DNA of 64,000 nucleotides from Octopus vulgaris (taxonomy: Eukaryota), in contig OX597821.1 in assembly GCA_951406725.2 (NCBI GenBank), positions 113,026,001 to 113,090,000 of the forward strand. Direction: 5' to 3'. Position numbers and translations under genes: made by a program. Position 1 is the stretch's first letter, and the number at the start of each line of letters is the position of its first letter. The notes beneath the pieces were generated by a model. It was not told the DNA's origin, did no database searches, and was given only the letters and a program-made list of their open reading frames with translations. Below are positions 1 to 64,000 of this stretch, one piece after another.

Positions 1-24
1 GATGTATGTATGTGGGTGTGTGCA

Positions 25-70
<46 letters not shown>

Positions 71-170
71 TACATACATACATACATATGTATGCATGTG
101 TATATCTATCTATCTATCTATATATATATATATGTGGGTGGGTATGTATATATATGTGTGTATGTGTATC
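1..170. repeat. Compound (TG)/(TA)/(CA)/(TATC) microsatellite
   Basis: Simple repeats seen directly; they explain the YIYI/CVCV ORFs at 2-270. Confidence 0.95.
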
Positions 171-315
171 TTTTCTATCTTTTATTCCATCCTATAATGT
201 CATTTTCTCAAAACTAGACATAAGTATTATATACATGGGTGTGTGTATACATGCACTCACTCTATTATGATTACTATTATCATCAATATTATTATTATTA
301 TTATTATTATTATTA

Positions 316-530
316 AGGTGCTGACCTGGTAGAATCGTTAGTATGCTGGACAAAATGCTTGGTGGTATTTCGCTTGTCGCTATGTTCTTAGTTCAAATTC
401 CACCAAGGACGACTTTGCCTTTCATTGTTTTGGGGTTGATAGATTAAGTACCAGTGAAACACTGGGGTCAATGTAATCGACTAGTCCCCACCCCACAAAT
501 TTTGAGGCCTTGTACTTTGAGTAGAAAGGA
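316..530 (+). mobile_element. tRNA-headed SINE family 1 (tail type 1a)
   Basis: A-box-like TGGTAGAATCG, B-box GTTCAAATTCC, central CTTTGCCTTTCAT...GATAGATTAAGTACCAG; flanked by (ATT)n; many copies in the window. Confidence 0.85.
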
Positions 531-555
531 TTATTATTATTAATATTATTATTAA

Positions 556-602
<47 letters not shown>

Positions 603-647
603 CGAGCTGGCAGAATCAGATTATTATTATTAATATCATTATTATTA

Positions 648-1195
648 AGGCGTTGAGCTGGTAGAATCGGTAGCATGCTGAGCAAAATTACTCAACAGTA
701 TCTCATCCATCTTTATGCTTGAAGTTCAAATTCTGCTGAGGTCAGCTTTGCCTTTCATCCTTTCATCATCATCATCATCATTTAACGTCCGCTTTCCATG
801 CTAGCATGGGTTGGACGATTTGACTGAGGACTGGTGAACCAGATGGCTGCACCAGACTCCAATCTGATCTGGCAGACTTTCTACAGCTGGATGCCCTTCC
901 TAATTCCAACCACTCTGAGAGTGTAGTTGGTGCTTTTACGTGCCACTGGCACGACGGTCAGTCTGGCGATACTGGTAACGGCCACGCTCAAATGGTGTTT
1001 TTTACATGCCACCGGCACAGGAATCAGTCAAGCGGCACTGGCAACGACCTCACTCGACTGTTTTGTTCTCATGCCACCGGCACAAGTGCCAGTAAGGCAA
1101 CTGATAAAATAAATACCAGCTGTACACTGGGGTTGATGTAATTTACTAACACCCTGCCCCAAAATTGCTGGCCTTGTGCCAAAATTTGAAGCCAT
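648..1195 (+). mobile_element. SINE family 1 copy split by an antisense RTE 3' end (about 764-1100)
   Basis: SINE 5' half ends at GCCTTTCATCCTTT, a (CAT)n-led RTE tail follows, and the SINE 3' half resumes at GATAAAATAAATACCAG. Confidence 0.8.
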
Positions 1196-1675
1196 TATTA
1201 TTCTTGTTGTTGTTGTAATTATCACAATTATAATTATCATTTCTAGAATAGCTTCCAGGAACTGAAAATAGCATGTTTTGATCACCACCAAATCTTAAAA
1301 CCAGTTCTTTCTTTTCCTGAAACTACTTCATTCTCCTCCGTCTTTAAGTAGGACAAACCTAAATAATGGTAGAGGTACTAAACAAGAAATTCCTCGGTTT
1401 GTGGCTCTGCAACTTCATCTGTTGCAGAAGAATGCAGTAGAAGATGCTGCATCAAAGCAGAACACAAACAACAACAACAACAACTGACAGAAACCCTGGA
1501 ATGACTATGAAATGGTTGCTGTATTTTAATTTTCATGCTTTGTGTTACTTCAGGGAATGTCTGCTACATTTTAGGAAATCTTGACTATTTTGAAATAAAG
1601 CTTGTAGCTTTATTGTTGTGTAAATTGTTGTAATTCTAGAAAAACTTTGTTGATTAATCTTAAATATAAATTAAT

Positions 1676-2525
1676 GTGCAGGTGCTGCTGTGTGGTAAGA
1701 AGCTTACTTCCCAAACACATGGTTCTGGGTTCATTCCCACTGTGCGATACACACCCTGGGTAAGGGATTTTCTACTATAGCCCCAGGCTGATCAAAGTTT
1801 TATGAGTGGATTTGGTTGACGGAAACTGAAGGAAGCCCATCATGTATGTGTGTCTGTATAGATATACTTTTATTCTTTTAATTGTTCTAGTCATTTGACT
1901 GTGGCCATGCTGGAGCACTGCCTTTAGTCAAGCAAATCAGCCCCAGGACTTATTCTTTGTAAGCATAGTACTTATTCTATTGGTCTCTTTTGCCAAACTG
2001 CTAAGTTACGGGGACGTACGTACACCAACATCAGTTGTCAAGTGATGGTGGGGTGGGGGAAAACACAAATACATACATGTATACATACATATATATATAG
2101 ATATATGTGTATATGACAGGCTTCTTTCAGTTTCTGTCTACTATGTCCATTCACAAAACTTTGGCTGACCCAAGGCTGTACTAGAAGACATTTGCCCAAG
2201 ATGCCACGCAGTGGGACTGAACCTGGAACCATGTGGTTGGGAAGCAAGCTTCTTACCACACAGCCGCTCCAAATTATGAATGAATTATAAATAAAATGTG
2301 TGTATCTGTCTTTATCTGTTTGTCACCCAGCACTGCTTGAGAGCCGGTGTTGGTGTGTTTATGTTCCCATATTTTCGTGGTTTGGCAAGGAAGATTGATA
2401 GAATAAGTGCCAGGTTTATCAAAAAAAAACAAAACAAGTACCAGAGTCGATTCTGTTGACTATAAATTCTCCAAAGCAGTACTCCAGCATGGCCGTAGTC
2501 CAACGACTGAAACCAAGTAAGAGAG
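1676..2525 (+). mobile_element. SINE family 2 (+) with a second copy nested antisense (1866-2268) in its internal microsatellite
   Basis: Head GCTGTGTGGTAAGAAGCTT...GGTTCA at 1676-1860, reverse-complement copy inside, 3' half ending CCAGCATGGCC...CTGAAAC at about 2296-2525. Confidence 0.8.
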
Positions 2526-2914
2526 AAAAGGTTTGAAGAAAATCCTGCCTATTTTAAGAAAATTCTTCTTCATCATTGTATTCCAGAAAGTATCACATTA
2601 ACAACCCACTCATATTAATTATTCCTTTCTCTATTTCCGCATTCCTTCTTGGGTCTAATCTTCGAGTGAGCTAACTCCTTCAGTGACAGTTCCTTTTTCT
2701 CCGTTGCCTGCGATTCCATCTCCACCCCCCTCTCCCTCTCTCCGTCTCTCTCTTCTTTTGCTTTTATGAATATTATTTACGGAAATGATATTCCTTGAAT
2801 AACTGTAGCCTACCGGCATTTCACAAGCATTGGCAGGCATTGTGGAATTGTTCGGTAAAGTTAACAATCCCTGACTCAACTTATTGATGACTCCTTTTAT
2901 GTGTTTTCTGAAAG

Positions 2915-3319
2915 AGCATTAGCAGAAGCAACAGCAACAGCAACAGCAGCAGCAGCAGTAGCAGCAGTAGTTTTAGTTGCAGTCGCAGCACCAGCTGCAA
3001 TGATGAGATGGGAGCAGTAGGAGTAGCAGTGCCATCATCACCAAGCTTCTGTGACTGGAACCAGCAGCCCAGCAAGACATGGTCTCTTTACACACTCTAC
3101 TTCTACTCCTACTGCCCCTACACCTATAGCTTGCACTCTGCAATGCTCGGTTTGGTTGGGAATTCCGTGCATGCTGCTAGACTACGGAGAATCTAAAGGT
3201 CTGCAAGTCGACGCTCTGTTGACAGATTGGGGGGGGAGACCAAAACTAAAATCTATAAAAATGACTCACTTTATTTATTATCACCAATATGGACGGAAAT
3301 AGTGTTTCCATATATTAAG
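2915..3319 (+). other. Candidate exon (5'UTR-like, CAG/AGC-rich) ending at a strong splice donor
   Basis: AAG|GTAAGC at 3319/3320; pyrimidine tract plus AG at 2914; unique, GC-richer, SINE-free sequence; only short ORFs (2912-3196 open, uORF MDGNSVSIY*). Confidence 0.3.
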
Positions 3320-5116
3320 GTAAGCCCATACCATGTTTACTAAGACAATCCTCTTTTATTACAACTCTATTTGTACTCCTCTTGTTGCTGCTGTTATTGT
3401 TGTTGTTATCGTTAAGGGGAGAGATGTGTCTAAATATTTTTTATTGGATTTTGATTCTTCATTATATTTTATTATTAGTTTCAATACATAGTTCATTAAT
3501 TGAATCCTTTAAGATTAAAATAATTAACGAAACCTAGCTTAGTTTCATTCATATTTCCTTCGACTGTTGACTACTGGTCTGGTTCCTTACTCTTACCCTT
3601 TGGATCTACCATACTGTCTACAATTATTACCAAAAATTTACTGTTATTCTAGAATAATTCATACATTTATGTAAATCTGTGATTTCACATCACTTAACAC
3701 TAAATAAATATAAGGATCCAGCATTTATGGGAATTCCCAAAGGAAAAGAATATTAAAGGTGTGAATGAGAATGACACTTGCTTGTGAGAATATAACATAA
3801 CCCCTTTTTTTTTCATTTATATTTATTCATTTATTTGTAAGCCCCATATTTCTTCAGGTCTGTTCCTTATTCGAAACCTCACCCAGTAATTTCAGATGAA
3901 ATCTGTTTTGTACAAATGTTTCCTTTCCTAGTGAAACGCTCGATGTGTTATGTTACATGGTTGGCATCGTCTTGAATAATTCTTCGTACAATTCTCTTAT
4001 ATTTTAGACAAATTCCTTGTATAAAATTTTACCATATATTTACAAAGGAAAGACAAGCATAAAAATACTTTTGTACAGAAATATAGGATGGAATAATAAT
4101 ACATAAATACTAGAAAGAAAAAACACGCTAAAACAAAAAAAAAACAAATGGTATCAACAGAATAACCCAGCTCTGTTGCTACATGTGGTTTTTGGTTAAT
4201 GGAATGCCGCTATGGTTTTTCTATTGAAACACGTGCCGTTTACCGTTTACTACTGTCCAGCCAGGTGTTTGTGCAATTTAGCTGGCTGCTGTATGAGAGA
4301 ATGTGTGATGCACCAATATTAAAGTTAGCCCTTTGCTTCTGCTTGATAAATATCCATTGAATTAGTCAGGCGGTTGTCTTTAACTTTCTACTTTCAGTTC
4401 ATGTATTTGTTTTTGTTTTTGTTTTTTGTTTTTGTTTCAAATACTGACTCATAGTTGTGTTGCGTACTCCACCACCACCACCTCCACCTCCACCATCCTC
4501 CCTCTCGTTCATCAATGAATTTTTTTTCTTTTTTTCTGGCAGAATATCAATCCAGATAACATAGTAGCTGGATCCATGTTCCTCATTGTATTTATGGAAC
4601 AATTAATTAACAGATTTTCATAAATGAGTTAAAATAATTACCAAAGTTTCGAATAGTAAACAGGAATATCACTACAGTGTTATTTGAAGATTTTAGTATG
4701 TTTGTATTGTAATAAGGGTGGAATTAGGGTAGGAGAGCTAATTATTAATGTAATTGTAAGAAATCAATTATTTTTAGTCTTGATTAATTAGTTAATGGGA
4801 ATATTTCTTTTCATGTGAAATGCAAACGATAAAAAGAACACAACAATAGCAATGGTAAAAAATTCTCTGATTTCATCATCGTTATTGTCATTAATTTAAT
4901 ATCCATTTAATAAGACTTGCAATAAGTTTTTAAAATATCATTTTCTGTAATATTTCTTCATAAGTTCTCCACCATCTTACTTTTATAGCAGCACTTCCCC
5001 AACTTTTGTATTCTATACACCCCTTGTAACAAAATATAATTTTCAGGCTCCACACCCCTGCACCCAAACAAATTAATCAAATCTTGCATTATTTTTCCTC
5101 CTTTTTTTAAATATAT

Positions 5117-5230
5117 TCTTCTTCTTCTTCTTCTTTCTCTTCTTCCTCTTCATCTTCCTCTTCATCTTCCTCTTCTTCATATTCTTCCTCTTCTTCTTCT
5201 TTTTCTTCTTCTTCTTATTATTATTATTAT
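5117..5230. repeat. (TTC)n/(CTC) plus (TTA)n microsatellite
   Basis: Seen directly; source of the poly-Lys ORF 5073-5264. Confidence 0.9.
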
Positions 5231-5450
5231 AGTGAAATGACTGAATTGTTAGTGTATCAGACAAAAGTGCTTAGTGCCGTTTCTTATAACTCTTCATTCT
5301 GCATTAAAACGCCGCTAAGGTTGGCTTCGCCTTTCATCCTTTCTGGGTCGATGAAATAAAGTGCCAGTCAAGTGCTGAAGTCAATAAAATTGACTCACAA
5401 CTGCCTCCCACTAAAACTGCTGGCATTGTGCAAAAACTGAAAAACATTAT
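5230..5450 (+). mobile_element. Degraded SINE family 1
   Basis: GCCTTTCATCCTTTCTGGGTCGATGAAATAAAGTGCCAG core. Confidence 0.7.
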
Positions 5451-6610
5451 TAGTATTCTTATTAATGTTTGGGTTTTTTCTACTAAAAGCATCTGATAAT
5501 TTATAAGAAAATAGAGATATTTTAGTATTTGATGTCTTTTTATAATTAAATTCATAAAACAAAAAAACTAAATCCTGTTTTTAGATATTTGCTTTTGTGA
5601 AAATACAGTTACATGTTGATAATTCTGCAGCAAAGATCCGGATCTTTCTGATCAGAGCTGTATTATTCATTCCTTTAAGTGACCTGTATGTTTTGGATTG
5701 GTCATACATAAAAGACACATCACTAATGGTCAGTACATCCTGTCTAGCTACTGGTGTCTACATGATCCAGTGATGTTTTTTTGTTCAACCATCACCTGGT
5801 TTCCCTCTGCTCTTTGATATTCAGCCCTTTAAGTTTTCTGTGAACTAATATCCTTTGAATTTGCAGGGGCCTTTTTTTCCTTCTTTTTAGTCCCTTACTA
5901 TATTGTGGTCTCAAGTGCTGCTCATAACAAAATCATATTATGAAAAAACTGTTTAAAAGGGGTTTGTAAATGCAAGTTAGTAAATTCACCCTCTGTTGTC
6001 CCTTAAGTTTTTATTCAATCCTGTCAAAACTTTATTCACTCCTAGCGGTCCGTAGGACTCCTTTGAGAAACCCTGTTTTATAGTAATAATGAAGAATTCA
6101 AACTGGATCCATTTTTGGTACATTTTAAACTATCCCCTGTGCCTGTCCCACTTTCATACCTTAACCTCTCAATACTTGGCATAAAGCTAGCTCCCTCAAT
6201 ACTGTCTCCTGTTTAGTTGAAGGGCTGTTTTGTGAGTTGTTTGATGCCCTCACTACAAACAGGGTCAATCACAAGAAAAAAAAAAGGCACTCTATGAAGT
6301 GGTTGGTGACAGGAAGGGCGTCCAGCCATAAGAACTATGCCAAAACAGATACTGGAGCTTGACATTGTCTGCCAATTTTTTGGGATCCTGTCAAGCTACC
6401 CACTTCAATGCCAGCATGGAAGAAGGATGTTTGTTGATGATGGTAGAAATGGCTCTGGTGATTTCTTTCGTTTCTTCACATTTATTGTGGAACTTGGGTA
6501 ACTACTAGGGTTATTGATTGTATGAATTATCTGAGGAGAATTTTGATCTTAAGAGAAACGATTGTTTTTAATATTGGTCGAGATTTCTTTAATGCCAATT
6601 TGTCATTTAA

Positions 6611-7163
6611 CCCTTTTGGTAATAATCTGCCTGAAACTGACCCTGGTTCTATGATACAAACTTCCTGTTTTTAAAGTGATCTAAATCAAAATCTTTGTCA
6701 AAATTCCATGTTAATTTATATCCCAAACATCTGCTTAATAATAAGTTATTTTACTAAGTTCTTCGTTAGCTTCAAAATTAATTAAAACAAATGCAGTGTA
6801 TTTCATTAGAAATATGTTAACAAATGGGTTAACCCTCTTGGTATGAACTCTCCTGAGACTGTCCTTAGTTCTGTGGTACATCTTGTTTTAAAGTTGTTGT
6901 TTGTTCCTTCTTGAGCCATTCCTGGCTCATAAGGGCCAGTTTCCTGGTTTCCTTGGCGTATAGGTTCCCCACCTGGATGGGACACCGGTCCGTCGCAGTT
7001 GTTTTAAATTGATCTAAATTAAAACTTGTCATCAAAAGTTCATGTCAATTTACTTTCTAAATTCCAGTTTAATAAAACAGCGAAGTTCTTTTATTGAATT
7101 CTTCCTTACTTTCAAAATTAATTGAAACCAGGGAAGGGTATTTCAATGAAGTAACAAAAGGAT
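6611..7163. mobile_element. Two tandem piggyBac-like MITEs sharing one TTAA
   Basis: TTAA|CCCTTTTGGTAA...AACAAATGGG|TTAA|CCCT...; body matches copies at 18.8, 20.4 and 52.7 kb. Confidence 0.75.
6893..6998 (-). mobile_element. 5'-truncated SINE 3' end with (CAA)n tail inserted in the MITE
   Basis: Perfect 10-bp TSD TTGTTTTAAA (6883-6892 and 6999-7008); CTGCGACGGACCGGTGTCCCATCCAGG motif shared with SINEs at 8781 and 34277. Confidence 0.8.
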
Positions 7164-8019
7164 TAGCGAAGTACCGCTTCAGTATTCTCAAATCCTTTCT
7201 GGTTCCTAAAAACGTTATACAGCCATTTTCCTCATAGTTTCCTGAAGCGTTTATTGGTCGCCTCTAAGCCTTACTCATGCTGGATCTCCTCTTCGATAAC
7301 GAGGACAATCTGGTTTAATATTGATCTGGAGTAATTAAGTTACTCCTCCTAAACTCACTCACTACACCCTTCTCTCTCTCTCTCTCTTCCTCTTCTCATC
7401 CCTTTGGCTTTCAAGTCTCAGAAGACTTTATTCCCCATAATTAGCTAAACCATTCATTCTCAGAACGTTGTTTTGGAATTCCTTTCATGTCCTGTGTCTT
7501 CTTTCCAATAACAAATCTCTAAAAATCAAAACAGAACAACAACTGGACTATTCTTCGATCTGATCCAACAATTCCTGGCTTTAAAGGTTTATAAAAAAAA
7601 AAGGGTTGTTTGCATTTAATCCTCTGTTCTTACACACTCACTGCCTGCCTAGCTGTCCACTTGTCTGTCTGTTTCTCTCTTTTCCTCTCTGTACCCCTTT
7701 TTCTCTGTCCTTTTCTGCTCCCTCCCCTTCTCTCACTGTGTCCTCACCCCATCTCTGCCCCTCTTCTCTCTCTGCTCTCTTTCCTTTCTTTCTGTATGTG
7801 TATCTATCTGTCCCTCTCTCTCCTCTCCTTTATTTCTTTCTTTCCCTTTCTCTCTCTCACATGCATGCACACACACACACGCACATGTACACAGCCTAAC
7901 ATTTTCCAGAATTAAACAGACAAGAATTGGTTCTTCTGAAAGATACTTTTAGTTTAGTATTTAGTACCCCTCACCTCTTCCTATCCCACTTCTCTTTTAC
8001 CAAATACCCCTTAGTCAAC

Positions 8020-8054
<35 letters not shown>

Positions 8055-8067
8055 CATATATACATAC

Positions 8068-8121
<54 letters not shown>

Positions 8122-8365
8122 CAGTATTGTTCCTTATGCCATTCCTCAATTGTACTTAGAAAAATCTCCATTTGCTTCATTGACAAAACCTTTCAGGTTT
8201 CATATTTTAGTTCTACAAGAATTTACTCCATTTTGGAACTTCTTGGAATCTACCTCAGCAGTGCTGTAACAATTTTACTGCATTCAGCTTCCATCATTTA
8301 TTCTGGTGTGTTTTATACCCAGAACCAAAAGCCATCTCTGAATGGAACTTTTTATTTCTCTATTT

Positions 8366-8712
8366 TAGTGGTTCTCAACCATTCTTTATCTATGGAGCCC
8401 CCTTCAATTACTATTTTATTCTGGTGACCCCCCCCTATAGCCATTCAATGTTTAAAACCTTGTTTTATAGAAACTTCTTTCAAAATTCCTATTTTGTTTA
8501 TCACACATTAACCTGTGCAGGTTAATCTATGTAAAATGTTAGAGAAAGAAACCCACTTGTTTCTTGCCATACATACCATTGCATACATTTAAAGTAACAT
8601 TTTTTCAGGGGCCCTTAAATTACTATTGTAGATCCCTGATTTACTATTTTCTTGCATGGACCCTCCTGTATAGACCCTTAGGAGCCGTATCAATACTTAT
8701 TGAGCACCACTA
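8366..8712. mobile_element. hAT-type MITE
   Basis: 13-bp TIR TAGTGGTTCTCAA / TTGAGCACCACTA (1 mismatch) and 8-bp TSD CTCTATTT / CTCGATTT. Confidence 0.85.
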
Positions 8713-8780
8713 CTCGATTTAATTATCTCACTGTCCTGCACTTTATGCAGATGTCTACTATTGTCATCTTAAAAACAATA

Positions 8781-9088
8781 AACGTCGCCCTTTTCAAACC
8801 TAGCCAGGCTCATGGGCCCGATTTCCCAGTTTCTGTGGTGTATGTGTTCCCCCCAGCTGGACGGGACGCCAGTCTATCGCAGCATTACTCAAGAAACAGG
8901 AAGAGAGCGTGAGAGAAAGTGTGGCGAAAGAGTACAACAGGGGTCACCACCACCCCCTGCTAGAGCCTCGTGGAGCTTTTGGGTGTTTTCACTCAATAAA
9001 CACACACAAAGCCCAGTCTGGGAATCGAAACCGCGACCCTCCGACCATGAATCCGCTGCCCTAATCACTAGGCCATTGTGCCTCCGCA
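8781..9088 (-). mobile_element. tRNA-headed SINE family 3
   Basis: On - strand TGGCCTAGTGATTAG...GGTTTCGATTCCC (A/B boxes); head and middle shared with the 21508 copy. Confidence 0.8.
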
Positions 9089-9284
9089 CTATCATCTTAG
9101 GCTGACCAAAAACATTGTAAATGGATTTGGTAGACGGAAACTGTACAGAAGTGTGTGTGTGTATATGTGTGCATGCCTGTATAAATGCTTACATTGTGCA
9201 TCTTTGACACTGTGCTACAAACATGATGTCAGTTATTTCCTGCCAACAAATCCCCTGCTGCTTCTGCTCTAAGAATCTCAATTT

Positions 9285-9640
9285 ACAACCATGTGGTCTT
9301 GGGTTCAGTCCCAATGTGTGACACCTTGGGCAAATGTCTTCTGCTGTAGCCTCAGGCCAACCAATGCCTTGTGATTGAATTTAGTAGATGGAAACTGTAT
9401 GGAAGCCCATCATAGATTCACATACACACACACACACATACACACACACACACACACCACTTGATAAGTAGTATTGGTTTGGTTTATGTCCACATGACTT
9501 AGCAGTTCAGCAAAAAAGTACCAATAAACTAACAGGCTTAAAGATAAATACTGGAGTTGATTTGGCTGACTTAACCCTTGAAAGCAGTGCCCCAGCATGG
9601 CCACGGTTCAATGGCCAAAAACACATAAAAATAAGATATA
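9285..9640 (+). mobile_element. SINE family 2
   Basis: GGTTCAGTCCCA...ACCTTGGGCAA head, internal (CA)n, CCCCAGCATGGCC tail. Confidence 0.75.
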
Positions 9641-10059
9641 AAGATCCTGGAGTTTTATCTGATATTTCCGTTCCACTCTTCACACACGGATTCCTAATTG
9701 ATCGAAGTCAGGAAATAAACAAATGGAAAAAAACTTACCAGAACTGTTAGAATTATTGGTGCTGCCAATGCTTGGAGAGAATTGATTAAACCAAACCAAT
9801 AAAAGTATATAAGCATAGGCATGGCCATGTGGTTAACCAGCTTGTTTTCCAACCAGTTTCTGTCCCACTGTATGGCACCTTAAGCATGAATTCCTTCAAT
9901 AGCCCTTAGCAGACTAGAGCCTTGGGAGTGAATTTAGTATATGGCAACTGAAAGAAGCCTCTTTGTATGTGTGTGTGTGTCTTTTATATTTTGCTTGCTT
10001 CAATCATTAGACTGTGGCCATGCTGGGGCACTTCCTTTTAGTCAAATGAATCAACCTCA

Positions 10060-10096
<37 letters not shown>

Positions 10097-10101
10097 TATA
10101 T

Positions 10102-10450
10102 AAGAGATAATGGTGTCATTGAGACCCAAAGGTGCTGAATAAGTGCTATAGACAGACCATAGTTAAGTTCCAGGTTTGGTGATTTTGCGAATAAAGGGTT
10201 CAACGTTGGTTTTATGTCAGCGTGTGTATATATGAATTTTTTGCGTAATGAGAAAAAAAACAACGAGGCTGTATAGATATTAGAGCATTGATAGATAGGT
10301 CTTACAGCTGTTTCTAGAATATTAATTAATAATAAAATCCCTTCATCAGAGACGGTGTGAGAGGAAAATTTAAGTCATAGTTAGTTTCGATGTGATATAA
10401 ATAGAGATTGAGGTGGTGGAAAGAAAATAGATGTAAGATATGTATGGTTA
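10102..10450 (-). mobile_element. Putative Penelope-like terminal-repeat remnant carrying a hammerhead ribozyme, between (TA)n tracts
   Basis: Bounded by (TA)n at 10061-10101 and 10450-10463; contains the hammerhead at 10299-10353; no RT or GIY-YIG ORF visible. Confidence 0.55.
10299..10353 (-). ncRNA. Minimal type-I hammerhead ribozyme motif (core intact)
   Basis: GUCU CUGAUGA AGGGAU...AUUCUA GAAAC AGCU GUA|AGAC; stem I GUCU/AGAC, palindromic stem III ACAGCUGU. Confidence 0.75.
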
Positions 10451-11061
10451 TATATATATATATAATCATCATCATTGTTTAACGTCCATCTTCTGTGTAT
10501 GCATGGATACAATGGCTGATCGGAGCCGGCCATGTAGAAAAAACTACACTAGGCTACTGTCTCTGTTTTGGCAGGCATTTTACAGCTGGATGCCCTTCCT
10601 ACCACCAGATTCACTCACAAGGCTTTGGTTGGTTGGACCAAAGCTATTGTAGAAGAAACTTGCCCAAGGTTCCACACACTTGCCCAGGTTCAGTGGGACT
10701 GAACCTGGAACGATGTGGTATGCAGGAGGGTAATTATTTTAGCTAGCCTAATGAATGAAAAGAATTCTCTGTGAATACTAGCAAAACTTGTGCAGTACCA
10801 ATAATCTAAAATAATCCGGAAGTTTGTTCCAAGTGTTTATATTATTTAATGGATTAATTAGCCATTTATCTGTCACCAATTAGTGCCAAGCTGTGGAAAA
10901 TTCCATAAGTGATAAATGTTTAGTTTTGTGGTTAATGACTTGGAATAAAGTGTATTTCAAGAGATTAATTGAATATAATGCGTTTCTATGTTCTTCTGTA
11001 TCATCATCATTTGATAAATAATAAAATGTGCATACAATCATATATGTGTGTGTGTATTAAT

Positions 11062-11107
<46 letters not shown>

Positions 11108-11129
11108 GTATATCTATTTGCACATGCAT

Positions 11130-11420
11130 AATCATCATCATCATCGTTTAACGTCTGCTTTCCATGCTGGCATGGGTTGGACGGTTTGACTGAGTACTGG
11201 TGAGCCAGAAGGCTGCACCGGGCTCAACCTGATCTGGCAAAGTTTCTACAGCTGGATGCCCTTCCTAATGCCAACTACTCCGAGAGTGTAGTGGGTGCTT
11301 TTATGTGCCACCGGCACGGGAGCCAATCCGTGGCCCTGGCAACAATCACGCCCAGATGTGCTCTTAACGTTCCACTGGTATGAGTACCAATCAGGCAGTA
11401 CTGTCATTGGCCACATCAGC
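11130..11420 (-). mobile_element. RTE LINE 3' UTR fragment
   Basis: (CAT)n GTTTAACGTC...CTGGATGCCCTTCCTAA; homologous to the 3' UTR at 18400-18752. Confidence 0.8.
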
Positions 11421-11494
<74 letters not shown>

Positions 11495-11971
11495 TATAAC
11501 TCCATACATTCACATAAATGAGTTGTCAATGTTTTCGAGGCATAACGAGATAGTGAAAGAATCATAGCATTTATCTTTTGATATGGATGTCAAGGAGACC
11601 GGCAAATAATGAATCCAGCCAAAATATAGTTAAATAAGCTATTACAGCCTAAGCCAAATATTAATTATATAGGATATATAAAGAAGTTTCATTCTAAATT
11701 AACAGCTGTCACAGAATTCTAGCTCTCTTTGATAAATGAATATATTTTCACTAGATTTGCAAAACTCATGGATGCTTGTGCCAGCCCCCTGATTTTAAGG
11801 ATACCCTACCCTCTGATAAATAGCAACAAAAAGAAGTGCATCATATATGTATCACATTTATTTTTGTAAAATTGCACGCCTAATTTAGTGTTAAATCTTG
11901 GTTCCAAATTTATTCCCTTCATAGTGCCTGGAATATGCCGCACCTTAGGTTTCTCTCTTAAAATCAAGTAT

Positions 11972-12334
11972 AAAACAAGAGCCCTCAGAGAGCACAAACC
12001 TCTGCCAAAGCAACACCAATGTCCTCTCAACGATTTGCCAGAGAGGATTTTTAAAATGAGAATATCTGAAATAAACTCGACTGCTCTCACAAATGAGAAT
12101 ACTAGAAATGAACCTCTCAAAAATTAAGTAAAAAAAAAACAGGAAAAATAATCCATAATTCTTGTCCGGTACCAGATCGATCCCAAAATTTAATCAGTTC
12201 ATGCCAGTCATGAGGCCATTCATCCCTGAAAGTTTCATTCAAATCCATCCTGTGATTCTTGAGATATTTTGTCCATGGACAAACAAACATGACTGAAAAC
12301 AATACCTTCACCTTCGCTAAGGTGGAGGTAATAA
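11972..12334 (-). mobile_element. Non-autonomous Helentron/Helitron2 (HINE, DINE-1-like) element
   Basis: On - strand TTATTACCTCCACC...GTTTGTTTGT...GGATTTGAATGAAACTTT...GGCAGAGGT subterminal inverted repeat, 3' hairpin GCTCTCTGAGGGC, T-run end. Confidence 0.75.
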
Positions 12335-12567
12335 TGCAACTTATATATGAATACGGTGTGTGTGTGTGTGTGTCATCATTTGATGGTTGTAAACGAGCAT
12401 CATTGTCACATAAGCAATGTCCATGTCCAATCTGCCATGAAAATATGTCCAGACATGTAGAAATATTGCCTTGCTTGGATGGAATATAGTGAGGGTTGGC
12501 AACAGGGAAAGCATCCAGCTGTAGAAAACTTGCCTCAACAAGGCAGCCGGATTCCCTTTAGCTTCTA

Positions 12568-12899
12568 CTGTATTTGATGGCGTATAACATGCACCTTTTT
12601 GGACCCAAAAGTGGATTTAAAAATCCCCCTGAGTCCAATGCACTCATTGTAGGCTCAAAATTCTCTCAAAATGGTATGTTCACAAAACATGTGCTGCCAT
12701 CTGTTGGTGAATAATTGCCTATTGTATGTTCATATTGAATGTGGATGCAATAAATTGCTTATAATTACCAGTAATAACATAAAGTTATACAGATAGGTTG
12801 AGGAATTAAAACATTTTAGTGGTAATTTATTGTACAAAGTATAGCCTAGTTTAGGGTGCATCCTGTGCACTCATGTACCTTATAGGCCATCAAATATGG
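12568..12899. mobile_element. Tc1/mariner (Tc2/pogo-like) MITE
   Basis: TA|CTGTATTTGATGGCGTATAA ... TTATAGGCCATCAAATATGG|TA; 20-bp TIR and TA TSD. Confidence 0.8.
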
Positions 12900-13207
12900 T
12901 ACTTTTCCATGTAAGCATGGAAAAGCAAATTTTAAAGCGATATGTGCATGTGTACACTTACCATGTAAAAAGCTGGTGTCACTTAAAGTGCACCCAGTAC
13001 ACTTTGTAAAGTGGTTAGCATTAGGAAGAGCATCCGGCCATAGAAACCTTGCCAAAACAATGGAACCTGGTGTGACCTCTGGCATTACCATTCAACCCAT
13101 GCCAGCACAGAAAACGGAAATTAAATGACGATGATGTTGATATTCTCACAGATGGTGTATTCTTGTAATCTGTGTCTGCCTTCAGCTTAATGGTTAACAC
13201 TAACATA

Positions 13208-13439
13208 GGCAGTGAGCTGGCAGAAACGTTAGCACGCCGGGCGAAATACGTAGCCGTACTTCATCTGCTACTACGTTCTGAGTTCAAATTCCGCCAAGGT
13301 TGACTTTGCCTTTCATCCTTTTGGGGGTCGATAAATTAAATACCAGTTACGCACTGGGGTCGATGTAATTGACTTAATCCATTTGTCTGTCCTTGTTTGT
13401 CCCCTCTGTGTTTAGTCCCTGGTGAGTAGTAACGAAATA
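13208..13439 (+). mobile_element. Full-length SINE family 1, tail type 1b
   Basis: A/B boxes; TSD GGTTAACACTAAC at 13192-13204 and 13440-13452. Confidence 0.9.
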
Positions 13440-13735
13440 GGTTAACACTAACGTGGCATTTAACCTATAGATTTGCAGGTAAACAAAGGAACTCATAGTT
13501 GTATATATTGATTCTTCTTCACCTGTGAAACATGTAATTGATTGTTGAATCATTGAAGGTAAAGTATTAGTGTGCCAACAGTTTGTGTTATATCTACATG
13601 ACTTTTGACAGTGTTGTTAAATATTATTATTGATAAATAAATATCTTCCAAAATAGGGTATTGTATATGGCAATGTGCCTTGAACCCTAGGAGGTCTTTA
13701 TCAGAATTTAAAACACTGAACTAGTTGTCTTACAG

Positions 13736-13834
13736 GTTGATGGTTATTTAGAACAAAAGTTGACAAACTTCTTGAATGATCAACCTCTTCATGAAATCAT
13801 TCTCAGCTTGTCAACTCCCCCACTCCAATCATGA
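13736..13834 (+). CDS. Weak candidate terminal coding exon VDGYLEQKLTNFLNDQPLHEIILSLSTPPLQS*
   Basis: TTGTCTTACAG|G acceptor followed by 32 open codons in unique sequence; no family recognised; may be chance. Confidence 0.12.
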   Translation, partial: VDGYLEQKLTNFLNDQPLHEIILSLSTPPLQS

Positions 13835-14009
13835 TGTAGATTTCTGTAATCAGATCAATAAGTATAATTATTAATTAAAACAGAATTTTCTTGATTTAAA
13901 AGCAATAATTCCTTTGTTCTTTTGTGTCATTACCAGTTTTTCATAAGAAATTTAGTGAAAATATTTTTTTTTTTTAAATTGATAAAAAACAATAAAAATT
14001 CAGTCATAT

Positions 14010-14370
14010 TATCTTTTACTACTTTCTGTTATCAGACTGTGGCCATGCTGGGGCACTGCCTTGAACAATTTTTAGCCAAATGAATTGACCCTAGTAATTA
14101 TTCTTTTAAGCCAGGTATTTATTCTATTTGCCACTTTTGCCAAACTACTAAGTTACAGGGACATAAATAAGCCAACACTGGTTGTCAGGCAGTGGTGGCA
14201 ACAAACAGACACGATGAGCTTCTTTCAGTTTCCATCTATCAAATCCACTTAAAAGGTTTTGGTTGGTCTGAGGCTATGGCAGAAGACTCTTTCCCAAGGT
14301 GCCACACAGTGGAACTGAACTCAGAACCATGTGGTTGGGAAGCAAGCTTCGTACCATACAGCCACTCCTA
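14010..14370 (-). mobile_element. SINE family 2
   Basis: Reverse-complement match to the family 2 pattern. Confidence 0.75.
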
Positions 14371-14709
14371 CATCTGCGACTTCATAATTGTAAACTAGGC
14401 ACATACATATATGTGTGTGTGTGTGTGTATTTGTGTGTTTATGTGTGAATTGTTCTCATTTATCTATATGATATTGTTGTTTAATCTTCTGCCTAAGAAC
14501 TGTCAATTATAAGTGAACTGCTCCCATTTCTATGGACTGTGTGACATTCTTATTGAGGGCAAATATTTTCTTCGCAACACATAAAACTTATTGTAGTTGA
14601 CCTCATTTTTACTTCAGTGCTTTAAACTTTTGTTATTTAGCCCCAGGCTGGCCTTGAGATCCAGCTAGTCCAACTATTGCCATCTTGTCTTTTTCCTTGG
14701 CATCTCTTT

Positions 14710-14916
14710 CTCTTTTATCTCTTTTACTTTGTTTCAGTCATTTGACTGTGGCCATGCTGGAGCACCGCCTTTAGTCAAGCAAATCGACCCCGGGACTTAT
14801 TCTTTGTAGGCCCAGTACTTATTCTATCGGTCTCTTTTGCCGAACCACTAAGTGACGGCGACGTAAACACACCAGCATTGGTTGTCAAGCAATGCTAGGG
14901 GGACAAACACAAACAG

Positions 14917-14995
<79 letters not shown>

Positions 14996-15150
14996 ACAGG
15001 CTTCTTTCAGTTTCCGTCTACCAAATTCACTCACAAGGCTTTGGTTGGCCCGAGGCTATAGTAGAAGACACTTGCCCAAGATGCCACGCAGTGGGACTGA
15101 ACCCAGAACCATGCAGTTGGCAAGCAAGCTACTTACTACACAGCCACTCT
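14710..15150 (-). mobile_element. Young full-length SINE family 2 with expanded internal (TA)n
   Basis: TTTCAGTCATTTGACTGTGGCCATGCTGGAGCACC tail, (CA)n(TA)n interior, head ending ACACAGCCACTC. Confidence 0.9.
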
Positions 15151-16324
15151 TGCACCCAGAGAACTATTACATTGTCAAAATTGCTCATGTTTCGTAAAAC
15201 AGTAAGGTGTCATTTGAAGGAGATTTGACTGTTATTTCTAGAAGATCAAATAATCACCTAGAGGTTTCCTTGTTGGCTTATGGTATATTAAGTTTATTAG
15301 AAGAGTAAACAGTTTAACCCTGTCTTTTATAATAATTATTTTTGGAGGGTTTTATTCCAATATCGCAAATCTATTATGATTAAGAATTATTGCTGTTAGA
15401 ACTCTTTTCCATTTTTCATTGTGACAAACTACAATGGAAGCATCGTATTATAACATTATTCTAAGATAAAAGATTTAATTACTTTGTCAAACATTTGTCT
15501 TATCGTTGCTGTCGTTTCTTGCCTGTAATGTTTATGAAGGACCAAAGCATTTAGACCAAGTTTCTCTTCCAATTAAAACCTTATTAGATGACTTCAAAGA
15601 CTGCATTTCTGAAGAGCAGCAGGAAAAAAAAAAAATGTAAAATATGCCAAAAACACATTCTAGTGAATAGCAGACCATAGCAGCAGCACCATTACAAATT
15701 TGACAAACTTTAAAAATTAAAAGGAAAAAAAACCCAAAAAAGTAAAAAAAAAAAAAAAAAAAAAGCTATGGTGTTTGATGAAGTAAACACTCTGCTGTTG
15801 TTTTTAATCTTTGTTGTTGTTGTTATTATTGTCTTTTATTTGAAATTTGAAAAGTTTGTTGAAGTGAATTAAACGAATTGAGAAGAAAACAAAAAAAAAC
15901 AATAGAAGAATATGGAAGTTTGAAGATGAGAAAGAAATTTTATAAAGAAAAAGAAAGGAAATTATTGGAGCATGAAGAAGTGGAATGGAAATAATCAGAG
16001 TTCAACTAAGATTTGTTCTTCAATGAGTGCTATGTTTTCGGATTATAAAATTTATAGGCATTTCTTTATTCCAAAGACTCCACCTTCAAGTGTTTTCATG
16101 ACTAAGGATTATTATTTTCCTCCCTTTAAATATTCTATTATAAGGAATGGTTTTTATTTTCCCTTTGTTTCCATTCACATTATTGAATTTTTACCTTTAG
16201 AATATGAGCCTTTGTAACCTTCTGGTAATTTTCTGTGAAAAAAAAAATTGGCAAAATTTGATGGCACTCAAAAAAAAAAATATTTAGTTTTCTTTCCTTA
16301 TATTTGTTGGGAGATATTACATAG

Positions 16325-16800
16325 TCATCTCTATCATTAAACGTCCACTTTTCCATGCTTCCATAGGCCAGATGGAATTTGTTGAGGTCAATTTATCTCT
16401 GGCTGGATGCTCTTCCTCTTACCAACCATTATCTGTTTCCCATGTAAGGTAATATTTCTCTATGGCCAGACATAATTTTTCACAGAAAATTGAAAATGAA
16501 CAACATGCTTACTTACAACCATCACTAGGGTATATAGAAGCATGCATACTCACACTCACCCTTGAAACAGCTGTAAACATATGGAATAAATATCTACTCT
16601 CTCACCTTACTTCTCTTATCTGTTATGTACATGTGTGGATGACAGGCTTCTTTCAGTTTCCCTCTTCCAAATTCATTCACAAGGCTTTAGTCAACCAATG
16701 CTATAGTAGAAGACACTTTCCCAAGGTGTTACACAGTGGGACTGAACCTGAAACTATGTGGCTAGCAAGCAAACTTCCTAACCACACAGCCATGCCTGCA
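16325..16800 (-). mobile_element. SINE family 2R (family 2 head with RTE-like tail)
   Basis: Family 2 head at 16640-16800; tail CATTAAACGTCCACTTTTCCATGCTT...GGATGCTCTTCC at 16335-16420. Confidence 0.7.
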
Positions 16801-17989
16801 TCTAATTCTTTTAAGGAATGTAAATGAATTCATTTCACATTTTAGAATACAAGTGTGAATTTATGAGCTTTAGGTCAATATTGTTATACATTAGCTCATC
16901 TCGCCTAATGTGTGTGTGTGTGTGTGTGTGTGTGTCTGTCTGTCTGTGAGAGCAAAACCAAATCTCTGTTACATTACAAGTGTTGCTATCAATTATTCTA
17001 TTAGATTGTTGTCCGAGTGCCGAACAAAACAAGCACTTATCTTGCAAACCCATTAGTTACAACAGACTTTTAACAAAATAACCCAGCAGCTTCTCTTGAT
17101 GCTTCAGTGATTCACCAAAATTGATCAACACTGATGTTTAATCCAATTTTTATTATTTAATCCATTTTTACAAAACCTAACAAGAGCAGAAGGCTTTATT
17201 ATTTTTTTCAATATCTTTTGTTTTTTTTTTTTATTTTTACCATTTCTTTCCCCCCTCACCATGAAGATTATCAGCCATTGTTATTTTTCTTTGTTTTTAT
17301 TTTTCTCTTCATCTTCATCTTCATCATTGATTTTCAACTACTTTCACCAAATAGCATGGTTTATATATTTTTTTTAAAATTATTCTTGGATACAATTTGT
17401 CTATAAGCAATATAGCAATGTTTTTGTTGTTTGATTTTTTTTTTTATAATGTAACTTGTATTTCGTTAGTATTGATTTTGCAATTTAGTTGTGTGTGTGT
17501 GGGTGGGGTGGGGGTAAGACGTGGCAAGAGGGCTATAGTTTACTGGTAAACTTTTACTGATGCATATACCGTTTCTTTATATGATGCGGAAACAGCCTTA
17601 TATAAATGTGATTATATCTTTGGATGTGTGATTAATCTCTAAATCTTTTCTTTTTTTTAATCAATTTTAGATATTTTTTTTCTGTTTTTCTTCTTTTTGC
17701 AATTTTCTGTTTACAAATTGGTTTTGGATGATCTAATAAATATTTCGATTATTTGGTATCATTGCAAAGATCAGTTTAATGATTCAAAATTGGCGATTGC
17801 AATTCTTTATTCAAGTATTGGCATTTAGAGATAGATCTTTACTTCGTTTAAGGTTCCAGGGTTGTTGTAAATCAACAGTTGATATTTATCAGTTTAACCT
17901 TTTCATTGCCATATTCAAATATGCTGCCTTTGTTTTAATTAATTTTGAAAATAACGAAGAATTTAATTAAATAATTTTGTCATTATCAG

Positions 17990-18752
17990 TCTAGGCTCAA
18001 AAGAAATGAATCTAGTATGATCCGCTGGATGTGTAATGTCAGTGTGCACACACGACAGAGTGTAAGCGTCCTGAGAGAAATGTTGGATGTAAGAAGCTTC
18101 AGATGTGGTGTGCAAGAGAGACGCTTGCGATGGTATGGTCATGTACTGCAAATGGACAAGGAGAGCTGTGTGAAGAAGGGCTGCTCCCAAACAGTTGAAG
18201 GAATCCGGGGTAGAGGTAAACCCAGGAAGACATGGGATGAGGTGGTCAAGCATGACCTTTGAACATTGGGCCTCACAGAGGCAATGATGAAAGACCAAAA
18301 CCTCTGGGGATATGCTGTGACTGTGAAGACCCTGCAAATAAAGTGAGTTCACAGCTGTAACCTACATCAGTTTCGCATAACCAACCTCAGCCCACTCAAA
18401 ATTACCTTAGATCGTAGGGCGACATGTTGTGCTCGAGGAGACCTATTGAGTCAAGTACATCAAAATGAAAATCAAATGGAAATTGTAGTTGTGATCCCCG
18501 TGCTGGTGGCACGTAAAAAGCACCATCCAAGCGTGGTCGATGCCAATGCCGCCTTGACTGGCTTCTGTGCCAGTGGCATGTAAAAAGCACCCACTAACTC
18601 TCGGAGTGGTTGGCATTAGGAAGGGCATCAAGCTGTAGAAACATTGCCAGATCAGATTGGAGCCTGGTGCAGCCACTGGCTCTCCAGAGCTCAGTCAAAT
18701 CGTCCAACCCATGCCAGCATGGAAAACAGACGTTAAACGATGATGATGATGA
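17990..18752 (+). mobile_element. 5'-truncated RTE-clade LINE (ORF C-terminus, 3' UTR, (GAT)n tail)
   Basis: ORF 18017-18262 MIRWMC...RRLRWYGHV...RGRGKPRKTWDEVVKHDL is a typical RTE C-terminus and runs into the abundant (GAT)n-tailed repeat. Confidence 0.9.
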
Positions 18753-19285
18753 TTTCTGTTGAAGTACACTGCTCTTGTTTCAATTAATTTTGGAAATAAC
18801 GAAGAATTTAGTATAATAATTTTGTCATTATGAAGCTGGTGTTTAGAACAAATTATCATGGAATTTTGATGGAAGGTTTTAATTTAAATCACTTAAACAA
18901 TTTTGAACCATCCAATCTGTGCCAACATGGGAAATAGGTATTCAAGAATAATAAAGGCAATGATTTCTGTTTAATTTAATTCATTTCAAAACAGGAAATT
19001 TGTTTTCTGGAATCAAGAGCAGTCTCGGGTTAGTTGGTATGGAAACTGGCAGAAACGTTAGCATGTCGGGCGAAATGCTTAGCGGTATTTTGCCTGCCAC
19101 TACATTCTGAGTTCAAATTCCACCGAGGTCGACTTTGCTTTCATCCTTTTGGGGGTCGATTAAATAAGTACCAATTACACACTGGGGTCGATATAACCGA
19201 CTTGATCCATTTGTCTGTCCTTGTTTGTCCTCTCTGTGTTTAGCCCCTTGTGAGTAGTAAAGAAATAGGTATGGAAAGAGTTAAA
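18753..19285. mobile_element. piggyBac-like MITE segments carrying a nested SINE
   Basis: Body matches the 6611/20362 MITE; ends GGTATGGAAAGAG|TTAA. Confidence 0.65.
19046..19267 (+). mobile_element. SINE family 1, tail 1b
   Basis: 10-bp TSD GGTATGGAAA (19036-19045 and 19268-19277). Confidence 0.9.
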
Positions 19286-20171
19286 TCTAAAATTAAAGAA
19301 AAACTAAGGTCCATTCGAGTTGATTGAGAAGCAGTAAATCTTCAACGAGGACTTCAATACCCTGGGAACATTTTGCTTGTGCTGTCATTTTTCTTTATTG
19401 TTCATTGGAATTGAATGTCTGTATTCCATGCCGGCATGGATTGGACAGTTTGACATGATCTGATCTGATAAACTGTGTCAAGCATTAATACCTGCTCTGA
19501 CATGGTTTCTATGACTAGATGTCCTTCCTAAAACCAACCACTTTATTGTGGTGGGTGGATAAGTTCATAAGTAATTGAGAGGAGAGTGAAAGATGGTAAG
19601 AGACGTGGGTAGAGGTGAATGTAGGGAATGGTGTACAAGGGTTTTTGGTTGTGGTGTAGACACTGTGTGGGACCCTTAGGAGCTGCGTGAACTCCTTTAG
19701 TACCGGGATGCTTCACAGGATTATGGTCACCGTTGTTAGATTCCATATTTAACCAATGGGTGCTTTATTCATGATTCCAGCAGCAGTGGAGGTCATAAAC
19801 AAGGGTGTGTCAGCTGAGACTGTTCGGACATGTTGCTCAGTTTTTCAAGCTGGATCTTATGTGTCATGTCCTCATCTCTGAAGATCTGGCTGGGGTGATG
19901 GCTTGTATTCATCAGTCACATGCCATATGGTCATGGCAGATGACAGAGTATCTTGTGGAGATAGGAACTGACTGAGACACTGCTTGGAAGGTTGTCTGGG
20001 ATGACCTGAGCAAATGCCAACAAATGATTGATGCAACAACATGCTGCAATGGTGCATGCCTCATATCTCATCGGACCACCTTGTCATTTTATGCTCTAAA
20101 CTGGATTCTACAATAAATTTCGTTAATGAACTTCTATAAAATTTATCCACGCCACCCACCACCTCTAAAAT

Positions 20172-20948
20172 CCAGAGTTTCTCAACCAGGGTTCATATGG
20201 CCCTTGTGGGGCCCTTATAAGATTTTGTTGTTAAAATTTAAATGCAATAAATTGGTCATACCTCTACAATGCACAAAAGAGTTTAACAATTGTTTTATAC
20301 AATTTCTAATAATATTTAATTATAAAAATATAATAAGATTACTTAGATATTGAATGGTTAACCCTTTCATTACCAACCTGGCCGAAACTGGCTCTGAGTA
20401 CAGATGTCTTGTTTTCATAAGTTTTTAATTAAAATTTTCCACCAAACCTTAGTCACAATTGATGTTCCTGACACTCGCTGAATGATAATTAAGTTATTTT
20501 ACTAAATTCTTTGTTATATTTAAAATTAATTGAAACAAACACAGAGCATTTCAATAGGAATATGGTAACAAAAGGGTTAAGAAGAAAAATAATCAGCGGA
20601 AGACATAAGAGAAGGAGGCCTCAGTGTGGTCACTCTATATGCTAGAAATAATAGTCTAAATTTCCTTCAATCCACGCCCTTCCATCTGCTTCTAATGTCA
20701 ATCTACCCAAATGTTTTCAAAAGATCTCAATTAAAATCTTCCACCAAACCTTAATCACAATTTATGTTCCTAACATTAGCTGAATGGTAACTAAGTTATT
20801 TTACTAAATTCTTTGTTATATTTAAAGTAATTGAAAGAAACACAGAGCCTCTCAACAGAATTATGGCAGGAAAAGGGTTAAGGTGGTCCACCCAAATAAA
20901 ATAGAAATCAAGGGGGTCCATAGATGAAAACTGATCAAGAACCCTTGA
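20172..20948. mobile_element. Degraded hAT-like MITE with piggyBac-like MITEs nested at a TTAA
   Basis: CAGAGTTTCTCAACC start, GGGGTCCA subterminal motifs, GATCAAGAACCCTTG end; no TSD seen. Confidence 0.5.
20362..20576. mobile_element. piggyBac-like MITE
   Basis: TTAA|CCCTTTCATTACCA ... TGGTAACAAAAGGG|TTAA. Confidence 0.85.
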
Positions 20949-21463
20949 TGTGTTTCATTATATTCTTCAGAAGAGAGGATTAACTAAGCTTTGACATACA
21001 AAATTTCAACTAAAGAATTTATACACTAGTGACACCTGCAGGTGAAGTGTAACGAGAAATATATCGGTTAACATCTTTTTTAGTTGTGATTGATCTTTGA
21101 TGCAGTAATTATCTGATTAGATATTATTGATTACACTTGATAGTTATTTGACAAACATACAGAAGTAATTAACAAACAAAAAAAAAAGGAAAAGAAACGA
21201 AATAAATGAGCTGGAATTTCTTCTTTGACGCTCTCTTCATCGTATTTCTTGCAAAGCTATTTATTTACCTAATGGCATCAATATTTCATAAATCAACAAT
21301 GTAAGGCATGGTTGTGTGGTTTAAGAAATTTTCTTCCCAACCATGTGGTTTCAGGTTCAGTCCCACTGCGTGGCACATTAGACAAGAGTTTTTTTTTTTT
21401 TTACTATAGTCACTGGCAAACCGAAGCTTTGCAAATGGATTTGGTAGACAGAAATTGTGTTTG

Positions 21464-21507
<44 letters not shown>

Positions 21508-21509
<2 letters not shown>

Positions 21510-21792
21510 GAGGCACAATGGCCCAGTGGTTAGGGTAGCGGACTCGCGGTTTCGATTCCCAGACTGGGCGTTGTGAGTGTTTATTGAGCGAAAACACCTA
21601 AAAGCTCCACGAGGCTCCGGCAGAGGGTGGTGATCCCTGCTGTACTCTTTCGCCACAACTTTCTCTCACTCTTTCTTCTGTTGGCCTGCTCGCTTAGCCA
21701 GTGGGGTGCCGTCATTCGAAGGCTAAAACAATGCGAATGCATTGTGACCAGTGATATGTAACTACATCTGATGGACTGGTCGGTCACGTGAT
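21508..21792 (+). mobile_element. SINE family 3 variant inserted in (TA)n
   Basis: TGGCCCAGTGGTTAG...GGTTTCGATTCCC head; tail differs from the 8781 copy; (TA)n on both sides. Confidence 0.8.
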
Positions 21793-21914
21793 ATATATAT
21801 ATATATTGGTAAAAACGGTAAGATAACAAAAGAAAGAAAGAGACCTCAATATTATGGAAATAGACGAAATTTATCTGTAAAATTTATTTTTTTCATAGCG
21901 TTTTTCAGATGGCC

Positions 21915-21977
21915 AGATAACCGAAGAGATGGTGGTATAGATTTCCACCTCGGCATCTGAAACTCAGAGTTTTATCT
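21915..21977 (+). ncRNA. Hammerhead ribozyme motif (core variant CCGAAGA)
   Basis: AGAUAA CCGAAGA GAU-GGUGG..CCACC..AUC U GAAAC UCAGA GUU|UUAUCU. Confidence 0.6.
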
Positions 21978-22037
21978 TGGCTACCGAATAATTGTCACAT
22001 TATTTTACAGATATATATATATACACACAAACACATA

Positions 22038-22315
22038 CAGGGTGTCCTTAAATTACCTTTAGAATTTGAAAATTTCAGAAAAACAAAAAAAATAAGGGTA
22101 ACTCAACAGAGTTTATTTGGAAAGATGGAGGCTTCTCTGTGGGCTCCATTAGTTGCAGAATACCAAGCACCAGTGACCTTCTCTTCATTGATGCCTTCTT
22201 TGCTAATTGAATGGATTGTTTTTCCTGTTGGTTTCTGTCCTTCTGTCCAACCGTCAAGTGTAGTGTGCGCCACCTTTGGTCTGCCTCAATCTATTCAGTG
22301 AATCCCCATTACATG
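22038..22315 (-). mobile_element. Possible Tc1/mariner 3'-end remnant
   Basis: TA|CAGGGTGTCC terminus; faint SMKRR and NGAH.E fragments on the - strand. Confidence 0.3.
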
Positions 22316-22317
22316 GC

Positions 22318-22569
22318 TTTTACTCTTTTATTCTTTTACTTGTTTCAGTCATTTGACTGCGGCCATGCTGGAGCACCACCTTTAGTTGAAGAAATCTACC
22401 CCAGGACTTATTCTTTATAAGCCTCGTACTTATGGTATTGGCCTCTTTTGCTGAACCGCTGTATTTGGGGGACATAAACACACCAACATCGGTTGTCAAG
22501 CACTGATGGAGGGAGAAACACAGACATACACACATACATGCATACATACATACATACATACATACACAC

Positions 22570-22600
<31 letters not shown>

Positions 22601-22755
22601 TACAATGGGCTTCTTTCAGTTTCCATCTACCAAATCCACTCACAAATCTTTGGTTGGCCTGAGGCTATAGTAGAAGGCACTTGCTCAGTGCCATGCAGTG
22701 GGACTGAACCCAGAACCATGCCGCTGGGAAGCAAGCTTCTTACCACACAGCCCCT
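22318..22755 (-). mobile_element. SINE family 2
   Basis: Full pattern with internal (CATA)n(TA)n. Confidence 0.88.
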
Positions 22756-24154
22756 ATAAATAGAAAGGTTAGCAAAGTATATTTCCATTTGAGCAGAGAT
22801 TAGTAATTAGGACAAAATTTGGAGAAAATTAGATGATTTAAGTTTGATTGAGTACATCTTTGGAACATGGGAACTTTTCATGTCATCAGAATTTTCTGAC
22901 ATTCCTCAAGACTTAGAGAAGAACAAAACAAATAAATGAAACATATAAAAGTGATTTCTTTTTTTGTGTTCATTTTCTGTTTTGTTTATAATTTTTATTG
23001 CTGATATTTTTGAGTTTCTATTTTTTTTTTTTATTGATCTGAAATACATTTTGAAAGGTCATCAGACAAGTTAGAAGGTTAAATTGGTTTAAGACATATT
23101 ATCACCATTTAACGTCCGTCTTCCATGCTGGCATAGGTTGGACAGTTTGACCAGATACAAAAAGCTGGAGTACTGCGTTGCACTCCAGCAGTATTTACTC
23201 TGACTTGGTTTCTCTGATTGGATACCCTTCCTGATGCTAACCACTTTACAGCAGGAGTGTAGGTCACCAAATCACTTGCAAGACAAACAAGAAGCCCCTT
23301 GGAGGTAGATGGCCTTATGCCTGATGTCTCAAGTATGGTAGAGGGAAAGATACAGGTGTCTTGCTTGAGAAGAGATGCAGGGTTACATCACATTGTATAT
23401 TGCTGTAAAGGTAGATAAATAAATAATCTTTTCTCCTTTACATGCTTCAGTCATCGCAGTGCAGCCATGCTTGGGTAACAACTTGAAAGATTTAGTCAGA
23501 CAAATCAACCCTGATATTTATTTTCTAATCTGCCAAACTGCTGAGTTGTAATGAGAGACAAGCACAAAGGAATACCTCACACACACACACACACGCATAC
23601 ACACACACACACACATGCACACAATGAACTTCCATCTACCAAATTCATTCACGAGGGTTTTGGTCAACCAGGGACTATAATAGAAAACACTTGTCCAAGA
23701 TGCTGCACTGTGGTATTGATCCTGAAACTACTGGGTTGCTAAGCAAGTTTCTTAATCATGCAGCCATGATTGTGCTTAATATAAATAAATAAATAAATAA
23801 ATGAAAATGTTTTGGTACTATTTATTGTGACTTGTTGACAGATTGTTAATATTGGGATTGGTAGTCACATGGGAAACAAATAAATCATTGCCCAGTTCAA
23901 GTATTTTGTTTGGATAAAGACATATGTTGCTATATAATGTAGTCCAGAAGATCTCTGTAGAGTTATTAATCAATCCTGTGTATTACAATGAATCTAAGCA
24001 ATACTTTTAAACCATACATTTGTGGAATCTTTGTCAGAAACTGAGACCTATTGCTTATGATTGATACAACATTCGGCGTTGATTATTGAATCTATAGATT
24101 TATTCTATTGTATATTAGAGTGATTTAACAAAACACTGGTAACATACTATTGGT

Positions 24155-24382
24155 TTATTCCTTTTATTCTTTTACTTGTTTCAGTCATTTTACTGCAACC
24201 ATGCTGGAGCACTGCTTTTAGTCAAGCAAATCGACCCCAGAGCTTATTCTTTATAAGCCTAGTACTTATTCTATCGGTCTCTTTTGCCGAACCACTAAGT
24301 TATGGGGACGTAAATGCACCAGCATCGGTTGTCAACCAATGTTGAGGGGGACAAACACTCATACACAAACATATACACAGAC

Positions 24383-24429
<47 letters not shown>

Positions 24430-24590
24430 ACAGGTTTCTTTCAGTTTCTGTCTACCAAATCCACTCACAAGGCTTTGGTTGACCCGAGGCTATAGTAGAA
24501 GACACTTGCCCAAGGTGCCACACAGTGGGACTGAACCCATGACCATGAGGTTGGTAAGCAAGCTACTTACCATACAGCCACGCCTGCACC
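24155..24590 (-). mobile_element. SINE family 2
   Basis: Full pattern with internal microsatellite. Confidence 0.88.
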
Positions 24591-24784
24591 TATAATAGTA
24601 ACATAATGTGTGATCTGTCTGCCAAGAAAGTATTAAATATGCAAGTTTGCCTATTCAGTTTACTTTCGTCTCTAATATTGGTGGGTTTTAAGTAGTGTGT
24701 TTGTGGATAGTTAAGGTGGGTGCACAGTTGCTGAGAGAGATGATGAACATTTAGATATGTTCTTTAGTACATTGTATAGCAGGC

Positions 24785-25170
24785 TAGGCTGTTAAGGTTG
24801 AGAAGCTTACTTCCCAACCATGTGGTCGTGGGTTCAGTTTCACCACACAGCACATTGTTTTTTATTACAGCCCTGAGCCAACCGAACCCTTGGGAGTGGA
24901 TTTGGTAGATGGAAGCTGAAAGCAACCCATTGTGTGTGTGTGTTGTTTGTGGGTACCCTTCTCTTATCATATGATGATCGGAAATGAGTGTCCCTATCAT
25001 GCAAGCAGTGTTCTTTGTTGCCAATCTTCCATGAAAACATGTCTGGCCATGGGGAAATATTGCTTTGCTTGTAAACAGGTGAGAGTATGGTTACAGGAAA
25101 GGCATCTGGTCATAGAAAATCTGCTTCAGTAAATACCATCTGACCCATGGAAAACTGGACATTAGTTGAC
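24785..25170 (+). mobile_element. SINE family 2R (family 2 head, (TG)n, RTE-like tail)
   Basis: Head ...GAGTGGATTTGGTAGATGGAAGCTGAAAG then GGAAAGGCATCTGG...GACCCATGGAAAACTGGACATTA. Confidence 0.7.
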
Positions 25171-26319
25171 CAGTATGTTTCCTCTTTGCATGTTTTTGAT
25201 TTTCATTTGTTCAAAAAATCAAAATAGGATCAAAATTCCAATTTATTAGTCTCTTAATAAATTTTAACGTCTTCAAGTCTCAACATCTATGTTTCTTTAA
25301 GTTTCCTTGACACCATTGCTCTGGTTGTAGTCAAAAGCACTTGCACCAAGGTGCCACACAGTGGGACTGAACCTGGAGCCATGTGGCTGGGAAGCAAGCC
25401 TCTTACCACAGAGCTGTACCGTTTCTTTCTGTATTTTATTAGGAAGACATTAATACAGAAAGTTCAACAGAAAGATAGATGAGAGCATTTGTTTCAGGTG
25501 TGTGTGTGGGTGGATGGACGTGTGTGTGTGGCCGGATGGATGTGTGTGGACGGATGTGTGTGTGTGGGTGGATGGACGTGTGTGTGTTTGTGGTTTACTT
25601 GACTTGGTACCGTGGTGATATTTATAAATGGACACTGTGAGGCAAACAGTGTCACTTGCTTCCGACCTTCCAAGTTTATCCATGTCCAGGTATGGTGAGG
25701 TATTGTCTTGACTGGAAAGAGATAAGGGTTGGCATCAGGAAGGGCATCCAACTATAGAAACTCTAGCTCGGCAAATTCCGTCCGACCCAAGCAAGCAGGA
25801 AAAAGTAGACATTAAATGATGGTGATGACTCATGACCATTACTTACCTCATAGCAATAATCTTATATCTAATCAGGTGATCCATGACTTGCAGACCTAAC
25901 CAGTTAAAAAAATGTCTCTATAAATCATAAATATTGAGGGTTGGGCATAGATTTTCTTTCATTTTCTATAACACCAAACTCTGTTTTACATTTACCTGAA
26001 TAACAAACCAGATTAATCACACACTTACTCATTCACTTGTGTTATAATTATTTTTATCTTTATTTTATTTTACTTTTTTAACTCAAGACCTTCCTGATCT
26101 TTTGGACTAAATCCAATCATAATTGTTTTCCTACAGTTATCAGTTATTATTTTTTTTCTTTGTTATTTTATTCTATCAAGTTTCGTGTTGTTTGGTTAGT
26201 TTATCTTATCTCCCCAAATAAGGACTATATTGAACATTTTCCTTTAATTCTATTTTTCACATTACTGAGTAACATTTAGACCACAGTTAATGGACTGATA
26301 AAATCATTACAGCAAAGGG

Positions 26320-26640
26320 TGACAGGTGTAACTGGGTGACAGGCGAAGAGACTATGCAAAAGAGCAGGGTCACAATCCCAGCAAGAGATTGTAGCTGAAT
26401 GCCAATTCTGTTTGGCTGGCCACATTCTCCATCTTGGTAATTAGCAACACTGAAAAACAGTTATGATATAAGCACCACTTATTGGCAGGCATAAAGGGCT
26501 GAAGATTAGTTGGCAGCAGACATTTCAAGATAACCCAAAGACATTTTATGGAATGGGTGTACAAGAATGACAACTGACCAAACCCGGTGGAGGAAGTTCA
26601 CCACCCAATGTGCTGAGCACTGCAAGAGAACCTAAAGCTG
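26320..26640 (+). mobile_element. Old degenerate RTE-like LINE ORF C-terminus
   Basis: QEIVAECQFCLAGHILHL...ISWQQTF...DQTRWRKFTTQC with stops; resembles RTE RLAGHILR...TW...DR..WR motifs. Confidence 0.6.
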
Positions 26641-27349
26641 AACGACAAAATACCTGAAAAATTTAATTAAGGCCCTTTAAGTTCTGACTGAAGAACCCCA
26701 CTGAGATTTGTGTTACCGTTTATTCTTTGTCAATGAAATAAAAATACAAGGGTTGATTTAATTAACTATACCCACACCCAGAGTTAAGGCCATGTGATTA
26801 TGAACCCCTAAATTTGAAGTCATGTGTTTATACACCCCAATACAATCCCGTTTTTTTTTATATTCACATTTTATAGTCTCCTCACTCTCTCTATCTCCCC
26901 CCCTTCTATCTCTCCTTCACCCCGCTCTCCCTCCTCCCTGAAATGGCTGTTCCCCAAGTTTGTGTCCTGTCATATTACCTTCCATACACACCCTACTTGA
27001 CCCCTGGCTATCTTTGGTAGGGTTCGCTCTATTGCAAGGTACCTAAACAATCCATTGCCCTCCATACACCCCAATTTGACCTTTGGCTACCTTAAACAGG
27101 GTCAGCTCTGTCACAAACATTCCAACCTGATTTTTGGTCACAAGAGAAATGGTTTTGCTACTTCCATGCGTCATGGTTTCTACCTCACCCTTCATTCCAC
27201 CACTCCCAGGATCCCTACAAAATGTCACAGGCACTGTTTTTGTCTCCTGACTAACCGCTTGACAAAAACTTCTGCTGTCAGTTCCATTAGAGAATTTGGT
27301 CTCTCTTCTGTCTTCCCATGATTCCTTGCTGGCTTTTTCACTCTATTGA

Positions 27350-27612
27350 TAATACACATGAACACACACTCACACATACAAATTCTCATACATAGTCAGA
27401 CACATATGTACACATATACAAAAATATACATATATACACATACATGTAGATACACACTTACACACATGGATAACATACATACACACACATGTACTTACAC
27501 ACATACACATATAGACACATATGGACACATAACTTACATTCTTAAATATGCACACAAACACACAGGCACTTGAATACTCACACATACACACAAATATATG
27601 TACACACACAAA
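27350..27612. repeat. Degenerate (CA/TA)-rich simple repeat
   Basis: Seen directly. Confidence 0.85.
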
Positions 27613-28033
27613 CATGGTATTCAATTCCTGTCTCTCCCAATCTTATTCCAAACAAGCCTGTCTCCATCACCCCGCTATTGTGGATGAACTTTTGTGGTGC
27701 TTCTAACAATTACCAAACCCTTAGCTATATTCATTATTTATTCATAAATAAACTGTTTTACTTTTATATTTATTTATATCATTATTTATTTGATATCACA
27801 ATTTGTAAAAGATAGCATCTTTTGTTACAAGTTTTTAACGAGCCTATCACTGGTTCAGTGCATTTCTGAGAAAGAGGATGACAAGGGATTGTGTGTCAAT
27901 TTGTGCAGAAAAAATATCACTAGGGTCCTAATTTTAAAATTATTTGTTTGGTATTTTCTTGCCAACATTTTACATTCTTAATTGATATCTAATGATATAC
28001 GCATATGCTTGTGTGTGTATGTTTATATATTTG

Positions 28034-28073
<40 letters not shown>

Positions 28074-28109
28074 CATGTATCTGTATGTACACATGTAGAT
28101 ATATGCATG

Positions 28110-28480
28110 TATGGCTGAGCAATTAAGTTCATTTCCCAATCCTATGCTTTTCATTTCAATCCCATTGCATGGCTTCTTAGGCAAATGTCTTACACTATAG
28201 CCTTGGGTTCACCACAGCCTTGTGAGTGAATTTGGTAGATGGAAACTGAAAGAAGCTTGTTGTAACTTCTTGTCTCGATGTCATGTGATAGTTGGAACCA
28301 AGTGCTGCCATCATGCAAGTAGTGTCTTTAATTTCCAAGCTTTCTTGGAAACACATCCAGCCTAGCTTCAAAACGGATGAAGATTGGGGACAGAAGGGGC
28401 ATCTGGTTGCAGAAAATCTATCTCAAGCGATTGAGTCGTACCAATGCAAAAGGCATGGGAAATTAGACATTAAAATGTAT
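28110..28480 (+). mobile_element. SINE family 2R
   Basis: Family 2 head followed by GAAGGGGCATCTGG...GGCATGGGAAATTAGACATTAAA tail. Confidence 0.65.
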
Positions 28481-28717
28481 GTTTTCATGGAAGATCAAGA
28501 ATGAAAGACACAGTGTGGTGGAGAATTACATTTACAAATGCTGCATCATGTCAAAACAAAGCAACTCATGCGTGCACACACGCACACCCTCTCAAATAAA
28601 TGTAAAGGTAATCATGAACTCCATCTGCAGACATTGTGTTGGAACACAGAATACGGCATCATTTTCGTTAGGAGAAAAATCTCATAAGGACTCGAGAGAT
28701 CCTCTCAAGATAAATAA

Positions 28718-29115
28718 GGTGCAGGAGTGGTAAGTAGCTTGCTTAACAACCACATGGCTCCGGGTTCAGTCCCACTGTGTGGCACCTTGGGCAAGTGTCT
28801 TCTACTATAGCCTCGGGCCGACCAAAGCCTTGTGAAAGGATTTGGTAGACGGAAACTGAAAGAAGCCCATCATATATATATATATATGTATATATGTGTG
28901 TGTGTGTGTGTTTGTGTCTCTGTGTTTGTCCCTCCAACATCGCTTGACAACCAATGCTGGTGTGTTTATCTCCCCATAAGTTAGCAGTTTGGCAATAGGG
29001 ACCAATAGAATAAGTACTAGGCTTACAAAGAATAAGTCCTGGGGTCGATTTGCTCGACTAAAGGTGGTGCTCCAGCATGGCCGCAGTCAAATGACTAAAA
29101 CAAGTAAAAAGAATA
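28718..29115 (+). mobile_element. SINE family 2
   Basis: GGTGCAGGAGTGG head through GTGCTCCAGCATGGCCGCAGTCAAATGACT tail. Confidence 0.9.
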
Positions 29116-29215
29116 AGGCAATATTCCGTATTCCAACACAACCTCTCACATTAAGTTGGATATCACGATTGCCCTTTTGTATTAATATTGCTTTTGTAGC
29201 TGTTAATTATATATA

Positions 29216-29455
29216 CAGGGTCGCCCAAAGTAGGTTTACAGTTATCACGTAGGCACTTCAAATTTCTTTTAAAACATTTTATTACATTTAAATTTCTATC
29301 TTACAATCACATTGTTTATTCACATCTTAAACAGGCGATGCTTAATCTCTCAGATGCTCAAAATGTCCTCCTTCAACATTGCAATATTCTTCAAACCTCT
29401 TCAGAACACTCTGACACACAGTGTAGCACAAATTCCGATCTTCATCAATTTCAAC
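29216..29455 (-). mobile_element. Tc1/mariner 3' end with transposase C-terminus
   Basis: TA|CAGGGTCGCCCAAAGTAGG terminus; 29455-29342 (-) reads VEIDEDRNLCYTVCQSVLKRFEEYCNVEGGHFEHLRD*, a GGHFEHL-type C-terminal motif. Confidence 0.8.
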
Positions 29456-29565
29456 TATATATATAATATTAATAATATGACAACAAAAGAATGAATGAGA
29501 CCTCGATATTATGTAAACAGAGGAATTTATCTATAATATAATGTGTAACAGTAAGTCGGTTGCCA

Positions 29566-29628
29566 TAATAAAACTCAGAGTTTCAGATGTCGGGGCGGAA
29601 TTCTGCTCCGGCATCTTGTCAGTTATTA
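29566..29628 (-). ncRNA. Hammerhead ribozyme motif (core CUGACAA, likely decayed CUGACGA)
   Basis: UAAUAA CUGACAA GAUGCCGG..CCGACAUC U GAAAC UCUGA GUU|UUAUUA; homologous to the 21915 copy. Confidence 0.6.
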
Positions 29629-29747
29629 AGACAAGCAAAATTGCTATGAAAATGACCATTAAATAAAGGGAAATTACTATGAAGATGATCGTTGTTAAGA
29701 TAAACAAAAGAGCTATGAGAATGACCATTAAATAAAGGGAAATTACC
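29623..29747. repeat. About 69-bp tandem duplication next to the hammerhead
   Basis: GCTATGA(A/G)AATGACCATTAAATAAAGGGAAATTAC occurs twice. Confidence 0.8.
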
Positions 29748-30927
29748 TGAATAGGGAGAAAGTATATACATAATATATATACATATATAAATATATATTT
29801 GCAAGAATTTTATATATGTGTATATGTGTGTATATAAAATTCTTGCAAACTGCATAATGGCCTCACTAGTGCTGGGGGCATCAAAAAAAAAAAAGGGCTC
29901 AGTAAGCCGGTTGGCATTAGGAAGAACCTCCAACCATAGAAACCCTTCCAAAGCCAACACTGGAGCATAATGCTGTCCTTGGGCCCGTCGGGTTCTGTCA
30001 AACCATCCAACATATGCCAGCATGGAACATGGACACTAAATGATGATAGTGATAACTGGTTTCTTACAGTATACATCTGTCAAATCAATCCACACATGTC
30101 TTTAGTCGGCCCAAGTCTCTTGTAGAAGACACTTGCCCAAGGTGCTTTGCCGTGGGACTGAACCTGAAACCATGTGGTCCAGAAACCAAGCATGTAAACA
30201 TACATGAAGTGAAGAACAACATAGAGAAATAGAATATAAATTGTGTACATACATTGTTTATAGTGGTGGTGATGGTGGTGGTGGTGGTGGTGGTGGTAGT
30301 AAAGCTATTTGGAAAAGGATGTAACCATATTTAAGTTAAGGTTCTGATAACAAAGAACATTCTGACTTTTCTAATGGCAAAGAGACCTGTGAACAACATT
30401 GTTGAATTACTTTCCTTATCAGTGACCATACTTCAAAAAAAAAAAATATATATATATATATGGTTATTGTACAAATGTAACTAAACGGATGAATAAATGC
30501 ATTATGGAAGACCTGACAGACAAAGATAAAGTATATTGTGTACATGCATTGATTCATTGTGTGAAAGAATGAAAGAACTGATACTTAGAGGAAGATCTGT
30601 GTGAGTGGCAGTGAGAGGAGGAGTTAAAACAATTATCTGGGTTTCCTTAAAAGTATTGATCTGCTACTATATATGTGTGTGTGTGTGTGTATATATATAT
30701 ATGTATGTGTGTGTGTGTGTATAACCATTTTGTGTATCAATTATCTCAGTGAAGAAGAAAAATCAATAATCATCTCATTGCATAATGAAAACACACACAC
30801 ATACATGTGTGTGTATATATATAAATATGTGTGTGTATATATATAAATATATATGTGTGTGTGTGTGTGTGTATATATATATACATACACATTGTGGTGC
30901 AGTACATTCATGGTTATATCATATAAT

Positions 30928-31371
30928 CAGTGGGAGAGTCACCATTGGTTTCGTGTCTGCTATTGCATTTGGCAATTCTGCTGATTCTTCAGATACATTG
31001 GCTGGAAGCACGTGGCCTCTTTAATGCTGGAAGTAAAGATACAGTCTTGGTTTTGCTCGATGGTGAAAAAAGCAGTGCAAAATAACATAACATTTCCTTG
31101 AAGGAAAGAAGAGTTATCTTCCATTGTAGGATTTCAGCTGTCACCAGAGGGGGTCAGCTGTACCCGCATGCATGTTTTTCATTATTTAGTCCAAAAAGAG
31201 GAAGACCACATTACCAAAATGAATCTTAATCATCAATAAGCTAAGATTGCATATTCACTTCCATCATTAAAGAGGCTTTGCTTCTGGCCAGCAGGTTTAA
31301 AAAGTCTTCATTATTTGTCAAGTGCAATGGCAGACACAAAGCCAATGGTAACCATCAGGTATATGCCACTG
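30928..31371. mobile_element. Foldback/MITE with long imperfect inverted arms
   Basis: 30938-30975 matches the reverse complement of 31315-31352 at 32/38; homology continues to about 31050/31235; CAGTGG...CCACTG ends. Confidence 0.7.
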
Positions 31372-31440
31372 CTTTAGTTCTCTTTTAGAGAATTCTTTTT
31401 TTTTTTTTATCTGACTTATGAACAACTAACCGATAATACA

Positions 31441-31694
31441 TATTTCTTTATTACCCACAAGGGGCTAAACATAGAGGGGACAAATAAGGTCAGACAAACG
31501 GATTAAGTCGATTACAATGACCCCAATGAGCAACTGGTACTTAATTTATCGACCCCGGAAGGATGAAAGGCAAAGTCGACCTCGGCGGAATTTGAACTCA
31601 CAATGTAATGACAGACGAAATACCACTCAGCATTTCACCCAGCGCGCTAACGATTCTGCCAGCTCGCCGCCTTGACCCAGCTCACCACCTTCAT
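31441..31694 (-). mobile_element. SINE family 1, tail 1b
   Basis: TSD TAACCGATAATACA at 31427-31440 and 31695-31708. Confidence 0.9.
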
Positions 31695-31915
31695 AACCGA
31701 TAATACAGACACACCCAAACATACATATCTTTTACTTGTTTCAGTCATTGGACTGGTGCCATGCTGAGGCACCACCTTGAAAAATTTTAAGCTTAATGCT
31801 TATTCTATTGAGCTCTTTTGATGGACCACTAAGTTATAGGGACGTAAACACATCAACACCGGTTGTCAAGTGGTGGGGGAGGCAAGAAACACAGACCCAA
31901 AGGGCACACACATAG

Positions 31916-31949
<34 letters not shown>

Positions 31950-31956
31950 ATGTATG

Positions 31957-31998
<42 letters not shown>

Positions 31999-32177
31999 TG
32001 TCCTCTTTCAGTTCACACTTACCAGATTCACTCACAAGGCTTTGGTTAGCCTGAGGCTATTGTAGCAGACAGTTGCCCAATGTTCCATGCAGTGGGGCTG
32101 AACCTGGAATCCTATGGCTGAGAAGCTAACTTCTTACCACACAGCCACACCTATATATATATATATATATATATAGT

Positions 32178-32737
32178 CATCATCGTTTAATGTCTGTTTC
32201 CTATGCTGGCATGTGTTGGATACTTCAACTGGTGTCTGGGATGCCAGGAGGCTGCACCAGGCTCCATTCTGATCTAGTAGTGTTTCTACAGCTGGATGCT
32301 CTTCCTAACACCAACCACTCCATGAGTGTAGTGGGTGCTTTTTACGTGCCACTGGCACAGGGGCCAGAGGAGCTGGCATCAATCACGATCGGATGGTGCT
32401 TTTTACATGCAACTGGCATGGAAGCCTGTCAAAGCAGCACTGGCATTGGCCACGTTTGGATGGTGCTTTTTACGTGCTACTGGCGCAGGGCTCACAACTG
32501 CAATTTCTATTTGATATTGATTTACTTGACTCGGTGGGTCTCCTCAAGCACAGCATGTCACCCTATGATCCAAAGTACATTTGAGTGGGCTGGTTATGCA
32601 ACACTGGTTTAGGTTACTGCTGTGAACTGACTTTATTTGCTGGGTCTTCTCAGTCACAGCATACCTCCAGAGGTCTCAGTCTTTTGTCATTGCCTCTGTG
32701 AGGCCCAACGTTCGAAGGTCATGCTTCACCACTTCAT
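32178..32737 (-). mobile_element. 5'-truncated RTE LINE
   Basis: Reverse-complement match to 18235-18752, including the last ORF codons (EVVKHDLRTLGLTEAM). Confidence 0.85.
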
Positions 32738-33324
32738 CATTTAATGTTCGACTTCCATGCTGGCATGGGTGGGACAGTTTTACAGGAGCTGGAGAGGCAG
32801 AAGCCTGCACCAGACTTCTGTGACTGTTTTGGCAGGATTTTTACAGCTGGGTGCCTTTCCAAACACCAACCACCCAGGAGAGTGGACTTAGTACTTTTTA
32901 TGTTGGACAAGCACAGGTGAGGCCAATGTATATATCCTCATTATTTAATGTCTATTTTCCATATATTTTATGCAATGTAGAACAATAATCAATTCATTGC
33001 ACATAAATTTTTATGACAAAACATTGTATGGACCCACCCCCAAAGCCTTTGTCTTTCTCTTCGATAACACTGGTGGCATGGAGATGGGATACCGGCATGC
33101 ATGGGTGAATGCAGGTCTTCCATAAACAACCTTGCCCGCACTTGTGCCTGGGAGGGTAACTTCCTAGGTGCAATCCCATGGTCAGTCATGACCGAAGGGG
33201 GTCTCAGCAGCATATATATAATTAATAAAAAAAAAAATGAAGAAAAAATATAAGCAAAAACAACAATTCGAGGACGTGGTACATGCAAAGTATTAGCAGA
33301 CACTCAGGGAAAGAAAGAAAGGTA

Positions 33325-33359
33325 GTTTTACATTTCGAGCAAAACTCTTCTTCAGAAAC
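33325..33359 (-). ncRNA. Minimal hammerhead motif lacking a stem III loop
   Basis: GUUU CUGAAGA AGAGU UUU GCUC GAAAU GUA|AAAC; GAAAU probably CpG-decayed GAAAC. Confidence 0.65.
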
Positions 33360-34009
33360 AGGAGACAGAGAAAAGGAAGATAGAGGAAAAAATCACCAAT
33401 GGTCCACATGTAGTTACATGCATGTGTGTGTGCACATGTATACACACACACATACATCTATATGGTTAAAAAAAAAGAGTACAGATCAATACTCCTTTGG
33501 CCTTTGTGTCAACAATCTGTTATCAGCGCTCCACCCCCAAAAACAAAGACAATAAGTAAATATATAAATAAATGAATAAAAAGTTGCCATGACGATTATT
33601 AACTAACGAATTCCAAAATCTCATATCTCTTTGCCATGCCATATATTTGATTAAGCCTGATATGAAGAGGTTTAACGGGATGTGTGTGTATATATGTGTG
33701 TGTGTGTGTAAGAGATAGTCTTAAAATCTATGTCACCTCTCAGTCTATTAACCATACAAACTAGTTTTATTGATACCTCGTTAGAGAAGGATGTTGTCTC
33801 AATCAGAATAATTTGTAATTAATCCCCATTTAGAGATGAAGACATGTTGCTCCCAAATAGATTAGGTAATGCCATGTATGTGTATGTATGTGTGTATAGA
33901 TGAACTTGGATGTGTGTGTGAGCATGTATACATAGATATATATTTATATAATAGTGAGAAAGAGATGTATGCATATATCTATGTATTTATATAAATCTGT
34001 GTGTTTGAG

Positions 34010-34056
<47 letters not shown>

Positions 34057-34276
34057 ATCTATCTATCTATCTCTTTGTTTGAATGTATGTGTATGAATAA
34101 ATATATATGTGTATGTGTGTGTGTGTATGAAACTGGTACTTTGTTGGTTAGGACAAGTGCTCCATTTGATCTGATCCACAGAAAGGCCTTTCATGAAATT
34201 AATATGCAGGTGGTGATGCACTCTGTAGACACGTGTAACCTTAATGTAGTTTTCACAAAAATTCTGCATGACAACT

Positions 34277-34497
34277 AATGAGGTACCTGACTCAGTGGTT
34301 AGTGTTGGATTCATGATCAGAAGATCATGATTTCGATTCCTGGACCGAGCGATGTGTTATGTTCTTAAGCAAAACACTTTATTTCATGCTGCAAAAACGA
34401 GTAATCCGGTGACAGGACTGTGATCCCATCCAGGTGGGGAATTAATCCGCAATGAAACTGACCCTTATGAATCAGTATGACTCGAGAAGGTACAAGT
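34277..34497 (+). mobile_element. tRNA-headed CORE-like SINE (family 3 group)
   Basis: CAGTGGTTAG...TTTCGATTCC head, TGTTCTTAAGCAAAACACTTT, CCCATCCAGGTGGGG tail shared with the 6893 insert. Confidence 0.65.
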
Positions 34498-34629
34498 CAT
34501 TTTAGTCAGCTGAGGGAATTGGAGTGACTGGTAATGAAGTGCCTTGCTCAAGGATATAATACACTTACTAGATTCTGTCAAACTGTCCATTTTCCATTGC
34601 ATAGAAAATGGATGGTAAATGATGATGAT

Positions 34630-35195
34630 ATATTTTGGTCCTTTACATGTTTCAGTCAATGGACTGTGGCCATGCTGGAGCACTGCCTGGAAAGGTTTAA
34701 GTCAATCAAATCACCCACCTACCTTGTTTCTTATTTGAGTATAAACAGTTTACAGGGAAGTAAACAAACCAACAGCTGTTGTCAAACAGTGGGAGGGAGA
34801 AACACTGATATACATACACCCACACACTCTCACCCACACACTCACTCTCACCCACACACTCACTCTCACACACACACTCACTCTCACCCACACACTCACT
34901 CTCACACACATACTTGCTCTCACACACACTTTCTCACACACACACTCACCCTCACACACTCACCCTCACACACTCACCCTCACACACTCACTCTCACATA
35001 GTCTCACACACACACACACACACTCACTCACTCACACTCATTCGCTCGTTCATTCACATTTATTGGGGCTTCCAAATGGGTTCCATCAGCAAATTTACTC
35101 ACCAGACATTGGTCGGTCTGGGGCTATTGTAGGAGAAGACTCTTGCCCAAGGTACCATGCAGTGGGACTGAACCTCTTAACCCACACAGCCATGT
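34630..35195 (-). mobile_element. SINE family 2 whose interior has become an 18-bp minisatellite
   Basis: CACACACTCACTCTCACC units at about 34815-35045 between the SINE tail and head. Confidence 0.75.
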
Positions 35196-36439
35196 CTGTG
35201 GTTCAACAGTCTTCTACTGTAGCCACATCCCAAATCACCCATTTTTCGCTTCACCTGTTTCAATCATCAGACTGTGACCATGCTGGAGCACAGCTCTGAA
35301 GAAATTTAAAATTTTTAAAGCCTGGTACTTATTCCATCGAACTTTTTTTGCCAAACCACTAAGTTACAGGGATGTAAGCACACCAACACCAGTTGTCAAG
35401 CAGTGAGATGGGGGACAGTCACACACAATGGGCTTCTTTCAGTTTCTAACTACCAAATCCATTCACAAGGCTTTTGTTGGCCCAAGGCTATAGTAGAAGA
35501 CACTTGCCCAAGGTGCCATGCATGGGATTGAACCCGGAATCATGTGGTTGGGAAGCAGACTTCTTACTACACAGCCACTTGGAAAACAGAACATGAAAGA
35601 AACCCATTTTGTATGTGTATGTGTGCATTTGTGTGTGTGTGTGTGTACACGTGTTCTCTTGTCTTGACATTGTGTGGCAATTGTGAAAATAACTGAGTTA
35701 ACCACAGAGCAGAACATTTCTATAGAACACTTACGATTCAAACAGTGCCCTTTGTCCAGTAAGCTGACTATACTACTACTACTACTATTACTACTACAAC
35801 CACCATCACTTATGTATTTATTGTGCAGCTGTTATTAACTTACTGACCTCTAACTGATAGATTGTGTATTTATTGTCTGTCATTGAAAACTTGTTATTGA
35901 ACTGTGTTAGGATTTTAGCTGTTGTGTATTATGTTGCTTGCCTTATTGTTTTGGTTGGTGAAAAAGCTGTCCATTTTGTAAATAGATCTAAAGAACATTG
36001 CTCCCTGTTTTGGCTGATAAAATATTACTATTTTAGGGTTAGATTAATCAATACATGAATTTTAACCGTAGTATTCTGTATATATTGGTTCAGGCATGGC
36101 TGTGTAGTTAAAAAGCTGGCTTTCAAGCCATATGGTTTTGGGTTCTGCCCTGCTGTGTGGTACTTTGGGTTGGTGTCTTCGGCTGCAATCTTGGACTGAC
36201 CAGGACCATGTAGGTGGATTTGGTGGATGGAAACTGAAAGGAGTACCCAGCATAGCCACAACTCTTGATCTATATCTAATAAAAGAAATATATGTTGAAG
36301 TGATTCGAACGGCTTTTGTGTGTTTCTTAAATGGCTTACAAACACCTTCCATGCTGCAATTGTTTTCGTTTCAGCACATGACCTCAGATCAAATCACTTG
36401 CTATGCAGGTACATCTCCCTATATATATATATATATATA

Positions 36440-36816
36440 CTCTTTACTCTTTTACTTGTTTTAGTCATTTGACTGTAGCCATGCTGGAGCACCACCTTTA
36501 GTCGAGCAAATCGACCCCAGGACTTATTCTTTGTAAGCCTAGTACTTATTCTATTGGTCTTTTTTTGCCAAACCGCTAAGTTACGGGGACATAAACACAC
36601 CAGCATCGGTTGTCAAGCGATGTTGGAGGGACAAACACACACACACACGTATATACATATACACGACGGGCTTCTTTCAGTTTCCATCTACCAAATCCAC
36701 TCACAAGGCTTTGGTCAGCCTGAGGCTATAGTAGAAGACTTGCCCAAGGTGCCACGCAGTGGGATTGAACTCGGAACTAATGTGGTTGGTAAGCAAGCTA
36801 CTTACCACACAGCCAC
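36440..36816 (-). mobile_element. SINE family 2
   Basis: Full pattern, flanked by TA-rich sequence. Confidence 0.88.
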
Positions 36817-37216
36817 TATATATACTGTGCTGGTACCACATCATGCGAAAAGTGCCTAGTCCACTCTGTAAAGTGGTTGGCATTAGGAAGGGCATCCAGC
36901 CATAGAAACCATGACAAAACAGACACCTGGAGCCTGGTGCAGCCCTCAGGCTTGTTAGCTCCTGTCAAACTATCCAACCCATGCCAGCATGGAAAACACA
37001 TGTTAAATGATGATGATAATGTGGTATGTATTGTGTGTGTATGTATTTAGTATTTAGTATTTTTTCACCCTTGTTTTTTCCCACAATGTGTTTTGGATCA
37101 ACTTATTTCTCGGCTACGTCTACCCCAACTTGCAGCCATTTACAGTTATTTCTTTAAAATTAGTTTCCCAATCAGCTTTCAATGTTTGTTCAGTGAACCC
37201 GTGTCTACAAAATATT

Positions 37217-37430
37217 CTTTTCTACTCTAGGCATAAGGCCCGAAATTTTTAGAGAGGGGCCAGTTGATTAGATCAACTCCAGTACACAACTGGTACTTAA
37301 TTTATCAACCCCGAAAGGATGAAAGGCAATGTTGACCTTGGTGGAATTTGAACTCGGAACGTAAAGACAGACAAAATAGTGCTACGCATTTTGCCCAGTA
37401 TGCTAACATTTCTGCCAGCTCAGCGCTTTA
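37217..37430 (-). mobile_element. SINE family 1, tail 1a
   Basis: 16-bp TSD GTGTCTACAAAATATT (37201-37216 and 37431-37446). Confidence 0.9.
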
Positions 37431-37494
37431 GTGTCTACAAAATATTATATTGTGTTTGCTCATAATTTGTAAAATTTCATTATTCTTTTTTTTA

Positions 37495-37545
37495 TCACAA
37501 CCATCTGACGAACATTCACGTGAAACTCTGAGTAACAATTTGTGA
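37495..37545 (+). ncRNA. Hammerhead motif with intact core and decayed proximal stem I
   Basis: UCACAA CCAU CUGACGA AC-AUUCAC-GU GAAAC UCUGA GUA|ACAAU UUGUGA. Confidence 0.55.
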
Positions 37546-37579
37546 AGGTTTTTTCATGGGTTTTTTTTCCCTTTCATCC

Positions 37580-37615
37580 CTTTCTGTCGAAGAGCATAGA
37601 TTCAAAACATCAAAG
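37580..37615 (+). ncRNA. Degenerate minimal hammerhead motif (33325 type)
   Basis: CUUU CUGUCGA AGAGC..AUUC AAAAC AUC|AAAG; stem I intact, core mutated. Confidence 0.35.
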
Positions 37616-38529
37616 ACTTTTCCATTTTTTCCAAGCATTCAACTAATACGCCTGCTTGCTGTTCTCCCACCTGTCTGTTTTTTTGTACATTTGAACCATG
37701 TATAGATAGAGGTATGTGTGTGTGTGTGTGTCCATCGTTTTGTTTTCATATCATGTGATGGTTGTAAATGAGTATCATTCATTTCCATTCTTTTGTAAAA
37801 GCATATCAAATCAAGGAGAAATTTCTCCTTTTTTCTTTGGCAACAAGAAGGCATCTGGCCATAGGAAATCAGTGTTAACAAATTCTGTCTGATCCCATGC
37901 AAGCATGGAAAAGTGGATGTTAAATTGAAGACAATCATCATCATCATCATCATCACTAACATTTAATATCTGTTTTTCAGGCTGGCATGGGTTGGATGGC
38001 TTGACAAGAACTAGTAAGGCCAGGCACCACACCAGTTTCCATAATCCGTTTTGGCTTGGTTTCTGCAGCCGAATGTCCTGCCTGATACTGACCACTTTAC
38101 AGAGTGGACTGGGTGCTTTTTATATGGCCCCAACATGCACACTGATGCTTTTTACATTGCAACTTGGTTTTAGCATCTCAGTTCCGTTGTGCTGGGTGGG
38201 TCTTCTTTTAGTAAAACAATGCATCACACATTTTGGCCCTCGGTCAGCTTCATAAGTTTCAGAATTTTGAGATTGGCCTCCAGTACTTTGTCCATGACTT
38301 CCATCCGTTAATGATGATGGTTGCTATTCTGTTGTGATCTCTATCGATAACTCTTTTAACCGAGACTGTCTTATCTATGGAATGAAATCAAAGACATAAC
38401 TTGGGATGCAGACAACATTTATTCTATTTCTGATCTAATTGCCTGATCAATCAATATCTTAAATTGTCATATATTGATATCAGCTACTGTACATCACTCA
38501 CTGAGATTGTGGCTTCAAGTGTGTGCACG

Positions 38530-38845
38530 TGCACATGGCTTAGTGGTTAGAGTATCCAGCTCATAGTCACAAGATCATGGGTTCAATTCCCAATGACATA
38601 TTGTGTCCTTGAGCAAGACACTTTAGTTCATGTTGCTCCAGTTCATTCAGTTGGCAACATTACCTGTATTTCAAAGGGCCAGCCTTGTCACACTCTGTGT
38701 CATGCTGAATCTCCCTGAGAACTACAATAAAGGTACCTGTGTCTGTGGATTGCTCAACCACTTGCATGTTAATCTCATGAGCAGGCTATTGCATTGATCA
38801 GATCAACTGGAACCCTCATCATCATAACTGACTTTGTGCCAGTCT
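38530..38845 (+). mobile_element. tRNA-headed CORE-like SINE
   Basis: TGGCTTAGTGGTTAG...GGTTCAATTCCC then TGTGTCCTTGAGCAAGACACTTT; antisense copy at 46572-46890. Confidence 0.75.
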
Positions 38846-40664
38846 GTGTGTGCGTGTGGCCTAGTGGTTAGGTTATTCACCTCAGAATTGTAAGGTCGTG
38901 GTTTCAATCGCGTCCCTATGCTATGCAGTTCATATCATGCTGTACCAGTCATGCCACCAGCACCAATGAGGTCACCATGCAGCTTGTATGACTACAAACC
39001 CCCAGGGAAGAAGATTTATATTAGGAAATGAGAGATTGAAGTATGAGAAAAGGGCCACATTAGAACAAGTTTCTTGTTGTGGAGGAGCTACATAGCTATT
39101 CAGAGAAGGGGGGAGTCTGTTCAATATTCTAGTGGTCATTCTTGCTGATTGTCAGAAAAATATCAGGGTGTGATGGAGGGGACACATATACACAAAGACA
39201 CACACATAGATATATATTCATTGGCCAATAAACTTCCACCCAGCTTCCATGTACCAAATTCTCTCACAATACACTGGTTGGCCCAGGGCTATTGTAGAAG
39301 ACAGTGGCCCAAGGTATCAAACAGTGGTTCTAAAGAAAGCTTCTTTCCCTCACAGCCATGCCAGCACCTACAAATTATACCAGTTCTTTGTTCCTAATTT
39401 GGTCCACTCAATTTTTGCAACCAATAAAGTCTGGCACCAGATCAGGTCTTCAACCAATCATATTTTGCTAATTATTCCTGTCTCGTTATCTGTCTTTGAC
39501 TTGATGATTGTTTTCTTTTTGCTTTTACTTTTTGATTGCAATGATTTTTGGTTTGTTTTGTATTTCTTTTTTTTTTTTTTAAGTTTTCTCATTTTTGTCT
39601 CGGGGAGAAAAATATGCAAATTAGTTTGTTTTCATTTAAATTGTAGATTAAAAGATTATTATAAACTTCTGATTTGAATTGTTTATGCTGAAAGGTGGTC
39701 TTGGCCCATTCTAATTAAACTAAGCAGACATGGAATAACTACATGAATATGGTATTACGCTATCAACTCATAGGTATTAAGTTCAATTCCAGTACAGGTG
39801 TTTCATTGGGAATTTAACTGCTATAGTTATGGGCATGGCTGTGTAGGTAAGAACACCACCTGAAAACCATATTGCTTCAAGTTCAATCTCACTCCATGGC
39901 ACCTTGGCTAAGTGTCTTCTACATTAGCCTTAAGCTAACCAATTCCTTGTCAATGGATCTATCGGGAATGACATTCTATTCATGACCAACCTGTTGTTTT
40001 TTTTTTTGGTGGGGGGGAGCAGTTTTATATAGTTTATCTCAGATTACATTGCTCAATATTTTCTTCCCTCTTTTGTAAAGACATTACAGAGTGATCTAAG
40101 AGAGATTTGGTATCTCCTAGCAGTTCAAACAGCCATGTAGACACACCCTCATTAGTTCATTTAAGTACCCACAGGGCATCAGTTCTCACAATGTGGGTAC
40201 CTCAACACACACACATTTGTGTACATATACCTACATATTCTTTCATTCACACACGAGCAATCTTGTGTCCCCTTTATGGTAGATTTTACTGCTATAGATG
40301 AGAGCTGATTTGTATCATAAGCAATAAGCATCAATGAGAAAACCTCCCCCAAAAAATTCTACTTTCAAATGAAGGTCTTTGAATTGGGTTCCAAACAACT
40401 CCTTGTCCCTCTCACCATTGTAAATGCCATGAACCAATGATTGGTCCATCAGAAACCCGTTACCAATGAAGTGATTATCTGTAAATTGCAACAGAAAATA
40501 AATATAAAGAAAGAAATGGAATAACTAATACACTGCCAGTTGTTTCCAAACTCTGTGAAAATGGTAAAATTGATATTAAACCCATGATGGTGATGATGGA
40601 TCGAATGAGTCACTCATTAATGAATGAATGAATGTCTGTCATGTCACAACAATGGTATCATCGT

Positions 40665-41110
40665 CATTACTATTATTATTATTATTATTATTAATGTTGT
40701 TGTTGTTGTTGATACTGTTACTATTCACTATTTTGCTCTGGAGATTTTCAACTCATGAAAGAAATTGTATACATTTGTTGCTGTTGTTGTTATTATTGAT
40801 GGTGATTAGTGCGATGATGGTGGTGGAGGTGGCAGTGGTCACAGCAGTGACGGTGACCATCATCACCACTACTACTACTATCACCACCACCACATAATCA
40901 CAATCATCTTCCTTATCACCACCACCACATCAATACAACCACCATCATCACCACCACCATCACCACCACCATTATCAGCAGTAGTTTTAGCTGCTGCATT
41001 ATTGAGATTACATAAAAAAAAAATTTGCTGTAATTATTCATTTCCACCATCATCATCATCAGTATAATTCTAATCCTCATCATTGTTATAATCATCATCA
41101 TCACCACCCG
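40665..41110. repeat. Trinucleotide low-complexity tract (ATT/GTT/GGT/ACC/ATC)
   Basis: Seen directly; gives the poly-L/T/M ORFs. Confidence 0.85.
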
Positions 41111-41209
41111 TAATCCCTTAGGCAACAATAGAGCAAACTCGATGTTGTAATTACAGGATACCAGAGAGAGTTCTGTGATGGCCATTGTTAATGTTTTCCC
41201 TCGTCTAAG

Positions 41210-41905
41210 ATGGCAAGTTGGCAAAACTGTTAGCATGCTGGACAAAATGCATATTAGCATTCCGTCTGTCTTTACATTCTGAGTTCAGATCCCCTCAAGG
41301 TCACCTTTGCCTTTCAACCTTTCATGAGTTGATGAAATAAGTACCAGTTGATTTACTCCCTGCCCGAAATTGTTGGCCTTGGGCCAAAAATTTTAAATCA
41401 TTATTATTATTATTATTATTATTTATTAAAGTGGTGAGCTGACAGAATCGTTAGCACACTGGATGAAGTGCTTAGCAGTATTTCGTCTGCCGTTACATTC
41501 TGAGTTCAAATTCTACCGAGGTCGACTTTACCTTTCATTCTTTTGGCATTGATAAATTAAGTACCAGTGAAACACTGGGGTCGATGTAATCGACTAGCTC
41601 CTACTTCCCAAATTCCAGGCCTTGTGCCTTCTGTAGAAAGGAATAATATTATGATTAAGGCAGCGAGCTGGCAGACTCATATCATCATCAAGCCAATGAG
41701 CTGGAAGATTGTTAGCACACAGGACAAAATGCTTTGTGGCATTCTATCTGTCTTTACGTTCTGAGCTCAAGTTCTGCTGTTTGACTTTGCCTTTCGCTCT
41801 TTTGGAGTTGATGAAATAAGTACCCGTTATGCACTGGGGTTGATATAACCAACTAAACACCACCTCCCCCAAAATTTCAAATCTTGTTCCTATAAGTAGA
41901 AAAGA
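41210..41905 (+). mobile_element. Head-to-tail array of three SINE family 1 copies
   Basis: Three A/B-box plus GCCTTTCA cores separated by ATT-rich linkers. Confidence 0.85.
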
Positions 41906-43224
41906 TTCATGAAACCTTTGTTTAAAAGACAACCCCTCAAGCCAAGTGAAATTGTAGTCGTGACTGATACTGGTGTCACGCAAATGGCACCCATGCTGGT
42001 GGCACATAAAAGCACTAATATGTTAGGAAGGGCATCCAGCCATTGGAAACCATGCCAAATCAGACTGAAGTCTGCTGCACCCCTTCAGCTTGCCAGCCCT
42101 GGTCAAACTGTCCAACCCATGCCAGCATGGACAACGGACGTTAAAAAAAAGATGATGGTTACTACATTCTCACCTCCTTTCTCTCTTTCTCTGCATGCAT
42201 TCTTCCCTCCCCCTCACACACTTTTTCCTTTTCACTTTCATACACACACATCCCTCCCCTGCTCGTCTCCTCTCCATTAATCCCCCTCCCCCTCTTCCTC
42301 CTCACCCCTTACTCTGACATCCTTAAACACTTCACAATCCCACTGCATCACAAATGCACTCAGCATCTCACATGTGTGCATTTTAATGTTTTATGCCAAG
42401 ATGCCTGTTCACATGCACTTACATGTGAACAACTGTTCAAGCATGCACATGTATACATACTTTGCTTCATCAACATACATGTAGAATATATACACAAGCA
42501 AATATTAACACACAGATATATCTATATACAGATAAATTCCATACAAACATGAAGAATGAAAAGAGTCTTGATGCTAAATTTGCTTTAAGAAATTAGAATA
42601 ACTCCAAATTCTTCAGCTAAACTGCATCATTTGCAACTGCTCTTCCGATTCTAAGGTAACAGTTGGCACAGTTCTTTGTTCAGTGGCAGTGTGACAGATA
42701 TTTTTTCCACTTCCTTTAGCAGAAAATGTAAACAGGTAGAGAGAAAATCTTGTATGGTGGAGGTGGAGGAGGAGGATGAATGTTGTGCAAGAGAAAGAAA
42801 GCCGGAACATTTTAAAAAGGAACAAAGAATTTGATCAAATACATGTCGTTAGTGATTGTAAAAGAGGAGGTGAAAAATCAGAAAGTACTACCTTGCATAA
42901 ATGTGGGAAATGGTAAAGGAAAAAATAAAAAATAAAATGTTGCTAGAATTTGAAACCTACATAGAAAACAGAAGAATACCATTGGTATAGTGCGTGTGTT
43001 TGTGGGTGTTTTGATAAATCTTGGGGAAAAAAATTTCTTTTTTTTATTTTATCTCTGAAAGAAATTTTTTTTATTATGCAACATTAATTAGCTTTTCTCA
43101 ATTAATTAAGTACATTTCTTGACTTAAAAGGTGTTAGTGTGCCACTGCCAAATAGTGTTAACAATGGTGTACAAGAAAGTGGTGGTGTTGTTGCTGGTCT
43201 GGTTCTTTCTAGTTATTTCTCTCA

Positions 43225-43605
43225 TGAAAAGAGCCTCTACTGTTTCCACATAAATAAGACCCATGTTGGGACCACATAAGAGGCACCAATGGTGGCACCA
43301 CATAAGAAGCATCTGTACTGATTCCGCATAAAAATCACCTGTGTTGGTGCTACATAAAAAGCACCCATGCTGGTACCACATACAAAGCATATGTACTGGT
43401 TCCACATAGGAAGCTCTTGTGCTGCTTCCACATAAAAAGCACCCAATACACTCCATAAAGTGATTGGCATTGGGAAGGGCATCCAGCCATAGAAACCATG
43501 CCAAAACAGACAATTAGAGCCAGGCGCTGTTCTCCAGCATGCTAACTCCTTGTCAAATCATCCAACTCATACCACTATGAAAAACGGATATTAAATGATA
43601 ATGGT
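43225..43605 (+). mobile_element. RTE 3' end with about eight 25-27-bp internal tandem units
   Basis: Units like AAAAGCACCCATGCTGGTACCACAT precede GGAAGGGCATCCAGCC...ATTAAATGAT. Confidence 0.7.
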
Positions 43606-44096
43606 AATATACAACAGGCTTCTTTCAGTTTCCATCTACCAGCTCCACTCACAAAGCTTTGGTTAACCCAAGGCTATAGTAGAAGACACTTGCCCAAGGT
43701 TCCACACAGTGGGACTGGATGGGAAGCAAGCTTCTTGTCACACAGCCATTTCCTTGTTTGTAAACAATTGGCTCAAAAACATACTTTGTGATGAACTTAA
43801 ATATTGCAGATTATGTTTTATAATTATCTTTGGTAATAAAATTCTCTCACTCTGTAGAATTCTTGGGAAGTGAGACTAATTGGATTCTGGCCGTGATGTG
43901 AAATATCTAATACTTATCTAAATATAGAATTCACATAACTATTTTACTTTGGTGGAACATCTGTAGCCGAATGATGCTTAAGAATGAGTTTCATTTAAAC
44001 TTCTTTCAAAATTCTGACTCTGTCTTTGGAAACATTTTGACTATGTAAAATATCACAGAAAGAAACCAAACTGATTTTTGTATTACTACATCAAGC

Positions 44097-44430
44097 GTGA
44101 TCATTACTGTGTCGCCTTACTAGCACTTGTGCTGGTGGCATGTGAAATATTCGAGCGAGGTCGTCGTCAGTGCCGCTGGACTAGCTCCTCTGCAGGTGAC
44201 ACGTAAAAAGCACCATTTGGGTGTGGCCATTGCCAGTACCACCAAACTGACCCTCGTGCCAGTGGCACGTAAAAGCACCCAATACACTCTCGGAGTGGTT
44301 GGTGTTAGGAAGGGCATCCAGCTGTAGAAACTCTGCCAAATCAAGATTGGAGCCTGGTTCGCCAGACCTCAGTCAAATCGTCCAACCCATGCTAGCATAG
44401 AAAGCGGACGTTAAATGATGATGATGATGA
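44097..44430 (+). mobile_element. RTE LINE 3' UTR fragment
   Basis: About 63-bp units then CCAACCCATGCTAGCATAGAAAGCGGACGTTAAATGATGAT. Confidence 0.85.
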
Positions 44431-44439
44431 TATCTGTAG

Positions 44440-44548
44440 CAACATGTTTTTCATGGACCCTTAAAATACTGCCGTAGATCCCCCAATTTCTTAATTTGCT
44501 TGTATGGACCCCGCAAAATCGTAAATGGACCCCAGTTGAGAACCACTG
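44440..44548. mobile_element. 3' part of hAT MITE (8366 family)
   Basis: ATGGACCC repeats and GTTGAGAACCACTG terminus. Confidence 0.7.
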
Positions 44549-44989
44549 TAGCAGACTTTCAGTCTGAATTCTTTGCTTGTGTCTGTTTCATTATTGCATT
44601 GTTCTCGGTTAAAAAAAATGCTGAGGTAGAGTTTATCTTTGCACTTCACTGAGATCAATAAAATAAGTACAAATGCTGCAATTAATTCTATCAATTATCT
44701 CCCACCCTTGTTAGAAATTGGCCCCGTGCCTAATTAAAGTAAACCAATATTAATCTGGCTCTTGTATTTCCAGAGATGATGTTAACAATGCTTATTAATT
44801 ATTCCATTATTTTCAATTTGCCTATTTTCTATTCTGGCATATCAAAGTCTGGTTTTCAATGTGTCTGTTATTAATTCAACCGATAAAATAGTGAAGTTTT
44901 TCACACCAATTCCTTACCAACAGTTCTACATATCTAAGATTACTTTATTAATGCAGTATGAAATAAATTAATGTTCTTGTGTTATGCAG

Positions 44990-45042
44990 GCTGCTGATAT
45001 AGTTACGCTTTCATGTCTCTGAGGAAACGCAGTCTCATTATG
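44990..45042 (+). other. Candidate 53-nt exon with possible start MSLRKRSLIM
   Basis: TTCTTGTGTTATGCAG|G acceptor and ATG|GTAAAT donor in repeat-poor DNA; ATG at 45013. Confidence 0.2.
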
Positions 45043-45904
45043 GTAAATTATAGGAGAGAAGCTTTCCAAAATAATTTTTCATTATTATTTTTTTTTTTTT
45101 TCGCGAGATCAATGGAACGAAAACAATTGTTTGTGAAAAACTATAACAACAAACAAGGAGTAAGCTTTTATTTCTTAATGTTTGTTGCAACAAGTTACAT
45201 CAATCTTGTTTTGGTTCCTTTCGGTCTGGCTAACATTCTCAACAAAGCCACACCATAAACAATGGAATGATTAAGTCCTTTTGATTTTTTTTTTCTCCCC
45301 CAGTATCATGGCAGATAAAGAGCCCATAACTTAAGAATTCCCGAGAATGAAAGTCTTATATATATGGATAGAAAGGTAGATAGATAACGGCAGTTCTTTT
45401 TTGTAAATATTAAATCATTACTTGGTAGAATAAGTTTGTCTTTTGGGGGAGTGGGGGCGGGGATCGCCATCAATAAAATCTGCTCAGTTGATAAAAAGGG
45501 AGATAATGAGAATAAAAAGAGAGTTAAAGGAATTGGAAATTTTAAAGAAATTCAGTTTTTATTTTATATATTTTTAAAATATATTTATTTGTTGATGTTT
45601 GATTGAGTAATGTGAACTTAATGCAAAAAGAAAATTAAAATGGAAAAGTGAAAAATCTACTTCCTTTCTGGAGTTGATAGGCTGAATTAATGGTAAACTT
45701 AAGTTCTCTCTCTAAAAGCAGTAAAATTCAAAGAAAAAAAAAGAAAGAATTAAGGGAAAGAATAAGAAAGTGCCATTACTGAAGAATATTTTTGGCATCT
45801 ATATGGAGTAACATATTCAGTCTTTATAATTACATGAAAAGGTTTTCTGAATCAAAAGCTAAAAATTAAATAAACATTAATAACTTATCAAGTGTTAATA
45901 GACA

Positions 45905-46155
45905 TATATACATATATATATATATGTGTGTGTTTATATATATATATGTGTGTGTGTATGTTTATATATATATATATGTGTGTGTGTGTGTTTATATATA
46001 TATATATATATATGTGTGTATGCGTGTGTGTTTATATATATATGCATATATATGTGTTTATATGTATATATATGTGTTTATATATATGTATATATGTGTG
46101 TTTATATATATGTATATATGTGTGTGTGTTTATATATATATATGTGTATATATTT
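45905..46155. repeat. Compound (TA)n(TG)n higher-order microsatellite
   Basis: Repeated TTTATATATATATGTGTG units. Confidence 0.95.
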
Positions 46156-46571
46156 TAAATTTTAATTAGTATGGTGGAATTTTTTCTATAGAAATATGGA
46201 AACTTTAATTATATTTGACACTTTTTTCCTGATTTATTTTAAAAATTTGTTTACTTCACTTTTTCATCATTTTCTTTTTTCTCCTTTTTACTCCATCTTT
46301 AATGAAAAATTCTTTTTTTTTTGTTTCGTTTGACATTTTTCTTCCAATATCATGAAAATATTGTTTATTTTCTTTTCTTTCCCCAAAGATTAAATATAAG
46401 TATGAACCATTTTCTCTCTTAATTTTACATTCCTTCTTCATAGACATCAATCTCTCCTCTCTCTCTTTTTGTTTATTTTGACCCTTTTATTTCACAGTCA
46501 AATGGAATCTCAACAAATTTAACAAAATAACTATATTAGTTTACGATGCCTTTCAAACACATTAGATTTAA

Positions 46572-46890
46572 CTGGTGCTCCACCGGTTATGACACAATGA
46601 GGGTTCCTGTTGATCTGATCGACAGAACAACCTGTGATATTAACATGCAACTGGCTGAGTACTCCACAGACATGCATACTCTTAACATACTTACCAGGGA
46701 GATTCAGTGTGACACAGAATGTAACAAGGCTGACCCTTTGAACTACTGGTACTATTCACTTTTGCCAGCTGAGTGAACTGGAGCAACGTGAAATAAAGTG
46801 TCTTGCTCAAGGACATAACACAGTGCTGGGAATTGAACTCACGATCTTAGGATCATGAGCCAAATTCCCCAACCACTGAGCCATGTGCCT
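46572..46890 (-). mobile_element. CORE-like SINE (38530 family)
   Basis: Reverse-complement match to 38530-38845. Confidence 0.75.
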
Positions 46891-47559
46891 TTACACATTA
46901 AATATTTATACCTAGGGAGACCCACCAACATCAGAAAAAATGTTTTGCAGTATTACTTCTGGGTTTTGGTGTTTGGAGTTCAAATCCTGGCAAGATCAAC
47001 TACTGGCTGTAGAAAATCTGTCTCAATAGGCTTCATCTGGCCCATGGAAGGATGGAAAGTGTGGACATTAAATGATGATGATAATGATTTTGTGTGTGTT
47101 GATGTAATGCTAGAATTATATAAAAATGGCATAATTCAGCAATTCAATAAAATATTTGGTTTGTTCTGAACCTTAGGAGTTGTAAGGCAGGAGCTTAAAT
47201 GGGTTTCTGTAGCATGTAAAGGACTAAGATCACAACACCATCTTCTGAATGGGATGCTGGTCTGTTGCAGGGTTATTTATTTACAGCAGGGTGGACTGGA
47301 ATAACATGAAATAAAATGTTTTACTCAATAGCACTGCACTGCCAGATCTAGGGATTGAAACTATGATTTTAAGATGATTCTTTGTGCAACACCTTAACCA
47401 CTAAGCCCCGCACTCTCATTTTCTATAACGTGTGGATAAAAAAACCCTAAATTAAAACTAGTTGTGGGCTGGAATGACCAACAAAGAACCTCATTAGTGG
47501 TGCCCCAGCATGGCCACATTCTAATGATTGAAACTAATAAACAAATAGTAACTCGCACA

Positions 47560-47740
47560 TCCTCACTCACTCATTCTTTACTCCCTCACTCAAACACTCA
47601 CTCACCCTTCACTGTTTACTCACTCATCACTCACCCTTCACTCACTCTTCATTCACTCACTCACCCTTCACTCACTCACTCACTCACTCACCCTTCACTC
47701 ACTCACTCTCTCAAACTAATGCACTCAAACACTCATAACT
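47560..47740. repeat. (CACT)n-derived minisatellite
   Basis: CACTCACTCACCCTT units. Confidence 0.85.
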
Positions 47741-47972
47741 CAGTGACTCAAAAACCCTATTGTATCATCTCAGTTGTTGTTTGTGCCCTGACAACCAACA
47801 AGAATTTCGTACTTATTGACCTTACTCTGACTGATTACATGATTAATTTCATAGTATTTTTAGTCCCATTTAGGCCTTTTTAAAACAGTGCTCTTTTGGT
47901 CAAAACCAGTCCAACCATGTCGTGATATAGAATAATGGATTAATTGAATTAAATAATAATAATGATAATAAT

Positions 47973-48380
47973 ATGTTGCCTGATTCAATACCAGACAGTG
48001 AGTCTCATGGCTTTTGATCTTAACCAACTTCCCTTTCAGTAGTAGTGGGGGAGCATCATAGCCATATGTTGAGAAGGATTCTTTGGTGTTTGAATAATTC
48101 ACCCCTGGAAACAGGTGTTTTGTTCAACATCCTTAACAACCCTTACTCAGGGACCTTTTGAACAGGATGGGCTACTTGACCTGAAGAAAATTCTAACTGG
48201 GCCCCACCTGCAAGGCTATGCACTGTTTATCTTGATATGAGATTACCATGTCGCGCACATATGGTTGTGATGCATGTGCCTGGTGTATCCTTATCAGACT
48301 GGTAGTCATGATGGGTATACTGGGCTTCGTATATTTTACCCCAGGGTCACTTTGATGGCTGGAACAGCTCTCTCACTCAA
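47973..48380 (+). mobile_element. (AAT)n-embedded non-coding retroelement, internally deleted copy
   Basis: Matches 62528-63085 (reverse complement) at both ends; (AAT)n on both sides. Confidence 0.75.
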
Positions 48381-50328
48381 TAATGATAATTCTTTTTAAT
48401 TTTAGTCCAAGGCCAACAGTTTTTGAGAGGAAAGAAGCCATTTACATCAACTGCAATATTTGACTGATTCTTAACGAACATAATCGTTAGCACGCCGGAC
48501 AAAATGCTTAGCGGCATTTCATCCATCTTTATGTTCTGAGTTTGAATTCTACTGAGGTCAACCTTGCCTTTCATCCTTTTGGAGTCGATAAGATAAGTAC
48601 CAGTTATAAACACTGGGGTTGATGTAATCAACTTCACAATAATTGCTGGCCTGGCACCAAAATTTGAGACCAATTTTATTGGTTCTAAAAGTTTGAAAAG
48701 CAAAGTTAACCTTGGTAGGATTTGGATTCAGAAAGTAAAATGCCAACATTTGTTGACTGTGTGTACTGATTCCACCCATTCGTCTTCCCACGACCTTGCA
48801 GAGTTCTCAGTAAGTTATAAACGAGTGAAAGACCAACGTTTTAGATTAGTCATCGTCCAAGCCTTTATGAAGAGACACACATTCTTGAATCGTCTTTTGT
48901 ATTGCATCTACGTAATTGATACACCTCGAAAAACGAGCTCATACAGGGTGCAACAAAAATACCTCCCACATTCAACATTCTTGATAAATGTTTTATTACC
49001 AAACTCAAGTTTTGCCCTAATTCAAACCATGATGGTAACTGAACAAAAATCAGGGTAAAATATTAGCTATATGTAGACACCACTACCATTGCCTGACTTG
49101 TGCTACACAAATGACCATTTAGAATAAGGTTTCCCTATCATACCCTGTATGTTTATTTCTTTATTGCCTACAGGGGGCTAAACATAGAGGGGGACAAACA
49201 AGGACAGACAAAGGGATTAAGTAAATTAGATTGTTCCCAGTTCGCAACTGCTACTTATTTAATTAAGCCCAAAAGGATGAAAGACAAAATCGACCTCGGT
49301 GGAATTTGAACTCAGAACGTAAAGACAAACAAAATCCTGCCAAAGACAGATAATACTGACCAAAGCCTTGTGAGTGGATTTGGTAGAAAAAACTGAAAGA
49401 AGCTCATAATCTGCGTGTGTGTGTGTGTGTGTGACCCCAGCTCCACCACTTAACAAACGATGTTGGTGTGTTTACATCCCTATAATCTAGCGGTTCAGCA
49501 AAGAAACTGATAAAATAAGTACCAGGCTTAAAAAATGATAAATACTGAGGTGAATTTGTTTGATTATAGTTCTTCAGGGCAGTACTCCAGCGTGGCCGCA
49601 AAAATGAAATGATTAGTCTGGAACTGGATACATTGAGACCAGACATCCTTCATGTGGTTATCAATCTCTTTCCAAATATCTTAAGTTGCTCCTTGTATTT
49701 GAGTGAAAAGTCCAAACATAGATGTTAAAAGCTTCAAGCAAGACAAAATAAATTCAAATTATCTCAAGAAAGATAGAAACCTGTTTGAGATTCTCTTCTC
49801 CATCTTACCCTTCTGTTTTTAACCCCTAAAGCGTTGTGATTTGCACTAATATTAGCATGGACTGCTGAGCACATTTTATGAAGATGAGACTACCATACAC
49901 ACATAAAAAACAAAAAAATAGTTTAAATATTTTCTTAGTATATAATAGTGGCAAGTTTTACATCATCTGAAAAGTCATTAGTTGAACTAGTAGTCCTCTT
50001 GCATTCTGGGGGGTATCGGAGCGTTTGTGTAACATTAGACCCCAACAAACACCTATAAATTAAATGCAGCTATCTGGGCCACAGTTGTGGCCTGTTGGCC
50101 TGTGCCTGATGACCACAATCGTGGCCCATCGTGCATTATGTGTTAAGTAAATTTCATGTTTGTTGAGATTCCTAAGACTTTTGCTTGAGACAAGGAAATA
50201 AGAAAAAAACTTCTTTAAGAAAATGCAATTCCGTAACATCCCTCTCTCCACTGATATTTCAGTTCATTTCTTTATTTCCTGTCTAACCTCTTGAGATAAG
50301 CAGATAACATAAGACACAATGAAATATA

Positions 50329-50722
50329 TCTCTATATATATAAAGCTGAAGTTGTCTGTGTATGGCAGGTTTGGTAGCCTTCAACTAACACTATCTCCTC
50401 CGAGACCCTTCGGCACAAGTTGACCAAAATTGAGAGTATGATAGAAGAAGGCTTGCTCTTCCTACTGTAGAAGAAAAAAATTCAAATCAGACCATGTTAA
50501 CACCAAAAATTATTTACATCAAAAAGGTGCTTTTTTTTCTATGAAAATCCCTATTTTTTACGATTTTTTTACTGCTATGTCGTCATTTTTCGGTGTATTT
50601 CAACCAGGAAAATGTTCACTTAAAGAGAATAACAAGCTACAAAATGCAAAATTTTTACTTTTCAAAAATTCCAATTCTAAAGGGTCAAAACAAACCCGAG
50701 CAATGCCGGGCAATACTGCTAG
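50329..50722 (+). mobile_element. Non-autonomous Helitron
   Basis: A|TCTCTATATATATAAAG 5' end; 3' hairpin CCCGAGCAATGCCGGG, then CTAG|T; A/T target and no TSD. Confidence 0.88.
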
Positions 50723-51045
50723 TTAGCTATAAGCTATTTTCTCGATAATAGATGCCAAGTATAACCTAGCAGTGACATCAACAATTTCAAGAACAAAAAA
50801 ACTGCTTCAATTCACTGCATTCTAAATTTCTTCATGGCTGTGTGTCTGTGTGTGTCTCTGTGTGTGTGTGTGTACAATTTTGCTTTCCAGCTATATGATT
50901 CTGGGTTCAGCCCTGCTGTATGGCACCTTGCATAGGTGCTCTTTCTTTCTCCAGCTAAGAGGTAAAAATTTCAATTAGGAATTTTATTTTAAACAGCTTT
51001 AAGTAATCATGCATTAATTTATTAATATGCAGGATATGACAATAA

Positions 51046-51642
51046 GGCAGCAGGCTGGCAGAAACGTTAGCACACCGGGCAAAATGCTTAGTGGTATTTC
51101 ATCTGTTTTTACGTTCTGAGTTCAAATTCCGTCGAGGTCGACTTTGCCTTTCATTCTTTCGGGGTCGATTAAATAAGTACCAGTTATGCACTGGGGTTGA
51201 TATAATCGACTTAATCCGTTTGTCTGTCCTTGTTTGTCCTCTCTGTGTTTAGCCCCTTGTGGGTAATAAAGAAATAGGTATTTCATCTGTCTTTACATTC
51301 TGAGTTCAAATTCTGCCGAATTCAGATTTGCCTTTCATCCTTTTGCAGTTGATAAATTAAGTACTAGTTGCATACTGGGGTTGATCTAATCGACTGGCTC
51401 CCTTACCAACAATTTCGGGTCTTGTGCCTAGAGTAGAAAAGAATATTTTTAGGGTGGTGAGCTGGCAGAATTGTTAGCACGCTGGGTGAAATGCATAGCG
51501 GTATTTTGTCTTTACATCCTGAGTTCAAATTCTGCTGAGGTCAGCTTTGCCTTTCATCCTTTCAGAGTTAATAAATTAAGTACCAGTTGCATACTGGGTT
51601 GATCTAATCGAATGGCCCCCTCCCCCAAAATTTCAGGCCTCT
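51046..51642 (+). mobile_element. Nested/tandem SINE family 1 cluster (1b within 1a, then 1a)
   Basis: After tail 1b (AAAGAAATA) the sequence restarts at the internal GGTATTTCATCTG. Confidence 0.85.
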
Positions 51643-51671
51643 TTCTTTGGTGTTTGGAATATAAATTAACA

Positions 51672-52078
51672 TTTCTTTTACTTATTTCAGTCATTTGACT
51701 GTGGCCATGCTGGAGCACCACCTTTAGTCAAAAAAATCGACCCCAGGACTTATTCTTTATATACCTAGTACTTATTCTATCGGTCTCTTTTGCTGAACTG
51801 CTAAGTTACATGGACGTAAATGCACCAGCATCGGTTGTCAAGCGATGGTGGGGGGACAAACACAGACACAAACAAATACACACATATTTACATACATATA
51901 TATGTATGTATACACGACGGGCTTCTTTCAGTTTCCGTCTACCAAATCCACTCACAAGGTTTTGGTCAGCCCTAGGCTATAGTAGAAGACACCTGCCCAA
52001 GGTGCCACACAGTGGGACTGAACCTAGAACCTTGTGGTTGGTAAGCAAGCTACTTACCACACACCCCCACTCCTGTGC
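51672..52078 (-). mobile_element. SINE family 2
   Basis: Full pattern. Confidence 0.88.
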
Positions 52079-52669
52079 CTCTATATACACATACACACAT
52101 ATATGAGAGAGAGAGAAAGAAAGAGAGAGATTGGTAGATAGATATCATAAAGAGATTTGTTATTGTAGTGAATTGACAATCTACAATTTCTTCCAGAGAA
52201 TATTATCTCGACACTCTTTCCTTTTGTTGCTTTGTTATGGACTTTATTGATTAACATTTTCCGGGTTACCTTTTGTTTATAGTAACCTTGGTTACGAGTT
52301 AGGAGGAGCTTCTCTCTATTTACAATAGGGTTTTACCTTCTTTTTTTGCCATCTGTATTTCTTTCCTCCTCTGCCTTTCCTCCTGTGTGTGCTGCTGATA
52401 GCTGGTGGTCCAAGCGAATGGCTAACATACAGCAGATGGTTAGCTGGTTGTAGCTAAGTATTATGTCCAGGTATGTTAGATAGCTTGTATTGAATTGAAA
52501 TCTCAGTACAATTGTGTGTATGTCTGCCTCTCATTATGTATGTGTTTGTGCTAGTGTGTGTGTCTGTGTAAGTGAATATGTATGTCTCTGTATGTGTGTG
52601 GTTGTATGTTTCTGATTTCTTTCTGAAACATTTTTTTCAAGTTCATGATTTTACTGATTACATGCTTTA

Positions 52670-53622
52670 AACCCTTTATTACAATGTTTGTCAAAATATT
52701 CTGCCTTTGTTTCTATTAATTATTTCGGTTAAAATACGCCGCCTTTGTTTTGTTTCAATTAAATTTTTTAAATAACGAAAAATTTAGTAAAGTAACTTTG
52801 TCATTATTAAGTTGATGTTTGGAACATAAATTAGCACGAAACTTTGAATGAAGGTTTTCATTGTAGATCACTTTAACCCTTTTGTAAACATATTTGTGTC
52901 AAAATACACCACCATCATCATCATCATCATTGTCGTTTAACATCCGCTTTCCATCTAGAATGGATTGGATGATTTGACTGAGGACTGGCGAACCAGATGG
53001 CTGCGCCAGGCTCCAATCTGATCTGGCAGAGTTTCTACAGCTGGATGCCATTTCCTAACGCCAACCACTCCGAGAGTGTAGTGGGTGCTTTCTACATGCC
53101 ATGCCACCGGCACGGGGCCCAGTCAGGCAGTACTGGCAATGGCCACATCAAGTGGTGTTTTTTACATGCCACCTGCACAGGAGACAGTCCAGTGGCACTG
53201 GCAACGACCTCGCTCGAATGCTTCTTTACGTGTCATGGGCACAAGTGCCAGTAAGGCAATGCTGGTAACGATCATGCTTAAATGATGCTTTTTACATGCC
53301 ATCAGCATGGAAGCCAGTCACCTGCTCTGGCAGCGATCACGCTCGAATGGTGCTCTTAGCGCTCCACTGGCACAGGTGCCAGTCATCGAATTTGCAAATT
53401 TGGTTTGATTTTGATTTCAATTGCCTCAACAGGTCTTTGCAGGCTATTTCAATTATTTTGAAAATAAAGAACAATTTAAGTAAAATAACTCATTATTTAT
53501 CTGGTGCTTGGAACTTAGATAAAAATGAAATTTTGATAGGTTTTAATTTAAATTACTTTAAAACAAGAAATTTGTATCGTAGTACCAAGGGTGGTCTCAG
53601 GTGGGTTTGTATGGAAAGGGTT
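52670..53622. mobile_element. Stacked piggyBac-like MITEs with an antisense RTE 3' end (52910-53440) inside
   Basis: CCCTTT starts near 52672 and 52877, end ATGGAAAGGG; (CAT)n-led RTE UTR with five about 63-bp units. Confidence 0.75.
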
Positions 53623-54087
53623 GAAGACCAGCTAGTGTCTGATTGGGAGACAACTCCAATGAGGTGGGCATGTGATGTGAGTGAACGATGAATGTGGAGT
53701 GAAAAACAGATGTGTGTGCTGGCAGAGGAATGAAGATTGGAATAAATGAAAAGGAAGGAATGGTGATGTTCGAACTCAAGAAGTGCCAGTTGAGAAGTAA
53801 AGAGGTACAAAGCTGGGTATGCTGTAGATTACATGGATACCCCAGCTGGAAATAAAAAAAAGGAGAGTGACTTAGCGAGTTAGATAAAGCAAGTGATAAT
53901 GAGAAAGATGATGGTGAAGATAGGTGATTGGTAGAGACTGTAGGCAGGGAAAAGATAGTGAGAAGTGGTTGGGTGGGGGATGAAAAGTAACTGATAAAGC
54001 CTGTGGATGTAGTAAGTATTTATTCTGCTGTCAGGTGGTGGTGATGATGATGATGATGATGATAATAATAATAATAATAATAATAAT

Positions 54088-54540
54088 CTTTTCTACTAAA
54101 GGAACAAGGCCTGAAATTTTGGGGTAGGGGACTAGTCGATTACATCGACCCCCAGTGTATAACTGGTATATAATTTATCAACCCCAAAAGGATGAAAGGC
54201 AAAGTTGACCCCAGTGGCATTTGAACTCAGAACGTCAAGACAGATGAAAGACTGCTAAGCATTTCGCCCGGTGTGCTAAAGTTTCTACCAGGTTGCTGCC
54301 TTAAGGCTTATAAATATTCTTTTCTTCTCTAAGAACAAGGCCCGAAATTTTTGGGGAGTGGTGTGGGGGCCAGTCGATTACACCGACCCCAGTGTTTCAC
54401 TGGTACTTAATTTATTGACCCAGAAAGGATGAAGGGCAAAGTTGACCACGGCAGAATTTGAACTCAGAATATAAAGATAGATGAAATACCACTAAGCATT
54501 TTGCCCGGCGTGCTACCATTTCTGTTAGCTCGCTGCCTTG
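54088..54540 (-). mobile_element. Two tandem SINE family 1 (1a) copies
   Basis: Reverse-complement matches next to (AAT)n. Confidence 0.85.
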
Positions 54541-54617
54541 TCATGTGTTAATACTAAAAAATGTTTTATGTTTTGGCACAAGGTCAGCAGTTTTAAGGAT
54601 AAAAATCAATTATATCT

Positions 54618-54985
54618 AACCACATAGTTCCGGGTTCAGTCCCACTGTGTGGTACCTTGGCAAAGTGTCTTCTACTATAGCCTCAGGTCGACCAACGCCT
54701 TGTGAGTGGATTTGGTTGATGGAAACTGAAAGAAGCCCATTGTATGTATATATATATATGTGTGTGTGAGTGTGTTTGTGTGTGTGTTTGTCACCCCACC
54801 GTCACTTGACAACCGATGTTGGTGTGTTTACGTCCCTGTAACTTAGTGGTTCAGCAAATGAGACTGATAGATTAAGTACTAGGCTTACAAAGAATAAGTC
54901 CTGGGGGGTCGATTTGCTTGACTAAAGGTGGCGCTCCAGCATGGCTATAGTTAAATGACTGAAACAAGTAACAGAATAAAAGAAT
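54618..54985 (+). mobile_element. SINE family 2
   Basis: Pattern match, slightly 5'-truncated. Confidence 0.85.
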
Positions 54986-55135
54986 ACCAATTTCAGTACT
55001 CAACAAAGTCAGCCCAAGAAGAATTTGACCAGCAGAAGAATTTAAAGATGGATGAAATACCATTAAGTATTTTGTCCTGTGCTGCAACGATTCAGCAAAG
55101 TCCCTACCTTAATAACAACAACAATAACAACAATG

Positions 55136-55181
<46 letters not shown>

Positions 55182-55183
<2 letters not shown>

Positions 55184-55690
55184 GGCAAGCTGGCAGAATG
55201 GTTAGCAATCTGGATGAAGTGCTTAGTGGTATTTCATCCATCCTTGTGTTCAGAGTTCAAATTCCTCTGTGGTTGACTCTGTCTTTCATCCTTTCAGGGT
55301 TGATAAATTAAGTACCAGTTAAATGATGGGGGTCAATGTAATCGACTACTCCCCTCCTCCAAAATTTCAGGCCTTATGCCTTTAGAAGAAATTATTACTG
55401 TTGTTATTATTATTATTATTTTTATTATTATTATTATTATTATTAATGATATTAATATTATTATTATTATTATTATTATTGATAGTGAAGTCAAGGTGAC
55501 ATTAACACTCTGGGCAAATTGTTTAGCAGCATTTCGTCTGTCTTCATGTTCTGAGTTCAAATTCCACCAAGGATGACTCTGCTTTTCATCCCTTCGGGTT
55601 CAATAAATTAAGGACCACTTAATTACATCAACCAGCCCCTTCCTGCAAAATTTCAGACCTTGTACCTGTAGCAGCAGAAAGGATTTATTA
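55182..55690 (+). mobile_element. Two SINE family 1 copies separated by (ATT)n
   Basis: A/B boxes and TTTCATCC core twice. Confidence 0.8.
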
Positions 55691-56034
55691 CTAGAGAAGT
55701 CTTTTGCTTCTACTGAAACACTACGATTTCAATATTAATATTCATTTTTCTTTTTGTTTTTTGTTTTTTGATGTCTGGTGTGATTTCTTCTATTAGTATT
55801 GAATTATAGGTTTCTCTTATCAAAACTCATCAAGGACAAACCCACTTTACCTGATTTATCCTGTTTGTTCTCCACTTCAATATTATTCCCAGCTAATTGT
55901 TTCACCTCTATTTCCATACAACTGACTAACTCTGTTTCTAATAAGGTGTTGTCTACGTGCATTAATTATATCCACTTTCGTAACGGTCTCTTTACTTTGT
56001 TATCCAGTCAAATGTATTATATATATATATATAC

Positions 56035-56502
56035 AGGTGCAGGAGTGGCTGTGTGGTAAGAAGCTTGTTTCCAAACCACATGGTTCTGGGTTCAGTCCCA
56101 CTGCATGGCACCTTGGGCAAGTGTCTTCTACTATAGCCTTGGACTGACCAAAGCCTTGTGAGTGGATTTGGTAGACGGAAACTGAAAGAAGCCTGTCATG
56201 TATATGTGTATATGTGTGTGTGTTTGTGTGTATATATATATATGTGTATATATATATGTGTGTGTGTGTGTATATATATATATACTTATGTATGTATTTG
56301 TGTGTCTGTGTTTGTCACCGACCATCGCTTGACAACCGATGTTGGAGGGTTTACATCCCCATAACTTAGCAGTTCAGCAAAAGAAACCGATAGAATAAGA
56401 ACTAGGCTTATAAGAATAAGTCCTGGAGTCAATTTGTTCGACTAAAAGCGGTGCTCCAGCAAGGCCACAGTCAAATGACTTAAACAAGTAAAATAGTAAA
56501 AA
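56035..56502 (+). mobile_element. Full-length SINE family 2
   Basis: GGTGCAGGAGTGGCTGTGTGGTAAG head, long (TA/TG) interior, CAGTCAAATGACT tail. Confidence 0.9.
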
Positions 56503-56517
56503 ATATATGTGTGTATA

Positions 56518-56820
56518 TGAAGGTACATGGCTTAGTGGTTATGGTGTTGCATTCACAATTGCAAGATTGCGGGTTCAATTCCCAGACTGGGTACTGCATT
56601 GTGTTCTTGTGCAAAATACTTCATTTCACATTGCTGTGCAATCATTTCGTCACCTGAGATGCGGCACACGTTGCACCTGCACGGGTAATGTCGATTTGAT
56701 GGAGGGAGTGAGGTTATGTGAATACAAACATTTGATCACTATAAACAAATTACCTTTGAGGTTGTTCAGCAAGGAATTGCAGAACCATCATACATTGTCT
56801 AACAATGGGAGAGTCCATGA
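56518..56820 (+). mobile_element. tRNA-headed SINE with another tail type
   Basis: TGGCTTAGTGGTTA...GGGTTCAATTCCC, TGTGTTCTTGTGCAAAATACTT; ends in (TA)n. Confidence 0.65.
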
Positions 56821-56917
56821 TATATATATATATGTATATAATGGCGGTGCCCCAGCATGGCCATAGCTCATGAGCTGAAACTGGAAAAATCAAAATCAAA
56901 TCAAAATATATATATAT

Positions 56918-57320
56918 ATCATCATCATCATCATCATTTTAGCGTCCGTTTTCCATGCTAGCATGGGTTGGATATTCATCAGGCCCAGTCATAGTGTTTC
57001 TACGGCTGGATGCCCTTCCTAACGCCAACCTATATATATATATACAAGGTCATCTGCTAGCCTTGTCTGGCACCTGTGTCGGTGGCACATAAAAACACCA
57101 TCCGAGCGTGGCCGTTCGCCAGCTTCGTCTGGCACCTGTGTCGGTGGCACATAAAATCACCCACTACACTCTCGGAGTGGTTGGCGTTAGGAAGGGCATC
57201 CAGCTGTAGAAACACTGCCAGATCTGACTGGCCTGGTGCAGCCTTCGGGCTCCCCAGACCCCAGTTGAACCGTCCAACCCATGCTAGCATGGAAAGCGGA
57301 CGTTAAATGATGATGATGAC
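56918..57320. mobile_element. Two RTE 3' ends in inverted orientation
   Basis: (-) copy 56918-57030 and (+) copy 57055-57320. Confidence 0.75.
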
Positions 57321-57328
57321 GTATGTAA

Positions 57329-57359
<31 letters not shown>

Positions 57360-57368
57360 CGTATGTAA

Positions 57369-57406
<38 letters not shown>

Positions 57407-57408
<2 letters not shown>

Positions 57409-57766
57409 GCACCACTGCATAGTGCCAAGGACTCCAAATTTGCCATCAAGATGTAGGACAAGATACTGCAATAGCCTGGGCTTCAGAGGTCCACAGCTCT
57501 TCAATATCCTCCCGAAGGACCTGAGAGACCTGCATGGGGTGGATGCAAATGTCTTTAAAATAAAGCTGGACCTCTTCCTGTCAGGTTTCCCAGATGAACC
57601 AACTTCACAGCAGGAGGTGCAGATGAGGGCAGCTGCATCAAACTCTCTTATGCACCAAATGTCAATTGCTAAAAAGCATTCGTGAAGTAAAATCATGTAG
57701 CAACACCGAATGGCAGTGCCCCAGCATGGCCACAGCTCATGAGCTGAAACTAAATGAAATGAAAAA
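57407..57766 (+). mobile_element. 5'-truncated CR1-like LINE 3' end in (TA)n
   Basis: Open frame ...NSLGFRGPQLFNILPKDLR...FKIKLDLFLSGFPDEP...AAASNSL resembles a CR1-clade ORF2 C-terminus; short 3' UTR with stem-loop and (TGAAA) tail; mini-copy at 56841-56906. Confidence 0.8.
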
Positions 57767-58000
57767 ATATATATATATATATACTTACATACATATATAT
57801 AAACATACACACATACTCACAAAGATAGAGAGAGAAATGCAGGTATATCAAATACTATGCAACATAAATCCTTGATTTCTTAAAATTATCTCTGTGTCTA
57901 GAGGATGTGTCATAATTACCAAATTGTAATTGAAACCAGCTCTATATAAGAAGGGGAGATAATCTCAGGAATAAAGAATTCTCCAAAGCTGACATGCCGT

Positions 58001-58043
58001 TAATGAACATTTGTTTCTGCCTTAGTTAGGCATCATCAGATTA
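58001..58043 (-). ncRNA. Minimal type-I hammerhead ribozyme motif
   Basis: UAAU CUGAUGA UGCCU-AACUA-AGGCA GAAAC AAAU GUUC AUUA; perfect stems I and II, one extra base near the cleavage site. Confidence 0.65.
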
Positions 58044-58879
58044 TGATATGATATATATTAATTTCGTGTTTATTTCTGTTCTAAATACCAGCTTAAGTGT
58101 GACATAGTTATTTTTCTGGCTCTTTCATCATTTTTCTAACTTAACTGAAACAGTCGGTATATTTCAACAGAAAAATACGGCTATGAAAGGGGTGGGTGTG
58201 AATTCTGTAAGAAATAAAATCTGCACCAGACTGACCTGAATTGAGTTATTGTATTGTCCCAATTTCACCAGTGAGATTCATGAATTTAGAAAATCTCTCT
58301 TCTGTGAAGATCTGATTCTATTGTTTTGATTGCGATAATCAAGCCGAAGTTGTCTAGTAAGTAAGATCTCTGTAGATAACTGTATTTAGTATTATGAACA
58401 ATTCTAAACTGCCTGTATGTATTTGTGTAACTTCCCATAGGAAGATATAGATTCATAGTAAGTTTCATTTAAATATTTGAAACCGAAAAAAGAAATAAAG
58501 AAAGAGACAACAAAGAACTCAATGTGCTCGATAATTTAGCACTTCTGTGATGATTTGGTTTTGTCTGTTTGTTAGCAAATATCGGATGTTTATTGTGTAA
58601 CATTGGATTGTTTGACATTGAGAGTGGTAGTGAGGGGACAGGTATGGGTGGGCATGGAGTGTAAAGGCTTTGGGATTAGAGGAAAGTAATTAATACAATG
58701 CTTCCAGTAAAACTTGTGCTTCCTTCAGCAGTTTAAATCTATTTTGTTCCCAACATGCCTGGGATTAACTTTGGTTTCAATGACATGAAAGAAACCTCTT
58801 GTTTTAAAGGTTTCATAATGAGATACAAAACCTGTCTGATCTATAATGGTTATATTTAGTTTAACCCCTCTCCTTGCGG

Positions 58880-59365
58880 CCATCATCATCATCATCATTA
58901 TCATCATCATCATCGTTCAACATCTGCTTTCCATGCTGACCTTGGTTGGACGGCTTGACTGAGGACTGGTGAGCCAGTGGTTGCTCCAGGCTAAATCTCA
59001 TCTGGCAAAGTTTCCACAGTTGGTTCCTAATGTCAACCACTCCGAGAGTGTTGTGGGTGCTTTTTACGTGCCACCGGCATGAGGGCCAGTCAGGCAGTTC
59101 TGGCAACAACCACACTCAAAAGGTGTTCTTATGTGCTATCTGCATGGTAGCCACTCCAGCGGCACTGGCAACGACCACACTCGAATGTTTTTTTCCATGT
59201 GCCAGTAAGGCAATGCTGGCAACGATCACACTCAATCGGTACTTTTCACATGTCACCGGCACTGGAGCCAATCTGTAGCCCTAGCAACGATCACGCTCGG
59301 GTGTGCTGCTAAGATTCCACTGGCACGAGTGCCAATCAGGCGGTACTGTCATCGGCCACATCATT
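58880..59365 (-). mobile_element. RTE LINE 3' UTR fragment with tandem units
   Basis: (CAT)n lead and about five GTGC...GGCAC units. Confidence 0.82.
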
Positions 59366-59499
59366 TTGCTAAATTATATTCCAAATACCAGTTTAGGGAT
59401 AGCAAGAATTCATATTCTGAAATCTCTGCAAAATTTTCAACTATTTTCAATACAAATAAAAACACAGAATGTGTTTCGTTAGCAATATGTATAGCATTA

Positions 59500-60180
59500 T
59501 CATTGTGATTCTCATTTTAATGTCCACCTTTTCATGCTGGATGAAGTTCACTGAGGCAAATTTTCTACAGCTGGATGCCCTTCCTGTCACTAACCCTCAC
59601 CTGTTTCTGAGTAAAGTTTATTTCTCTGGCCAGAAATATTTTCCATGAAAAGCTAGAAACAAACATTGCTTGTGTGTCTCGGATGCTCATTCACAACCAT
59701 CAAATGATATCAAGACAAGCATACACAATGACACATACATGCATAGACAGACACACGCATAGACACATGCATGAATAGTCACACATAGGTGCATAGACAC
59801 ACACATTGACTCATAGACAGATACACACACACATGCATGAATAGACACATACATGCATAGACATACACATACACATAGATGCATAGACATATACATTGAC
59901 ACATACACGCATAGACACTGCATGTATAGACACTGCGTGCATAGACACACACATAGACACATACATGCAAAGACACATACATGCATACACATGCACACAT
60001 AGACACACACACACATGTGCGCATATGACTGGTTTCTTTCAGTCCCCATCGACCAAATCCACTGACAAGGCTTTGGTCAACCAAGTGTTATAGTAAAAAA
60101 CATTTGCCCAAGGTGGGGCTGAACCCAAGACCACATGATTGGAAAGAAAGCTTCTTAACCACACAGCCACACCTGCACCT
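59500..60180 (-). mobile_element. SINE family 2R with expanded internal CATAGACAC minisatellite
   Basis: RTE-like tail 59500-59640, minisatellite 59730-60020, family 2 head 60025-60180. Confidence 0.7.
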
Positions 60181-60669
60181 ATATTTAAGATTATTCATAT
60201 AAAAAAAAACAAAGACGTCATAGTATCTGAAAGTAACTTCACTCATATACTCAAGGTCGACGAAAAACATGAATTAATTTGCTCCTGATTTCAAGTTCAG
60301 ATGCTTGATGGTCTGTCTTAATTATCATGTACAGCATCAACATGTGAGTTAATCTCATTGAATAACGTGCTGTATATTATTGCTTTGATTGGTAAAAAAC
60401 TGTTGTTTGATGTCAGTATTACCTGAACATAAGAGGATAATACTTTCATTTGACTTACCTTTGTTGTCTGATATTGATAAAAAATTAAGCCAGTCTTAAC
60501 ATTGACTTTGAACAATTATATCTCTGCTTGGATTCTGTATCTGATAGTCTAAATATAATCGCTTCTTACTGACATTAACTTTATATCTTCCAAATGAACC
60601 CCCTTTATTTAGTAGCCTTGTCATACCATTTCTCTGTTTCTCCTTATCTAACATCCTCTTTTTATCTTG

Positions 60670-61013
60670 GCACATGACCTGCTGTGCTTGAGGAGACCTA
60701 TTGAGTCAAGTACATCAACATCAAAATGAATGTCAAATGGAAATAGTAGTCGTGATACCTGTGCCGGTGGCATGTAAAAAGCACCATCCAAACGTGGCCG
60801 ATGCCAGTGCTACCTTGATTGGTTTCCGTACCAGTGGCATGTAAAAAGCACCCACTACACTCACTGAGTGGTTGGCGTTAGGAAGGGCATCCAGCTGTAG
60901 AAACTCTGCCAGATCAGACTGGAGCCTGGTGCAGCCTCCTGGCTTCCCAGACCCCGGTCGAACCGTCCAACCCATGCTAGCACGGAAAACAGAAGTTAAA
61001 CGATGATGATGAT
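60670..61013 (+). mobile_element. RTE LINE 3' UTR fragment
   Basis: GAGGAGACCTATTGAGTCAAGTACATCAA is identical to about 18436; (GAT)n tail. Confidence 0.88.
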
Positions 61014-62232
61014 ATTAACTTAACATTTTTTCCTTCCAAATGTACCCCCTTTATTTTGTGGCCTCCCCCCATATCATTTCTCTGTTACCCCCTATTATCT
61101 AACATCCTCTCTTTAGCATTTATTTTTCTACTGAATTTGATGCTCTGACACATCTTCAACACCATCCTTCTTCTCTTCTAATGGTGGCAACCATCTATCT
61201 CCCCCACACCAAGACACCTGTTCCTGACACCCTCCCCTGTCATACTATAGCATCTTATTACCTGACATAAAACCACCTCCCTCTATACAACTCCCCCACC
61301 TCAGTTTAGAGGTGTTGTCTTGTGAGATTCTCAGGAACTTTTCTAGTGCTGCTACCATTTTATAAAGTGGCTGGCATTACGAAGGTTAGGGCATCCAGGC
61401 ATAGAAGCCATGCCAAATTAGACATTGGAGCTTCATGCAGCCCTCTGGGTCACCAACCCCTGTTGATCCATCCAACCCAAACAAGCATGGGAAAACAGAT
61501 GCTAAATGATGATGATGTGGGGGAGGAGGAATTTTCTGATAAGTTATCTAAATCATTGAGATTATGAGGAAATCTTATGCTAATACATGCAAGAGTAGTT
61601 CTTTACAAAATATTTGGTGATATATTTCCCACAGTTTTGTATAAAAATAAGTCAAAACCATTGAAGAATACAAACTCAGTCAATTTTATTCATGTGTTGT
61701 TATGACATCTTACAGTGCTGCCATCATCAACCATTGCTTTGACATTCTTATAACATGTCACAATTTCTAAACTGAAGCCATAATAGAGGGAGTTAGATGA
61801 AGTTAATTTGTTTAAATGTTTATACAGTTTTCAGGTTTTTACCTTTTGTTTGAGAATGAAAGAAGGAGAGAATGTAGGCCAGAAGCAAGTAGAATGCCTA
61901 CTTGCTAACAGCCTTTATATACTGGACAAACAACAACATTGTTTCTCTTTTTCTCTTTCCTTCTCTTTTCCTTCATTCTCATCTGAAGTGTAACATTATT
62001 CACTCTTCACAGGAATTGAATTTAACAAATTCTCATATGGGTTAATTGCTGCTTGTGTAGGCCATCGCCAGTTTCCTCAGATTCTGAACTGAAATAGTCT
62101 CAGGGCACTGATAAATAATGATAAAAGTAGACATGGTGAAAATTAAGAAGTCGTTTTAAAGTGTTGTTATTGAGGTGAAAGACAAAAAGTGAGTTGAGAA
62201 ATACTGAAATAATAAATTGGTAATTGTTCTGT

Positions 62233-62495
62233 CGACAGCTCTTGAGAGTCAACAACATCATGAGATCGATCAAGGGGAATGAATATAGATGGGCTGGCCA
62301 CATCATGTGGCTGAAAGACAACAAATGGTCAATAAGGGTGGCAAGATGGGCACCAAGACAATAGACAAGATCAAGAGGCCAACTAAAGGCAAGATGATCT
62401 CACCTACAACATGGGGTCTACCTAAATGGCTATGACTTGCCAGAGACAGACAGCAGTGGAAGAAGTCTAGGGAGAGGTTCCTCTTTTAGGAGTGA
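62233..62495 (+). mobile_element. Degenerate RTE LINE ORF C-terminus (third RTE family)
   Basis: RQLLRVNNIMRSIKGNEYRWAGHIMWLKDNKWSIRVARWAPR*...LARDRQQW resembles RTE WAGH..DNRW..W.PR motifs. Confidence 0.75.
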
Positions 62496-62527
62496 TGAAG
62501 CTCTGAATAATATTATTATTATTATTA

Positions 62528-63085
62528 TTGAGTGAGAGAGCAGTGCATGCCATCAAAGTGACACTGGGGTAAAATATACGAAGCCCAGTATACCCATCAT
62601 GCCTACCTGTCTGATAAAGGTACACTAGGTACATGCATCACAACCATGTGTGCATGACATGGTGATCTCATATCAAGATAAACAGCACATGACCTTGCAG
62701 GTGGGGCCCACTTAGAATTTTCTTCCGGTCAAGTAACCCATCCTGCTCAAAAGGTCCCTGAATAAGGGTTGTTTAAGGATGTTGAATGAAATACCCATGT
62801 TTCCAGAGGTGGATCATTCAAACCCCAAAGAATCCCTCTCAACACATGGCTATGATGCTCCCCCACTACTTCTGCTCGTGATCAGAGATGCACTTATCGT
62901 CAGCCACTAAGGGACATGCTCAACTGGTTAAGGTCAAACAACTGACAAGCAAATCTGTGGTATTGAGCAGAATATTTGCTGTAGCCCATCTTTTATACCA
63001 AGACAAAACAATGCACATGATAACACTTCTAATCAGTTAAGATCAGAAGCCATGAGAGCCACTGCCAAGTACTGCATCAGGGCAT
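62528..63085 (-). mobile_element. (AAT)n-embedded non-coding retroelement, longer copy
   Basis: About 560 bp, no ORF, ends CTCTCACTC(AAT)n on - strand; (ATT)n on both flanks. Confidence 0.75.
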
Positions 63086-63289
63086 TTTATTATTATTATT
63101 GTTATAGATATCGCACAGTATACAATAATGTGAGATTGTTGATTGAAGATATTGTGTCTACTACGGGTTTGTTTTGTTTGTCAAGTCACGACAAGGACCT
63201 CAGACAGACAGTACTTTACACAATATGTGTGCAGTTACAAGTAATGTTGACTTTTGCTATACATCTAGATTGTAGGGTATCTCTAAGGT

Positions 63290-63590
63290 TTTCTAAGGTT
63301 GGCCTCAGACCAACCAATGCCTTGTGAGCTGATTTGGTGAATGGAAACTGAAAGAAGCCCGTCTGTATATATGTGTGTGTCTTTGTATCTTTGTTTGTCC
63401 CTCACTACATTTAACTGATATCGGTTTGTTTACATCCGTGTAGCTTAGTGCTTTGACAAAAGTGACTGATAGAATAAGTACCAGGCTTTCAATGAATAAG
63501 TACTGGAATCGATTTGTTTGACTAAAAAGTCTTCAAAGTGGTGCCCCAGCATGGCCACAGTCTAATGACTGAAGCAATTAAAAGATAACA
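63290..63590 (+). mobile_element. SINE family 2, 5'-truncated
   Basis: GGAAACTGAAAGAAGCCC...GTGCCCCAGCATGGCCACAGTCTAATGACTGAA. Confidence 0.8.
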
Positions 63591-64000
63591 TACTCTAGGT
63601 TATAAACGTCTTCCAACATTAACTAATTTTGGAAAACTGAATTTTAAATACCGATGCTGCTTGATATTGTATTGATGCTTCTAAACATCAAATGTGAAAT
63701 ACAGAAATAGGAAGAAACACAAGACCCGTGAAAGGGTCAAGAGTTAATTCGGTAGGATTCAATTTGTGCAACGTAGAACCATTAAAAGAAGAACTGAGTC
63801 AATTATTGAACACAACAATCACAAACACAGCATCTAATCAAAGACACCATTCTTATGTAGAATGGTCTATAGTTAAATGATCTTAGATATGTTGACTCCA
63901 AACAAGTATTATTCAAAATGGAAACTATCCAATCAGCTGTAATTTCAATGCCAAATGATAATTTCTTTCATAAATATACCAGTAATCAGAATCAAAGCTT

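Follow-up and report, generated by a model that had tools for sequence, protein, structure and literature searches.

Minimal hammerhead ribozymes (min-HHRs), a motif kind already known from many animals, have been described in the pseudo-LTRs of metazoan Penelope-like elements (PLEs) by Cervera & De la Pena (2014, PMC4209133), where most are presented as single motifs of truncated PLEs and where single minimal hammerheads are reported to show no in vitro cleavage. In the description of PMC8557442, PLE copies are truncated at the 5' end, may occur as inverted truncated copies, bear a tail at one end and use microsatellites as targets, and AT-rich target cleavage and protein-assisted hammerhead cleavage are attributed to PLEs in PMC11167929.

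The window analyzed here, the whole stretch of 64 kb, carries motifs that share with the PLE min-HHRs of PMC4209133 the type I form, a short or palindromic stem III and the G10.1-C11.1 pair, as well as the occurrence as several unrelated families per genome, mainly as single motifs of truncated elements. An extra base between A9 and G10.1, also described there, is present in 33325, 37580 and perhaps 10299. In contrast, family A (21915 and 29566) departs from that consensus in lacking the extra base and in carrying one bulged base on the 3' side beside C11.1, adjacent to the G10.1-C11.1 pair, together with long stems (in 29566 ~10 bp for stem I and ~13 bp for stem II), a GUU site and an odd-length palindrome that gives a central mismatch in the dimer. 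A flanking ORF, as described for the published elements, was not found in the window. Congruent with EN+ PLEs such as Neptune, Poseidon, Naiad and Hydra, as portrayed by Craig et al. (2021, PMC8557442) and Frangieh et al. (2024, PMC11167929), we observe 5' truncation, AT-rich or (TA)n targets, and an inverted truncated copy beside a sense copy with a tail at one end only, although this one-end-only part spans ~65 nt here versus 30-40 bp there. Since Naiads are described in the same sources as being without canonical hammerheads, a Neptune/Poseidon/Hydra-type parent appears likelier. Non-LTR retrozymes (Cervera & De la Pena 2020, PMC7229834; Li et al. 2026, bioRxiv 10.64898/2026.07.22.740005) offer a further parallel, being non-coding, PLE-derived and a few hundred bases long with a type I hammerhead; their defining trait is however a tandem array in which successive units each carry a hammerhead (PMC7229834), and none were found in the window.

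Hammerhead motifs of the window

A sequence-only reading of this DNA had placed seven dispersed hammerhead motifs in the window, and all seven are recovered at the coordinates and on the strands that it gave (Table 1). Its formula of CUGANGA, stem II, GAAA and UH with paired stems is seen in full in 33325(-) alone, most of the others being damaged. The core C3 U4 G5 A6 N7 G8 A9 / G12 A13 A14 A15.1 / U16.1 H17 is retained in four of the seven (10299, 33325, 37495 and 58001) and incomplete in 21915, 29566 and 37580, and an intact core combined with core-adjacent pairing of stems I and II is confined to 33325 and 58001, which leaves five of the seven copies with flaws in the core or right beside it. 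Genuine, mostly mutated hammerhead copies occupy no fewer than five of the flagged spots.

Table 1. Hammerhead motifs and family A pieces in the window.
Feature	Position	Strand	Details
Minimal type I hammerhead relic	10299..10353	-	core letters complete; 4-bp stem I; no closing pair in stem II
Family A 3' end (tail)	21807..21884	-	ends in (TA)n at 21790-21806; 80% identical to 29456-29539
Family A inverted 5'-truncated piece with hammerhead	21885..22013	+	ends in (TA)n
Family A hammerhead relic	21911..21981	+	U4 to C; stem III an odd-length palindrome; stem I long; GUU site
Family A element	29466..29764	-	33-bp imperfect tandem repeats at 29638-29744, hammerhead, ~105-nt 3' part to (TA)n
Family A hammerhead relic	29561..29633	-	G8 to A and C11.1 to U, both CpG sites; GUU site; score 14.0
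Complete-looking minimal hammerhead	33325..33359	-	all core letters; stems I and II 4 bp each; GUA site
Weak relic	37495..37545	+	core letters intact; stem I unpaired past first pair; stem II 2 bp
Weak relic	37580..37615	+	G12 to A; position 6 is U; distant likeness to 33325 element
Hammerhead, core letters intact	58001..58043	-	stem II 5 bp; stem I 4 bp; irregular stem III; score 8.5

A strict minimal-hammerhead descriptor has a single match in the window, 33325(-), against a mean of 0.10 in shuffled DNA (6 of 60 shuffles have a match), or of 0.017 (1 of 60) when longer stems are demanded. A decay-tolerant score, devised after the motifs were known, ranks 29566, 10299 (13.1), 21915 (11.6), 33325 and 58001 first, at 8.5-14, with the next match at 4.9. 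Scores of at least 8 occur five times in the window, versus a mean of 0.25 and a maximum of 1 in 40 local dinucleotide shuffles. The comparison with shuffled DNA that had been proposed thus comes out, within the window, far above the shuffles, and an excess of the motifs as a set over chance is supported. The remaining two score as noise: 37495 reaches 2.8, and only in another pairing, while 37580 falls outside the top 25. The case for both would rest on their likeness to other copies, namely the 12-nt GAAA/stem III stretch of family A in 37495 and a weak alignment (E 0.33) of 37580 with 33325. The U at position 6 of 37580 is seen in one copy only.

TATATA occurs 39-109 nt downstream of five of the seven motifs, versus 14.9% of random places (P ~0.001, with a distance threshold picked after seeing the data), and is absent within 1.6 kb downstream of 37495 and 37580. 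For 10299, 33325 and 58001, a TA run lies 57-109 nt from the hammerhead: the first sits in a ~215-bp insert (10235-10448) bordered by TA runs left and right, the second in a ~180-bp insert (33222-33400) ending at (TA)n, and the third is flanked by TA-rich runs. The CpG observed/expected ratio is 0.35.

Stem III of 10299 is a perfect 8-bp palindrome, and the self-duplexes predicted for this stem amount to -13.1 (10299), -9.2 (21915), -9.7 (29566), -9.9 (37495) and -2.7 (58001) kcal/mol, a palindromic 15.2-16.2 or loop 3 that, as modeled, would permit a dimer. The 58001 copy has its three core-adjacent pairs with 15.2-16.2 unpaired, and the 2-nt stem III inserts of 33325, a UG palindrome accompanied by the extra A between A9 and G10.1, and of 37580 are unstable alone. 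These features resemble the stem-III-diminished PLE hammerheads of Lunse, Weinberg & Breaker (RNA Biol, as cited in PMC6765202), with their short palindromic stem III and dimer model; they reportedly cleave as dimers, and the alignments of that study may already contain cephalopod sequences. The complete hammerhead fold is the minimum-energy fold in none of the seven stretches, and a close second copy is missing in the window for 10299, 33325, 37495, 37580 and 58001.

Hammerhead models are absent among the Rfam matches for the window (83), for 33200-33420 (4) and for 29530-29680 (3); Rfam models cover minimal forms poorly, and this null is no evidence against the motifs. A pattern scan of prokaryotic genomes gave no matches, and matches outside the window, three viral and two from metagenomes, were rejected as they had no hammerhead context.

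A Pfam scan covered 478 of the 485 non-repeat ORFs of at least 38 aa, with seven simple-repeat ORFs omitted and ORFs lying more than 35% within multi-copy repeats excluded from the list. None of the 478 reached the cut-off, the eight weak matches all staying below it, and neither an RT or GIY-YIG remnant nor a host exon was detected in the window. The earlier statement that the motifs have no ORF holds as far as tested.

Family A across related species

With 76-80% identity, 21915 and 29566 form one family. The at least four contexts initially called unrelated are thus not all independent of one another, though several repeat families are present. The 21915 copy is an inverted insertion, in which a 12-nt duplicated stretch is common to the tail piece and the inverted piece. 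Copy number and majority letters were assessed on contigs aligned to 29566, family A being the sole family tested. It is very high-copy in three related species (3012, 3091 and 3079 contigs in the DNA runs of organisms A, B and E), and the word depth summed over its hammerhead is 57,000-223,000 versus 47 on the single-copy flank (X1, X5), a ratio above 1,000 that is rough and not a copy number. The proposed dense multi-family population is borne out in its several families, with high copy shown for this one.

The family majority restores G8 in 89, 95 and 96% and C11.1 in 77, 75 and 85% of the depth (three DNA runs), and has the canonical core with the G10.1-C11.1 pair. Besides N7, no further core position differs at 15% or more, nor are there indels at 15%. 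The 29566 copy departs from this majority at 23 of ~300 places in run X5, G8 among them, and loose ends of the 21915 subfamily in contigs of related species carry U4. A novel core with an extra U before G12 was considered but abandoned, since the majority letter at that place is C, within a CpG, which yields the G10.1-C11.1 pair plus a bulge. When the 21915 and 29566 copies are compared, two pairs of stem I differ in both partners, a covariation that does not rise above the shuffle control (equalled by 96 of 500 shuffles, with three sequences only).

The 3' end of the family is fixed and abuts (TA)n, ~105 nt from the hammerhead. At two places of this end, loose ends consisting of (TA)n are seen, in each case in 28-60 contigs per DNA run. 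Among the 15 joints shown of 24 in total, 10 change strand, and four strand-changing joints have both ends outside the hairpin and palindrome. Depth falls tenfold upstream of 29681, which is not proof of truncation because loose ends there continue into another shared sequence. The flank 29430-29441 is uncovered in runs X9 and X15; the latter, whose RNA nature is guessed, contains 345 family A contigs, which shows neither transcription nor cleavage, and an accumulation of ends, a signal that contigs would not reveal, was not listed. A frame that stops at the UGA within the 29566 core was rejected as the end of a parent ORF, as it has no homologue, and it is not kept in the 21915 copy; the 47-aa frame upstream of the 29566 hammerhead has no homologue.

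Origin of the motifs

Aggregated, the copies are likely leftover ends of PLE-type retroelements, and we consider it probable that they are dead 3'-end fragments (pseudo-LTR plus tail) of three or four likely PLE families, inserted into TA microsatellites. The Penelope link drawn earlier fits the published anatomy of PLE ends: in family A the hammerhead lies close to the 3' end with a tail behind it, 21807-22013 combines a tail with an inverted 5'-truncated piece, and AT-rich or microsatellite targets are seen in the (TA)n loose ends and TATATA-proximal motifs. Membership rests on this anatomy because no RT or GIY-YIG remnant was found, and a missing ORF is expected for truncated PLE ends. In the parent element, the hammerhead would lie within a terminal repeat, and in tandem or partial-tandem transcripts two hammerheads could pair via the palindromic stem III and cleave weakly, perhaps aided by the element's protein. 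Nicking of AT-rich DNA would fall to its GIY-YIG endonuclease, and copying by its RT would start from the tail, mostly halting after 100-300 nt and sometimes leaving a second, inverted piece; after insertion, copies would decay neutrally, CpG sites first. The masters may be either coding PLEs or short non-autonomous derivatives.

The absence of a PLE ORF from the window, and the 33-bp repeats without recognisable ORF upstream of the family A hammerhead, could also suit SINE-like short hammerhead elements moved by a non-PLE retrotransposon. Schistosoma has hammerhead SINEs. Such an origin is however unlikely here, considering that neither poly(A) nor a fixed 5' end is seen, that the 3' (TA)n and frequent inversion are as described for PLEs (PMC8557442), and that 33325 agrees with the PLE min-HHR consensus (PMC4209133) in its 2-nt palindrome and its additional base between 9 and 10.1. 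Dispersed monomers of tandem non-LTR retrozymes, cycling via circular RNA, would account for units of 180-300 bp, within the retrozyme range of PMC7229834, and monomers that derive from PLE pLTRs are described as evenly spread over chromosomes (bioRxiv 10.64898/2026.07.22.740005). Yet no tandem array (period up to 500) spanning any hammerhead was found in the window, none of the 15 joints shown of 24 is head-to-tail, and the motifs are minimal rather than canonical type I with loop 1-loop 2 contacts; the retrozyme organization raised earlier thus finds no counterpart here, and we regard this origin as quite improbable.

The suggestion that some or all copies are ribozymes used by the host to cut an intron-containing pre-mRNA draws on 33325(-) and 58001(-), which retain all core letters on the same strand, in an exon-free 64-kb stretch that could be one intron. 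We hold it to be very unlikely: no host exon was detected, five of seven copies fail in the core or adjacent pairs by the standards of PMC3088659, 29566 has diverged from its family majority (X5) even at G8, the hammerhead is never the complete minimum-energy fold, and cleavage in vitro is reported as absent for single min-HHRs (PMC4209133). Chance matches in AT-rich, repeat-rich DNA could explain a lone strict match equalled in 6 of 60 shuffles, and chance may account for 37495 and 37580, which score like shuffles. As a general account it is extremely unlikely given five decay-tolerant matches against 0.25, and for family A it is refuted, the majority shifting to the canonical core exactly at the damaged positions.

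Predicted activity and significance

Returning to the interpretation as PLE ends, no cleavage is predicted for the copies of the window, because five are defective and the two intact-looking ones are without a nearby partner. The earlier proposal that sense copies cut the host pre-mRNA is not upheld, with no exon found and no close partner in the window for the intact ones; cutting of host RNA is unlikely given that no more than one or two of the copies retain a complete appearance. A far bolder reading, that family A is a still-active, non-coding, PLE-mobilized short cephalopod element present more than 1,000 times per genome, with a hammerhead architecture not yet described (among its traits a dimer helix centred on a mismatch), whose intact intronic copies pair in trans and cut host pre-mRNAs, is a long shot. 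The data demonstrate no new class of ribozyme and no function for the host, and the family A hammerhead is mildly atypical in its long stems, bulged C beside the core and GUU site.

Full-text literature searches listed no paper with cephalopod hammerheads as its main subject, and the words 'ribozyme' and 'hammerhead' are both absent from the main text of the recent Octopus vulgaris repeat annotation (PMC13282606). In the same curated annotation, Penelope-like elements form an order of their own, for which 31 families with recent activity are given, and the view that annotation would miss such elements is not demonstrated. With about one recognisable relic in every 10 kb, the window extends the range of animals whose genomes are scattered with minimal hammerheads of PLE type to a cephalopod-like genome. 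The motif offers a convenient marker by which short repeats labelled 'unknown' or SINE can be reclassed as PLE ends, and family A provides a natural structural variant for the model of dimer or protein-assisted cleavage.

Core integrity of the hammerhead motifs

All seven minimal hammerheads of the sequence-only reading, named here by window position, are located where claimed, however every core letter is retained in four only, and a strict minimal-hammerhead descriptor is passed by 33325 alone (the sole failure of 58001 is the stem III pair 15.2-16.2). An excess over shuffled DNA emerged with a decay-tolerant score, designed with the motifs already known, which yielded five matches of at least 8, where 40 shuffles averaged 0.25 and never exceeded 1; the single strict match compares with 0.10 per shuffle and was equalled in 6 of 60. 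The five are 29566, 10299, 21915, 33325 and 58001 (8.5-14; next match 4.9), and across the window this score revealed no strong motif beyond the seven. Rfam searches of the whole window and two short stretches returned no matching hammerhead model. Perreault et al. (PMC3088659) set criteria that would exclude five of the seven copies, owing to defects in or beside the core.

The remaining motifs, 37495 and 37580, score at noise level and are probably relics. The former is still counted because 12 nt of its GAAA and stem III are common with family A, the repeat family of 21915 and 29566, and the latter because of a weak alignment with the 33325 element (E 0.33). The U that replaces A at core position 6 of 37580 stands in a single copy; were it family-wide, it would make a natural core variant.

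Table. Hammerhead motifs and neighboring features of the window
Feature	Position (strand)	Observation
Hammerhead	10299 (-)	all core letters kept
Hammerhead	21915 (+)	U4 to C
Hammerhead	29566 (-)	G8 to A
Hammerhead	33325 (-)	all core letters kept
Hammerhead	37495 (+)	all core letters kept
Hammerhead	37580-37615 (+)	G12 to A; U at position 6
Hammerhead	58001 (-)	all core letters kept
Family A, first match	21917-22016 vs 29626-29525	76% identical
Family A, second match	21796-21883 vs 29456-29539	80%, opposite orientation
Family A tail	29478-29537 (-)	
Upstream tandem repeats	29638-29744	33-bp units, imperfect
Relic pair	37495-37615 (+)	different families, about 80 nt apart
SINE-like family	37211-37430, plus 15 or more further sites	copies 74-85% identical
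Minisatellite	43238-43445	26-bp unit, 78-bp higher-order period
AT-rich repeat	58060-58173, 52751-52841, 18753-18865	71-73% identical; one copy adjoins the 58001 hammerhead upstream
118-aa frame	57329-57685 (+)	resembles the C terminus of a CR1/L2-type LINE protein; no Pfam match
Frame	17963-18361	resembles an RTE-type LINE fragment in antisense; no Pfam match

Families and insertion context

The window is animal DNA of 38% G+C, depleted in CpG (observed/expected 0.35; TpG 1.34), and repeats with other copies inside it, including the abundant SINE-like family, cover about 40%. Its SINE sequences suggest a cephalopod, probably an octopus, and the sequencing runs containing it come from five coded organisms. 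Since its two matches to 29566 run in opposite orientations, the family A copy at 21.8 kb consists of a 3' end and an inverted hammerhead-bearing piece; (TA)n flanks it on either side, and 12 nt recur in both pieces. When 21915 is compared with 29566, both partners differ in two of the stem I pairs, a level not above the shuffle control (reached by 96 of 500; three sequences). By sequence comparison, 33325, 37580 and perhaps 10299 form a looser group, and 58001 has no family partner among the seven. TATATA follows 39-109 nt downstream in five motifs but is missing at 37495 and 37580; of random places, 14.9% have it within 125 nt (P ~0.001; threshold post hoc). As the tail of 37495 breaks off directly after stem I, the arrangement suggests an insertion of one of these two relics into its neighbor. 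No complementarity exists between the two stem III stretches.

No long ORF was detected in the 64 kb, no RT, GIY-YIG or host domain turned up, none of 478 window ORFs reaching any Pfam cut-off, and no tandem array (periods up to 500) crosses any hammerhead in the window. Pattern scans of public sequence collections gave chance matches only.

Family A in three related species

Contigs were aligned at 80% likeness to 29430-29770, representing the 29566 copy only. The DNA runs of organisms A, B and E yielded 3012, 3091 and 3079 contigs, and X15, tentatively an RNA run, yielded 345. Over the hammerhead, word depth summed to 57,000-223,000, compared with 47 on the flank (X1, X5), a ratio above 1,000 that is a rough figure and no copy number. 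G8 is the majority letter in 89, 95 and 96% of depth in the three DNA runs, and C11.1, of the stem II closing pair, in 77, 75 and 85%; both positions, damaged in 29566, are CpG sites. N7 is variable, the stem III centre is G in 55-59%, no indel reaches 15% of depth, and the window copy differs from the X5 majority at 23 of about 300 places. Loose-end consensuses of the 21915 type carry U4 in all four rows listed (agreement 0.55-0.82), and both X15 rows contain the whole CUGAAGA. Thus, single-copy flanks and a density no higher than in shuffled DNA, which would have spoken against a dispersed population, do not describe family A, with its thousands of contigs, depth ratio and canonical majority.

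Depth over the tail of family A exceeds that over the hammerhead several-fold in all four runs (DNA-run peaks 0.49-1.41 million versus 0.19-0.22 million), reflecting either many tail-only insertions or a tail common to subfamilies with divergent hammerheads. Beyond the 3' end, (TA)n follows at two positions, each with 28-60 contigs in every DNA run. The 15 joints listed of 24 comprise 10 strand changes, each in one contig per run and one in two runs, and 5 skips, with no head-to-tail return; in four of the strand changes, neither end falls within the hairpin or palindrome. The upstream 33-bp repeats belong to the family (contigs reach 29764), and one minus-strand frame across them, without protein homologue, stops at the UGA of the hammerhead core.

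Probable relation to Penelope-like elements

Cervera and De la Pena (PMC4209133) place minimal hammerheads in pseudo-LTRs of Penelope-like elements (PLEs), in thousands per genome, mostly as single motifs of several families, with monomers inactive and dimers weakly active. For four copies, computed self-duplexes of the palindromic stem III lie between -9 and -13 kcal/mol, which would supply what this dimer model requires. Craig et al. (PMC8557442) describe 5' truncation, inverted truncated copies, one-ended tails and microsatellite targets for PLE insertions. Frangieh et al. (PMC11167929) show that the targets cut are AT-rich and that priming occurs at the tail; the hammerhead in their work needs the protein of the element for cleavage and is dispensable for insertion. 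The O. vulgaris annotation (PMC13282606) counts 31 recently active PLE families, with expansion at Jukes-Cantor distance 0.2; neither 'ribozyme' nor 'hammerhead' occurs in its main text. We found no published work devoted to octopus or cephalopod hammerheads, and alignments of Lunse et al. could already contain such motifs. Family A departs mildly from the published minimal consensus: it lacks the extra base at 9-10.1, bulges one base beside C11.1, has stems I and II of about 10 and 13 bp, and combines a palindrome of odd length with a GUU site.

Cutting of host pre-mRNA by intronic copies is unlikely, as this stretch contains no known exon and the window offers no close partner for either of the copies that look intact. 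Of the sequence-only reading, the observation holds in part, and its interpretation is likewise supported in part. PLE membership is judged from anatomy, because the defining ORF was neither found nor excluded. Minimal hammerheads of PLE type are a kind already known, and since the measured features match the published picture, the window motifs are probably dead PLE-type ends.
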